A stretch of DNA of 64,000 nt from Tubulanus polymorphus (lineage: Eukaryota > Animalia > Nemertea), in NCBI RefSeq assembly GCF_964204645.1, contig NC_134033.1, positions 4,054,231-4,118,230 of the forward strand, written 5' to 3'. The position numbers and the translations under genes are program-made. This document shows positions 1 through 64,000 of this stretch, piece after piece. A model generated the notes under the pieces. That model did not search any database, was not told the DNA's origin, and saw nothing but the letters and a program-made list of their open reading frames with translations. Numbering within the stretch: the stretch's first letter is position 1; each line of letters begins with the position of its first letter.

Positions 1-648
1 CTGGGTTAGTTCAGTCAGTTCATTGCGGAGTTGATCACATGTTCGCTTTATGCAAGACTTTTATTTGATATTTAACTCTGATGCACATTTTTCACTGAAA
101 TAAAAAAATTACACACATGATTATTCACTAATTTTGTGGTGGTTGTAACTGATTTTCTGTTCTAGTTTAAGTGGAATCTCGTTGATATGAATCTTGTGGG
201 ATGCAATTGTTGAATCAAACTGGTTTCGTCTTTACACAGATTTGTCGTATTAACGATGTTCAACTGAAGTTTTTCCAGTTGTTTGCACCAATTTGTGGTT
301 GGGAGAGTTTGATTTTAACCCTGACCAAGAAGGGTCGACCTTAATAGGAGGTTTAATGGTTCACGTGCTGCAACTTTGATGATAGCGTTGGATGAATGCA
401 CTTTTTTGGAGAATAAAATTTAATTTGCTTTAGATTCTGTCTGTGGCATGTGAGTCTACCTCTTTACCGCTTTATGCAATTAGATTCCGTTGACAGAAGA
501 GTTCTATCAAAAATGGCTTGAAAATCGTTTTAAAAAGAAGATCCCCTTTCCAAAAGCTTAAAAATTATTTGAATTATTCATAGAAAACGGAATCGTGGTG
601 AATAATGAACGAAATTCGGCTAAAAAAATATCTGTATTACTTGCATGC

Positions 649-1322
649 CACAGTAAGATTGCGAGGCTGGGTTAGATATCAACCGTACAGTGCTGCCCCT
701 ATGAATAACGACAGCGGAATTTCTGTGAACTAAAATAGCGCCGCCGGAATATGAATTTCCCAAATTACGTACAATACGGACCAGTGTGGCGCCTAATTCT
801 GATTAAATATGATACTATGAATACTTTATAACTTTTTAATGAAATTTTCTTATTTTTTAGGGAACGATATTCAATTTTGATAGCTAAAATTCACTTTCTT
901 ATCAATTAATTAGTATTTATATTCAGAATAAGTTATTCAGTTATATTTTTGAATGATAATTTATCATCTGAATTGACAAAATTTCCATATTTTTTCTTCG
1001 ATATATTTTAATTGCGCGCAAATAATCAGGGAACATTCAAACACCTGTCGCTCTCTGCCAGACGATACTAAAAATATCCCGATTCAAATTTACTCTTTTA
1101 AGGTTAATTCTCTTATAGAATAATTGTTTGGTTCAAACGTTTCAGAGCAGTTGTAAGATTTGGAGAATCCCTCGGAATCCGGCCCGCAAATCGGTAATTA
1201 GTTCGTCCACTACGGCCGTCCGAAGACTCTGGCAAGCGAGTATTAAGTTAGTTCACGTTTTCCCCGCTATCGTTATATGTAGGGGCAGCACTAGACGGTC
1301 GATATGGAAATCGTGCACTGTG
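649..1322. mobile_element. Non-autonomous DNA transposon (MITE) with imperfect terminal inverted repeats and CAC...GTG ends
   Basis: ATATCAACCGTACAGTGCTGCCCCTATGAATAACGACAGCGG (from 676) is the imperfect reverse complement of CCGCTATCGTTATATGTAGGGGCAGCACTAGACGGTCGATAT (1264-1305). Outermost ends are CACAGTA (649) and CACTGTG (1316-1322). No clear TSD. Confidence 0.6.
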
Positions 1323-2092
1323 GAGCGCGCTCAATTCAATCTCTAATTCTTTATTTACAATGAAACTAAGTCTTTCAATTGATAAAGACTTTAAAGCCAC
1401 AATGATTCCCAACGTACGAGCTTTGATATTGGTTTAAAAGATAAGAATTCATGAGATTTCGTGCCCTCACAGACACACGGACTTTACAGACACGTCCACC
1501 ACAACAGGGACCTGGAGTCAGTGTTTAACGGTAACCTTGCTGTGGCCGTGGTCACTTTCACTTGGCCGTTTAAAGTAAGACATACGTAAGAATAAGAATT
1601 CACAAGATTTCATGTCCTCAGGGACACACAGGGGGACCTCACAGACACAGGGACCTCGGCACTCAGTGTCAATAACCACTTTCACTAGCCAGGCGGCGCC
1701 GCATGCACGACATGGTGCAGGTGATAGTTTCACAAATCTTGATGAGCTGTTGTTACAATTCCTGTTAATTCCTCCTCTTTTCCACATGTTCAGCAGGTTA
1801 CCATCACCAGCTGACTCAACCAGTTTCACCATCTTACTCCCACAGTGGCCGAGTATATCAGTTATGTAAAAACAATCTGTTAATCCAGTAAAGTTGTGAA
1901 AACTTTTGCATAAGCCTTTACTAGTATGTCTGAGAGTTTGAGTTTGAGTTTGTTAATGTGTTTCTCTAGAGACTGTTTCAATTTCATATTTCAGGTTTTC
2001 CTCTCTGGACTGTCGTTGGTAAACTTCATCAAAAATACTGGATGTGGACTTCGACTGAAATTCATCAGTTTTACTTCTTCAGTCAACTTCTT

Positions 2093-2320
2093 CCGGACTA
2101 GTGAACTTACCGGACTACTAGTGAACTAACCGGACTATATGTGAACTTACCGGACTACATGTGAACTACATGTGCACTAACCGGACTACTAGTGAACTAA
2201 CTGGACTACATGTGAACTTACCGGACTACATGGGAACTACATGTGCACTAACCGGACTACTAGTGAACTAACTGGACTACATGTGAACTTACCGAACTAC
2301 ATGTGGACTAACTGGACTAA
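2093..2320. repeat. Irregular minisatellite of CCGGACTACATGTGAACT(T/A)A units (about 20 bp)
   Basis: Repeated ccggactac/atgtgaact motifs seen directly. Confidence 0.85.
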
Positions 2321-2659
2321 AAGTGGATTGATACTCGTAAAAAATAATCAGTGGTTGACTCCTGAAGGTGTGGAACTCTGTATGTGGAATTGTGGAACTC
2401 AGTGGACTATTATTACTGCTAGACAAGGGAGGAGAGACTTGTGTGAGTAGAATTTCTTTTATGTTTCAAAAACAATTATGAGAGAGCAGTTTATCTGTAA
2501 ACATAGTGTTTACTGAGTGTCATAAGAATTGTCAATGGAGTTATTTATTTATAGCAGCCTGTAATTGTGTGACAGGAATTATAATTCAGGGTTTTAGTAA
2601 GAGTATCAATTTCTGCCTTAAAAATTAATTGAATACTTGGCTCAATAGATAAAATTGTA

Positions 2660-3340
2660 TTTTTGGACCAAATTTCATCAAAATTTGTGACGAAAATAAG
2701 GGTCAAAACACAAAATCCTGAATATCTCATTTTAGAGGCCTCAGATCCAAAAACTAACTTCATATTCGTGATCAGCACCCCAAAAAACATGTATGTACCA
2801 AATTTTATTAAAATTGGGCCAAAAAAAAATTTTGACTCTGTACCCCATTTTTGGGTGCATATTTTGGGCATTAAAACCCTTATTTGCCAATGAAGATGAA
2901 TTCCGATTCAAAATCTGATTGCATATCCGGAATCTACACCACAGAATACATCTTCCTACCAAGTTTACAAGGAATCAGAGAAAAAAAATTTTTCGCCGAA
3001 AAAAAACTCCTGGATTTTACACCTTAGATTTTTGCCGTTTTTGGCCAAAAAATCGAATCTCTTCGATTTGCTTAAAATTTTAGTCCTTACTATTTTCAGG
3101 GGCGCTGATTCCAAATCTGCAATCAGATTTTGAATATCTCGAAAATTCTGGGGTCCAAGGCCTTTTGACAATTTAGGGGTCCCCCCAAAAATTAGAATTT
3201 CTCATTTTTGGGGCCTCGGATCCGAAAAATTCTTTCAGATTTGTAATCAGCACCCCAGAATACATGTATATACTGAATTTCATCGAAATCGGAGACAAAA
3301 AATATTTGACCCCTGACCCTCATTTTGGGGGTACCTTAGA
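2660..3340. mobile_element. Probable DNA-transposon subterminal region with direct and inverted AATCAGCACCCC-like motifs
   Basis: The motif appears at about 2770 (+), 2930 (+), 3105 (-) and 3245 (+). 2905-2945 is an imperfect inverted copy of 3098-3135. No coding capacity. Confidence 0.4.
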
Positions 3341-3699
3341 TTGCCATTTCTCTGATACACCGGTAACTAGACTTAACTCTAACTCTGTATGTTTGATTGA
3401 TGGCCTTAAATCTATTAAGTTTCATGTATATTTTTAGGATGTTTGTCATCAATATGGTGGAACTATGATCAGGACTACATCAGATGGTGTGGGCAGTGTT
3501 CAAACTCAGCGACAGGATAAACAAACAAACGAACTCATATTGGGAGAACTTGACTTCAGTTATAGTGAACTTTATGTCCACGAGGACAAAATAATAACAT
3601 TACTGCTGATGGGATTATCTGTTTGAACTAGAAACTGTTAACGGTATTCTAGATAGAAAACAAGAGGAACATAAGTTCAGGTGATATGCCATCCTATCC

Positions 3700-4345
3700 T
3701 CTCTATCTCTTTCTATCCTCTCTCATTCTCACTCTCTCCTCACTCTGTTTCATTCTCACTCTCTCCTCACTCTGTCTCATTCTCACTCTCTCCTCACTCT
3801 GTTTCACTCCTCATCTCTCCTCACTCTGTCTCATTCTCACTCTCTCCTCACTCTGTTTCACTCTCATCTCTCCTCACTCTGTCTCATTCTCACTCTCTCC
3901 TCACTCTGTTTCACTCTCATCTCTCCTTTCTCTGTCTCATTCTCACTCTCTCCTCACTCTGTTTCACTCTCATCTCTCCTCACTCTGTCTCATTCTCACT
4001 CTCTCACTCTGTTTCACTCTCATCTCTCCTCATTCTGTCTCATTCTCACTCTCTCCTCACTCTGTTTCACTCTCATCTCTCCTTTCTCTGTCTCATTCTC
4101 ACTCTCTCCTCACTCTGTTTCACTCTCATCTCTCCTCATTCTGTCTCATTCTCACTCTCTCCTCACTCTGTTTCACTCTCATCTCTCCTCACCTCACTCT
4201 GTCTCATTCTCACTCTCTCCTCACTCTGTTTCACTCTCATCTCTCCTCACTCTGTTTCACTCTCATCTCTCCTCACTCTGTCTCATTCTCACTCTCTCCT
4301 CACTCTGTTTCACTCTCATCTCTCCTCCTCTCGTCTCATTCTCTA
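3700..4345. repeat. Pyrimidine-rich compound minisatellite (26-27 bp units CACTCTGTCTCATTCTCACTCTCTCCT / CACTCTGTTTCACTCTCATCTCTCCT)
   Basis: Alternating units seen directly; they explain the low-complexity ORFs 3681-4364 and 3686-4438. Confidence 0.95.
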
Positions 4346-4467
4346 TTACCATCTACCGGGTTGAAATGGGAACTAATTCCTGTCTCGCCCGGTAGATGGC
4401 ATTATTTTTTTGATAAAATTTGCTTAAGCAATGGATAAATATGAGTTCCTCTGTGTGCTGCCAGTAC

Positions 4468-4540
4468 GTCCCTATAGCGTAGTGGGTAGGGTGCTGGACT
4501 GCTAGTCGAATGGTTGGTGGTTCAAATCCCATTTTAGATG
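4468..4540 (+). pseudogene. tRNA-derived SINE head or tRNA pseudogene
   Basis: A-box-like TAGCGTAGTGGGT and B-box GGTTCAAATCC at tRNA spacing, but poor acceptor-stem pairing. Confidence 0.55.
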
Positions 4541-4843
4541 ATTTATGTTTCAATAAAATTTGAATTTTACTTTTGCAAACAAGCTGTAAGAAATTCCTAC
4601 TTTGAATTTGGAATAAATTCTTTGATTTGTACTTTGCGTTTGTCCTTTCCTATTTGACTTTGTCCTTTCCTTGATTGTGTAAGCGGAAGAGTCCTTTCCG
4701 GGGCAGTGTCGAGTATGAAGTTGTGAGGGGAAGAGTCCTTTCCGGAGCCCGAGACAGAGATTTTTAGTAAGACGAGCATTTTATGTATATGGACGTTTAT
4801 TTATTTACGTTACTTTATAACATGCGGCAAAACGAAATAATGA

Positions 4844-5222
4844 CGGAGTAGAGTCTGCGTCTCGAGGTTTGGAGATGGTGCTTTAGTCGGAGTAGAGTCT
4901 GCGTCTCGAGGTTTGGAGATGGTGCTTTAGTCGGAGTAGAGTCTGCGTCTCGAGGTTTGGAGATGGTGCTTTAGTCGGAGTAGAGTCTGCGTCTCGAGGT
5001 TTGGAGATGGTGCTTTAGTCGGAGTAGAGTCTGCGTCTCGAGGTTTGGAGATGGTGCTTTAGTCGGAGTAGAGTCTATGTCTCGAGGTTTGGAGATGGTG
5101 CTTTAGTCGGAGTAGAGTCTGCGTCTCGAGGTTTGGAGATGGAGTGGAGTCTGCATCTCGAGGTTTGGAGATGGTGCTTTAGTCGGAGTTGAGTCTGCGT
5201 CTCGAGATTTGAAGATGTTGCT
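4844..5222. repeat. 44-bp tandem repeat, about 8.5 copies
   Basis: CGGAGTAGAGTCTGCGTCTCGAGGTTTGGAGATGGTGCTTTAGT repeated head-to-tail; distal copies are degenerate and there are no spacers. Confidence 0.95.
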
Positions 5223-5596
5223 GTAACTCAAATATAGCCGGCTGAAAAACAAATCGGATAATCGTCAAGCTATTGAAGAAGATTGAATATGCAAAATGTA
5301 AGGATGGGTGTAGTTTAATATAATTACCTTATCTTAATGTAAAGATACCGAAACAGCAAAATGTGGGTTGATGCGGTTCCCAATGCAGCAGCAGCGGCAG
5401 ACTAGTTAGGACGTTGCGACAAACGAGTTGTGTACATGTAGTAGTAGCGAACTGGTTTCGGTTTAACCCTAAAAAGACACAATATTCATAATGTATGAAT
5501 GTGCGCGAAATAGAACATCGGAAATCAGCGACAACAGCAACTCGTCTTCATCAGCAAATTAGCCGTAATCTGTTTGTAGTTGAAATCAGACATCAA

Positions 5597-5623
5597 CAGC
5601 AGCAGCAGCAGCAGCAGCAGCAG
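5597..5623. repeat. (CAG)9 microsatellite
   Basis: Seen directly. Confidence 0.9.
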
Positions 5624-6726
5624 TATCGGGATCTCCACCGCAATCATCAGCATCAACAGCCGCCAGTCTCATCTTGCGTTCTCAATCGCTAGGCGTCACA
5701 AATTCCTTCACGTTCCAGTCTCTCCTAACATCATCAGCCGCTTATCAGTAGGTTGTTTGCTTAAAGCCACACGTTCTTCACGCCTTGTTGCAGAGCTCTT
5801 ACAGGTCGACCTTCATCACTGGACATCGGTTCTCGGACTGGCACCGGGCGGCTCGAACCGCGCTTCTAATACCTACGTCAACCAATCAACGACGGTGCAT
5901 CATCGATGCGACCGGAATGGGTCAATCAGAAAGCTCGATCGCGCATTCCTGTGACAGACCCGAGTCCGTGACGCTAATCCGAAAGAACTATTCAATTCGT
6001 GCCAAACATTTTCAATGGGGCCTACAGGTCATCGAGTTTAATTCGACTATTCATAGAGGCACATATTGTTTAAGATAGAAATATCGAATGCTACGATTTT
6101 TGCCTAAAATTGTAAGCTGAAATTTTATCTAAAATATCCAACAAACTTTAGTGTAGATTTCCCTTCTATTTACGTCTGGTTTTGAACTATAATACCGGCT
6201 CAATTTTACTATTTTCGAGTTTTGCTTTAGGATATCGAAGTTTGCTTAAGGGTTTGTGCAGTGACGCGGCACTATTGTGTAGTAGAGCGTATGCCAGGTC
6301 TCCAGTGAGTGATTCTCTATTGGATAGAGTCGTTTTCAATCCGAATTTATACACAAGTTCACCAGACATCGCCGCGTACACATCTTCTTTAACCGAAATC
6401 TGGTGAAGTTAAAAAAATTATCAAAGTTTTATCATCAGTTGAGAAAGAACTGTGATTGATCACCGCGCGCGCTGCTTGCACCGAATAGTCGCTTGGATTT
6501 CTTCAGTTCGAAGAATTGAATAAATATAAAAAAATTTCCCAAACCCTCACCACTAAACTTAAAATAACAAACTAATATTGTAAAAAAGTCGAAGGTCCCT
6601 GGGGGAATTACTCCGCAGCCTGGACCGGTATTGTGGGATAAATAAATAATTCAGCCAGAAACGACTGAATTAAACATAATTTACCAGTTATTTCACCAGT
6701 TCACCAGTTAGTTCACCAGTTATTTT

Positions 6727-6892
6727 GTAGGACTCACGCATTAGCAACCTCATTCCAGGGAGGACAGTACTCTCGACTCGCCCGCTTACCGGAGATCATT
6801 TGCCACATCCTGACCCGCCTCCTCCGAGACTCGAACCCGGGCCACAGCGGTGACACGCTAGTCGCCGACCGACTAAGCCATCCGGTCCGCCC
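6727..6892 (-). mobile_element. tRNA-derived SINE
   Basis: The minus strand reads GGGCGGACCGGA-TGGCTTAGTCGG (A box)...TGTCACCGCTGTGGCCC-GGGTTCGAGTC (B box), followed by a non-tRNA body. Confidence 0.7.
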
Positions 6893-7912
6893 GATTGTGA
6901 TTGGAAAACATTCTAACATGTAACTACGTGTAACCATGTTACATGTACATGTACCATGTACATGTAACCATCGATTTCAAATTTGATTCATGCAACTGAT
7001 TTCATGATGCTGTATTTTGTCGAGATACATTTGGAAAAGTGGCTTAATTACATCAGCAAACTGCAGAATTTCTTTTCTATTGCGTCTGGCAAATCCGGTA
7101 AAATCCACCGAATTACTCATTAATTCGTTTAATTTGTATTTATCTCGAATTTAGCTTTAACTCACAACTGTGCCACCGGGTCCGGCATGTTTATCCCCGT
7201 ATCAACGCGGCGAACCATTCGTTTCGGGATTCGAACCCAACGGCAGAGTAGAAATTTTGAATTATTTCTGTTTAGGAAATTAAGGTTAGGTTAGGTTTAA
7301 GCTAAGTCGAACAGATGACGGACCCTAGTTATAGCAAACTGAAAAACAGTAGACTCAATCTTAACTCGAATCGATTGTGATCTCAGTGATTTGTGTTTGA
7401 ATTCCAATTAACGGAAATCTGATTGCCAGCTTCGAATGTAAGTATTCCAATATTCATTTTCGGAGTTTTAATGCTTATTCGACTTGAAGAGATTCGAGTT
7501 ACGAGTAATCTAACAATTTATCAGATATAAACAATCGAAAACATTTTTGTTTCATTGCATATTGGGTCATACAATCCACATCGTATATGTTGTAACCCGC
7601 TTTAATCGTCTGACACTAAAACCATTCTGGATTCTGTATTTAGACGCGAGACAAATATGAAAATATTGAGAAATAACTAAAATTGTGGATTTGTCACCTG
7701 ACGCTCAATAACACAAAACTTTTGCAGGGATTTACTGAAACTGAAGTGTCCGTTCAAACTTTTAAATTGGCTTTAAGTGCAAAATATAAAACCAATTCTA
7801 AACACATTTTGACCTGGTCCAGAGTTGATACGGGCAATTCGGCAGTATAGGAAGGTGGGCTAGACTATAACGGGCACCGAGGAGTCGGGTAAAGGTTTGT
7901 GAAAGGTTGCCA

Positions 7913-8101
<189 letters not shown>

Positions 8102-8228
8102 AATGAAGTGTGGGTTTGACTATTTCACGGAATGGCTTCTTATTGTAATAATGTTATAAATGTGTAAGTCACCGGGTCCGGAGATTGTGGTTCTAAACAA
8201 CGCAACAGATGTCGCCTTCGCTAATTTA

Positions 8229-8642
8229 CACTTGTCGTAGAGTTTTCTCAGGAGACTCAGGAGGTTAGCTCGGTGGGCACAGGACGGCGCTCCGGCCCAC
8301 AGACTGATGGAGGTTAGAAACTGACTTTCACCGAGATGGTTATTGCGCTTTGCGTCCTGTCAGACGTCAACTTCACTCACAAATCCTCAAGCTCGTGCCA
8401 CTAATTTCCCAATTAACTGAATTACTGTAGAGATTGATTTAAAAGTTGAAATAATGTTCCTGTAACTGGTATCTGGCTGATGAATGGAGATGTCATCAAC
8501 TTAAGCAAGCAGAGCCTCATCAGAAATGATTTTGTCCCAGAAACCGATTTTACATTCGAATAAACTTTGTACAATTTTGAATAAAAGTCATGTAGGAATC
8601 AAGGTTTCAAATTGGTCACTTTATTTAAATCTGCAACAAGTG
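8229..8642 (+). mobile_element. Decayed Tc1/mariner-derived element
   Basis: TA-flanked TIRs CACTTGTCGTAG...CTGCAACAAGTG. Internal translation RRLARWAQDGAPAHRLMEVR matches the Tc1/mariner second-Asp motif QDGAPAH. Confidence 0.7.
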
Positions 8643-9673
8643 TAAATTACGAGTCTCCTTTATTTTAATAATTCTTGCTCAGTCACACGTATAAAAACAA
8701 TAAACCAAATACAATACTTCGGAATAGTGAAGCTGATCTTTGAGTGAATACCTGGCTTAGTTGAATAAAAAGTTTTATAATCAGTTTTATAATCTTTGGT
8801 TATAAATATATCCGAAAAATGACATCTGTTGCGTTTTCTAAGAACCACCCGATAGAGTTTGGATGCTGTAACGACGCTTTGCTCATATGCTGGTGCTGTA
8901 TCTCTCCGCTGCTGGTTCAAGGTTCCGATAACGATATACATTTGACAATGTCGCGTTCCTCTAGGTAAGTGAAGTGTTTAGCGATTTGAAATAGTCAAAA
9001 CCAAGATAGACACTTTCGAAATAATGCATTTATCTATAACCATTTCGAATTCTCTTGAACTTCGAGTGTTTGGTGTGTTGACGAAACCCATTATTTCGGT
9101 ATTTCTATGAAAAGTTCTTAAAGCCGACCTAAATTGCAGAAATCGAATTCTTTATTTCAAACACTTTATTTTCATTGAACATACACGCAATGCATTTCAG
9201 TATTTACACCTCGCATATCTTCAGGTATTCCACCTCCTCACAACGTTATTCACTTATACTACGACACCCTACAAAACAAATAGCATCAACATTTTAAAAA
9301 TATGCAGGGCATATTTATGAAAAGGTGGTTGTGGTTGTTAGGCTTTATAGACACGTCAGTGATACCTTTTCAACGTGTATTTCTAACTCAAATTCGTTTT
9401 AACAGTGTCTTAATCTCTTAACCTAACCCTAAGCAGAACGCCGTCCCCAAATATGTGGAACTGCATCACGAAACGGCCTAGATAGTGGAAGGCGATGGAG
9501 GGAGACGTGTTCGCGCCGGTGGAGGGAGACTCCGACTATTTCGTGTTCACTCAAGGAACAACTCGAAAAAACTTTGTATCAATTGCATCAGGTCAATTTC
9601 AGCTTCACTTCAATGTATTTTACTGATTTTATACGTGTGACTGAGCAAGAACAATAAGAGAATAAGTAATTTA

Positions 9674-10340
9674 CACTTGTCGCAGATTCAACCAAAATTA
9701 CAAACTTAAAACAGAACACAAGAACATGATATGATTTATTTTTCACTTGAAGATAACAATGAAATAAAGAATGCCGAGTTAACATCAATAAGTGAGGGTG
9801 CGGTCACAGAGCTCACAGGCTGTAACAACTTTGGACCAAGCCAAGTGGTTTCCGCAATGGTTTACCACGGTAATTTTATTCAAAATCTGCCATCATATTT
9901 TAGAATACTTTCACTAGCTTTATTTACTTGCAGAAGCCGATTCGTCGCTGGAGACCAGAAAGGGCCATCACAAAATAGCTATGTCTTCATTCATTCGGCT
10001 CGGAGAAAGTACAGTCAACATCGCTTAAGTCTTCTTTAGTTGGGAGAATCGTTTAGATGATGACTTACCGAAAGAACGTATTACAAATTACTCCAGAGAA
10101 TTGTAAATACAAATACTGATGTAGTGTGATGACTTATCTGATAATGACTTAAGCGAGGTTGACTGTAGTGCCAAGGTGTTAGGTCTGGTAAACGAGGGGA
10201 TCATCTGTTGGTCGGAAATTGAAAAAACCATTTTAGTAAAAAAGTCTATTTCTGTCATGAATTCGCCGGTGGGCCGGAGCGCCGTCCTGTGCCCACCGAG
10301 CTAACCTCCTCGGTCTCCTGAGAAAACTATACGACAAGTG
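9674..10340 (-). mobile_element. Decayed Tc1/mariner-derived element (inverted partner of 8229-8642) containing a nested MITE
   Basis: Same TIRs and TA flanks. The minus strand gives WAQDGAPAHRR and *SPRLPDLTPWH-YFL (decayed WPPRSPDLTPxDYFL) once the nested MITE is removed. Confidence 0.75.
10012..10165. mobile_element. 154-bp pogo/Tc1-type MITE
   Basis: TIRs CAGTCAACATCGCTTAAGTC / GACTTAAGCGAGGTTGACTG with TA on both sides; removing it restores the mariner motif. Confidence 0.85.
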
Positions 10341-10619
10341 TAAATTAAGCGAAGGCGACATCTGTTGCGTTGTTTAGAACCACAATCTGCGGAACCGGTA
10401 ACTTACACATTTATAAAATTATTACAATAAGAAGCCATTCCGTGAAATAGCCAAACCCGAACTTCATACCACTCGTCATAACCGGATTAATCGTCCTTGA
10501 CCGATCAGAGATTTCATTCATAATTCCAGGCAAGCAGACGATCAAAACTAATTTGAATCGATGATTTAGAAAAAAAATGCAATCTATATTTAATAAATGC
10601 GACCATCTTGCCAAGCCTA

Positions 10620-11880
10620 TAGCTCGACTACTCTCAGGTGCTGTATAAATGTCTCGAACGATTGAACCGGTTACAAGTCGGTTTTACAAGTAATATTTCA
10701 TTGTCCAGTTTTATGGAATAAATTTCAAGTTTCCTTTATCTGATAAATGGTTTTACAGAGGACTCCTCGTAACTCAAATTTGTCAAAACCGGCAAGTGGA
10801 ATTATCATTTCAAACTTTAATACAAATAATTTAGAACCATTACAACAAAAGAATATCAAGAATATCAATCAGGTTTTTCTAACATCTCAAACATTAATCA
10901 CTGGTCAGAAATTAATTCAAGTTAAGAGGAATGTTAGGAGTCTAATGTATCTGAAATTGCTGTAACGAGGACCAATCTGTTTGATAGATAGGCTTAAACC
11001 CGACCTAACCTAAGTTTCCTATACGAAAAACTGTTAGAAATTCTACTCACCAATTCATGGATTACTTCGATCAGTCTTCTGTTTGTTACTTAGAAGATAA
11101 GACATCCAAGCAGGCTACAGCACTGAGCTCTGTTGGTCCAGGTTGGTAAAGTCCAGCACGCAGACAGCAATCGGGTCTGGAGTAATCGAGGAATGTCTGA
11201 TCCAAATATGCATTTGTTGATTTAGTCCGCAGCAGGTATTGACAGCAAACAGGTCCCGAGTAAGAGAAGAAGGCCTGTGTATTTGTTGATTAAGTCCAGC
11301 ACGCATTGACAGCAATCAGAGGAAGTAGAGCTTCTCTGAAAAAACGTAATGATCACCGTTATGATTTTTAATTTGACTCCATACAATCCGTTATATCCAG
11401 TATTAAAAAACCTACAAATCTACTCACCACCAATTCAATTCTGTGTGGAGAATCATAGATTATTTTGAAAACAGCGTTGGTTTAGTCAGCCCCGCGGTAT
11501 TGGAAGCAATGAGGTCCTCAATGAGGAATGGCTGATCTGAAAAAGAAGACAATTTCATATTTTTTACAGGTTTCAATTCTGACTGATGAATCAATATTCA
11601 AATAAAGAAGCCCGAGCCCTTATAGCTTATAGATTTACAAAATCCCGTTTAAGATTCAACTCACCTAACCTCACGTAAGGACTGGACATATATTCGCGTG
11701 TATAGTGAATTAAACGTGTGTCAAGAATTAATCCTCAAAATTGGTTCAATTCAAATCGAACACGTATTACATGATTTCAAAGACCGAGGACAATAACAGG
11801 ACACAATATGACTGAGTTTGTCATAATGCGGTTCAATGGACACGAGCACCACTGGCTACAAAATACCACTGAACTACAAA
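10620..11880 (-). other. Copy of a dispersed multi-exon, apparently non-coding unit ('Rep-A')
   Basis: Reverse-complement homology to 22630-25950, 35115-36250 and 53943-55085, with conserved TTTTCAG acceptors and GTGAGT donors. Confidence 0.6.
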
Positions 11881-12188
11881 CGCGTGGTTCTATGATAATA
11901 CGTACCACACCCTCTGTACTATTCTAACAAACTCAAAAATATTCATTTCAAATACAATGAATAAGAAGTGGACCAGTGGGTATCAATAATTCATTAGCTG
12001 GAGGATACATCGGTCAAATATAAGAAGTGGACCAGTCCTCATTAGAATGCACAAGAAATATCTTAGCACAGTTTGCACTACATTCAAATAATCAATTTCC
12101 ATTGTTTATGACTCGAATTGTCGCTGAATTCGAAGAAAATTCTTAGAACTATTAGCGATAGACTGTAAACTAATGCCTCGATCAAAAA

Positions 12189-12412
12189 TCATTCCCAGGC
12201 CTAGCTCATTCTCAGACCTAGCTTATTCCTAGACCTAGCTCATTCCCACCACACCTAGCTCATTATCAGACCTAGCTCATTCCCGCCAGACCTAGCTCAT
12301 TCCCGCCAGACCTAGCTCATTCCCAGACCTAGCTCATTCTCAGACCTAGCTCATTCCCAGACCTAGCTCATTCCCAGACCTAGCTCATTCTCAGACCTAG
12401 CTCATCCCGCCA
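12189..12412. repeat. 17-20 bp minisatellite (CCCAGACCTAGCTCATT), about 12 copies
   Basis: Seen directly. Confidence 0.92.
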
Positions 12413-12996
12413 GCCCACGAATTGTTATCGCGGGATAAAACGAAAAACTACCGTTTTATCGCGAAAATGAACCCACAACATTTCGGTTTTTACTGACAGC
12501 CATCATCAGGAATCTGTTAGAAATAAAGAGATGTTGCGCACGTAATGTCGCGCTAGAGAGTCGCCATATACGTAAACAAAAACAAAAGATAACCACAGTA
12601 TTTACGAACGTTCTTAGTTAAGTTCGACTCCCAGAGTTAAGATCAGTATTTCGATACATGGATTGTCAATGTTCGAACTCAGTATGCTCGCGTTCCCAGC
12701 GGTACATGCCCTGTGGCGGTTCTCGATGAAAGTTCTGTTCTGGTTGGTGTAATAGGCCAAAAACACCGGGGTGCCTTTTGCTCAAAAGTTGATTACAGTT
12801 AACCAATGGATGGTCAGGCGTCCCGAGGAATTTTCATAGGGGTTCAAATTAGCATCAATCCAGCATCCGAGCACAATGTCTGGTGTTTGGTGGACATGCC
12901 CCTCAGTAACTGGCCCCGGAATGTTCTCTCTCCTCTCCGATGACGAACTAATGAGAAATACACGTCTTGTCTTTCGTGAATTAGTATTTATTGATA

Positions 12997-15818
12997 TCAG
13001 TCAGTATCGGGAGTCGTTTGAATGCAAACTGCTGGCTGCTGAACACCGAAATCTTGGTAATCCAAATCTACAAAAAAAAATCAATTGAAAATTAACATAC
13101 CGGTACGTGAACTGAACAGAGCAAGGCGCATCTTTGAAAGCTGGCCGAAGGTCGACCTTGCGACGCGACGCGATCGTCGCGTTGCGTCACAAGTGGCTGC
13201 ACAAGTCGGTTGCGACGCGATAAGCCTTTTTACAGTTTCCAGGCGCCATTTTTTTGGGTACCCGCCGGGTCCGCATTGTTGAAATTTTTGTCCCTATTTT
13301 ACTCCGGTTTAATTTTTTTATTTCGTTGATATCGTCTTCCCGATAATTCAACTTGAATTATTGCTCATCTCATTCAAAAGTTCGTAATTCTTACAAATTT
13401 TAATCTACATTTTTGAAGTTTTCAGGATCAATAGCCATCTATATGTGGTCCTATATACCTTTTACCGTTTTCAATTATCCGTATTAGTTTTTAAGTAGTT
13501 GCGAGTCAAACTTCCAAAACACGTTTTCCCGGGTCCCCTGCGTGCATCTATATATCAGGAAATTTCACAATTTCACCGGTCCCTACTTCGTTGAAAATCA
13601 ATTTTTTAAGTAACCAGAGAAATAAGGGCTCCTAGGTTTTTGAAAAATGGTAATTAAAGATATATATTCTCTAGGATTTGTCAAAATAAACGAAATAACC
13701 CAGGCGTTGCTTTAACCAGCTATCTAGGTTCGCAACAGAAATTATCATTTTGTCCAACATGTTTCATTCGATTCCAAAACTGCACGTACGGCTATACGAT
13801 TGCAAATGTGAAAGTCAGACATTTTCCGTATATTAAGGCTGCGAGTAGGGTGCTCCTCGGTGTTGAAACAAATACATCCAAAACAATTTAATTTGCAAAA
13901 GGATGAGTGTTAAATTTGTAGGCTTTAAGCGATCACTGTCTTGACAAAGATGGTAACCTTAATGGGAAGGAGCGGGGGTCCGGACTACCGACCCTCCAAA
14001 CCCGTAGTCTGTCCCTGTTTTACTAGAAATATATCTCTATTTACCATTTTTTTTCAAATAACTAGGTGCCCTTGTTTCCATAGTTACGGAAAATTTTGAT
14101 TTTAACAAAGTAGGACCGGTTGAATTGTCAAATTTCTTGATATAAATATGCAAACATGATACTCTAGAAAACGTGTTTTGGAAGTTTGACTCGCAACTAC
14201 TTAAAAACTAATACGGATAATTGAAAACGGTAAAAGGTATATAGGACCACATATAGATGGCTATTGATCCTGAAAACTTCAAAAATGTAGATTAAAATTT
14301 GTAAGAATTACGAACTTTTGAATGAGATGAGCAATAATTCAAGTTGAATTATCGGGAAGACGATATCAATGTTTATAACTTCACCAGTGCGCATTGTTGC
14401 ATTAACTTAACAAATGAGTGATATCATAAAAAAGTTTATTATCCGCCGAGTTCATCGATATTTTCACTTTGTTTCTATCTTTATCCAATCCAGAGATATG
14501 AACGAAATAGAAATATTAAACGGGGAAAAAATAGGGACAAAAAATTCAACAATGCGGACCCGGTGGGTACCCAAAAAAATGGCGCCTGGAAACTGTAAAA
14601 AGGCTTATTGTCAGCGACTGTGTGCGACTATTTGCTCTCCAGTCGCAAGAGCGCGTAGATCGGTTGCGATGGTCGCGTCGCGTCGCAGAAAGTAGAACAT
14701 GTGCGACTCATTGCGACTGGCGTTGCTGGCAGTCGCAAGGTAGCGTAGGTCGGTTGGTCGTTGCGACGCGATCGTCGCTGGCGGTCGCAGTAAGTCGCGT
14801 CGCAGTGAGTCGCAAGGCCGACCTACGCCCGGCTTTAGATAGCTGGGCGTAGGTCGGTCGTATTTCGCGGCGTAGTAATTAAGAATGGTATTTCCATCGA
14901 AATTGTGTTAAATAGGGTGGTAGATTTCTAACGGATTCCTGTAAGATCCGCCTACACTCACTCCAGCCGGTAGTATGGCCGATGACGTCGTAGTTGAAGA
15001 TGGACTTGACCTTGACCTCGATGACGCCGTCTGCGGGTACGTCCTTCATGATGAAGAACGCGCCGTATTTAGCGCGTTCGGTCGTTCGCCACGCCTCTTC
15101 TCCCGGCCATCGGTAATTCACTTCGTAAATGGCATTTCTAAAGATAAAAAGAAAACTGACTTGAAAGTTTATTGACGTCTTGAAGAATAACCCACATATT
15201 GCTCGATATTGTCGACAACGAATGATATACTATGAATGATATATTATCAAGGATCAAGAAAGTTATTTCTAATTTGAATATATCGACAATATTGAACGCC
15301 AACCAGTCCAGCCCCAATATCAATGACGTAGTACACACATCCACTCCCACAATATCCCGATTACCATTAAAATTCGCTATCATAAGGGTCATCTTGGTTC
15401 TATAACCAATACAATAACTTAAGGCTAGTCTCAAGATTTAGGAACACTTGTACTGAAGGTACGATGCGCAACTGATCCCAGAACGCCCCAAAACTTTTAT
15501 TGTAAAAATCTTCTTTCTTTGAATATGCTTCTACGTAAAAAATAAAACGCACAGTTATATGAAGAAAAGTCTATTTTCTAACTGCTTCGGGGTTACTCCT
15601 AAAACTCCATCATCAAAGAAACTTAAAACAAAAATGCTTCTACGTGCATCCCTCGGAAGAACTATTTCCATACCTGTAATTGTGAAATGTTAATTGCGTC
15701 CAGAATTTGTTTTTTTCGGTGAATCGGTACTGCATGTTACCGCGCACCGGACACGGTACCATTTTCCACGAATTCGGGATCCAGCCCGACGGAAGCTGCA
15801 TCGCGATATCGAAACCAC
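12997..15818 (-). CDS. Expansin-like protein (EXLX/YoaJ type; end of DPBB domain plus CBM63 domain), three 3' exons, 5' exons not found
   Basis: Exons 15818-15674, 15137-14962 and 13067-12997 have GT/AG boundaries and matching phases (2, then 1), a stop TGA and AATAAA right after. Spliced peptide: GFDIAMQLPSGWIPNSWKMVPCPVRGNMQYRFTEKNKFWTQLTFHNYRNAIYEVNYRWPGEEAWRTTERAKYGAFFIMKDVPADGVIEVKVKSIFNYDVIGHTTGWNLDYQDFGVQQPAVCIQTTPDTD*. It fits the expansin pattern FD...G.I...W..VPCP..GN..YRF.....W......N....I..V. Confidence 0.8.
13137..14837. mobile_element. GC-rich MITE (possibly PIF/Harbinger-like) interrupted by a foldback element, inside an intron of the expansin-like gene
   Basis: TIRs AAAGCTGGCCGAAGGTCGACCTTGCGAC / GTCGCAAGGCCGACCTACGCCCGGCTTT, with internal GTCGC/GCGAC motifs. 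Confidence 0.65.
13221..14607. mobile_element. Foldback-type non-autonomous DNA transposon with long (about 450 bp) inverted arms
   Basis: Ends TAAGCCTTTTTACAGTTTCCAGGCGCCATTTTTTTGGGTACCC and its reverse complement at 14565-14607. 13326-13528 is the reverse complement of 14167-14369. Confidence 0.85.
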
Positions 15819-16416
15819 CTTCAACAAAAACGAAATAAACATCATCGATCTATAAAACCAGGGACGTCTCATTACATTTCCCTGATAAAACCAACGAGGG
15901 ATTTCTGGTTAATTTAATGGGCCCAAGAGACCGGTTCCGTAGTCAGGACTTCAGACCAAAAGTGGTCATAACCGTTTGGTGCCCACCCGTTTTTCCCTCA
16001 AAAGGTCTTTAGTGCCCAAGGTATATGGCCGATGCAATTAAACAACGAGCTAGGATACTACTAAAATCATCATAACTTTTTAAAGTATGAAGATAGACAG
16101 ATAATCTTTACACCAAATGAAAGGTAACTTTCACAGCTATCAGATAATGCAGAATAACATATTACATATATATGATTACCCCAAAAATAATGACAAATCA
16201 CACCTCATAAAAATTTTTAAACTTCATGAAGAAAATACAATATTTTTTTGGCAAAAGTATATCTAAATGTCAAATAAAGAAACAAATCACACAAAATGGT
16301 ATATTTCCTAAGTTATATCCAAAAATCAAGCCATTTCCTCAATAAAGAAAAGGGTTAAACCTTAACACTGGTCTTAAATTATTAGATTGGCTATAGAATT
16401 AAGTTTGTCTTGGAAC

Positions 16417-19400
16417 TGTTGTGGAGTTGCTTTCGGTTCTCCAACAATGTTGCGGGGTTGAATTTCTCAACCAATTGTTGTGGGGGCCACGTTGCGTTCT
16501 CCCCTCGTGTTGTCGTTGTTGGTTCCGATTAATCCGATAAGTGATATCCCTCTGACTCCGGAATAATAACAACTCTTCTCGTGGGTCTACGTTCTTTCTT
16601 TATTTTCCCGCACAATTCTTATTCCTTCCTACAGCTCGTATTTTTAGGCTTCTCCGCCACTCTCGCATCTCTCTCCCCCTTACTGTGCTGACCCTCCCTT
16701 TTTATCTTATTTCATGTTACTCGTGACGTATACTTCTACATATGTTATACGTCACGAGTTTATTACTTGTTTACTTCCTAGCCATACCAGAGCCCAAGGC
16801 TGCCACTATAACCAGCAACCTTACGCAGATACTCACGTCACTTTCATCTATCTTCTATTCAGTGTCTTGTGTGCGACGTAAGCATCTACGTAGGTTGTTT
16901 ACTAACTTCAGCCACTGCCCTGAACTCTGGTTTCCCTCCCTCTATGCAAACTACTAATTTATCACCCCAATACTATCCTCCTCCCCAGACGATTGGTCCC
17001 CAATCGCCAAAAATTCACAAGACCCTATTGTAGTTTCCCAAAAAAAAAAAAACTTTTCAAAAGTGCACAGGCTTCAGAACATCATTTATAAGCAACATCT
17101 CTTACAACTTAAAGCCAGCCGCAGGGTAATGAAAATTACACAAAACCTTCAGAACATCAAGACTAATGATACACAACCACCATTCCGTACATCAATTTAC
17201 AACACCTGTAAAGTAGCCATAAATCACAATTTCTGACCCTTTCCCCTATTATCCCATCCCGCATAACTTCTACCTAAACTAAGCAACACACCCCACTCAT
17301 CATCAGTTCATCTGATTCATCAACGAGACCTACATGGACCCCATAGAATTTTACGGTAAGCAAAAAATATTTCTAAATACTTATAAACTTAACACACGAA
17401 CTTTATCTAAGGGAAAGTAATCATCTACAAATATCAAATATGAGACTCTTTTCATCAGTAATATATAACAATTATGAGGCATGTACATCTGTATATTGAT
17501 CTTACATTTAATAAGAACAAGCCTATACAATTGTAGTCATGCAAAAAAACATATCAAACACAACTTCCCAAATAGCTTTCATAGACAATCACCCATTTCT
17601 CTATATCCACATTTATGTAGTCTCATAATTTAACAATATATGACCAACCACTTCAACCTTCTGACTCTTCTCGTTCTCGTTATCTTTACCAAAAAAAAAT
17701 AATCAGTGTGTGCAGCCTAATTTGTCTTTAAAATTACCATTGCAAACACGTCAATTTCCCACTGTCCAAACTATCAGCCGTTACCTTAACCGATATCAGA
17801 TGATTTGTCAAACCTGTCCCGACCCCAATCAACGACGTAAATTAATACAGATGCCAGATACATCATTTAGTTGATTATTATGTGCCCAGCACACGTTGGC
17901 AACATACATGCTCAACAACGAATTCACAAACAATTTCATAATAATTTTTCTATGTGTACGTAACATAAAGGTAAGCCAAAACATACCAAAAATGAATATA
18001 CCGCATGCGTACATTCGCATTATTGAGATATCAGCTGCTAGTCCCCACCCATTTCCTCAGAAAGCACATTTATCCGTAGTCTAGGCAGGGATAACATGAA
18101 CTGCTATTTGCGGCTTGGAACCGTTGAAATAGACAGGCAGGCCGCCATATATTTATGGAAGGATGTCATAAAGTGACCACAAAACTCATTAAGATGCATC
18201 ACCCAAAAGTTAGGGAAAATTCCTCTGGACACTACTCATTCAGTGCCATTCAAACAGCCGATTCTCAAAAATTAACTTTAACTCCTGGGCCTATGGTCTT
18301 CCAAACCACCCACATCTGATATTCGAATTGTTCTAATTCCTTCCCGCAAATCAGGGGATATAACCCCACATGTAAAACGGCCGACGCCTCATCCTGTATA
18401 TAAACCGGTCAAGACGGACTGAAAGTTCGGAAAAAAACATAGCGCTCACACATCCCTGCAATCTACGACCATTCAGTTAAGATACCCAATCTACCGAATA
18501 ATACTTATCATACTTATTGTATTACGCAATGAGCAACCCTTTACTTCTAAAAAACCAATCCCCTGAATGGCCATTTCAGCATACCTAACAAATAGCTGTA
18601 TCGTGACATTTCTCATTTCCGTATCATCCCCCATGTCACGCCTTACCGGAGTAAAATAAAATCTATGGATAAATAGGGAACCGGCCGACGAATCACCCAT
18701 TTGGTATTTCTTGATATTCGACCCTAATTATGCCCAACATATATATCCAATCTCTCCCAGAGGCCAGCCACTAAACATTATACTGTTTCAAAGGATCTTC
18801 AGAATCCTTCGGGCTATAATCCCCCGTTTTATTCCGGACCATCCCTAGAGCATCCCTTACTCTTCATCCAGGTCCCTGGTCCACCTTAATTCATTTCATA
18901 TAAACAACTCTATTCAAACCCCCTCCGGTAAGATTCACCACTGAGCGCCCAATCTAACCTTTGCACAATAAACATATTCTATACTAACTCGCGATACTCA
19001 TTATATTTCTTAAAACCACATAAACACCACAGTTATTTGTTAGGTATATACAGGCAGTGAGCGCTTTCAACTATCGTTACACTGATAACCGAGTGGCTCA
19101 CCTAGACTAATAAATCATTCTTTCGCGAAATACCATCCAGCAAATTTAGCAAACTATAAAAGATTTACGTAGTGCATATTTATATCTACGTAGATACAAT
19201 AACCCAGCACACAAGCAAAAAACGCTGAGCATTATTCTATAAAAGCAACCAAAACATGCAGAAATACATATCATATTATTTACAATTACTATAAGCCGCA
19301 ATCGTAGTCCGTTGAACGTCTCCAAGGTCGATTTCCCGTAGCAGATCTATGAACTGTCCGATGATGAAATGCGTTTGTATAATGCCTCTAATACCCCACT

Positions 19401-20456
19401 GTATTTCATTTATCGCGTTACGATCGCAGAATCGCTTCGTTTCCGAACGCCATTATGTCCGTTAATTCACACGAATCTAAATTCGGAGTAGTGAATCCAA
19501 TTTTCTGCCATGTAAAACGTAGTGTCCAAAACACGATCTTACGAAAACGCCACACCAAATCGGATAATTCAATTAATTTAAATATGGAAAGAAACAACTA
19601 CTTTCCGCACTGGAAGCTCTATAATTCATTTCAACTGAATCTGACGATACGAAGATTACATATTTCTCGAATAAGACAAACAAACAGCTATTAAATCCAG
19701 ACGGGAATGATTTTTATACACAGATCGAGTTATCCGCAATATTTCAACTTAACCCGCGGTAGCGGCCCGTATTTCATGTAATTATAACGGTTACGGAATG
19801 TAACGTTCATCTTACACTTTTACTTCACCCCTGTTCACTCACCAAATATACACGATCGCTTGGCAGCGAGAGGTGCAGGATACACCACTGTTCTCCACCA
19901 ATGTTGTGGAGTTGCCTTCGGTTCTCCAACAATGTTGTGGGGTTGAGTTTCTCAACCAATTGTTGTGGGGGCCACGTTGCGTTCTCCCCTTGTGTTGTCG
20001 TTGTTGGTTCCGATTAATCCGATAAGTGATATCCCTCTGACTCCGGAATAATAACAACTCATCTCGTGGGTCTACGTTCTTTCTTTATTTTCCCGCACAA
20101 TTCTTATTCCTTCCTACAGCTCGTATTTTTAGGCTTCTCCGCCACTCTCGCATCTCTCTTCCCCTTACTGTGCTGACCCTCCCTTTTATCTTATTTCATG
20201 TTACTCGTGACGTATACTTCTACATATGTTATACGTCACGAGTTTATTACTTGTTTACTTCCTAGCCATACCAGAGCTCAAGGCTGCCGCTATAACCAGC
20301 AACCCTACGCAGATACTCACGTCACTTTCACCTATCTTCTATTCAGTGTCTTGTGTGCGACGTAAGCATCTACGTAGTTTGTTTACTAACTTCAGCCACT
20401 GCCCTGAACTCTGGCTTCCCTCCCTCTATGCAAACTACTAATTTATCACCCCAATA
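16417..20456 (-). mobile_element. Non-autonomous or decayed Gypsy-type LTR retrotransposon; LTRs at 16417-16972 and 19902-20456
   Basis: Two highly similar direct repeats of about 555 bp. On the minus strand a PBS TGGTGGAGAA (tRNA-Ala-like 3' end) follows the 5' LTR and a PPT GGGGAGGAGGA precedes the 3' LTR. The 2.9-kb interior has no long ORF and no TSD is visible. Confidence 0.88.
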
Positions 20457-21348
20457 GTATTCCATCAATTGTAGTGAGCAGTCCTGATTTATTATATACT
20501 TGAATTAACGGGTTAGAGATGTTCCAATCTGATATTTTGTAAACTTGCCAGAGTAGCTTCGACTTCAAACTACTTTCAATTTCAATACGTGCTTTGTTAG
20601 TTTTAGTATAAAACGATGAAGGCGGATGTCCGGTTTGTTCTCGTATAAGAGCTATAGGTTCACTGGTGCTGTTCCATCCGTCGGAAATTTGAGGACGAGT
20701 TTTCATCGGATCCTCACCTGGTCTTAATCTGAAATCTATCTGTATAAACGTTAAATTCATTGCAAACCCGTCTGGCATCCCGATCCATTCTAACAACAAT
20801 TTACAGCGGAGGGTAGAAATCATGAATTCATAACCTGTTTGAGTTGGTAATTCTTTTACTGCATGCTTGTGACATGTATATACAATTTTCAAGTGACTCT
20901 GTTCTTCAAACCGATATATGATGTTAACCCGACTACCTCGCGCTCCATCGACGTTACTCCTAAACAACAACGAAATCAAACCGTTACTGCGGATATCAAG
21001 TTGTTTTCTTCCATTAGCGCAGAGTTTGTTGCCGGACTCACCGACTAGAAGGTAGTTTTCGTTACAGAATATCGACGGCTCGATGTCGTAGTAAACTTGA
21101 ACGAGAAAACTTCCCGGTAAAGAGCTGTTGACGAACCAACGACATTCAACACCGCGCACTAACGACGGATAGTTCGGTGAAACGATGTAACCAGACGTAG
21201 AATCGACGGAGTATTGAGTGTTGTTACAAGATGAACTGACTGTAACAGACGCGGCTTCCTCGACAGAGTTTGCGCGATCAGCCCGCGTAAATATACAGTC
21301 TCCGCAAGCGATCAGTAAAACTACGAACAACGCTTTCATTCGCTGCAT
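20457..21348 (-). pseudogene. GRL101-like GPCR copy 1: exon 1 only (signal peptide plus CUB), truncated by the LTR element
   Basis: Paralogous to exon 1 of the other copies up to ...GLLTTIDGI, where it runs into the LTR; exons 2-3 are absent. Confidence 0.85.
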
Positions 21349-21889
21349 ATTGAACACAATTCACGCTTCAAAACAAACACATTTCTAACTATTTCTAAGT
21401 TTGCGCGACATTTCTCATAAGAGTGGCTGCAAAGTAATGACGAATTCGCAAATGTTTAAAGTTGACGAATTAATTGAGTCCAATTATTTTGTATAAAAAC
21501 TCTCCCATCAAACTGGCGCCAGTCTCGTATTTGTAAAACTTTCATCTGTTCTCGGTTTCGCTGTAATTACCGCGGCTTCTAAATTTAGACGTGCTTCAAT
21601 ATATCGTGTCTATAATCGTGTGCGATTATTTCGCTAAAAATATTTACTGTCGCTCCCGAACTGCGTTTTGATATCCGAACCAGTTTTTGATAAGGTTCGA
21701 TGATATTTTCTATCTATACTTCAGAATATTCTGCGTCTCTGTAAAAGACTTCGTCAATATCTGTTTTGACAATTCACACTCTACAGTCAATATAATAACT
21801 GAGTTGAAGCTAGATGAAGCGCGTGGATATCTGATTGTGGCGGGTAAGGACTTGTTCTGTGCAGACTTTTTGAGGAAACAACTCAATCC

Positions 21890-22200
21890 AAGTAAGACGA
21901 CGATGACAGCGGTAGAATTGAAACCGTGCTTATAACGAACCAACAAATACAGCAAATACCGATAACGTATTTCGGAGTTATAATCGGACTTCTAGAAAAC
22001 GGGTTGACGATATTTGAATATCTCTGACGAGTTAGAATTAAGAGAAAAGTTAACAGTGGTAGAATAGAAACTGTGCTTATAACGAACCAACAAATACAGC
22101 AAATACCGATAACGTATTTCGGAGTTATAATTGGACTTGTAGAAAACGGGTTGACGATATTTGAATATCTCTAACGCGTTAGAATTAAGAGAAAAGTTAA
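21890..22200 (-). pseudogene. Two tandem copied fragments of the receptor TM3-ICL2-TM4 coding sequence
   Basis: Matches 26926-27089 (AAGTAAGACGACGATGACAGCGGTAGAAT...GAAAGTTAA); single copies are also at 32906-33060 and 52827-52982. Confidence 0.85.
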
Positions 22201-22629
22201 AGTAGCCTATATTTATTCATCTTGACTTGAATTCATAAATACAAATAACAGTATTTCCTGCTTGGCTGCTGCTGTTGCTGCTGTTGCTGGTGCTAAGACA
22301 GTTCTAGCAAGTTACAGACAATGGGTATTTGATTTATTGAATGGATTGCATATTTCCTATGATGATATCATCTTAATTCATTTTATTTGATGAAATCAAT
22401 TGCAAATAGTTCTAAGATTCGTGCTTGATTCCAGTGACAATTCGAGTTATAGACAATGGAAATGTAATTAACAGATTGTATTGCAAAGTGATTTTTCTGC
22501 TAATTCAATTTTGAAAGGATTTAATTTACTGTATAGAAATATCATTTTAACGAGGACGTGTAGAATATCTGATATTAAATCTACTTCATATATTAGTTAG
22601 GTTTCTGAAGTTAAGATACTAACAGGGCC

Positions 22630-25600
22630 AGTCCGGTATTATCTAGCCAGTGGTGTAGGTGTCCATTGAACCGCATTATGACAAACTCAGTTCATATTGT
22701 GGCCTGTTCTTGTCCTCGATCTTTGAAATCATGTAGTACGTGTTCGATTTGAATTGAACCAATTCTGATGATTCATTCGTAACATACGTTGAATTCACTA
22801 TACACGCGCATATATGTCCAGTCCTTACGTGAGGTTACGTAAGTGAAAAGGGAGATCTATAAGTTTTTTTCCACTAATTTAGAGACTAATTTGCGAAGTT
22901 GCCGAGGGATGCTTTCGACAATTCACATCTCGTGTAAAATTAGTCTACTTGACTCCCTATCTCTGGGATCTCACTCGGGCATCCAACCTAAACTTAAAAA
23001 TTAATTCTTCCAGTCAGAACTGAAATATGAAATTGTTGTTTTTCAGATTAGTCATTCCTCACTCAGGACCTGATTGCTGCCAATACAAGACTCCAGGCTT
23101 TTCTAAAAAATCCATGATGCATCACACAGAAATTGGTGGTGAGTAGATTTGTGGGTTTTTGATAATGGATATAACAGATTACATTGTACATGTATCGAGG
23201 CAAATTTAAAATTATTATTGAGATCAATACTTTTTTCAGATAAGCTCTACTTCCTCGGGACCTGATTGCTGTCAGTGCGTGCTGGACTTAACCAACAAGA
23301 CGGGACATATTTTAGTGCTGTAACTTGGGTGTCAAATCTCCCAATGAAACGATAACTGATCGTTATAATCCATGAAGTTCCACTCATGAATTGGTGAGAA
23401 GACATTTTAATTTCAATTTTAAATGTCAAACTTAAGTTAGGTCGGATTCAAGCTGATTCAAGTCAAATTAAACACTTTAGTTGCTTTTTCAGAGAAGATC
23501 TTCCTGAGCAGGATCTGATTGTTGACTAAACCGACAAATACAGTTTCCAGATTCCAGACCTTCCTCACTTCATTAGGACCTGATTTTGTTTTAAAACAAA
23601 AAACAACCTTTATAGGAAATTTATTAGAACACGTTCAGAAAAAATAAAATCAAAATACAACTCGTACAAAAATCTCATTTCAAAGCTTATTAACAAAGCC
23701 GAATCTAATTATTATTCTGAAAAATTGCTCGCTGCTGGAAATGATATGAAAGAAAAGTGGAAACTGTTGAACACAGTTTTAGGTAGAAACATTTATTCTA
23801 AAATGCCTAATTCTTTTACTTCTGATCAACGTGTTATTTCTGGTAATATAAACATCGCCAACGAGTTTAACAATTTTTTTGCAAATATTGGTGAAAGGCT
23901 TGCTACTCAAATCCCTGATACAGGGCAATCCTTTCATCAATATATGAATAAACGTGTCAATGAAAGTCTATTTCTCTTTCCGACTTCACCTCATGAAATA
24001 AGTGATGTGGTCTCGGGTTTCCCCTTAAAGAAGAGTGCCGGTGTCGATGGTTTGAGTATTTTTGTTATAAAACAGGTGATTGACATCATTAAGTTCCCTT
24101 TATCCCATATCTTTAACCGTAGTCTTCAGACTGGAATAGTTCCCAATGAACTCAAAATTGCGAAAGTTTGTCCTTTGTTTAAATCCGGAGCCCCTAATTC
24201 TTTAAATAATTATCGACCCATATCTTTGCTTCCTAGCTTCTCAAAAATTCTGGAAAAACTAGTTTACAACAGATTGGTTTCCTTTTGTAACAAACAGGAT
24301 ATTGTAACCCCCGACCAGTTTGGCTTTCGTTCAAAACATTCAACAGATTTGGCATTAACCAAGGTTGTTGATAATCTTTCTGAAGCCTTGGAAAATAAGA
24401 ATATTACTATTGGATTATTCTTGGACCTGTCTAAGGCATTCGACACCGTTAACCATGACATTTTGTTAATGAAGCTTGATTATTACGGAATCCGAGGTGT
24501 TCCTCATGATTGGTTTAAAAGCTACCTGACTGACAGGAGTCAAGTTTTAAGTTTCAACAATACCTTATCGTCTCCATTAAATGTATCAATTGGTGTACCC
24601 CAGGGTTCTATTCTAGGCCCTTTGTTATTTTTATTATACGTTAACGATTGCATAAATGCGTCCAAATTACTCCATTTTATCCTCTTTGCCGATGACACGA
24701 ATTGTTTTTATAGTAACTCTAATATCAAAGAATTGGTTTCCATAGTAAATTCTGAACTGGCGAAACTTGGCATCTGGTATCAAGTAAACAAACTTTCAAT
24801 AAATATTGCGAAATGCCACTTTATGATTTTTGGTCGTGTAGATCACTTTAATTCTTCCATTTGGTTAAATGGAGAATTAATCAAACGTGTACATAGTACG
24901 AATTTTCTTGGTCTTTTTATAGATGACAAATTAAATTGGGATGTCCATATCAAATATGTCTGCAGTAAAGTGTCACGCTCCATTGGAATTTTAACCAGAT
25001 TAAAAAAGCATTTCCCATCAAATATCCTTATTACCCTTTATTATAGTTTTGTTTATCCTCATTTACAATATTGTAATTTAATCTGGGGAAGTAATTATGC
25101 AAACAAGCTAAATCCACTTATTCTACTACAAAAAAAGAGCAGTAAGAATAGTTAATAAGTCTCATTTCCTAGAACACACTGACCCTATCTTCAAAAAATT
25201 GAATATCCTAAAATTTAGACATATTACAAAATTTCATTTAAGTCTATTTATGTTCAAATTCAATAATTCAAAATTGCCAAATTCCTTTAATCGGTATTTC
25301 AAAAAGAATGTTGATATACACTCGTATTCAACCAGAAATATGAATTCTTTTCGTGTTGCCAGATTTCGGACTAACAAAACACAATTCACAGTAAAAATTT
25401 CTGGTCCTGTTGTCTGGAATAATTTGCCAAAAAGTTTAAAACAACTGTCGTGTATAGATACTTTCAAAAGAAAACTTAAATTGTATCTAATGAATTTGTA
25501 ATTAATCTGTCTGTATCTGCCATCTATTACCAGATTGTAAGAGTGAATGAAAGATAGTGTGATTGACCGCCTGAGTGACTACGTGTGTGGGTGCATGTTT

Positions 25601-25950
25601 GGTGAAGGTGTATGACTGCATGTGTGTATGAGTTGAGTGAATCGGTGTATGCTAGGGGATTAGAGATTTTATAAGCCTTCATTGGCTTCATCTAATCTCC
25701 TCCACATTATATTAAAACATTTCATATTTGTATATCTCTTTATGACATGTTGTAATTTTATTGTGGAAATAAATTTATTATTATTTATTATTGCATCAAG
25801 TGTGTGCTGACTAAAACAACCTGATCCGATAGAGGACTCCTGTGAGCTGAATGATAATCTAAAAACTGCTCACATAAATCGGTGAGTAGAAATTATAAAT
25901 TATTTCTCTCTAGGAAACTGAGGTTACGTTAAATCTTAATTTTAACAGGG
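22630..25950 (+). other. Rep-A spliced non-coding unit, interrupted by a LINE
   Basis: Colinear with 35115-36250; the LINE splits ...GGACCTGATT^GCATCAAG. Confidence 0.6.
23586..25792 (+). mobile_element. 5'-truncated non-LTR retrotransposon (CR1/L2 group) ORF2 reverse transcriptase
   Basis: ORF 23725-25155 has YRPISLL, QFGFR, FLDLSKAFDTV, GVPQGSILGPLLF and FADD. A +1 frameshift in an A7 run (25130-25136) continues into 25199-25501. 3' stem-loop, AATAAA and (TTA)n tail; the empty site is seen at about 36095. Confidence 0.95.
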
Positions 25951-26471
25951 TATTTCGTGTTCACTCACGCGTGACGAGGGTGGTTATACAAACTACCATC
26001 GTCACTAATTGAATCATCTAAGAGAACTTCAAATATTGGTTTTTTTAAATGATGCCCTTTCGCCATTTTCTCGGGACATGTTTGCTACCGTTTCGATTAA
26101 ACCAACCCAAATCGCGACCGGAAGACTCAAACTCTTCCGGAATAAACTAAGGAGCTCCACACGTCACATGGATCATGGCGAGTAGACATTTTGTGGAGTC
26201 GAAATATCTAATTTACATGATTTAACATTGCACTGCAGAGCTGTATGATATTGTATGAAAACTTATGTTTCAAAAAATGAGCGCAAATTTCGACGGATCT
26301 CGACGGACCGCCACGAAATGACAACTAGAAACTGGAAACTTCTTAATAAAAAAATTAAACTAATTCGGTCATGCGATTTCAAACGAACTCAACTAAGTTT
26401 TAGGATTTCGAGTTTCAACCCCGATTTATAGATAGGCAAACATTATACAGGGACTCGTGTCAAACTGTTGT

Positions 26472-29400
26472 TTATTTACTGGATGTCGTCAATCCTAGTC
26501 GTCGTTTATTGCGTTCACGAATAGATTTCATATCGATAGTAAGTATTGTATAAAGAAGCGGATTCAGAGACGAGTTGATCGGTAAAAATAGAACGGCCAG
26601 CCAAGCGGCCACCTGGTTCGGTATCTCGACCGAAAATACGGCGCAAAACTGAACGATTATTATCGGTAGCCAGCAAAATAGATTACAAAGATTGATTACT
26701 AAACTCCTTCGAGCTAAAACCAGTTCGGTAGGATCGGCTCTACCCGAGCCCGACCTACTTCCAGATACGAGTCTATACATCTGAGCGTACGTCGTCATTA
26801 TCGTAGCCAATATGGCCGCATTAAACAAGGCAAAAATAGCGAATGAATAGTGCCAGCCATTGACGTCGATCGTCAGTAAATTCATAGGCAAACAAACTCC
26901 GGTTGTACCGTAAAAATTGTCTCCGAAGTAAGACGACGATGACAGCGGTAGAATAGAAACTGTGCTTATAACGAGCCAACAAATGCTGCAAATACCGATA
27001 ACGTATTTCGGAGTTATAATCGGACTTCTGGAAAACGGGTTGACGATATTCGAATATCTCTGACGCGTTAGAATTAAGAGGAAAGTTAAGGAACCTTCGC
27101 ACGAAACGGTGACAATAACCCCGGCGAGACGACATAATGAACTATCCGTCCAGGTTTCAGAATTCAGATAATAAACGCCTTTGAATGCGTGGTCAGCTCC
27201 AGCGATCAAAAACAAATAGACCGACATCAGAAAATCACAACCGGCAATATTTATGATGAGGATATCTGAAGATGTGTTACGTGTTCCGGTGGATTCCATC
27301 CGCAAAGCTTGAACGCGAAATACAATAACGATACTGTTAGCGAGAAAACTGAAAGATGCGATCATCCAGATGATGGCTCTCAGTACAGCGTTACCCATCA
27401 GGTCAGAGCAGGTCGAAAATTGATCAGCTTCGGGAAGACATCGGTCAACATTCGGTGCCATGCAGCAAAATTTGTAAGCATCCGAAGCGAGGTATTTCAA
27501 TGATGTAAGATCGCCAAGAACGTTTCTTTTAACAAATATCACTTCGGCATTTTTGACAAGATCTAGAATTTCAAGTCCAACCAATCCAGAAAAAGCAAAT
27601 GTCGAAATGTAATGGATTCTGTTACTGCTGATATTTAACGACTGTAATGCGGATAAACCTTTAAATACATTTTCACCGAGAACCGATATAGAAAGTCCGT
27701 GAAGATCGAGAACAGTAAGTGACGTCAGACCTCGAAAACTACCGTATTCTAAATGTTGCAGCGGATTTCCGATAAGAAATAGTTCTTTTAAACCGATCAA
27801 ACCTGCGAATGTATTAGCAGATAATGATGTTATGCGGTTGTGTGTAAGGTCTAATGTGTATAGATTGTTCAGATTAGAAAACGCGTTTGGAACGATGTGA
27901 GACAAATTATTGCCCGAAATATCGAGAAAACGAAGATAAATGAAAGAGTTGAACGTCGACTCGTTAAATACGACTCGGTTATTCGACAAAATCAAAACCC
28001 GAGTTGATTCTATAAAACGGCCGGTAATATCTGATAAAAGAGCATTTTCACAATCGATGAAATGACCCCGGCAATTACAACGTTCAGGACACGTGACCTT
28101 ACAGTATGACTCGTCATCCGAGTTATGTTTACAATTTACGACTCCGTCGCAAACTTCTGATCGCGGAATACATAGATTTTCCTGGCCACATTTAAACATT
28201 CCCGGACACGACCAAGTCTCGCAGTTTCGTTCATCTTCTGAATTAGGACAATCGGATCGACCGTCACAAACGTGTCTGATCGGTATACAGTAAGATGCCG
28301 GACATTTTACAGTACCAGCCGCGCATTCGAAGTCATTACACGCGAGTATATGTTCAAGATTTCTACATACCGGGAAACCAATCGGCATCCTTTCTAAAAT
28401 ACACCTTTCGTGTCGGGAATAACAGCGAGGAGAATTGAACGAACATCTTTGTTCATCCGATTCCTTACACAGATCTGTGAAACGAGTCGTGCAGTGATTG
28501 TCATTATTACAGTAAACCTCGGGATTCACTGTCATATTAGTGACCAATTCGTCTTCTTCGAGACTTCCGCTACAATCCACGACACCATCCCGATACAACT
28601 GAAAACTAATACATTCACCGTCCGCGCACGAGAACCCCTGGCAATTTTCGGCAGTGCATCCGATCTCATCGGAACCGTCTTTACAGTCGGCTATTCCGTC
28701 ACATCGTTTATAACTATCGATGCATTGCTGATTGGAACAGCGATATTGCGTAGATAAACACGGTGGATGATAGCAAGAGTTCTCATCCGAGCCATCGACG
28801 CAATCTCTCATAAAGTCACAGAAACCGCTTATCGATATAACCTGTCCATCGTTACAGCGGAACTGACTGTGTAAATTGATATCCGTACAATCGAGTTCAT
28901 CTTCACCGTGTTGACAGTCGTGTCTGGTATCACATACGCGATGGTCGCTGATACATCTTTGATCGTTACATTTAAACTGCCACGATTTACAACCGCTTCC
29001 AGAAGCTAACTCTTTAACAGTTACATTATAGGTACATAACACGGAATGCGCTTTATCTTTTGTATTATCGAAAGGTTTCAATAACCATTTAACTGATTGA
29101 ACATAAGTAATTTCATTTCTGGTCACCAGTGGTTTGATAACTTTAAATCCGTCGTGGTCCATTGTCAGTATAGCGCCATAATGATGTCGATATTGAAATT
29201 CGCTGACCAAGTTTTTCACGTCACTTTCTGTATTTGAGGTGATTTTTACTACTTCGGCGCGGAAACTGTGACACATTTCTCTAGCACTCCGAATATTCAA
29301 ACCTCGATTGTTTTTCCAGTCGGTTAGTATTTGAAAACATTGTCCCGAAATAGTTACCCAACCTCTTGGACAGGTTGAATTGATTAAAGTAATATCGGGA

Positions 29401-32400
29401 ATCGTTTGATCTATTGTTTTATTTAAGTCTGTATTTGATGAATTGTTTTCGACGTTTATCGTTGAATTGTGTTTGTTTTTGATGTCGATTCTCTCAGATT
29501 CACAAATGAATGTCGTGTGCGTCTCCACGATTTGACACGGGAATCGAACCCAGTTCGCCGATCCTCGTGGATTATTCAGTATCATCGCCGTACACGGCAT
29601 ATTGACGTCATTTATCGGTTGTTTTCTTAGCGGAGATATCAATCCTCGAATAACTTCTGGTATCGTTTCATTAATAACAGGTTTATACCACTCTGTGTAG
29701 CTCAATGGTTTACCGTCAGTCCACGTGTAATAACCATCATTCTGTTTCACGAGGAAAATGAAATATATCACTTCTTTAAAAATCTTTATATTCTAATTCA
29801 TATTTGTATACATTAGTCTTACCTTCCATTTCAATCCAATCATCATTATGAGCGCTTTTAATGTGTACGCCATTCGGAGAAGTTCTGTAGCGAATACTAT
29901 TTTGATGGAAATCATTTCCTGTTCTGAGTTGATACTGAGTAGATGTCCCGCGTACTTCCGTCTACAGTATATTTCAGCGTTCTCCCAATTCAGACGTTCA
30001 TCTCTGATGAATTTGATGCAGGAAATTCCGGAATCCATAAATCCTTGTTTACAGTAGAAATCATCGAAATGTTTTATCGGTAACGACTCGTGTAAAGTGT
30101 ATTGTATTTGAAATATCGGAATGAAATTGTTTACTTCAAAACGCAGAGTATTACCTTTCAAACTGTGAAATATAAGTCCACGAACCGCGTTATTTTCACA
30201 TATTTTAGTTTCATGTTGAGATTTAATAGTTTTGAAATATATACCATTATGAAAAGGTTTATAATTCATTAGTTGTATTAGATTAATCGGATCATTCGCT
30301 TTATCGTTATTTGTTTCACATGAAACTGATCCAATAGATTTGACAATAAATCTGTAATATTGAAATATATTTTGCTGTATCGGGTTTTCAAATTTATAGG
30401 AAATAGATTCTGATGTACGTCCTGCCCAACCCGGGTAGTTCGGTGACTGCACGAGTCCACATTTATCTTTAGTAGTAACTGGAAGACGGGAACCGGCAAA
30501 TCCAAAACTATCCGCTTTTTTCACTCCCAGACATTTACGACGTAGTTTAACTATAAGTGGTACCTGCAAAAACCCAAACTCATTAACTGTGAAATCAACA
30601 GTGTTAAATGCGAGACTGTTATTAGGAAATTGACTACTCAAACTCAGAAACTGATCACATCGCAATGAAATCATGAGAAAACATTTATCAGTTTGATATT
30701 CGTGTTCTGATAATATGTGAATCTTTTTCGAACGAAGGCGTCGATTTTCAGGTGTAATCACGAGACAGTGTGACGTCATATTGATCCGACGTTCTTCTTC
30801 CTGTAGAACATAACCTTCACAATCAGTAGGAGCAAATATAAGAGATGACCAACGGGGATCACCATCTGTTAACTGATTGTTATAGTAATAAGCGTATGCT
30901 ACTACAGTAACCGGTCCACCTGATGTAATCAGGCTGACGACAGATCGACCGTAGTATGAACCAGGACAATACGGACCATAGCGTCTAGCTGTGAAATTAC
31001 TACCATCAAATATATAAAAACCAGCTCGATCACAGTTTTCTGATAGCGCTGTTAGTTTCAACCCGTCTTCATAGATGTTCCCTTTCCAGTTTAGTTGTAA
31101 TGTAGTTACACGATACAATGTATTCTTTGATCTCGGGAACAAGTGACCAGCTGTTATTGATGTCACGCCTACATCAATCTGAAATATAAGGAAATTGATA
31201 ACAGCATTAAACGTTTACTATCAATTTTTACGTTTACAATCCTCCCTCCATAATAAAATGTTTGTCCCTGTTTCCTCTCTGGTCAATATCACCTAGTTTT
31301 TATGTGCAATAGTGTATGTCGTTCTTTCTTGATATATATATACTTCGAAATGCCGTACTTTTAGTCATTCTTGAAAATAGTTTTTAGCATGAAACCGAAA
31401 ATTCTAGGTTTTGAATAGATTTTGATAGTTTTGATGTTTTAAAATCTTTATCGATCCTGTGATTGTGGGACTCATATTTTATTCGTCTCTCGCGATTTAT
31501 TGCGTAGTTTTATCACGTTGAACAATACAACAATTTCAAATACCCTATTACAATGATTCTATTACACGAACCCAATTTACAAATCATTGTTATAAACTTA
31601 CCCATATCCTTGGTTTGTTGACGTAGACGTCTGATATTGTCATTGTTTTAACTTCGAATTCTATTTTCATATTCGATCTTAAAAAATCCGATGTCGTCAA
31701 AACGCACAGAATGACGAGAAATCCGTCTGATTTTACACTCAGAGATTTAAGATGGTTAAAACTGAGTAAAATATCAGTTTTCACAATACGTAACCCTTCC
31801 TGTTTATATACACCAACGACACCTGGTGACGAGACTAGATCACGTGTCCAGTTGAAGACGACGTACTGCAGAACATCGACTGTGATAGACCAGCAGTATA
31901 AGTGTTTAGACTGAGTTACTATATGTGGTATTCCATCAATTGTAGTGAGCAGTCCTGATTTATTATAAACTTGAATTAACGGGTTAGAGATGTTCCAATC
32001 TGATATTTTGTAAACTTGCACGAGTAACTGTGACTTAAACGACCGTCTACTTGAAATGAATTCTATACGTGCTTTATTATTTTTAGTATAAAACGATGAA
32101 GGCGGATGTCCGGTTTGTTCTCGTATAAGAGCTATAGGTTCACTGGTGCTGTTCCATCCGTCGTAAATTTGAGGACGAGTTTTCATTGGATCCTCACCTG
32201 GTCTTAATATGAAATCTATCTGTATAAACGTTAAATTCATTGCAAACCCGTCTGGCATCCCGATCCATTCTAACAACAATTTACAACGCCGGGTATCAAT
32301 CCTGAATTCAGAACCCGTTTGAGTTGGTAATTCTTTAACCGCACGCTTTGAGCATTTATGTACAATTTTCAAGCGACTCTGTTCTTCAAAACGATATATG

Positions 32401-32689
32401 ATATAAACCCGACTACCTCGCGCTCCATCGACGTTACTTGAACGAGAAAACTTCCCGGTAAAGAGCTGTTGACGAACCAACGACATTCGACACCGCGCAT
32501 TAACGACGGATAGTTCGGTGAAACGATGTAACCAGACGTAGAATCGACGGAGTGTTGAGTGTTGTTACAAGATGAACTGACTGAAACAGACGCGGCTTCC
32601 TCGACAGAGTTTGCGCGATCAGCCCGCGTAAATATACAGTCTCCGCAAGCGATCAGTAAAACTACGAACAACGCTTTCATTCGCTGCAT
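26472..32689 (-). pseudogene. GRL101-like CUB-CTLD-LDLa-LRR-7TM GPCR copy 2; exon 1 frameshifted, exons 2 (31178-29823) and 3 (29741-26472) open
   Basis: Splice sites are conserved. A 139-bp deletion at about 32437 relative to copy 3 shifts the frame, and the proximal upstream region present in the other copies is missing. Confidence 0.8.
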
Positions 32690-33591
32690 ATTGAACACAA
32701 TTCACGCTTTAATATTCGATAATATTTTCTATCTATACCTCAAAATATTCTGCGTCTCTGTAAAACACTTCGTCAATATCTGTTTCGACAATTCACACTC
32801 TACAGTCAATATAATAACTGAGTTGAAGGTAATTGAAGCGTGTGGATATCTGATTGTGGCGGTTGAGGACTTGTTCGGTGCTGACACGGAGAACCAACAC
32901 CAACCAAGTAAGACGACGATGACAGCGGTAGAATAGAAACTGTGCTTCTAACGAGCCAACAAATGCAGCAAACACCGATAACGTATTTCGGAGTTATAAT
33001 CGGACTTCTAGAAAACGGGTTGACTATATTTAGATATATACGATATTTAGAATTGAGAGATATGTTATAGCAGCCTCTATTTATTACTCTTGAAGATTTG
33101 AATAAATAAAAATAACTGTGCCAGCTGCTGCTGCTGCTGCTGCGATAGTTCTAAGAAATTCGAGTTTCAGACAATGGACATTTGATTAATTGAATTTATT
33201 GCATATTTACTATGATGATATCGTCTTAATTTTATTTATTTTATGATAAGATTCGTGTTTAATTTCAGCGACGATTCGAGTTATAGACAATGAAAATGTT
33301 ATTTATATTACAGACAATGAAGATTTGATTAATTGAATTTTTTGCATATTTCCTATGATGATATCATCTTAATTTATTTTAGGTTATAATCAATTGCAAA
33401 TAGTTCTAAGATTCGTGCTTGATTCCTGTGAAAATTCGAGTGACAATTCAATAATGGAAATGTGATTGATAAATTGTGTTGCAAACTGGTTTTTCTTTCA
33501 ATTCGATTTTGAAAGGATTTAATTTACTGCATAGAACTATCATTTTAACGAGGACTGTTAGAGAATATCTGATATTATATCTACTTCATAT

Positions 33592-35085
33592 ATTCTACTT
33601 CGAAACTCGGAATTGCACTTGCGCGAAACGACGCAAAATCGTTCTGGCGTATTCTAAAATCCACCCAGGAAAAAAAAACGAAAGAAAGGGTAATAAACCG
33701 ACATTAAATGAATTCGAAACGTATTTTGCCGGCCTGGGCGAATCCGTGAACAATGCCACTATTGATCCCGACCTCCAACTTAATAATCGAGACCAATTAA
33801 AGTCGCAGGAGCCACATGATTTAGATTTTCCTGTTACGATAGAGGAATTTGTAATAAAAAAAAACTGAAACGCGGAAAATCGCCTGGATTAGATAATATA
33901 CTTTCTGATATGTTTGCGGCTACCCTGACTATATATTTTAATGCCATTTTAGAAACCGGTTTGTACCCAAGCGACTGGTGTTAGGGTTGTATCACTCCGA
34001 TCTATAAAAAGGGCTCCGTATCAGATCGCAATAACTATAGAGGGATAACTGTGCTAAGCTGTTTCGGAAAGTTCTTTTCTACCATTATTAACACTCGTAC
34101 AATTCAGTGGACAGAAACATATATCATATAAACGAATGTCAGGCTGGCTTTAGGCCAAACAACGGTACTACGCAACAATCGTTTGTGATATCATCCTTAA
34201 TTGAAAAACTTACGATCTGTTACTAATGGACTCGAATAATGTTCCAAATGCAAAAAAACTGGGCAACAGATATGCGAGATTTGTTGAACCGCCTAGGTTT
34301 AGGTAATTTTTGGCTAGACTAGGCTATATACAATAAAACTCTGTTCTTAAAATTAGTCGAACAGAAAGTTAAAGATATGTTTATCCAGAACTGGTACGGC
34401 TCAATGGAGAATAGCTCCAAATGTATCTATTATGAAAATTTCAAAACTATGTTCAAATATGAAGGATATTTAGATATCAGCGATCATCATTTGGTTAGCA
34501 TTTCAAGTAAATTTAGGTGTAGTAATCATAACCTGCATGTTGAAACTGGAAGATGGGCCCGACCCATCACACCCAGAGAACAGCGTATATGTAGCCTTTG
34601 TAACACTGACCAAGTAGAAGATGAGTACCACGTATTGCAATGCTTACAGTGCCATGAGAAGCAATCTTCTTTCGAACTATTATGTTCACCATCCATCTGT
34701 CTTCAAATCTTTTAACTTATTATCTTCCAACTCTCCTGCCACCATTATAAAACTAGGCAAGTGTTTATATCAATTATTTAAAAGAAGAAAATTGCTACTC
34801 AGGGACGATAATCTCTAAATCGCAGAAACCGTCATATGTATCATTATCTTTTATATATTGTCATTACAAGTTTGTAAACAACTTTGACAGAAATAAATAC
34901 TATACTATACTATACTATACTATACTATACTATACTATACTATACTATACTATACTATACTATACTATACTATACTATACTATACTATACTATACTATAC
35001 TATACTATACTATACTATACTATACTATACTATACTATACTATACCATACCATACTATACTATACTATACTATACTATACTATAT
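33592..35085 (+). mobile_element. Internally deleted, decayed LINE (RTE/RTEX-like) with an expanded (TATAC)n tail
   Basis: Fragments KSPGLDNI, PIYKKG...NNYRGITVLSCFGK and QAGFR, then the C-terminal FRCSNHNLHVETGRW...RICSLC...EDEYHVL knuckle. AATAAA is followed by (TATAC)n. The empty site is seen at about 22590. Confidence 0.8.
34898..35085. repeat. (TATAC)n pentanucleotide microsatellite
   Basis: Seen directly; explains the YYTIL-repeat ORF. Confidence 0.95.
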
Positions 35086-35114
35086 CAGTTAGGGAATTGA
35101 AGTTGACATATTAA

Positions 35115-36250
35115 CACGGTCAGTCCGGTATTATTTAGCCAGTGCTTCTCGTGTCCATTGAACCTCATTATGCCAAACTCAGTTCATATTGTGTCCAGTT
35201 ATTGTCCTCGGTTTTTGAAATAATTGAATACTTATTCGTAACATACGTTGAATTCACTATACACGCGCATATATGTCCAGTCCTTACGTGAGGTTAGGTT
35301 AGTAAAAAGGGAGATCTATAAGCTTTTTATCAATTATTAGGTCCACTAATTAAATGACTGATTTGCGAAGTTGCTGAGGGATGCTTTCGATAGTTCACAT
35401 CTCGTGGATAAATTAGTCTAGTTGACTCTCTGTCTCTGGGATCTCACTCGGGAATCCAACCTAAACTTAAACATTGATTCTACCAGTCAGAACTGAAATA
35501 TGAAATTGTTGTTTTTCAGATAAACCATTGCTCACTCAGAAACTGCAGTCATACCGCAGCCAATAACGCTGGGCTGACTAAACCAATGCTGTGGACTCCA
35601 AGCCTTTATAGATAATCCATGATGCTCCGCACAGAAATTGGTGGTGAGTAGATTTGTTGTTGTTTATTACTGGATATAACAGATTACAATATGCATGTAT
35701 CGAGGCAAATAAAGGTTATTATTGAGATCAATATTCATTTTTAGGTAAGCTTATCTTCTCTCAGGACCTGATTGCTGTCAATGTTTGCTGACTAAACCAA
35801 CAAGGCCGGGCAGATATTAGTGCTGTAGCTCGGGTGTCACATCTCCCAAGGAAACGATAACAGATTGAAATCCATGCAGTTCCTCACATGAATTGGTGAG
35901 CGGACATTTTAATTTCAAATCTAAATGTCAAACTTAAGTTAGGTCTGATTCGAGCTGATTCAAGTCTCATTAAACACTTAAGTTGCTTTTTCAGAGACGA
36001 CCTTCCTGTGCAGGATCTGATTGCTGCCAATGCACGTTGACTAAACCGACAAATACAGTTTCCAGATTCCAGACCTTCCTCACTTCATCAGGACCTGATT
36101 GCATCAAGTGTATGCTAACTAAAACAACCTGGTCTGCTAGAGGACTCCTGTGAGCTGAATGATAATCTAAAAACTGCTCACATAAATCGGTGAGTAGAAA
36201 TTATAAATTATTTCTCTCTAGGAAACTGAGGTTAGGTTTAATCTTAGGGT
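35115..36250 (+). other. Rep-A spliced non-coding unit (uninterrupted copy)
   Basis: Exon-like blocks with the repeated CAGGACCTGATTGCTGTCAATG..CTGACTAAACCAAC motif, separated by GTGAG...TTTCAG introns. Confidence 0.6.
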
Positions 36251-36797
36251 ATTTCGTGTTCACTCACGCGTGACGAGGGTTGATATACAAACTACCATCG
36301 TCACTAATTGAATCATCCAGAAGAACTTCAAATATTGGTTTTTTTAAATGATGCCCTTTCGCCACAATCTCGGGGCATGTTCGCTACCGTGTCGATTGAA
36401 CCAACCCAAATCGCGACCGGAAGACTCAAACTCTTCCGGAATAAACTAAGGAGCTCCACACGTCACATGAATCATGGCGAGTAGACATTTTGTGGAGTCG
36501 AAATATCTAATCACCATGATTTAATTTCAATACACTGCAGAGCTGTATAATATTGTATGAAAACTTATGTTTCAAAAAATGAGCGCAAATTTATCGCAAC
36601 AATGAGGACCTCGACGGACCGCCACGAAATGACAACTAGAAACTGGAAACTTCTTTATTGTGAATGACACAATAAAAAAATTAAACTAATTCGGTCATGC
36701 GATTTCAAACGAACTCAACTAAGTTTTAGGATTTCGAGTTTCAACCCCTATTTATAGATAGGCAAACATTATACAGGGACTCCTGTCAAACTGTTGT

Positions 36798-39700
36798 TTA
36801 TTTACTGCATGTCGTCAATCCTAGTCGTCGTTTATTGCGTTCACGAATAGATTTCATATCGATAGTAAGGATTGTATAAAGAAGCGGATTCAGAGACGAG
36901 TTGATCGGTAAAAATAGAACGGCCAGCCAAGCGGCCACCTGGTTCGGAATCTCGACCGAAAATACGGCGCAAAACTGAACGATTATTATCGGTAGCCAGC
37001 AAAATAGATTACAAAGATTGATTACTAAACTCCTTCGTGCTAAAACCAGTTCGGTAGGATCGGCTCTACCCGAGCCCGACCTACTTCCAGATACGAGTCT
37101 ATACATCTGAGCGTACGTCGTCATTATCGTAGCCAATATGGCCGCATTAAACAAGGCAAAAATAGCGAATGAATAGTGCCAGCCATTGACGTCGATCGTC
37201 AGTAAATTCATAGGCAAACAGACTCCGGTTGTACCGTAAAAATTGTCTCCGAAGTAAGACGACGATGACAGCGGTAGAATAGAAACCGTGCTTATAACGA
37301 GCCAACAAATGCAGCAAATACCGATAACGTATTTCGGAGTTATAATCGGACTTCTAGAAAACGGGTTGACGATATTTGAATATCTCTGACGCGTTAGAAT
37401 TAAGAGAAAAGTTAAGGAACCTTCGCACGAAACAGCGACAATAACCCCGGCGAGACGACATAATGAGCTATCCGTCCAGGTTTCAGAATACAGAAAATAA
37501 ACGCCTTTGAACACGTAGTCAGCTCCTGCGATCAAAAACAAATAGACCGACATCAGAAAATCACAACCGGCAATATTTATGATGAGGATGTCTGAAGATG
37601 TGTTACGTGTTCCGGTGGATTCCATCCGCAAAGCTTGAACGCGAAATAAGATAACGATACTGTTAGCGAGAAAACTGAAAGATGCGATCATCCAGATGAT
37701 GGCTCTCAGTACAGCGTTACCCATTAGGTCAGAGCAGGTCGAAAATTGATCAGCTTCGGGAAGACATCGGTCAACATTCGGTGCCATGCAGCAAAATTTG
37801 TAAGCATCCGAAGCGAGGTATTTCAATGATGTAAGATCGCCAAGAACGTTTCTCTGTACGGATATTACTTCAAAATTGTTGACGAGGTCAAGAATTACAA
37901 GTCGAACCAATCCAGAAAAAGCATAGCTAGAAATATAATGTATTCTGTTACTGCTGATATTTAACGACTGTAATGCGGATAAACCTTTAAACACATTTTC
38001 ACCGAGAACCGATATAGAAAGTCCGTGAAGATCGAGAACAGTAAGTGACGTCAGACCTCGGAAACTACCGTCTTCTAAATGTTGCAGCGGATTTCCGATA
38101 AGAAATAGTTCTTTTAAACCGATCAAACCTGCGAATGTATTAGCAGATAATGATGTTAATCGGTTGTGAGTAAGGTCTAATGCGTATAGATTGTTTAGAT
38201 TAGAAAACGCATTTGGAACGATATAAGACAAATTATTGCCCGAAATATCGAGAAAACGAAGATAAATGAAAGAGTTGAACGTCGACTCGTTAAATACGAC
38301 TCGGTTATTCGACAAAATCAAAACCCGAGTTGATTCTATAAAACGACCAGTAATATCTGATAAAAGAGCATTTTCACAATCGATGAAATGACCACGGCAA
38401 TTACAACGTTCAGAACACGTGACCTTACAGTATGTCTCGTCATCAGAGTTATGTTTACAATTTACGACTCCGTCGCAGACTTCAGATTGCGGAATACATC
38501 GATTTTCCTGGCCACATTTAAACATTCCCGGACACGACCAAGTCTCGCAGTTTCGTTCAACTTCTGAATTAGGACAATCGGATCGACCGTCACAAACGTG
38601 TCTGATCGGTATACAGTAAGATGACGGACATTTTACAGTACCAGCCGCGCATTCGAAGTCATTACACGCGAGTATATGTTCAAGATTTCTACATACCGGG
38701 AAACCAATTGGCATCCTTTCTAAAATACACCTTTCGTGTCGGGAATAACAGCGAGGAGAATTGAACGAACATCTTTGTTCATCCGATTCCTTACACAGAT
38801 CTGTGAAACGAGTCGTACAGTTATTGTCATTATTACAGTAAACCTCGGGATTCACTGTCATATTAGAGACCAATTCGTCTTCTTCGAGACTTCCGCTACA
38901 ATCCACGACACCATCCCGATACAACTGAGAACTAATACATTCACCGTCCGCGCACGAAAACCCCTGACAAATTTCGGAAGTGCATCCGATCTCATCGGAA
39001 CCGTCTTTACAGTTGGCTAGTCCGTCACATCTTTTATAACTATCGATACATTGGTGATTGGAACAGCGATATTGCGTAGATAAACACGGTGGATGATAAC
39101 ACGAGTTCTCATCCGAGCCATCGACGCAATCTCTCATAAAGTCGCAGAAACCGCTAATCGATATAACCTGTCCATCGTTACAGCGGAACTGACTGTGTAC
39201 ATTGATATCCGTACAATCGAGTTCATCTTCACCGTGTTGACAGTCGTGTCTGGTATCACATACGCGATGGTCGCTGATACATCTTTGATCGTTACATTTA
39301 AACTGCCACGGTTTACAACCGCTTATAGAAGCTAACTCTACACCAGTTACATTATAGGTACATAACACGGAATGCACTTTATCTTTTGTATCATCGAAAG
39401 GTTTTAATGACCATTTAACTGATTGAATATAAGTAATTTCATTTCTGGTCACCAATGGTTTCATAACTTTAAATGCGTCGCGGTCCATTGTCAGAATAGC
39501 GCCATATTGATGACGATATTGAAATTTGTTGATCAAACTTTTCATATCACTTTCTATATTTAAGTTGATTCTTACTATTTCGGCGCGGATGCTGTGACAC
39601 ATCTCTCTAGCGCTCCGAATATTCACACCTCGATTGTTTTTCCAATCAGTTAGTATTTGATAACATTGTCCGGATATAGTTACCCAACCTCTTGGACAGG

Positions 39701-42700
39701 TTGAATTAATTAAAATAACATCGGGAATAATTTGATCTCTGGTTCTATTTAAGTCTGTATTTGTTGAATTGTTCGCGTCGTTTATCGTTGAATTGTGTTT
39801 GTTTTTGATGTCGATTCTCTCAGATTCACAATCACAAATGAATGTCGTGTGCGTCTCCTCGATTTGACACGGGAATCGAACCCAGTTCGCTGATCCTCGT
39901 GGATTATTCAGTATCATCGCCGTACACGGCATATTGACGTCATTTATCGGTTGTTTTCTTAGCAGAGATATCAATCCTCGAATAACTTCTGGTATCGTTT
40001 CATTAATAACAGGTTTATACCACTCTGTGTAGCTCAAAGGTTTACCGTCAGTCCACGTGTAATAACCATCATTCTGTTTCGTGAAGAAAATGAAATATAT
40101 CACTTCTTTAAAAATCTTTCTATTTTAATTAATATTGGAATACATTAGTCTTACCTTCCATTTTAATCCAATCATCATTATGAGCGCTTTTAATGTGTAC
40201 GCCATTCGGAGAAGTCGTGTAGCGAATAATCTTTTGATGGAAATCATTTCCTGTTCTGAGTTGATGCTGAGTAGATGTCCCGCGTACTTCTGTCTACAGT
40301 ATATTTCAGCGTTCTCCCAATTCAGACGTTCATCTCTGATGAATTTGATGCAAGAAATCCCAGAATCCAGAAATCCTTGTTTACAGTAGAAATCATCGAA
40401 ATGTTTAATCGGTAACGACTCGTGTAAAGTGTATTGTATTTGAAATGTTGGAATACGATTCTTAACTTCAAAACGCAGAGTATTATCTGTTAAACTATAA
40501 AATATAAGTCCACGAACCGCATTATTTTCACATATTTTAGTTTCATGTTGGGTACTAATAATTTTAAACATTTTTCCATTTAGGAAAAGGGTGAAAATCA
40601 TAAGCTGCACCAAAATGATAGGATCTTTCACGCTGTTTGTTTCACACGAAACAAATCCAATAGATTTGACAATGAATCTGTAATATTGAAATATATTTGG
40701 TTGCATCGGGTTTTCAAATTCATATGAAATCGATTCTGATGTACGTCGTGCCTCACCCGGGTAGTTCGGTGACTGCACGAGTCCACATTTATCTTTAGTA
40801 GTAACTGGAAGACGGGAACCGGCAAATCCAAAACTATCCGCTTTTTTCACTCCTAGACATTTACGACGTAGTTTAACTATCAGTGGTTCCCGCCAGAACC
40901 CGAACTCATTAACTGTGAAATCTGCAGTGTTTAATACGAGACTGTTATTAAGAAACTGATTACTCAAACTCAGAAACTGATCACATGGCAATGACATCTT
41001 GAGAAAACATCGGTCAATTTGATATTCGTGTTCTGATAATATGTGAATATTTTTCAAGCGAAGGCGTCGATTTTCAGGTGTAATCACGATACAGTGTGAC
41101 GTCATATTGATCTGACGTTCTTCTTCCTGTAGAACATAACCGTCACAATCAGTAGGAGCGAATGTAAGATATGACCTGCTGGGATCACCATCTGTTAACT
41201 GATTGTTATAGTAATAAGCGTATGCTACTACAGTAACCGGTCCACCTGATGTAATCAGGCTGACGACAGATCGACCGTAGTATGAACCAGGACAATAAGG
41301 ACCATAGCGTCTAGCTGTGAAATTACTACCATCAAATATATAAAAACCAGCTCGATCACAGTTTTCTGATAGCACTGTTAGTTTCAACTGTTTTTCATAG
41401 ATGTTCACTTTCCAGTTTAGTTGTAATGTAGTTACACGATACAATGTATTCTTTGATCTCGGGAACAAACGATTAGCTGATAATGACGTCGTGCTTACAT
41501 AATTCTGAAATATTAGAGAATTGTTTACAACATTGAACGTTTACAATACAACAATTTCAAACTCTGTACGACCTCGATATTTTGATAATAGTTCAAAATG
41601 TTGCAATCAAATATTAACTTAAATTCTTCCACAAATCATCATAATTACTCTGCGTAAACAACGAGTGCGTCCGAATATATTGTAATTTGGGTCACACATA
41701 ACGTTGTTATTCCATGTTTCTCGGTAAAGTTTAACTGGTCAAAATCGACATCGAAATCATAGATGATTACAATGATTCTATTACACGAACCTAATCTACG
41801 AATCACTGTTATAACTTACCCATATCTGTTCCTTGTTGACGTAAACGTCTGATATTGTCATCGACTTCACTTCATATTCTATTTTCAAATTCGATCCTAA
41901 AAAATCCGATGTCGTCAAAACGCACAGAATCACGAGAAATCCGTCTGATTTTACACTCAGAGATTTAAGATGGTTAAAACTGAGTAAAATATCAGTTTTC
42001 ACAATACGTAACCCTTCCTGTTTATATACACCAACGACACCTGGTGACGAGACGAGATCACGTTTCCAGTTGAAGACGACGTACTGCAGAACATCGACTG
42101 TGATAGACCAGCAGTATAAGTGTTTAGACTGAGTTACTATATGTGGTATTCCATCAATTGTAGTGAGCAGTCCTGATTTATTATAGACTTGAATTAACGG
42201 GTTAGACATGTTCCAATCTGATATTTTGTAAATTTGCACGAGTAGCTTCGACTGAAAATATGGGTATCCTATTGAAATAAATTCAATACGTGCTTTATTA
42301 GTTTTAGTATAAAACGATGAAGGTGGATGTCCGGTTTGTTCTCGTATAAGAGCTATAGGTTTACTGGTGCTGTTCCATCCGTCGTAAATTTGAGGACGAG
42401 TTTTTATTGGATCCTCACCTGGTCTTAATCTGAAATCTATCTGTAACAACGTAAAATTCATGGCAAACCCGTCTGGCATCCCGATCCATTCTAACAACAA
42501 TTTACATCGCGCGGTAGAAATCGTGAATTTATAACCTGTTTCAGTTGGTATTTTGTTAACTGCATGTTTTGAACATGTATGTAAGATTTTCAAGCGACTC
42601 TGTTCTTCATAACGATATATGATATAAACCCGACTACCTCGCGCTCCATCAACGTTACTCCTAAACAACAACGAAATCAAATCGTTACTGCGGATATCTA

Positions 42701-43049
42701 GTTGTTTTCTTCCGGTAGCGCAGAGTTTGTTGTCGGACTCACCGACGAGAAGGTAGTTTTCGTTACAGAATATCGACGGCTCGATGTCGTAGTAAACTTG
42801 AACGAGAAAACTTCCCGGTAAAGAGCTGTTGACGAACCAACGACATTCAACACCGCGCACTAACGACGGATAGTTCGGTGAAACGATGTAACCGGACGTA
42901 GAATCGACGGAGTATTGAGTGTTGTTACAAGATGAACTGACTGTAACAGACGCGGCTTCCTCGACAGAGTTTGCGCGATCAGCCCGCGTAAATATACAGT
43001 CTCCGCAAGCGATCAGTAAAACTACGAACAACGCTTTCATTCGCTGCAT
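36798..43049 (-). CDS. GRL101-like leucine-rich-repeat GPCR with CUB, C-type lectin and LDLa ectodomain, copy 3 (intact, about 1951 aa)
   Basis: Exons 43049-41820, 41504-40155 and 40073-36798, all phase-0 GT-AG joins. Signal peptide MQRMKALFVVLLIACGDC; CUB motifs (GYIVSPNYP..CRW, CGLVQSPNYPG); a CTLD split by intron 2 (IGLKWK/NDGYYTWTDGKPLSYTEW); about 7 LDLa (CD...DC..GSDE); LRRNT and LRRs; hinge FCC...FSTCSDLM; 7TM with NPLLY. Confidence 0.9.
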
Positions 43050-44509
43050 ATTGAACACAATTCACGCTTCAAAACAAACACTTTTCTAACTATTTCCAAG
43101 TTTGCGCGACATTTCTCAAACGAGTAGCTGCAAAGTAATGACGTATTCGCAAATGTCTGTAGTTGACGAATGGATCAGAGTCCAATTATTTTGTAAAAAA
43201 AAAATCCGCGCATCAAACTGGCGCCAGTCTCGTATTTGTGAAACTTTCATCTGTTCTCGGTTTCGCTGTAGTTACCGCGGTTTCTAAATTTAGACGTGTT
43301 TCAATATATCGTTTTTATAATCACGCGCAATTTTTTCACTCAAAATATATTCACCGTCGCTACTGAACTGCGTACCGAATGATATTTTCTCTTTCGTTAC
43401 TGCAAAATATTCCTCGGGTTCTGTTCAACTGAAATCGAACGTATTTCTTCTATTTTCAAAGACCGAGGACAATAACACGACGCAGTATGAACTGGTTCGG
43501 TCATTTGCCGTTCAATGGACACGAGCACCACCGGCTGGAATAATAGCAGGATAGTACTTATTTCAACATCAAATATCTTCTCGAATACATATCGAATGTG
43601 TGACGTGGATGATCAGATATTCTACCAGTTCTCGGTAACCTTTAGGGTTCGCTTTAAAAGCCGCATTAAATCCCTTTGAAAATCGAATTATCGCGAGCAA
43701 AATTTGTACAACAATACATAGATTTGTAGAGCAGTTTATACCGTGTCGTGCTGTCGGTCACGGGCGATTCCTCGTCCTCGCGAGAATCGGCATCGACAGA
43801 CGATCTCAGCAATCACGGTCGCTCCATGTCCGCCGAGAACGATATCGACACATCAATGAACGGTCAAACTCTTGGAAACGTCAGCTTTGACTTTCCGAAT
43901 GAGTAAATCGCGCTTCGCGTAACTAAGAAATTGAAAATCTATACTCAGATGCATATAAACGAAAATTCTAAATTATTGATTATGTTTGGTAAACAGGACG
44001 GAATATTTCTTTTTGAAATATTGATTCCGATTAAATCGTCAATTTCTGTAGGGAGAGTTTTTCTTAACCAATATTGACCTTGTCGTGGCTTGCTTAACTA
44101 TATAATATGAATACAGTCAACTCCCGATATACAGCCCTCCCATTTACCGTTACCCCCGCCTACCCCCAGGTTTTCTCAATGTACATCTCTTTATACAGAT
44201 ACACGTACATAGTAAACTATAAAGAAGAACATTCGTGATTCATAAATTCTCGTTTGCCTTCGGCGTTCGGTGGATTACGGTGCCGAGTATGGGATATAGT
44301 TCCGCTCGTATTGATTCTGATTCGTTATCGAAAAATCCTCGTGATAATCCGATTATATTCATAAGAAAATAAAAAAGTATGTCTTGTAGTGTGTTATCAA
44401 TACCGTACTAAAAGAAAAATCAAACGAATCACTCTTACACACACACGCTCACACTACATCAGTGAATACATTCATAGATTAATAAGTCGTCATCTATGTA
44501 AACGTCTAT

Positions 44510-45438
44510 GGGGCCGTGCATAAAGTACGTACGTCCGTAGGGGGGGGGGGGTTCTTAAAATCCGTACAAAAGCGTACAGGGGGAGGGGAGGGGTCAGCTG
44601 AAAACGTACATACTTTCCAAGGGGGGAGGGTTAATATTAATAGTACGTACTTTGTGCACGAAACATAATGTGATTTCACAAATATCCCCGTTTTGCCGAC
44701 GATCATAAGTGTGTCTAGTGAAAATAAAATGAATATATTACTTGAAGTTTGTTGGATTATTTTTTCACATTCGACTGTTTGGGGTTCGATCATAAGCCGT
44801 AGCTGTCGCTAATTGCTCATTTAAACATACACTATTGTTTCAACATTGGTACTCTTTATTAGATCCTACGATAATGGCCGCTACGAAATATGACCAGTTT
44901 ATGGAGGCATACAAAGCCGCATATTCTGACATTTTACAATTGTTTTTTATTAAACTGACTTGAAGATAAATCTGTTGAAATGATAGATACATCTGTTAAT
45001 AATTATATTCAATAGGTAGTAGAATAAAACAAACAATAGTTTATTTTTATTGTGATCATTATTTTAATATAAACATCTATGCCTGTGGGTAAACCTGTCT
45101 TCCTTTAATGTACAGCAAACACTGACTTAATTGCGAAACCGGTCTCCCTGGGTTTGTTGCATTCAATATATTATACTTGGATCTCGGGAATTCCCCACTT
45201 TCAGTCTTTCATTTCGTCGCCATGGAAGATCGTTGATCAACGTCAGCAGGAACTCTGTTGAATCAGGGTGGATTTTGCCTTCTTTAAACCATTATTCCTG
45301 AAAATTCTGTTTTACTGGGGGGGGGGGGGGTTACCCCTAAAAGTGTGTACGCAAAGGGGGTTATAAAAAAACGTACAATGAGCGTACAAGGGGGGAGGGG
45401 GGTTAAAAATACCCGGAAGTCAAGCGTACGTACGTACT
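44510..45438. mobile_element. Non-autonomous DNA transposon with GGGGCCGTGCATAAAGTACGTACG end (Zator-like); right end truncated
   Basis: TIR-like left end, G-tract/CGTAC subterminal repeats at both ends, and absent from the paralogous spacer at 56400-56530. Confidence 0.6.
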
Positions 45439-45640
45439 AATAACTACGAAAATAACACTATTTCATATGAACTGTTTAGATAAAGTAGTGATAAAAAAAC
45501 TGAATGGACCATAGGCCCAAAGATCACCGTTAATATCTGTCCTTTGTTCTTTAGATTCATTACTAGAGTTTGGTGGACGACCATGAACACTAAAACGATT
45601 CGTTTAAAAGCACTTTAATTGCTACTGAAGTGTTCTTAAT

Positions 45641-48600
45641 CTACTTCTTTTGTTGACGTTTATATCTCGTTCTAATTGATTTCATATCGATCGTCAGTAT
45701 TGTATAAAGAAGCGGATTCAGAGACGAGTTGATCGGTAAAAATAGAACGGCCAGCCAAGCGGCCACCTGGTTCGGTATCTCGACCGAAAATACGGCGCAA
45801 AACTGAACGATTATTATCGGTAGCCAGCAAAATAAATTACAAAGATTGATTACTAAACTCCTTCGAGCTAAAACCAGTTCGGTAGGATCGGCTCTACCCG
45901 AGCCCGACCTACTTCCAGATACGAGTCTATACATCTGAGCGTACGTCGTCATTATCGTAGCCAATATGGCCGCATTAAACAAGGCAAAAATAGCGAATGA
46001 ATAGTGCCAGCCATTGACGTCGATCGTCAGTAAATTCATTGGCAAACAAACTCCGGTTGTACCGTAAAAATTGTCTCCGAAGTAAGACGACGATGACAGC
46101 GGTAGAATAGAAACTGTGCTTATAACGAGCCAACAAATGCAGCAAATACCGATAACGTATTTCGGAGTTATAATCGGACTTCTAGAAAACGGGTTGACGA
46201 TATTTGAATATCTCTGACGAGTTAGAATTAAGAGAAAAGTCAAGGAACCTTCGCACGAAACGGTGACAATAACCCCGGCGAGACGACATAATGAGCTATC
46301 CGTCCAGGTTTCAGAATTCAGATAATAAACGCCTTGGAACACGTGGTCAGCTCCTGCGATCAAAAACAAATAGACCGACATCAGAAAATCACAACCGGCA
46401 ATATTTATGATGAGGATATCTGAAGATGTGTTACGTGTTCCGGGGGATTCCCTCCGCAAAGCTTGAACGCGAAATAAAATAACGATACTGTTAGCGAGAA
46501 AACTGAAAGATGCGATCATCCAGATGACGGCTCTCAGTACAGCGTTACCCATCAGGTCAGAGCAGGTCGAAAATTGATCAGCTTCGGGAAGACATCGGTC
46601 AACATTCGGTGCCATGCAGCAAAATTTGTAAGCATTCGAAGCGAGGTATCTCAATGATGTAAGATCGCCAAGAACGTTCCTTTTTACAAATATTACTTCG
46701 GAATTCTTGACAAGATCTAAAATTTCGAGTTTAGCCAGTCCAGAAAAAGCATAGCTAGAAATATAATGTATTTTGTTACTGCTGATATTTAACGACTGTA
46801 ATGCGGATAAACCTTTAAATACATTTTCACCGAGAACCGATATAGAAAGTCCGTGAAGATCGAGAACAGTAAGTGACGTCATACCTCGGAAACTACCGTC
46901 TTCTAAATGTTGCAGCGGATTTCCGATAAGAAATAGTTCTTTTAAATTGATCAAACCTGCGAATGTATTAGCAGATAATGATGTTATGCGGTTGTGTGTA
47001 AGGTCTAACGTGTATAGATTTTTTAGATTAGAAAACGTGTTTGGAACGATGTAAGACAAATTATTGCCCGAAATATCGAGAAAACGAAGATAAATGATAG
47101 AGTTGAACGTCGACACGTTAAATACGACTCGGTTATTCGACAAAATCAAAACCCGAGTTGATTCTATAAAACGACCAGTAATATCTGATAAAAGACCATT
47201 TTCACAATCGATGAAATGACCCCGGCAATTACAACGTTCAGGACACGTGACCTTACAGTATGACTCGTCATCCGAGTTATGTTTACAATTTACGAAACCG
47301 TCGCAAACTTCAGATTGCGGAATACATCGATTTTCCTGGCCACATTTAAACATTCCCGGACACGACCAAGTCTCGCAGTTTCGTTCATCTTCTGAATTAG
47401 GACAATCGGATCGACCGTCACAAACGTGTCTGATCGGTATACAGTAAGATGCCGGACATTTTACAGTACCAGCCGCGCATTCGAAGTCATTACACGCGAG
47501 TATATGTTTAAGATTTCTACATACCGGGAAACCAATCGGCATCCTTTCTAAAATACACCTTTCGTGTCGGGAATAACAGCGAGGAGAATTGAACGAACAT
47601 CTTTGTTCATCCGATTCCTTACACAGATCTGTGAAACGAGTCGAACATTGATTGTCATCATTACAGTAAACCTCGGGATTCACTGTCATATTAGTAACCA
47701 ATTCGTCTTCTTCGAGACTTCCGCTACAATCCACGACACCATCCCGATACAACTGAAAACTAATACATTCACCGTCCGCGCACGAGAACCCCTGACAAAG
47801 TTCGGAAGTACATCCAACCTCATCGGAACCGTCTTTACAGTTGGCTAGTCCGTCACATCGTTTATAACTATCGATACATTGGTGATTGGAACAGCGATAT
47901 TGCGTAGATAAACACGGTGGATGATAGCACGAGTTCTCATCCGAGCCATCGACGCAATCTCTCATAAAGTCGCAGAAACCGCTAATCGATATAACCTGTC
48001 CATCGTTACAGCGGAACTGACTGTGTAAATTGATATCCGTACAATCGAGTTCATCTTCACCGTGTTGACAGTCGTGTCTGGTATCACATACGCGATGGTC
48101 GCTGATACATCTTTGATCGTTACATTCAAACTGCCACGATTTACAACCGCTTATAGAAGCTAACTCATCACCAGTTACATTATAGGTACATAACACGGAA
48201 TGCACTTTATCTTTTGTATCATCGAAAGGTTTCAATAACCATTTCACTGATTGAATATGAGTAATTTCATTTCTTGTCACCAGTGGTTTGATAACTTTAA
48301 ATCCGTCGCGGTCCATTGTCAGTATAGCGCCATATTGATGACGATATTGAAATTTGCTGACCAAATTGTTCATATCGCTTTCTGTGTTTAAGGTTATTCT
48401 GACTATTTCGGCGCGGATGCTGTGACACATTTCTCTAGCACTCCGAATATTCAAACCTCGATTGTTTTTCCAGTCGGTTAGTATTTGATAACATTGTCTG
48501 GAACTAGTTACCCAACCTCTTGGACAGGTTGAATTAATTAAAGTAACATCGGGAATAATTTGATCTCGGGTTTTGTTTAAGTCTGTATTTGTTGAATTGT

Positions 48601-51600
48601 TCGCATCGTTTATCGTTGAATTGTGTTTGTTTTTGATGTCGATTCTCTCAGATTCACAAATGAATGTCGTGTGCGTCTCCTCGATTTGACACGGGAATCG
48701 AACCCAGTTCGCTGATCCTCGTGGATTATTCAGTATCATCGCCGTACACGGCATATTGACGTCATTTATCGGTTGTTTTTTTGCGGAGATATCAATCCTC
48801 GAATAACTTCTGGTATCGTTTCATTAATAACAGGTTTATACCACTCTGCGTAGCTCAATGGTTTACCGTCAGTCCACGTGTAATAACCATCATTCTGTTT
48901 CGTGAAGAAAATGAAATATATCACTTCTTTAAATATCTTTCTATTTTAATTAATATTTGAATACATTAGTCTTACCTTCCATTTCAATCCAATCATCATT
49001 ATGAGCGCTTTTAATGAGTACGCCATTCGGAGAAGTTCTGTAGCGAATAATCTTTTGATGGAAATCATTTCCTGTTCTGAGTTGATACTGAGTAGATGTC
49101 CCGCGAACTTCTGTCTACAGTATATTTCAGCGTTCTCCCAATTCAGACGTTCATCTCTGATGAATTCGATGCAGGAAATTCCGGAATCCAGAAAACCTTG
49201 TTTACAGTAGAAATCATCGAAATGTTTAATCGGTAACGACTCGTGTAAAGTGTATTGTATTTGAAATGTCGGAATGAAATTGTTTACTTCAAACCGCAGA
49301 GTATTTCCTCTTAAACTATAAAATATAAATCCACGAACCGCGTTATTTTCACATATTTTAGTTTCATGTTGAGTTTCAATGGTTTTGAAATATTTCCCAT
49401 TATGAAAGGGTTCGTAATTGATTGATTGTATCAAAATAATCGGATCATTTCGACCGAATCTGTCTGTTTCACATGATACAGATCCAATAAATTTGACAAT
49501 AAATCTGTAATATTGAAATATATTTTGTTGCATCGGGTTTTCAAATTTATATGTAATAGATTTTGATGTAAATCCTGCCCAACCCGGGTAGTTCGGTGAC
49601 TGCACGAGTCCACATTTATCTTTAGTAGTAACTGGGAGACGGGAACCGGCAAATCCAAAAATATCCGCTTTTTTCACTCCTAGACATTTACGACACAGTT
49701 TAAGTATTAGTGGTTCCTGCCAGAATACAAACCCTCCTGCTAAATCAATAGTGTTTAATACGAGACTGTTATTAAGAAACTGATTACTTAAACTCAGAGA
49801 CAGATCACATCGCAATGAAATCTTGAGAAAACATCGGTCAATTTGATATTCGTGTTCTGATAATATGTGAATATTTTTAAAGCGAAGGCGTCGATTTTCA
49901 GGTGTAATCACGAGACAGTGTGACGTCATATTGATCTGACTTTCGTCTTCCTGTAGAACATAACCATCACAATCAGTAGGAGCAAATTTAAGATATGAGC
50001 TACCAACTGTTAACTGATTGTTATAGTAATAAGCGTATGCTACTACAGTAACCGGTCCACCTGATGTAATCAGGCTGACGACAGATCGACCGTAGTATGA
50101 ACCAGTACAATACGGACCATAGCGTCTAGCAGTGAAATTACTACCATCAAATATATAAAAACCAGCTCGATCACAGTTTTCTGATAGCACTGTTAGTTTC
50201 AACTGTTCTTCATAGATGTTCACTTTCCAGTTTAGTTGTAATGTAGTTACACGATACAATGTATTCTTTGATCTCGGGAACAAGTGACCAGCTATTATTG
50301 GTGTCACGCCTCCATCATTCTGAAATATCAGGAAATTGATAACAGCATTGAACGTTTACAATCAATTTTTACGTTTACAATCCTCCCCCATAATAAACTT
50401 TTGTCCCTATGTCTCTGGTCAATATCACCTAGTTTTTATGTGCTATTGTGTGTGTCGTTCTTGCTTAATATATGTACTGTGTAATGCCCATCCTCCCCCG
50501 GCAGGGATTCGAACCTGATGGCATCGAGATTTCCACAGCACGAAACCCTGCCATAATCGACCGTGTGCGCAGATACATGCGCAGTTCAGATGATGTGATT
50601 TTTAGCCAATCAGAAATCCCGTTTTGTTTTAGCCCGGGTTTTCCCATTTATAGTTCTTCCTTGAAATTTGCCTCAACGTTTATACAACGAGCAATCTGAT
50701 TGGTGCCGCCAGTTTTCGTTCGGAAAGCTGCGCATGTACCTGCGCACCCGGTCTACTGATGCAGGGGTTCGTGCCGTGGCTGAGTGTAGCGATGCCATCA
50801 GGTTCGAGTCCCTGCAGAGGGAGGATGTGTAATGCCATACTTTTAGTCACTCTTGAAAATGGTTTTTAGCATAAAACCGAAAAATTCGAGGTTTTTAATA
50901 AATTTTGATAGTTTTGATGTTTTAAAATCTTTATCGATCCTGTGATTGTGGGACTTATATTTCATTCGTTTTTCGATTTATTGCGTAGTTTTATCACATT
51001 GAACAATACAACAATTTCAAATACCCTATTACAATGATTCTATTACACGAACCCAATTTACAAATCACTGTAATAAACTTACCGATATCTGTGGCTTGTT
51101 GACGTAGACGTCTGATATTGTCATCGATTTCGCTTCAAATTCTATTTTCAAATTCGATCTTACAAAATCCGATGTCGTTAAAACGCACAGAATCACGAGA
51201 AATCCGTCTGATTTTACACTCAGAGATTTAAGATGGTTAAAACTGAGTAAAATATCAGTTCTCACAATACGTAACCCTTCCTGTTTATATACACCAACGA
51301 CACCTGGTGACAAGACGAGATCACGTGTCCAGTTGAAGACGACGTACTGCAGAACATCGACTGTGATAGACCAGCAGTATAAGTGTTTAGACTGAGTTAC
51401 TATATGTGGTATTCCATCAATTGTAGTGAGCAGTCCTGATTTATTATAGACTTGAATTAACGGATTAGAGATGTTCCAATCTGATATTTTGTAATCTTGC
51501 ACGAGTAACTGCGACTTCAAACTTCTTTCAATTTCAATGCGTGCTTTATTAGTTTTAGTATAAAACGATGAAGGTGGATGTCCGGTTTGTTCTCGTATAA

Positions 51601-52300
51601 GAGCTATAGGTTCACTGGTGCTGTTCCATCCGTCGTAAATTTGAGGACGAGTTTTCATCGGATCCTCACCTGGTCTTAATCTGAAATCTATCTGTATAAA
51701 CGTTAAATTCATTGCAAACCCGTCTGGCATCCCGATCCATTCTAACAACAATTTACATCGGTAAGCAGAAATCATAAATTCTTGACCTGTTTGAGTTGGT
51801 AATTTTTTTACTGCACGTTTATGACATGTGTCTAAGATTTTCAAGCGACTGTGTTCTTCAAAACGATATATGATATAAACCCGACTACCTCGCGCTCCAT
51901 CGACGTTACTCCTAAACAACAACGAAATCAAATCGTTACTGCGGATATCTAGTTGTTTTCTTCCGGTAGCGCAGAGTTTGTTGTCGGACTCACCGACGAG
52001 AAGGTAGTTTTCGTTACAGAATATCGACGGCTCGATGTCGAAGTAAACTTGAACGAGAAAACTTCCCGGTAAAGAGCTGTTGACGAACCAACGGCATTCA
52101 ACACCGCGCACTAACGATGGATAGTTCGGTGAAACGATGTAACCGGACGTAGAATCGACGGAGTATTGAGTGTTGTTACAAGATGAACTGACTGTAACAG
52201 ACGCGGCTTCCTCGACAGAGTTTGCGCGATCAGCCCGCGTAAATATACAGTCTCCGCAAGCGATCAGTAAAACTACGAACAACGCTTTCATTCGCTGCAT
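45641..52300 (-). CDS. GRL101-like GPCR copy 4 (exons 52300-51083, 50319-48976, 48894-45641) with one 1-bp frameshift in a homopolymer
   Basis: All splice sites are conserved. The distance from the exon 3 acceptor to MPCT is 140 bp versus 141 bp in copy 2, because of a T7 run at 48776-48782. Pseudogene or assembly error. Confidence 0.8.
50489..50827. mobile_element. 339-bp MITE with a 9-bp TSD (Mutator-like) in intron 1 of copy 4
   Basis: TIRs of about 100 bp CATCCTCCC..GCAGGGA(T/C)TCGAACCTGATGGCATCG. TSD TGTAATGCC at 50480-50488 and 50828-50836. Absent from the paralogous intron of copy 2. Confidence 0.9.
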
Positions 52301-53511
52301 ATTGAACACAATTCACGCTTCAAAACAAACACATTTCTAACTATTTCCAAGTTTTCACGACCTTTCTCTAAAGAGTAGCTGCAAAGTAATGACGAATTCG
52401 CAAATGGCAGAAGTTGACGAATTGATCGAGTCCAATTATTTTGTAAAAAAAATCCGCCCCTCAAACTGGCGCCAGTCTCGTATTTGTGAAACTTTCATCT
52501 GTTCTCGGTTTCGCTGTAATTACCGCGGTTTCTAAATTTAGACGTGTTTCAATATATCGTGTTCAAAATCATGTGCAATTATTTCTCTAAAAATATTTAC
52601 TGTCTCTCCCGAACTGCTTTTAGTTTGTGATAATATTACAGGACATTTTCTATCTATACCTCAAAATATTCTGCGTCTCTGTAAAACACTTCGTCAATAT
52701 CAGTTCTGATAATTCATACTCTACAGTCAATATAATAACTGAGTTGAAGCTAAATGAAGCGCGTTGATATCTGATTGTGGCGGGTGAGGACTTGTTCGGT
52801 GCTGACACGGAGAACCAACACCAACCAAGTAAGACGACGATGACAGCGGTAGAATAGAAACTGTGCTCATAACGAGCCAACAAATGCAGCAAACACCGAT
52901 AACGTATTTAGGAGTTATGATCGGACTTCTAGAAAACGGGTTGACTATATTTAGATATATACGATATTTAGAATTGAGAGATATGTTATAGCAGCCTCTA
53001 TTTATTACTCTTGATGATTTGAATAAATATAAATAACTGTGCCAGCTGCTGCTGCTGCTGCTGCTGCGATAGTTCTAAGAAATTCGAGTTTCAGACAATG
53101 GACATTTGATTAATTGAATTTATTGCATATTTACTATGATGATATCGTCTTAATTTTATTTATTTTATGATAAGATTCGTGTTTAATTTCAGCGACGATT
53201 CGAGTTATAGACAATGAAAATGTTATTTATATTACAGACAATGAAGATTTGATTAATTGAATTTATTGCATATTTCCTATGATGATATCATCTTAATTTA
53301 TTCTAGGTGATAATCAATTGCAAATAGTTCTAAGATTCGTGCTTGATTCCTGTGACAATTCGAGTCATAGATAATGGAAATGTGATTGATAAATTGTGTT
53401 GCAAACTGATTTTTCTTTCAATTCGATTTTGAAAGGATTTAAATTACTGCATAGAACTATCATTTTAACGAGGACTGTTAGAGAATATCTGATATTATAT
53501 CTACTTCATAT

Positions 53512-53941
53512 ATTCTACTTCGAAACTCGGAATTGCACTTGCGCGAAACGACGCAAAATCGTTCTGGCGTATTCTAAAATCCACCCAGGAAAAAAAAACG
53601 AAAGAAAGGGTAATAAACCGATATGAAATGAATTCGAAACTTATTCTGCCGGCCTGGGCGAATCCGTTAACAATGCTACTATTGATCCCGACCTCCAACT
53701 TAATAATCGAGATCAATTAAAGTCGCAGGAGCCACATGATTTAGATTTTCCTGTTACGATAGAGGAATTTGTAATAAAAATACTGAAACGCGGAAAATCG
53801 CCTGGATTAGATAATATACTTTCTGATATGTTTGCGGCTACCCTGACTATATATTTTAATGCCATTTTAGAAACCGGTTTGTACCCAAGCGATTGGTGTG
53901 AGGGTTGTATCACTCCGATCTATAAAAAGGGATCCGTATCA
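53512..53941 (+). mobile_element. 5' remnant of the same LINE insertion as 33592-35085
   Basis: Near-identical to 33592-34022, then deleted directly into Rep-A. Confidence 0.8.
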
Positions 53942-53942
53942 G

Positions 53943-55085
53943 CTTTCGACAGTTCACATCTCGTGTATAAATTAGTATAGTTGACTCTCTGTCTCTGGGA
54001 TTTCACTCGGGCATCCAACCTAAACTAAAACATTGATTCTTCCAGTCAGAACTGAAATATGAAATTGTTGTTTTTCAGATCAGCCATTCCTCACTCAGGA
54101 CCTTATTGCGGCCAATACCCCGAAGCTGAGTAAACCGACGCTGTGAACTCCTGACATTTTTGAGATAATCCATGATGCTTCACACAGAAATTGGTGGTGA
54201 GTAGATTTGTAGGTTTTTAATACTGGCTATAACAGATTACAATGTGCATGTATCGAGGCAAATTAAACATTATCATTGAGATCAATACTGTTTTTCAGAT
54301 AAGCTCTACTTCTCTCAGGATCTGATTGCTGTCAATGTTTGCTGACTAAACCAACAAGGCCGGACAGATATTAGTTGTGTAGCTCGGGTGTCACATCTCC
54401 CAATGAAACGACAACTGATCGAAATAATCCATGAAGTTCCACTCATGAATTGGTGAGCGGACAATTTAACTTCAATTCTAAATTTCAAACTTAACTTAGG
54501 TCGGATTCAAACTGATTCAAGTCTAATTAAACTTTGGTTGCTTTTTCAGAGAAGATCTTCCTGTGCAGGATCTGATTGCTGTCAATGCGTGTTGATTAAA
54601 CCGACAAATACAGTTTCCAGATTCCAGACCTTCCTCACTTCATCAGGACCTGATTGCATCGAGTGTGTGCTGACTAAACCAACCTGGTCTGATAGAGGAC
54701 TCATATGTGAGCTGAAATCTCTTCAAGGAAAAGATAATCGAAAAACTGCTCACATAAAGCGGTGAGTAGAGATTTTGAATTGTATCTCTTTAGGAAACTG
54801 AGGTTAGGTTAGATTTAATCTTAGTTTTAAACAGATGGACCCTCGTTATAGCAAACTAAAATACAGTAGACTCAATCTGAACTCGGATCAAATGTGACCA
54901 TCGATTTGCGTTTGAATTTAAGCTAAACCATAGAAATTTGACTGGCATCATTGGATGTAATGACATTCTAATTACTGTGTTCGAAGTGTTAATTTCCAAG
55001 AGTTACGAAGAGTCTTACGTTTTATCGGTATATAAACAACTTGACAAACTGCACCAGACGTTAGATACATTCAATCAGCAGCCTT
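53943..55085 (+). other. Rep-A spliced non-coding unit (putative exons 54079-54196, 54299-54452, 54550-54761, 54835-)
   Basis: Canonical acceptors and donors at each boundary; exon 54079-54196 is closed in all three frames. Confidence 0.6.
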
Positions 55086-55916
55086 TCAAACTTTCAATAG
55101 TGATCGCTTGAAGCGATGTGGTTCCATGGATACAAACTGATACCCGCATTAAGCGTACGTAATACAATGGATACTCGGTACCGTAAAACTGACGGGTTTG
55201 AACAGTTCATATGGCTGAATAACAACTTCGCTTACCTAAAGGAATTTACTTGCTTATACGAAAACGGCAAAATATTTATGAAAAAGTTCTAACTTTAAAT
55301 CGCGGTTGAGTATGAATTTTTTTCCGCAATGAAAGCAATTTAAAACAAAATATTCAGTTAACGAAACTGGGTCCTACATAAAACTTAAGATGGGGCATCC
55401 ATTCGGCACCTACCCACAAAAGTGGTTGATATCGAAAAGCGATTTCTGTCATTTCCAGATGATCGTACCAAAGCATTATCTATAGGCTAACTCTCCAAAC
55501 TACCCGTTGATAAACCCACGGTCAGAAGAAAATCGTGAGCCATTAAAAAAAATTCAAATTGTTCATCGTCCAGAATTAGTGTATAAATGGAGATAATGAT
55601 AACGGATAACTGATTACGCGTGATCAACTAAAGTACCTGTCAATCCAACTGTATCGTGACCGGAATTAAACTAGGACAAATAATCATAAACCTTAAACCT
55701 GTTGAATCTGAACGCTTCGAATCATCACCCGATTACCGAAAATGTAACTGTGGCGAGCAACGCTCCAATAGACTCGAATATAGTCATCTTTCGAAATTAA
55801 ATCTGATATAGGGGTTAACATGATTAAATTGTGAGAGAAATAAATCTACTATTCTGTTTAAATCACATATTGCGTGGTATATCCGTTGAGAGTCTGTCTC
55901 ATCGGTAGCGATCATA

Positions 55917-56108
55917 TTACACAAGTGCATACCAGTTTTTGATACCTAAATAATGTGGTCTTGATGATTGAAATAAAACACTGTGATTATCAATGATTCT
56001 GATCCTACCAGGGAAGAACAAGTAGATAAAATATATAGTCTTTTTAGCGTTGAACTTGACTTCGTATTCTATTGAAAATTGATTCCATATATCGATCATG
56101 ATATTCAA
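55917..56108 (-). mobile_element. Old non-LTR reverse transcriptase relic
   Basis: MIDIWNQFSIEYEVKFNAKKT...HYLG resembles the post-YADD part of a LINE RT. Confidence 0.5.
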
Positions 56109-56722
56109 TGCTTATGATATTTTGCATGAGGTATATTGCACTTTCTTTTACGTGGCAATTTCGTTTACCCGAATCGGTCACCATACGGTTCGGTGGTGGC
56201 TGAAAAATAATTTCATCCGGTGGCACATTTAGTAAAGTAGTATAGTATCTATTTTTCATTAGGTCGTTACATTATTACATTATTGATATCGCATGATATA
56301 CAGTGACAAAAATGTAACAAGAAAATGTGGGCATGCACGCACGCACGCACGCACGCAACACGCACTACATCGGTGAATACATTCATAGATAAATAAGTCA
56401 TCATCTATGTAATCGTCTATTTAAATTACACTGGCCAGTAAAGGGCTCACCGAGATCTCACCCTTAAATCCACACCTGAAGTAAATACTATTGCATTCAA
56501 CAAATAATCTACAATGAATCTAATAGCTACGAAAAAACACTAATTTATACGAATAGTGTAGATAAAGTAGTGATATAAAAACTGAATGGACCATAGGCCC
56601 AAAGGTCATCGTTAATATCTGTCCTTTGTTCTTTAGATTCATTACTAGAGTTTGGTGCGCGACCATGAACATTAAAACGATTCGTTTAAAAGCTCCTTTA
56701 TTGCTATTGAAGTGTTCTTAAT

Positions 56723-58111
56723 CTACTTCTTTTGTTGACGTTTATATCTCGTTCTAATTGATTTCATATCGATCGTCAGTATTGTATAAAGAAGCGGATT
56801 CAGAGACGAGTTGATCGGTAAAAATAGAACGGCCAGCCAAGCGGCCACCTGGTTCGGTATCTCGACCGAAAATACGGCGCAAAACTGAACGATTATTATC
56901 GGTAGCCAGCAAAATAGATTACAAAGATTGATTACTAAACTCCTTCGTGCTAAAACCAGTTCGGTAGGATCGGCTCTACCCGAACCCGACCTACTCCCAG
57001 ATACGAGTCTATACATCTGAGCGTACGTCGTCATTATCGTAGCCAATATGGCCGCATTAAACACGGCAAAAATAGCGAATGAATAGTGCCAGCCATTGAC
57101 GTCGATCGTCAGTAAATTCATAGGCAAACAAACTCCGGTTGTACCGTAAAAATTGTCTCCGAAGTAAGACGACGATGACAGCGGTAGAATAGAAACTGTG
57201 CTTATAACGAGCCAACAAATGCAACAAATACCGGTAACGTATTTCGGAGTTATAATCGGACTTCTGGAAAACGGGTTGACGATATTCGAATATCTCTGAC
57301 GCGTTAGAATTAAGAGGAAAGTTAAGGAACCTTCGCACGAAACGGTGACAATAACCCCGGCGAGACGACATAATGAACTATCCGTCCAGGTTTCAGAATT
57401 CAGATAATAAACGGCTTTGAATGCGTGGTCAGCTCCTGCGATCAAAAACAAATAGACCGACATCAGAAAATCACAACCGGCAATATTTATGATGAGGATA
57501 TCTGAAGATGTGTTACGTGTTCCGGAGGATTCCATCCGCAAAGCTTGAACGCGAAATAAAATAACGATACTGTTAGCGAGAAAACTGAAAGATGCGATCA
57601 CCCAGATGATGGCCCTCAGTACAGCGTTACCCATCAGGTCAGAACAGGTGGAAAATTGATCAGCTTCGGGAAGACATCGATCAACATTCGGTGCCATGCA
57701 GCAAAATTTGTAAGCATCCGAAGCGAGGTATTTCAATGATGTAAGATCGCCCAGAACGTTTCTTTCTACGGATATTACTTCGGAATTGTTGACGAGATCT
57801 AGAATTTCAAGTCCAACCAATCCGTAAAAAACATAGCTGGAAATATAATGTATTCTGTTACTGCTGATATTTAACGACTGTAATGCGGATAAACCTTTAA
57901 ATACATTTTCACCGAGAACCGATATAGAAAGTTCGTGAAGATTGAGAACAGTAAGTGACGTCAGACCTCGGAAACAACCGTCTTCTAAATGTTGCAGCGG
58001 ATTTCCGATAAGAAATAGTTGTTTTAAACCGATCAAACCTGCGAATGTATTAGTAGATAATGATGTTAAGCGGTTGTGTGTAAGGTCTAATGCGTATAGA
58101 TTGTTTAGATT
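56723..58111 (-). pseudogene. GRL101-like GPCR copy 5: LRR-7TM 3' part of exon 3, disrupted by the BEL/Pao insertion
   Basis: Receptor homology runs from NLNNLYALDL to the stop; the N-terminal part of the ORF-track call (58112-58291) is LTR sequence. Confidence 0.88.
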
Positions 58112-58761
58112 TGTTGGGAGAGTTCTCGGTCCAACACCACGGGGTTTCGGGCTCACTCCACTGACAGGCGATGGGAGTGAGGAAGCGAGCGAGGAGGACT
58201 GTATAGGTTCTCGGACAGAAGCAAAGCAAAGGCCGGGCAGAAGCAGAAGCCAGGCGGGTCGACAAGGCAGAAGCAAAGCCAGGCGGGTCACCAGACAGAA
58301 GCAAATTTAGCGAGTCGGCCAGAGTCACGTCCCCTGGTTGAAGCAGCAAGGCAGAGTCGTCGTCCTGTCCCTTGAAGCAGCCGTTCCTTTCGTCATGAAA
58401 TGACTAACTTTAAGACTTTCTTCAGACTATAGCGATTTATTTAGCGGAGAGATGTGTACAGTCAGGCTTGCATAGATGAACTGATTTTACAGGATATTTG
58501 TTGCGGCTTTTATACAAAATCAGGCTGGGAACTAATTATGATTACAATCTGTTGAGAATGTTACAAACTGTCAAAATGTTACTATAAAAAGGATTAAAAT
58601 ATACAAACGAGAGAACAGGCACAGTCTTAAACTAGTTAGAAACAAAATAATACACGTGTTATAGATTATGAAACGCGAGTTCACACGGGATCTCGGTGGT
58701 AACCAGGTCCACGCGCACTATAGCCATCTGGCTTTGATAAACTGTTGTAACGGTTACAACA
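58112..58761 (-). repeat. 3' LTR (650 bp, TG...CA) of the BEL/Pao element
   Basis: Bounded by TGTTG and CAACA; purine tract GGCGCGGGAGGA precedes it on the minus strand; it abuts the receptor exon. Confidence 0.85.
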
Positions 58762-58923
58762 TCCTCCCGCGCCAAAGTCCGGTATAGTCCAAATACGGTA
58801 AATCACGAAAATACACGAACACGCGTAATTGTTCTTTCACGAAAACATTGATAATCGGCGGCGAATAGATGATCGGTCCAACATCGAGAGTTCGCAATAA
58901 GATATCCGCGTGTCGCAAACAGT

Positions 58924-61900
58924 TCAGGCATCGAGTCGACAAACTTTCGTCGCCGGTCGCCTGTAGACTCCGCTTGTCGTCTTGAGTTCCACTGAGCGGA
59001 CATGTCCATCGCTTCCGGGATGGACATTGATGATACGTCCGAGCGGCCACTGACCACGTGGCAGGTTGTCATCGGCGAGTAGTACCACATCGTCGATTTG
59101 TAGGTCTCGGTTTGCGGTCTTCCATTTGGTTCGCTGGACAAGTGTCGGCAGATATTCCCGCGTCCAGCGAGCCCAGTACTGATTAGTGAGTGCCTGGGCC
59201 TGTCGCCATCGTTTTCTGGCGTTCAAATCATCAGCATCAAACACTCCGGGTGGTAGGTTCGGGTTCGTCTTGCCGAGTAGAAAATGGCTCGGTGTTATCG
59301 CCTCCGGTTCGTCGTGGCTGGAGTTGACGTACGTCAGTGGCCTCGAATTCACGACGGCTTCGACTTCGGTAAACACGGTGTGCAGCACTTCATCGGTGAC
59401 AATTTGTTTTCCCAGGACCACTTTCAAGTTTCTTTTAACGGACTGGACCAGACGTTCCCAAACTCCACCCATATGGCTAGCGGCAGGTGGGTTGAAATAC
59501 CACTGGATGTGATCTTGTGACGTTGCATCGGCGATTTTCGTCTGGTTCAGCTTCGCCAACTGGTCTCGAAGTTCCTTCTCGCCACCAGTAAAATTGGTCC
59601 CATTGTCCGAGTAGATTCTCTTTGGTTTTCCGCGTCTAGCGATGAATCGCCTAAGTGCCATTATGAAGCTGTCCGTGTCTAATGAGTACGCAACTTCCAA
59701 GTGCACAGCTCTGGTGGCCAGACACGTTACCAGCAGCCCGTATCTTTTCTCCGTCTTACGGAACTTTCTCACTTGGAGCGGTCCGAAGTAGTCGATACCG
59801 ACACTGCTGAACGGGCTCGCGGTGTCGAATCTGGCAGCAGGTAGGTCGGCCATTATCGGCGGCTGTGGCTTCGCTCTTCTTTTAATGCAGTAGGCGCATC
59901 GGCGAACGAGTTTCTTCACGGTCGAACGACATTCGGGGATCCAGAACTTCTGCCGGATTTCGTTCATCGTTACTGCTAGACCACCGTGGAACATTTGGTG
60001 GTGATAGTGGTGGATGATTAGTCTCGTCACTTCGTGGTTCTTCGGCAGCAGTATCGGATGTTTCGCGGCTTCTGCGATCGGTGCGTTTTTTAAGCGACCA
60101 CCAACTCTCAAGACACCGTTCTCATCAAGCTTCGGAGTTAGCGGCAGTATCTTGCTAGTTCTCGAGATTGGTCGGTGGCTTCGTAAATCAGCTATTTCCT
60201 CGCCGTACGCTGCTTCTTGTGCCGCTTTGAAAATCAGCATTTCCGCCTCTTCGAGCTCTGAAACTTTCAGCGGCTCGGTGTTCGCGACGTCTCGCTTCAT
60301 CAGGATCGACTTAGCCCTGACTACTGTCGCGACGACTCGTTTGTATTTCATCCACGAGGACCATCTAGCAGGGTCTGGAAGCGTGGTTGACACTTCTGCG
60401 ACGGACAGTGTGTTGACTTTCTTAACTTCGGGATCGTCTTGCAGCATTGAGTCGACTAGCTTCGACTTCGGCCAGTTTGTGTCATCAAGTTTGAGGAATT
60501 CAGGTCCTTCTAGCCAGACGCTGGACTTGAGTTCTGTGACGGTGGCACCTCTCGACACGATGTCAGCTGGGTTCAGACTTCCTGGGATGTGTCGCCATTG
60601 GTTTGGATGCGAGAAGTCGTGGATTTCAGCTACCCGATTGGCGATGAAGATGTGGAATCGTTTCGTTTCATTTGCGATATACTTCAGCACAATTTCGCTG
60701 TCCGACCAGAATATCGTCTCATCGATTACATAGCTGATTTCTTTGCGAATGGTGTCGGCTAGTCTCACGGCCAGGACTGCTGCTTGCATCTCTAACCTAA
60801 CTATTGATAGTTTCTTCAGCGGGGCGACGCGACATCTGCTCATGACGAATGCGACTCGGACGTTGCCATCAGCGTGTTGCGTGCGAAGGTAAGCCACGGC
60901 ACCGAAGGCTTTATCGGATGCGTCACAGAAGACATGTAGTTGTCGCCCGGTCGACGGCACATCTGGTGCTCGGTAACATCTCGGAATTTTCAGCATCTCA
61001 AGTTTGATCAATTCTTCGAGCCAGATCTGCCAATTTTCTAGGTCCCCACCAGTTAGTTCATCGTTCCAGTCGAGTTTCTGACACCAAAGACGTTGCATCA
61101 GGATTTTCGCCTTAACTGTGAATGGTGCAGCAATGCCAAACGGGTCAAAAACTGATGAAACTTTGCTTAGCACTCCCCGTTTGGTAGCCGGCGTCATTGC
61201 TTCTCGGACCTTGAAACCAATCGTGTCTGACTCTGGATCCCATATCACCTCGAGGGTACGTTCAGCGGGTAGCTGGTCGGCCATCAAATCGATCGACTGG
61301 CAGCTGACTTCGGATGGTGGTAATGCTTGCAGGACTTCACGACTGTTGCTCGTCCATTTCGTCAGTCTGAATCCACCACGTTTCACCAGCATCGTTACAT
61401 CTTTTGCGCGTTGAATAGCTTTGGCGGTCGAATTTTCGGACTTCAGAAAATCGTCCATGTAGAAATGTTTTCTAATGGCTGCGGCGGTTTCTGCGTCTAC
61501 TTCTGATTCATTGTCTTCTGCTGTCTTTCCTAAGACGTAATTCGCCATGGCTGGAGAACACCGGGCGCCGAAGATTGTGACTTGCATTTCGTAGACGTCT
61601 GGCGGTCTCGTGGTATCTAAGTCTCTCCACAGAAAACTGAGGGCTGGTCGGTCCTCTTCTCGAACTTTTACTTGGTGATACATCTGCTCGATATCGGCCG
61701 TTATAGCAATCGGCTCTTCTCTGAATCTTAGCAGGATTCCTGGTAGGCTTTGGAGCAGATCTGGGCCGGTTATGAGTTGGTTATTCAGTGACACTCCCTG
61801 GTAAGTGGCAGCAGCGTCAAATACTACTCTGATCTTCTTCTTGTTTGGGTTTACGACGGCGTGATGCGGCAAATACCATCTCTTCTTCTGGTTAGAGGCA

Positions 61901-64000
61901 GCTTCAAGTGGCGTAAGTTTACGGGCGTAGCCATCGGCGATGTAAGCTGCGAGTGTCTGCTTATATGCTTCTGCTTTCGCCGGGTCACGAATCAAGGACT
62001 TCTCGGTCGTTTCTAATCGGCGGTAGGCCATAGGGCGATTATTCGGTAACTGCACGTCGTCGTTCTTCCACAGTAGGCTCGTCTCGTATCTGTCACCGAG
62101 ACATCTCGTTCTCTCTCGCAGGATCTTATCGGCTCTGATATCTTCTCGGGATTCGGCTACGGGCTTGTCGTACTTCGTTCCGAAAGACTCCGTTGACCAC
62201 CATGCATCAAGCGTCTCGTGGATATTATCGGTCGACTTCCCGAGGCACAATACGTTTCTTTCAGTCGTCTGTTCGGTATTCGCCATATTGCCGGTAACGG
62301 ACCAGCCAAAATCGGTTCTTACGGCAATCGGTCGGCCGGGCCCTGCTGTTCTGACTTCGTGCTGGATGATGGCTTCGATGACGTTGGCTCCCAGCAGAAC
62401 TTCTACTTGCCCGGATGACGTTTCTGGTATACAAATGTCACTGAAGTAGTTTTCGATTATCGTTTTCTTTATCTTCGGCATCGAAACGTTCAATCTGGGT
62501 ACAGCCCACGCCTCGTTGACTTCTATGACGTTTTTGACGGCTTCGGGTCCGAGCGGTTTGATTTTCATCTTGAATTTAAGCGTCTTGTACCGTTCACCGT
62601 CATTTTCGACATTGCTCAACTTCAGAAATTTTCTCTCGCCGCTGATACCGAGTCGATCAACAAGTCTGCTACAGCACAGTGACGTTTGTGCGCCTGAGTC
62701 GAGTAGCGCATAGGTATCTTGGTGCTGACCTCCGTCGCCATAAAGTCTGACTGGAACGACTTGCAGTATGGCGTTTGACACGTTATGCTTCTGGCGGCTA
62801 GTAGTGTTGATTTCGGCTTCAGTCTCGTAGTATTCTTGGTTGTTGACGGATGATTCATCTGATAGACACACTGCAGCGACTTCTCTCTTCGGGTACACTC
62901 GTTGACTCCCGTGTAGCAGGGGGTGATGTTTCCCCTTGCAGTTTGGCTGGGTACATGTTTTCTTGCCAGGACAGAATCTCACACGATGACCTTCTCCCAA
63001 GCAGCAGAAACATCTCTTTGACTCTGCAATGTACGCTGATCTCTCGTTGACAGACTTCAGCTTAAACGTTCGACATACAGCGAGCTTATGGTCTTCGTTG
63101 CAGAGTGGACATTTAGCTTGATTCTGGGTCGTGAACATCGATCTAGTATTCGGTCGTGGTCGGTCGAAACTTCGAGTTTCTCTTGTTTCAGTCCGCGTGG
63201 CTGGACAGTTCAATGATATCTTCACTTGCTGCGTCAACCATCTACTCAAGTCAGACAGGTTTGGGCGGCGTGGTTCAATCTCAAATACTTTCTTGCCCCA
63301 TTCACGGTTGAGTTCTGGCGGTAGCTTCATTACGATTCGGCGAAGATTCTCTACGCTTGCTAGGTCACCCTGATAGCCGAGATTCTCAAGGGTCGTCACG
63401 GCACAGTGAAGGCTAGCTTGAAATCTTTCGAGCGGTCCTGCATCACAATTCTTCAGCGGGGGCTGTGTGAAAACTTTCTTGAGGCACGCTTTCACGACGT
63501 CTTCTTCTCGGCCGAATCTTTCTTCGAGTGATCTCAGAGCTTGGTGATATAGTCGACCTTCGTACATCATACCGGCAATCGTCTGCTGTGCGACACCGGT
63601 CACGGCTGACTGCAAGTGCGTGATTTTCTCTGTGTTTGTAAGATCTGGTTGGTCGTCGATCAGCGCCTTAAACAAACCATACCATTTCGGCCAATCGCTT
63701 GGATCACCGTCAAACTTGTGCAAATGTATCTTCGGTACGGACTTTGAGAATAGATGGTTCGATCTTCTGCTTTGATTGGTTGGTTGGTTTCGGTTCGGCT
63801 GATATTCGGGTTGATACGACATGGACCAGTCAGGCGGCGGTATAACGGGCTGCATCGGCGGCAGAGTTCTATCGGGCTGTGACATCGGCAGGATTCTATC
63901 GGGCTGCGACATCGGCATGATTCTATCGGTCTGCGACATCGGCAGGATTCTATCGGGCTGCGACATCGGCAGGATTCTATCGGGCTGCGACATCGGCAGG
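58924..64000 (-). CDS. BEL/Pao Gag-Pol polyprotein (gag, three Zn knuckles, protease, RT, RNase H, integrase)
   Basis: FDGDPSDW gag; CPLCNEDHKLAVC, CFCCLGEGHRVRFC and CKGKHHPLLH; ALLDSGAQTS; WYLPHHAV, RVVFDA and YMDD; HVFCDAS; GIDYFGP, SDNGTNF and GGVWERLV. At least 1689 aa without a stop. Confidence 0.97.
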   Translation of the reverse strand, partial: LPMSQPDRILPMSQPDRILPMSQTDRIMPMSQPDRILPMSQPDRTLPPMQPVIPPPDWSMSYQPEYQPNRNQPTNQSRRSNHLFSKSVPKIHLHKFDGDPSDWPKWYGLFKALIDDQPDLTNTEKITHLQSAVTGVAQQTIAGMMYEGRLYHQALRSLEERFGREEDVVKACLKKVFTQPPLKNCDAGPLERFQASLHCAVTTLENLGYQGDLASVENLRRIVMKLPPELNREWGKKVFEIEPRRPNLSDLSRWLTQQVKISLNCPATRTETRETRSFDRPRPNTRSMFTTQNQAKCPLCNEDHKLAVCRTFKLKSVNERSAYIAESKRCFCCLGEGHRVRFCPGKKTCTQPNCKGKHHPLLHGSQRVYPKREVAAVCLSDESSVNNQEYYETEAEINTTSRQKHNVSNAILQVVPVRLYGDGGQHQDTYALLDSGAQTSLCCSRLVDRLGISGERKFLKLSNVENDGERYKTLKFKMKIKPLGPEAVKNVIEVNEAWAVPRLNVSMPKIKKTIIENYFSDICIPETSSGQVEVLLGANVIEAIIQHEVRTAGPGRPIAVRTDFGWSVTGNMANTEQTTERNVLCLGKSTDNIHETLDAWWSTESFGTKYDKPVAESREDIRADKILRERTRCLGDRYETSLLWKNDDVQLPNNRPMAYRRLETTEKSLIRDPAKAEAYKQTLAAYIADGYARKLTPLEAASNQKKRWYLPHHAVVNPNKKKIRVVFDAAATYQGVSLNNQLITGPDLLQSLPGILLRFREEPIAITADIEQMYHQVKVREEDRPALSFLWRDLDTTRPPDVYEMQVTIFGARCSPAMANYVLGKTAEDNESEVDAETAAAIRKHFYMDDFLKSENSTAKAIQRAKDVTMLVKRGGFRLTKWTSNSREVLQALPPSEVSCQSIDLMADQLPAERTLEVIWDPESDTIGFKVREAMTPATKRGVLSKVSSVFDPFGIAAPFTVKAKILMQRLWCQKLDWNDELTGGDLENWQIWLEELIKLEMLKIPRCYRAPDVPSTGRQLHVFCDASDKAFGAVAYLRTQHADGNVRVAFVMSRCRVAPLKKLSIVRLEMQAAVLAVRLADTIRKEISYVIDETIFWSDSEIVLKYIANETKRFHIFIANRVAEIHDFSHPNQWRHIPGSLNPADIVSRGATVTELKSSVWLEGPEFLKLDDTNWPKSKLVDSMLQDDPEVKKVNTLSVAEVSTTLPDPARWSSWMKYKRVVATVVRAKSILMKRDVANTEPLKVSELEEAEMLIFKAAQEAAYGEEIADLRSHRPISRTSKILPLTPKLDENGVLRVGGRLKNAPIAEAAKHPILLPKNHEVTRLIIHHYHHQMFHGGLAVTMNEIRQKFWIPECRSTVKKLVRRCAYCIKRRAKPQPPIMADLPAARFDTASPFSSVGIDYFGPLQVRKFRKTEKRYGLLVTCLATRAVHLEVAYSLDTDSFIMALRRFIARRGKPKRIYSDNGTNFTGGEKELRDQLAKLNQTKIADATSQDHIQWYFNPPAASHMGGVWERLVQSVKRNLKVVLGKQIVTDEVLHTVFTEVEAVVNSRPLTYVNSSHDEPEAITPSHFLLGKTNPNLPPGVFDADDLNARKRWRQAQALTNQYWARWTREYLPTLVQRTKWKTANRDLQIDDVVLLADDNLPRGQWPLGRIINVHPGSDGHVRSVELKTTSGVYRRPATKVCRLDA
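63860..64000 (-). repeat. 27-bp in-frame tandem repeat (MSQPDRILP)n in gag
   Basis: Seen directly; it runs off the window edge. Confidence 0.9.

Follow-up and report, generated by a model that had tools for sequence, protein, structure and literature searches.

The three minus-strand exons revealed in the window, that is in the whole stretch of 64,000 nucleotides analysed here, are confirmed by sequence comparison as real and as members of the bacterial-type expansin family in Tubulanus polymorphus. Very likely they represent a partial duplicate of an EXLX-type expansin-like gene of this nemertean, and the window copy itself is probably a non-functional gene fragment. An earlier note on this DNA had proposed a hidden gene. 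Its exons were found with their coordinates and splice borders, but they do not make up a complete gene, as the 130 encoded residues belong to the 3′-terminal part of a two-module gene with 10 exons located elsewhere.

Inspection of the minus strand revealed three exons bordered by AG and GT, in phases 1/2/1, the last closing with TGA and followed by an AATAAA signal, so that pyrimidine tracts, splice ends, phases and restored codons all proved to be as the note had read them. The exon 15818–15674 has an acceptor AG at 15820–15819, with a T-rich tract 5′ of it, and a donor GT at 15673–15672. The exon 15137–14962 is flanked by an acceptor AG at 15139–15138 and a donor GT at 14961–14960, while the exon 13067–12997 follows an acceptor AG (13069–13068) preceded by a run of T and ends with TGA at 12999–12997. 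All in-frame translations are open, and codons split by the two junctions are restored as Arg (AG+A) and Asn (A+AT). The first of these exons enters in phase 1 and therefore requires one base from an upstream exon. Numbered as in the complete gene, the exons and the elements between them are as follows.

12987–12992, minus strand: AATAAA polyadenylation signal, 5 nt past the stop codon, conserved in 9/9 copies
12997–13067, minus strand: exon 10-equivalent, C-terminal 22 residues and TGA; C-terminus of XP_074658214.1 and XP_074658306.1
13220–14608, no strand assigned: 1.39-kb foldback (long terminal inverted repeat) element in the last intron, window copy only
14962–15137, minus strand: exon 9-equivalent, CBM63 beta-sandwich core with the Tyr aligned to Y157 of EXLX1 (by translation and alignment via the RefSeq paralogue)
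15149–15337, no strand assigned: dispersed repeat of ~190 nt in the intron between exons 8 and 9
15674–15818, minus strand: exon 8-equivalent (exon 1 of the earlier note), phase 1 start; final strand of domain 1 carrying the GFD motif, D1-D2 junction and first CBM63 strands with the F-W aromatic pair (by translation and homology)

Three observations place the junctions beyond chance. In all nine genomic copies of these exons the three frames are open, the splice dinucleotides all intact and AATAAA is present; the RefSeq protein XP_074658214.1, derived from a paralogous copy, is spliced at exactly the same two junctions; and P0003, a protein of 279 aa encoded by an mRNA-like contig from another organism (Logan run SRR28369062), is collinear with the window exons, aligning gap-free over both junctions (residues 145–176, 180–236 and 238–243).

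The complete gene and the breakpoint

The sole complete copy contains 10 exons and lies 1.29 Mb from the window (C9:2,772,348–2,778,033). In its exon model all borders are GT/AG and the phases are compatible across nine introns. The model, 622 codons long, begins with a signal peptide (the hydrophobic leader exon was judged by eye); two DPBB+CBM63 modules follow, with a linker of ~190 aa rich in Thr and Pro between them, so that the order DPBB-then-CBM63 is encountered twice, according to exon-level evidence. Both internal modules share intron positions and phases, which argues that the gene has long been resident in the animal line. The suggestion of a possible horizontal acquisition in the earlier note was not borne out: no close prokaryotic relative was found by phmmer with exon 7 among 1.84 billion representatives or by the P0004 search of prokaryotic genomes. 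The product of the complete gene would be a secreted, O-glycosylated, non-hydrolytic protein that binds and loosens polysaccharides, with cellulose, chitin and peptidoglycan as candidate substrates.

Exon 7, which codes for the N-terminal DPBB portion of module 2, is single-copy in the 268-Mb genome, while exons 8–10 occur in nine copies with 95–100% identity (98% between exon 8 of the window and that of the complete gene). Two letters set the window copy apart, 15733 (codon changed from Ile to Met) and 14976 (codon changed from Arg to His). RefSeq holds protein models for at least three sister copies (XP_074658214.1, XP_074658306.1 and XP_074658308.1), their products being named “uncharacterized protein”; the window product is outside the RefSeq protein cluster. 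One of these models, XP_074658306.1, carries a hydrophobic, signal-peptide-like leader from exons about 44 kb upstream of a copy other than that in the window, and neither the window nor any of the 10-kb loci of the copies contains this leader peptide.

The window holds only exons 8–10, i.e. the last ~15 residues of domain 1 and the whole CBM63 domain. It has no start codon in context, no signal peptide and no N-terminal ~80 residues of DPBB, so that a complete domain 1 followed by CBM63 is not encoded here, and no leader exon was found within 48 kb upstream in the window. As expected for a partial duplicate, the 5′ exons of the parent are missing, the parent is present elsewhere and the breakpoint can be defined: homology with the parent ends inside intron 7, exactly at the end of an LTR. 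The elements flanking this point are the following.

15819–16416, minus strand: remnant of parent intron 7; segments 16419–16355 and 15971–15819 are 97% identical to the parent and separated by a 383-nt insertion (16354–15972)
16417–20460, minus strand: non-autonomous LTR element with LTRs 20460–19902 and 16976–16417 (97–98% identical); 5′ breakpoint of the expansin fragment
20446–21357, minus strand: head exon of a giant receptor gene with a weak CUB match, truncated by the LTR so that about 300 of its roughly 420 codons remain; flanks the chimeric junction on the left

The extent of truncation of the head exon was gauged against intact head exons at 41796–43058 and 51065–52309. The LTR element is oriented as the gene, to judge from its purine tract and a primer-binding-like TGG; no target-site duplication was found at this element in the window. 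In three other copies a solo LTR occupies this position. The chimeric block is present seven times in the genome; in an eighth partial copy (C9:3.118 Mb) the break lies elsewhere. The junction is inferred to have arisen once, probably via recombination between two LTR elements, after which the block would have spread through segmental duplication of the adjacent receptor array. The window copy could, at most, be transcribed from the 3′ LTR ~600 nt upstream.

Assignment to the expansin family

In searches with the spliced product, RefSeq paralogue proteins, 97–98% identical to the window exons, stood in as proxies. Exon 8 alone gave only two matches in PDB, 9ms4_A (E 0.0022) and YoaJ 2bh0_A (E 0.024), both of which are bacterial expansins, and all four matches of XP_074658214.1 were expansins as well (E 3.9e-6, 2.6e-5, 1.6e-4 and 0.17). 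Thus, for both queries the significant similarity was with characterised EXLX-type proteins only, and the matches fall at residues 92–179 of expansin chains ~200 residues long. P0003 aligned to YoaJ with E 3.2e-7, spanning both domains, while a profile of the N-terminal DPBB part had as its best match domain 1 of the Clavibacter expansin (residues 19–76, E 0.021) with the same Cys pattern. The AlphaFold model of XP_074658214.1 (pLDDT 70.9) has seven strands, and the first eight rows of its Foldseek list are bacterial-expansin entries, their E-values being only 0.002–0.01 and TM about 0.4; on this basis a CBM63 beta-sandwich is predicted for the RefSeq paralogue. The protein-language-model search ranked an EXLX1-family cluster first, and Atlas searches returned the same cluster plus DPBB families. 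Together with the HMMER alignments these data bear out the EXLX1/YoaJ-type family named in the earlier note.

The aromatic triad that the note had derived from KFW and KYG also found its place. HMMER puts F-W of the window on W125/W126 of EXLX1 and Tyr of A-K-Y-G on Y157, so that an aromatic platform is present with Phe rather than Trp at its first position; 9ms4 has Y-W at this pair. The GFD motif stands directly after a C-x-G-C motif, which aligns to CmEXLX2 up to residue 76, and lies 12 residues past the Asp of V-K-D versus 11 in EXLX1; by this spacing, as no alignment covers the Asp itself, the Asp of GFD is a plausible equivalent of Asp82 in EXLX1. The conserved Asp of domain 1 is D82 in EXLX1 and D78 in CmEXLX2. 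In module 1 of the parent and in the copy on contig C22 the Asp of GFD is replaced by Asn.

Pfam models Expansin_C (PF01357) and DPBB_1 (PF03330) had no match at E up to 10 in the exons, RefSeq models or P0003, exon 9 alone and its three-row profile gave only noise and no expansin in PDB, and the fragment-rich alignment A3 used as a PDB profile gave a spurious match only. The absence of Expansin_C, the result with exon 9 and the presence of FN3 domains in the same Foldseek list (E 0.04–0.1) may be taken to mean that the window peptide is an unrelated FN3- or Ig-like beta-sandwich fortuitously resembling expansins. We consider this highly improbable: every significant PDB sequence match is an expansin at the correct position, the upstream exon of the parent gene resembles expansin domain 1, P0003 aligned to YoaJ over both domains, and the better FN3 match, which the earlier note had held up against its own proposal, did not appear, as Foldseek ranks expansins above FN3. 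It is hardly conceivable that contamination or faulty assembly of microbial or dietary DNA produced the locus, even if animal-annotated expansin genes may, according to the literature, be contamination (bioRxiv 10.1101/637728). Its spliceosomal introns contain animal repeats, it is situated on a 16.5-Mb contig amid LDLa/LRR/7TM receptor genes, a Pao retrotransposon and a LINE-type RT, it has nine copies within segmental duplications and it is covered by contigs of three DNA runs. The locus is a true animal locus, with introns.

Status of the truncated copies

A rather unlikely alternative to the fragment reading is that the truncated copies, including that in the window, form a young working family of small CBM63-only polysaccharide-binding proteins with transcription driven by the LTR or by captured leaders. 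Intact frames, splice sites and poly(A) signal in 9/9 copies agree with it, as do the three RefSeq models, one of them with a hydrophobic leader, and the co-oriented 3′ LTR about 600 nt upstream. The grass pollen proteins Phl p 2 and Phl p 3, found among Foldseek fold matches (E 0.02–0.09, sequence identity 12–19%), offer an analogy. A crude count across the copies gave 10 synonymous versus 12 non-synonymous changes, and dN/dS of about 0.3 estimated from these 22 changes, with no stops or frameshifts, may reflect some constraint, or else gene conversion by the parent. On the other hand, the copies are diverged by just 1–3%, so that intact frames are expected by chance, and exons are conserved no better than their own introns (variable columns 5.1–6.2% and 6.4–6.7%, respectively). 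For the window copy in particular, the missing leader exon, the absence from the RefSeq protein cluster and the foldback insertion in the last intron also stand against this reading. Among the runs containing the locus none is recorded as RNA, and the contigs of the three DNA runs have no joints that skip an intron at 15674/15137 or 14962/13067. It is quite unlikely that the eight partial copies are a newborn family, in which an LTR-mediated rearrangement severed the CBM63 half of a long-resident expansin gene, the LTR drives expression and one copy regained secretion via distant leader exons. If true, small carbohydrate-binding proteins would have been co-amplified with a giant CUB/lectin/LDLa/LRR receptor array, possibly cooperating with it.

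We therefore keep to the reading of the window copy as a gene fragment. Without a signal peptide and with DPBB reduced to a stub it cannot act as an expansin. The first Met available to it is within exon 8, and at most an LTR-driven CBM63 protein of 124 aa without a signal peptide might be produced from this codon; RefSeq models a sister copy likewise, starting from the Met of exon 8. The window copy should not be tallied as an extra expansin gene; searches at the exon level would inflate the family count nine-fold. The foldback element of the window copy, whose inverted arms measure 114 and 257 nt (92–95% complementarity), is absent from 8/8 other copies, from which the DNA contigs lacking 13219–14608 derive. 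For the dispersed repeat in the other intron, the DNA search gave 717 first-look candidates and about 30 scored matches with 75–80% identity on many contigs.

Comparison with known expansins

The closest known proteins are the bacterial expansins EXLX1/YoaJ of Bacillus subtilis (PDB 2bh0, 3d30, 4fer), Xa_EXLX1 (9ms4), Ss_EXLX1 (9ms5) and Clavibacter CmEXLX2 (4jcw, 4js7). The nemertean expansin resembles them in having DPBB domain 1 directly before CBM63 domain 2, the W-x-V-x-x-P-V/I-x-G-N motif at the junction, an aromatic pair and Tyr on the CBM63 face and, plausibly, an Asp-bearing motif closing domain 1; the D-x-C-x-G-C motif is shared with the Clavibacter expansin. The differences are also substantial. 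The nemertean sequence is just ~21–30% identical to bacterial expansins, is missed by Pfam models and has Phe as the first aromatic residue instead of Trp; the complete gene has nine introns, tandem modules and a mucin-like linker, and in the window copy most of domain 1 and the signal peptide are missing.

Grass pollen group-2/3 allergens are CBM63-only proteins derived from beta-expansins, and they are secreted, having their own promoter and signal peptide. The product that the window can encode is, like Phl p 2 and Phl p 3, essentially a single CBM63 domain, but the window copy shows neither a promoter of its own nor a signal peptide.

The predatory, tube-secreting ribbon worm joins several metazoans with microbial-type expansin homologues in their genomes. 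Expansin-like genes have been reported in Oikopleura and marine bivalves, flagged as unconfirmed cellular genes, and in nematodes, where the domain order is reversed (bioRxiv 10.1101/637728); a YoaJ-like protein has been reported from Spongilla mesocytes (PMC10176882). The literature searched contained no nemertean case. In contrast to the earlier animal cases, the nemertean gene has introns and is located on a large animal contig, and the T. polymorphus family is thus a clear counter-example to the contamination view of animal expansins. It raises the question of which polysaccharide a ribbon worm binds or loosens.

Among 1.84 billion representatives phmmer with parent exon 7 found three matches, one of which (P0001) is a multihaem cytochrome and was rejected as a false positive. 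On the 90-kb metagenome contig of P0002, the surroundings of its DPBB exon contained no D2 exons. Word-based searches with P0003 and A3 returned only P0003 itself and two RefSeq clusters of T. polymorphus, and the AlphaFold model of P0003 made with A3 (pLDDT 49.6) was too poor for a structure search. P0003 is the closest full-length relative in this set: it combines a signal peptide with one DPBB+CBM63 module and a tail rich in Ser and Thr, and differs from the nemertean gene by its single module and by Asn where nemertean module 2 has the Asp of GFD. Its identity is 49% to parent exon 7 and 31–36% over the window exons, and exon 9, when compared with it by BLASTP, gave E 3e-6 at 36% identity.

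Expansin-type exons on the minus strand

The earlier note had reported a hidden expansin gene here, and its three minus-strand exons were found exactly at the coordinates it gave, with AG/GT borders, TGA and AATAAA present and with split codons for Arg and Asn, as claimed. The exons and the family are real, but what the window holds, counterparts only of exons 8–10 of a ten-exon gene, is a partial duplicate rather than a gene.

Expansin-type features of the window
15818-15674, minus: counterpart of exon 8 (first exon of the earlier note); acceptor AG 15820-15819 after a T-rich tract, donor GT 15673-15672
15137-14962, minus: counterpart of exon 9; acceptor AG 15139-15138, donor GT 14961-14960
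13067-12997, minus: counterpart of exon 10; acceptor AG 13069-13068 after a T run, TGA 12999-12997
12992-12987, minus: AATAAA poly(A) signal, 3' of the TGA

In-frame translations of all three exons are free of stops. Exon 15818-15674 begins in phase 1 and therefore needs one base from an upstream exon, which was the first sign of an incomplete unit. The sole start is a Met inside exon 8, so that the protein of the window would have no signal peptide.

Pfam gave no match for any exon, for the RefSeq models or for P0003, a 279-aa relative from a contig of Logan run SRR28369062. Despite this, four lines of evidence (PDB sequences, P0003, a domain 1 profile, and fold and features) agree that the assignment to expansins was right. 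Window exon 8 alone matched in PDB only Xanthomonas Xa_EXLX1 (E 0.0022) and Bacillus subtilis YoaJ/EXLX1 (E 0.024), both at the junction of domains 1 (DPBB) and 2 (CBM63). As a proxy for the spliced product we used P0004 (XP_074658214.1, 124 aa), encoded by the copy at 4.173 Mb of C9, the contig of the window; its splice junctions are exactly those proposed, and it is 97–98% identical to the window exons. It matched four PDB chains, all of them expansins (E 3.9e-6, 2.6e-5, 1.6e-4 and 0.17; residues 92-178). The aromatic triad recognised earlier was reproduced in PDB alignments, which set F-W of the window on W125-W126 and the Tyr of A-K-Y on Y157. P0003, found by phmmer of parent exon 7 among 1.84 billion representatives, is encoded by a 906-nt mRNA-like contig with AATAAA near its end; its match to YoaJ spans both domains (E 3.2e-7), and the three window exons are collinear with it, with no gaps at the junctions. 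For a small profile of the N-terminal part of domain 1 the best PDB match was Clavibacter expansin (residues 19-76, E 0.021), with an agreeing Cys pattern. The AlphaFold model of P0004 (pLDDT 70.9) has seven strands, and the first eight rows of its Foldseek search were bacterial-expansin entries (E 0.002-0.01), with Phl p 2/3 and FN3 domains ranked below. A better FN3 or Ig match, named earlier as an outcome that would refute the assignment, was not obtained. Atlas feature search put an EXLX1-family cluster on top (0.87, 182 shared features) and, with parent exon 7, returned DPBB families.

On a eukaryote-like metagenome contig of 90 kb (L036, ENA ERZ25072724), an isolated DPBB-type exon (P0002, at 4989-5255) shares 45% identity with parent exon 7, and no CBM63 exons are present within 5 kb of it.

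The complete gene and its partial copies

RefSeq proteins of Tubulanus polymorphus, a palaeonemertean ribbon worm, were matched by profile search and are located on C9 (16,481,795 bp). The middle exon has nine copies in the 268-Mb assembly (93–100% amino-acid identity); C9 carries eight of them and the small contig C22 the ninth. Exactly nine, at 95–100% identity, were also returned by a 1-kb DNA query. When 10 kb around each copy was aligned to the window, the whole 7 kb upstream proved common to the window and three copies (97–98% identity), three further copies had the same flanks with the full LTR element replaced by a solo LTR, and a 1.39-kb foldback element of the window's last intron was missing from all eight others. 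Informative, differing upstream DNA was found in one copy only, C9:2,770,751-2,780,724 (locus L018). Parent exon 7 is single-copy in the genome, so only one gene is complete and the other eight copies are 3' fragments. The object of interest is this complete two-module gene, 1.29 Mb from the window.

Exons of the parent gene (L018)
exon 1: hydrophobic leader
exons 2–5: first DPBB+CBM63 module
exon 6: Thr/Pro-rich decapeptide-repeat linker, 191 codons
exon 7: N-terminal part of the second DPBB domain
exons 8–10: counterparts of the three window exons

All ten exons of this model, read from the locus with borders set by script, have GT/AG introns and compatible phases (0, 0, 1, 2, 1, 0, 1, 2, 1), and their lengths total 1,869 nt, i.e. 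622 codons and a stop. The two modules, now just 30–49% identical, share intron position and phase after the C-x-G-C-P-x-P, domain-2 N-N/N-Y and G-W motifs, because of which the introns must be older than the internal duplication. The parent gene is long resident in this lineage. Introns 1 and 3 contain tandem repeat arrays (L018 1780-2340 and 3240-3700, units of ~110 and ~60 nt).

Breakpoint and neighbourhood

Other features of the window
20460-19902 and 16976-16417: 560-nt LTRs, element oriented as the gene
26472-58291, minus: tandem array of giant receptor genes
58924-63993, minus: gag-pol ORF (1689 aa, intact) from a Pao/BEL-type LTR retrotransposon, matching Peptidase_A17, RVT_1, integrase and DUF5641
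23725-25155, plus: probable fragment of a non-LTR element, a 476-aa ORF whose reverse-transcriptase domain matches RVT_1 (E 8e-35)
3681-4438: two-frame long ORFs over a serine/leucine/histidine-rich tandem repeat, probably satellite and not a gene
12189-12405: 17-nt minisatellite, ~12 units, directly downstream of the expansin fragment

The element's orientation follows from a TGG site directly behind the upstream LTR and from the purine tract that immediately precedes the downstream one. Past the downstream LTR, the first 20 nt belong to parent intron 7 (window 16419-16355 versus L018 5621-5685, 97%); after an insertion of 383 nt, homology to this intron picks up again at 15971. On the other side the upstream LTR adjoins a head exon from a giant receptor gene, truncated after ~300 of ~420 codons, and no target-site duplication is common to the two flanks. 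The simplest reading is that a single rearrangement between two LTR elements would have removed the 3' part of the receptor gene together with exons 1–7 of an expansin copy, the resulting block then being multiplied by segmental duplication. The copy at C9:3.118 Mb has another breakpoint, ~50 nt upstream of exon 8 and downstream of a complete receptor gene.

The expansin fragment lies immediately downstream of the receptor array. Each array receptor has two head exons (~420 and ~450 codons) without Pfam matches save one weak CUB; a further exon of ~1100 codons contains C-type-lectin-like sequence, five LDLa repeats, LRRs and a rhodopsin-type 7TM. The minisatellite varies widely in length among the nine copies, giving many offset matches in the alignment. 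GCGAC-rich short repeats at 13137-13215 and 14620-14850 border the last-intron foldback insertion; DNA-contig depth of the GCGAC repeat is 10–100x that of the exons, and it therefore belongs to a high-copy family.

Function and origin

Open frames and splice sites are preserved in all nine copies, as is the poly(A) signal, the 22 exonic changes (10 synonymous, 12 non-synonymous) give a crude dN/dS of ~0.3, and three sister copies have coding models in RefSeq, one of them (XP_074658306.1, at 3.038 Mb) with a leader from two small exons spliced over ~44 kb from upstream. All this speaks for function. However, the copies are only 1–3% divergent, and therefore about one chance disabling change is expected over the whole set; variable columns are almost as frequent in exons (5.1–6.2%) as in introns 8 and 9 (6.4–6.7%). 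Moreover, no leader exon like that of XP_074658306.1 was found within 48 kb upstream in the window, the window product is missing from the RefSeq protein cluster, and the foldback insertion is confined to this copy. Among sequencing runs recorded as RNA, none contained the locus; it was present in contigs of three DNA runs, which show no splice joints. On balance the window copy is probably a silent or non-functional fragment; a putative transcribed CBM63-only product seems unlikely.

No close prokaryotic relative was found in the collections searched, the best bacterial identities being ~21–30%. Family distribution makes horizontal acquisition plausible; if real, it was old. The literature searched yielded no paper on nemertean expansins; metazoan expansins of Oikopleura and bivalves are described as unconfirmed (bioRxiv 10.1101/637728), and a sponge YoaJ-like protein was annotated by structure (PMC10176882).

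The small-exon pair for a signal-peptide-like leader that RefSeq joins to the 3.038-Mb fragment is one of several: such a pair lies at C9:2994582-2995200, with similar ones at 2844176, 3152692, 3823000 and 3984052.

Follow-up and report, generated by a model that had tools for sequence, protein, structure and literature searches.

Predicted three-exon GRL101-like receptor genes with a CUB and C-type-lectin-like head, part of a very large family in the ribbon worm Tubulanus polymorphus

A 64,000-nt stretch of the Tubulanus polymorphus genome (contig NC_134033.1, positions 4,054,231 to 4,118,230), here termed the window, carries repeated sets of long open reading frames (ORFs), raising the question of whether these frames encode separate proteins or the parts of a single large receptor, and what a series of such neighbouring copies represents. 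We recognized one intact (B) and four damaged (A, C, D and Z) tandem copies of a three-exon receptor gene, all on the minus strand, as are all features given below. The region likely samples one part of a very large family of tandemly repeated three-exon GRL101-like receptors, which probably form a sensor repertoire. The limits of the array in the original prediction, 20457 and 58111, were recovered, both as ends of fragments, copy Z consisting solely of exon 1 sequence and copy D solely of 1.36 kb from the 3' end of exon 3.

As predicted, ORFs of ~410, 450 and 1090 aa joined via phase-0 GT-AG introns were found in three units (B, 36798-43058; C, 45641-52309; A, 26472-32486). In copy B (36798..43049; 1,951 codons plus stop), the sole intact gene of the window as assembled, exon 1 (41820..43049; 410 aa) begins with an ATG and closes on a complete codon just before GTAAGT, exon 2 (40155..41504; 450 aa) is without its own start codon, with its first Met at residue 134, and exon 3 (36798..40073) contributes 1,091 aa and the stop codon, giving a product of 410 + 450 + 1,091 = 1,951 aa. 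Intron 1 (41505..41819; 315 nt, GTAAGT..TTTCAG) and intron 2 (40074..40154; 81 nt, GTAAG..ACAG) are both in phase 0, and the latter contains an in-frame stop. Splice sites in copies A and C are identical to those in B, with an intron 1 of 423 and 763 nt, respectively, and an intron 2 of 81 nt; intron 1 of B shares ~65% identity with those of A and C and differs by large indels, and the exons share 91-96%.

Comparison with further paralogues extended this pattern. The GT..AG borders of intron 2 were kept in 30 of 30 family members at lengths of 72-89 nt, including non-multiples of three, and the GT donor of intron 1 occupied the same codon boundary in 29 of 29 members (GTAAGT in 28), with a pyrimidine-rich AG acceptor and lengths of 95-423 nt across the 29 that fell into all three mod-3 classes. 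Both introns are more than a chance occurrence, since 29-30 paralogues keep the splice sites despite intron lengths that do not preserve the frame. The order exon 1, exon 2, exon 3 was held at all loci examined, down to 60% protein identity. Intron 2 splits a C-type-lectin-like domain (CTLD) at IGLKWK/NDGYYTWTDG, exactly at the junction first quoted, and the end of exon 2 and the start of exon 3 match the same CTLD profile. The CTLD-splitting intron was also present in two distant homologues from other assemblies (33-34% identity), one of which has an upstream 956-aa ORF with two Pfam CUB matches that ends at position 51 of 107 in the Lectin_C profile.

Each unit could alternatively comprise two or three separate genes, such as a secreted CUB protein (exons 1-2) beside an independent LDLa-LRR-7TM receptor (exon 3). 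Gene callers do split the ORFs, the RefSeq model (P0001) and those called in ENA (P0002 and P0003) all starting in or after exon 3, and the exons are not joined by any RNA data. However, exon 2 would then end, and exon 3 begin, with half a CTLD; neither exon begins with its own start codon or signal peptide, and in exon 3 a Met first occurs at residue 48; and 30 paralogues and two distant species retain the GT..AG sites in phase 0. We regard separate genes as extremely unlikely. On the kept splice sites, the split CTLD and the kept exon order, the comparison supported the prediction that the three ORFs belong to one gene of ~1,950 aa. Because no RNA evidence was found, we infer splicing and expression by comparison only. 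The sole public protein model of the family that we found, RefSeq LOC141911221 (P0001), is partial and internally spliced and is without exons 1-2, and the exon-2 head was found in none of 1.84 billion library representatives, which leaves the joined product unconfirmed by public annotation. The joined gene appears to have been missed there.

What kind of protein would such a gene encode? [quoted passage not shown] The signal-peptide-like N-terminus of copy B exon 1 (42978-43049), with a helix predicted at residues 2-26, was recognized from sequence alone. The assignment of CUB domain 1 (exon 1 aa ~38-148; 42606..42938) comes from family profile matches, a profile of 22 paralogues reaching E 3.4e-9 against the CUB of cubilin and 1.1e-6 against MASP-1; the Pfam CUB model scored 18-19 bits on the head, under its cut-off of 21.4. 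For the exon 1 remainder (aa ~149-410; 41820..42605), a low-confidence AF2 model was rich in beta strands, a search for sequence homologues returned none, and language-model neighbours, taken as a lead only, were mostly CUB clusters (scores 0.93-0.95). The stretch is probably two CUB-like modules. The CUB domain in exon 2 (aa ~221-365; 40410..40844) was modelled at pLDDT 70-80, and its best 18 structural matches were all CUBs (Z 7.4-9.9, rmsd 2.6-3.6 A over 100-134 residues). The CUB beta-sandwich fold was seen for exon 2 residues 221-365 only, the models of other head modules being poor, and ~480 head residues were without a confident fold (AF2 pLDDT 34-45).

CTLD 1 was recognized from both of its halves. 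The N-terminal half at the end of exon 2 (40155..40421) aligns with solved CTLDs (among them Ly75 and C-type lectin-like proteins of snake venom) over their residues 2-60, and the C-terminal half at the start of exon 3 (39804..40073) carries the motifs YTWTDG, QPIND, NWVRFPC and FIC. Against a 146-position profile built from 19 CTLDs, the last 100 residues of exon 2 matched positions 4-68 and the first 100 residues of exon 3 matched positions 84-140 (84-102 and 104-140), in the correct order and with shuffled controls much weaker. Pfam Lectin_C scored 17-22 bits on CTLD 1 against a cut-off of 22.6 (17.2 for the exon 2 half) and 24.9 bits, above the cut-off, in homologue L072; the CTLD 1 motifs were kept in 29-30 of 31 members. 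A second, degenerate CTLD-like module follows in exon 3 (aa ~120-250; 39324..39716), matching CTLD profile positions 12-61 and NKG2-D at E 8e-5. The cubilin profile match, the CUB structural matches and the CTLD profile matches support the proposal of CUB and CTLD modules in the head. The proposed glycan sensing fared less well. At the aligned sites, CTLD 1 has no EPN/QPD and no WND sugar-binding motif, carrying QPIND and W-V-R-F instead; with these Ca-dependent motifs absent, the domain is classed as a CTLD and its sequence does not back sugar binding, and it is among the most conserved parts of the protein (dN/dS 0.14-0.17), not the diversified part.

In the receptor core, six LDL-receptor class A modules (38433..39317; Pfam Ldl_recept_a E 1.1e-33, six stretches, 115.6 bits; LRP2 matches) precede the LRR region (37848..38330; Pfam LRR_8 E 1.5e-29, 102 bits; RXFP1 and LGR4 matches) and a rhodopsin-class 7TM domain (36876..37607; Pfam 7tm_1 E 1.1e-22, 81 bits against a cut-off of 30.5) that aligns to GRL101-like proteins and contains the motifs CWLP and NPLLY. 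RXFP1 was the best solved match (E 9e-74), far above LHCGR (4e-36), FSHR and TSHR, and its alignment was unbroken through LRR, hinge and 7TM, upholding the predicted leucine-rich repeat receptor (LGR) core of GRL101/RXFP type. The best named homologues of exon 3 were GRL101 or GRL101-like (Haliotis, Aplysia, Panonychus and Strongylocentrotus), and the family is therefore a putative type C2 (GRL101-like) LGR, a clade placement taken from match ranking. At the end of TM3, copies A, B and D read QRY and copy C reads LRY; E/DRY, a class A hallmark that is not family-defining, was not found in these copies, and five GRL101-like proteins covering this position have ERV, DRV or DRY. Because the acidic residue of E/DRY is replaced by Gln in QRY, coupling may be atypical.

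The state of the individual copies bears on whether the array is functional. Copy C (45615..52300) retains three exons and both introns with a 1-nt deletion in exon 3, located between 48783 and 48782 within a run of A, that leads to a stop after 42 exon-3 codons; it is either a pseudogene or an assembly homopolymer error. In copy A (26472..32689), exons 2 and 3 are open and exon 1 is without 139 nt (junction 32439/32438), a loss that takes out one half of CUB 1 and causes a frameshift. Of exon 3, copy D (56756..58111) keeps only the final 1,356 nt, covering the LRR end and 7TM. A BEL/Pao retroelement adjoins copy D on its 5' side, and we infer that an insertion of this element interrupted the copy, as appears from their positions; matches to exon 2 (C9:4121521-4122858) and exon 1 (C9:4123300-4124526) suggest that its upstream exons appear to lie past the window end. 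Copy Z (20457..21666) retains the upstream region and exon 1 residues 1-301 only. The expectation of three copies therefore held for three units with the stated ORFs and not for three working genes, only B being uninterrupted. One intact copy (B), two with lesions (A and C, freshly damaged) and two fragments (D and Z) fit the proposed birth-and-death evolution of the family.

The original prediction described a tandem array; a genome-wide copy count showed the window to be a slice of a much larger family, with about 380 (381-382) first-look candidates each for exon 1 and exon 2. In a scored subset of 94-102 per exon, all matches had E < 1e-159 and about 92% were stop-free. At 7-10 kb per unit, the family would occupy roughly 1% of the 268-Mb genome. 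The damage to four of the five window copies could be read as the mark of a decaying or selfishly amplified segmental repeat in which most copies are non-functional as receptors. Three sequencing runs containing the sequence behave as DNA, because their coverage includes introns and flanks, and no expression was detected, the one run that may be RNA giving no match; the family is also largely missed by public annotation, and even the truncated Z piece has multiplied, with five occurrences genome-wide. Nevertheless, about 92% of the ~290 scored exon matches across the genome are without a stop, exon-3 frames are mostly about 1,080-1,110 aa and the splice sites are conserved. Furthermore, dN/dS was < 1 in nearly all 40-codon windows, from which we take all exons to be coding. 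Values were 0-0.14 across most of the 7TM (from 3-4 copies only); CTLD 1 gave 0.14-0.17 and the head 0.3-1.3, and the 7TM, LDLa and CTLD parts all lay far under 1. CTLD 1 was nearly invariant between copies, and the variable parts were those of the CUB-like head. A predominantly non-functional repeat is consequently improbable, and a large family of receptors is preferred.

For such a receptor family, the sequences show the gene structure (by comparison), the domains present, the condition of every copy and the size of the family, and a mechanism may be proposed by analogy. Each unit, as one gene, would produce a single-chain cell-surface receptor with a head of ~760 residues made of CUB and probably CUB-like beta-sandwich modules. 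By analogy with RXFP1, a ligand may bind the variable head and/or the LRR region, and the signal would pass through LDLa and hinge to the 7TM domain and a G protein. A few hundred paralogues, differing in the head and almost uniform at the signalling end, could then constitute a germline sensor repertoire for chemical or microbial outside cues. Pattern recognition, allorecognition and chemosensation, as originally proposed, are candidate functions. LGRs are usually seen as a handful of hormone receptors. These proteins might have an endocrine role, binding relaxin/insulin-like peptides or other peptide hormones as has been proposed for type C LGRs, rather than act as outward sensors: RXFP1 is the closest solved receptor, and insulin-like peptide binding has been suggested for type C2 LGRs (PMC6267866). 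Against this, a few hundred paralogues with a diverging ~760-residue head misfit a small hormone set, GRL101 itself is still an orphan receptor (PMC11863921) and the expanded snail GRL101 genes are expressed in sensory organs (PMC6573481), making an endocrine role unlikely. The analogy favours an outward-sensor role as the probable one, and this role has precedent because of the apple-snail GRL101 expansions (PMC6573481) and a schistosome-resistance cluster (PMC12297450).

A more far-reaching reading, possible but doubtful at this stage, is that the family is the worm's main germline repertoire for outside molecules (prey, mates and microbes), its diversity residing in a few old, discrete CUB-like head cassettes while recombination between neighbours homogenises the rest. 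It would then be an LGR analogue of chemoreceptor and immune repertoires, larger than any described LGR expansion. Were each cell to express a single copy, or expression to lie in sensory or immune tissue, this GRL101-type receptor with a ~1,000-residue extra head, multiplied to a few hundred copies in a ribbon worm, would be a candidate nemertean receptor repertoire and a natural system for ligand finding in the orphan GRL101 class. The value of this particular window is modest, as comparable snail expansions are published and four of its five copies are damaged.

Placed beside known systems, the layout is less novel than the original prediction implied, since a CTL-LDL-LRR-GPCR chain has been published for Biomphalaria sudanica (PMC12297450) and an abalone model combines CUB and CTLD. 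In B. sudanica, the GRL101-like SudRes2 cluster lies in a schistosome-resistance region and resembles the Tubulanus family in carrying CTL, LDL, LRR and GPCR in one chain, in tandem, with truncated members and poor annotation until hand curation (PMC12297450). That cluster comprises 12 genes with no CUB head described and was linked to schistosome resistance by GWAS (PMC12297450), whereas in the Tubulanus family the CTLD is the conserved rather than the variable part. Apple snails (Ampullariidae) have 29-132 tandem GRL101 genes per genome, many highly expressed in tentacles and labial palps and read as environmental sensors (PMC6573481), a comparable lineage-specific burst of tandem GRL101-type genes; the worm expansion belongs to another phylum, is about three times larger and has a much longer ectodomain. 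A similar layout is that of a GRL101-like RefSeq model from Haliotis cracherodii (P0004, 1,760 aa), with two Pfam CUBs, a CTLD C-half matching the exon 3 start, LDLa, LRR and 7TM. This is a computed model for which we found no descriptive paper; its core shares 37% identity with the worm protein, and outside the CUB and CTLD signatures the heads are without detectable similarity. RXFP1 (PDB 7tmw) likewise places LDLa before LRR and is the best solved match over LRR, hinge and 7TM, but it carries only one LDLa, contains neither CUB nor CTLD, binds a known peptide ligand and is encoded by a single-copy gene. With GRL101 of Lymnaea stagnalis and type C2 LGRs, the worm receptor shares many LDLa modules followed by LRRs and a rhodopsin-class 7TM domain. 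GRL101 carries about twelve LDLa modules, whereas the worm receptor has six, with QRY in place of E/DRY, ~1,000 extra residues before the LDLa modules (CUB, CUB-like and one and a half CTLDs) and hundreds of copies.

An open reading frame (ORF) scan of the window revealed three near-full minus-strand receptor units, each with ORFs of ~300-420, 450 and 1,040-1,100 aa, which the original prediction had joined as a single gene of ~1,950 aa. This joining was borne out by conserved phase-0 GT..AG introns, and the three ORFs are well supported as one predicted gene. Within copy B, exon 1 (43049-41820, minus strand, 410 codons) begins with an ATG and a hydrophobic N-terminus and closes a complete codon just before GTAAGT, exon 2 (41504-40155, minus strand, 450 codons) is preceded by TTTCAG, and an intron 2 of 81 nt (GTAAG..ACAG, between 40155 and 40073, minus strand) leads into exon 3 (40073-36801, minus strand, 1,091 codons), with the stop next. 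Both introns are phase 0, giving a predicted product of 1,951 aa. The splice sites of copy B are also used in copies A and C on sequence comparison, with exon identities of 91-96% between copy B and its neighbours against only ~65% for intron 1, which carries large indels. The first methionine lies at residue 134 in exon 2 and residue 48 in exon 3, leaving neither with a 5'-proximal start codon.

Comparative evidence for both predicted introns is strong across the wider family. Intron 2 was bounded by GT..AG in each of 30 members retrieved from the genome and contained an in-frame stop in 28 of them, whilst its lengths of 72, 77 and 80-89 nt indicate freedom from frame constraint. Intron 1 showed a GT donor at the identical codon boundary in 29 of 29 members (GTAAGT in 28), a pyrimidine-rich AG acceptor and lengths of 95-423 nt representing all three mod-3 classes. 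The order exon 1-exon 2-exon 3 on a single strand was kept at every locus examined and in coordinate lists from other chromosomes, down to 60% protein identity. Intron loss was considered for two loci with read-through frames, L022 (1,568 aa) and L005 (1,608 aa), and rejected, as intron 2 (72 and 81 nt, respectively) is merely stop-free there. The only close public protein, the Tubulanus polymorphus RefSeq model LOC141911221, corresponds to a member of the family located at C9:2808485-2810878 (C9 being the contig of the window); it is without exons 1 and 2 and skips portions of exon 3, so that public annotation does not confirm the joined product. Three public runs containing the sequence yielded contigs in fragments, which spanned the introns and their flanks and were nowhere joined across a predicted splice site, thus behaving as DNA and giving no proof of silence, and a 2015 run labelled as possible RNA returned no contig for the family, from which silence does not follow either.

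Searches of the predicted protein were run exon by exon or on natural read-through DNA (L005, L022), and Pfam missed or under-scored the CUB and C-type lectin-like domain (CTLD) modules on single exons. The CUB and CTLD modules expected of the N-terminal exons were nonetheless recovered, with CUB in exons 1 and 2 and half a CTLD at the end of exon 2. Residues ~46-135 of exon 1 form a probable CUB domain (family profile against cubilin, E 3.4e-9; MASP-1, 1.1e-6). AlphaFold2 models of exons 1 and 2, built singly from paralogue-only alignments, reached mean pLDDT values of 34.5 and 44.6 and were usable only at exon 2 residues 221-365, a sandwich with pLDDT 70-80 for which 18 of 18 best structural matches were CUB (Z ≤9.9). 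The other ~480 head residues were poorly modelled and had no sequence homologue among 1.84 billion representative proteins; their language-model neighbours are mostly CUB clusters, a lead rather than proof that they are CUB-like. Against the same 1.84 billion proteins, exon 2 was matched by its CTLD half alone (best E 9e-9), and the head was found in no protein.

Exon 3 encodes six LDLa modules, leucine-rich repeats (LRRs) and a 7tm_1 domain according to Pfam, with a second, degenerate CTLD-like piece at residues ~120-250. The best solved match was RXFP1 (E 9e-74), spanning LRR, hinge and 7TM, with LHCGR (4e-36), FSHR and TSHR far weaker, and the best named homologues were GRL101 or GRL101-like. 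The 7TM part retains CWLP and NPLLY motifs, and glutamine replaces the acidic residue of E/DRY (QRY) at ~37390, at the end of TM3 in copy B, and at the equivalent place in copies A and D and in LOC141911221; copy C has LRY. The five GRL101-like receptors covering this stretch, from molluscs and ENA assemblies, have the acidic residue (ERV, DRV or DRY). Loss of the E/DRY acidic residue often alters basal activity in class A receptors.

The prediction that intron 2 splits a CTLD was supported, with the exon 2 and exon 3 halves aligning in order to one profile. The C-terminal 100 residues of exon 2 resembled residues 2-60 of solved CTLDs (~130 residues), for example those of Ly75 and of snake-venom C-type lectin-like proteins. 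A profile of 146 positions was built from 19 CTLDs of multi-CTLD proteins, and the end of exon 2 aligned to its positions 4-68; since the source proteins had themselves been retrieved with exon 2, this match is circular, whereas that of the exon 3 half is not. The first 100 residues of exon 3 aligned to positions 84-102, the W-x-DG...Y-x-x-W stretch, and to positions 104-140, the Cys...W...C...F-x-C stretch, with a median per-sequence E of ~3e-8 across 31 members (3e-7 for copy B) compared with a median of ~1e-2 for shuffled controls. Pfam Lectin_C scored 17-22 bits against a cut-off of 22.6, even on the two natural read-through loci.

The same arrangement was found in two distant homologues, L072 (6467-9337 and 10001-13387) and L071 (1-450 and 1334-4510), from ENA assemblies (ERZ25069853 and ERZ24900295), which show 33-34% identity over exon 3 and whose exons had been entered as separate genes by gene callers. 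An L071 ORF ends in ..VIMIGLG and is continued ~850 nt further on by ..LRWLDGNPLTYEEW.., whilst L072 has a 956-aa ORF directly upstream of the receptor ORF, with two Pfam CUB hits, both significant (E 1e-29), terminating in positions 3-51 of the 107 of Lectin_C (24.9 bits, above the cut-off), and the C-terminal CTLD half lies ~660 nt downstream. L072 is without intron 1, its head being a single 956-aa exon. Because both loci share the split, the predicted CTLD-splitting intron is judged to be old, and by the same comparison the predicted CUB head is part of the receptor in other animals too. When the profiles of exons 1 and 2 were compared with one another and each with that of the L072 head ORF, nothing aligned beyond the SPNYP motif and half of the CTLD.

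At the positions of the EPN/QPD and WND motifs of sugar-binding CTLDs, the first CTLD has QPIND and W-V-R-F. All but one of 31 paralogues, and both distant homologues, carry QPI(N/P)D at the EPN/QPD position (exon 3 of copy B, ~39940-39954; L071, ~1400-1420; L072, ~10090-10110), and this conservation makes a putative conserved binding site likely. The split CTLD is therefore conserved for some role, whilst lectin activity, and with it the glycan sensing that the original prediction had raised, is not supported. Nei-Gojobori estimates in 40-codon windows (30 members for the head) placed dN/dS below 1 nearly throughout, with three windows slightly above 1; values were 0.14-0.17 in the first CTLD, 0.3-0.75 across most of the head and, from 3-4 copies only, 0-0.14 in most of the 7TM part. 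At exon 2 residues 281-320 (copy B ~40545-40664), dS reached 0.6 compared with ~0.06 elsewhere (~10x), with dN/dS of 0.35. This 'hypervariable patch' looks like old divergence or cassettes unerased by recombination rather than rapid adaptation; as the patch is rich in indels, misalignment could also have raised both values.

With six-frame searches, the genome-wide copy count that had been proposed came to 382 first-look candidates with exon 2 and 381 with exon 1; 94 and 102 of these, respectively, were scored, all with E <1e-159 and ~92% stop-free. The family spans at least seven contigs (C9, C22, C8, C6, C12, C10 and C11 for exon 2), with a similar picture for the LRR-7TM part, mostly in open frames of ~1,080-1,110 aa. 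Between-clade identity was 75-79% in the 7TM part and 60-66% in the head.

The predicted tandem array of three-ORF receptors is real within the window, where BLAST with unit B detected five related minus-strand pieces at 92-96% DNA identity: copies D (56756-58111), C (~45.6-52.6 kb), B (~36.8-43.4 kb), A (~25.8-32.7 kb) and Z (20457-21666), the outer ends of Z and D agreeing with the predicted array limits of 20457-58111. Overall, the window samples the receptor family in a fairly damaged state. Copy B is intact; copy C has a 1-nt deletion in an A run of exon 3, possibly a genuine frameshift and possibly a homopolymer error, with a stop following after 42 codons of the exon; and copy A has lost 139 nt of exon 1, removing half of CUB 1 and shifting the frame, with exons 2 and 3 still open. 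Copy D is reduced to the final 1,356 nt of exon 3 and adjoins a BEL/Pao-type LTR retroelement on its 5' side, and matches to exons 2 and 1 occur just past the window end, from which we infer that the element probably lies within exon 3 of this gene. The element itself (58924-63993, minus strand, flank 58112-58923) reaches the window end and has a single uninterrupted 1,689-aa ORF with DUF1759, RVT_1, Peptidase_A17, RNase H, integrase and DUF5641.

Copy Z consists of the upstream region and exon 1 residues 1-301. This exon 1 piece, a 304-aa open frame, occurs five times in the genome with an identical end point (window 20458-21348; C9:4030190-4031080, 3091117-3092007 and 3032548-3033438; C22:132427-133317), indicating that multi-gene blocks including the dead fragment are being duplicated. 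A 163-nt 7TM-coding piece (37252-37414 in copy B) recurs on the same strand at 89-98% identity, lying a few hundred nt 5' of exon 1, in C (52827-52988), A (32906-33067) and Z (21890-22053), is absent at B and looks like a scar of duplication junctions. Between Z and A, a plus-strand 476-aa ORF with reverse transcriptase (23725-25155; RVT_1, E 8e-35) is probably a LINE remnant.

Our literature search found no paper on this receptor family in nemerteans and none describing the CUB and CTLD variant. GRL101, the founding type C2 LGR, is an orphan receptor to date (PMC11863921), and in Biomphalaria sudanica a 12-gene CTL-LDL-LRR-GPCR cluster lies within a schistosome-resistance region (PMC12297450). 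By analogy, a sensor repertoire is a plausible role for the nemertean receptors. The GRL101-like RefSeq model of the abalone Haliotis cracherodii combines two CUB domains, a CTLD piece, LDLa, LRR and 7TM. The T. polymorphus family is a variant of a known receptor type on an unusually large scale.
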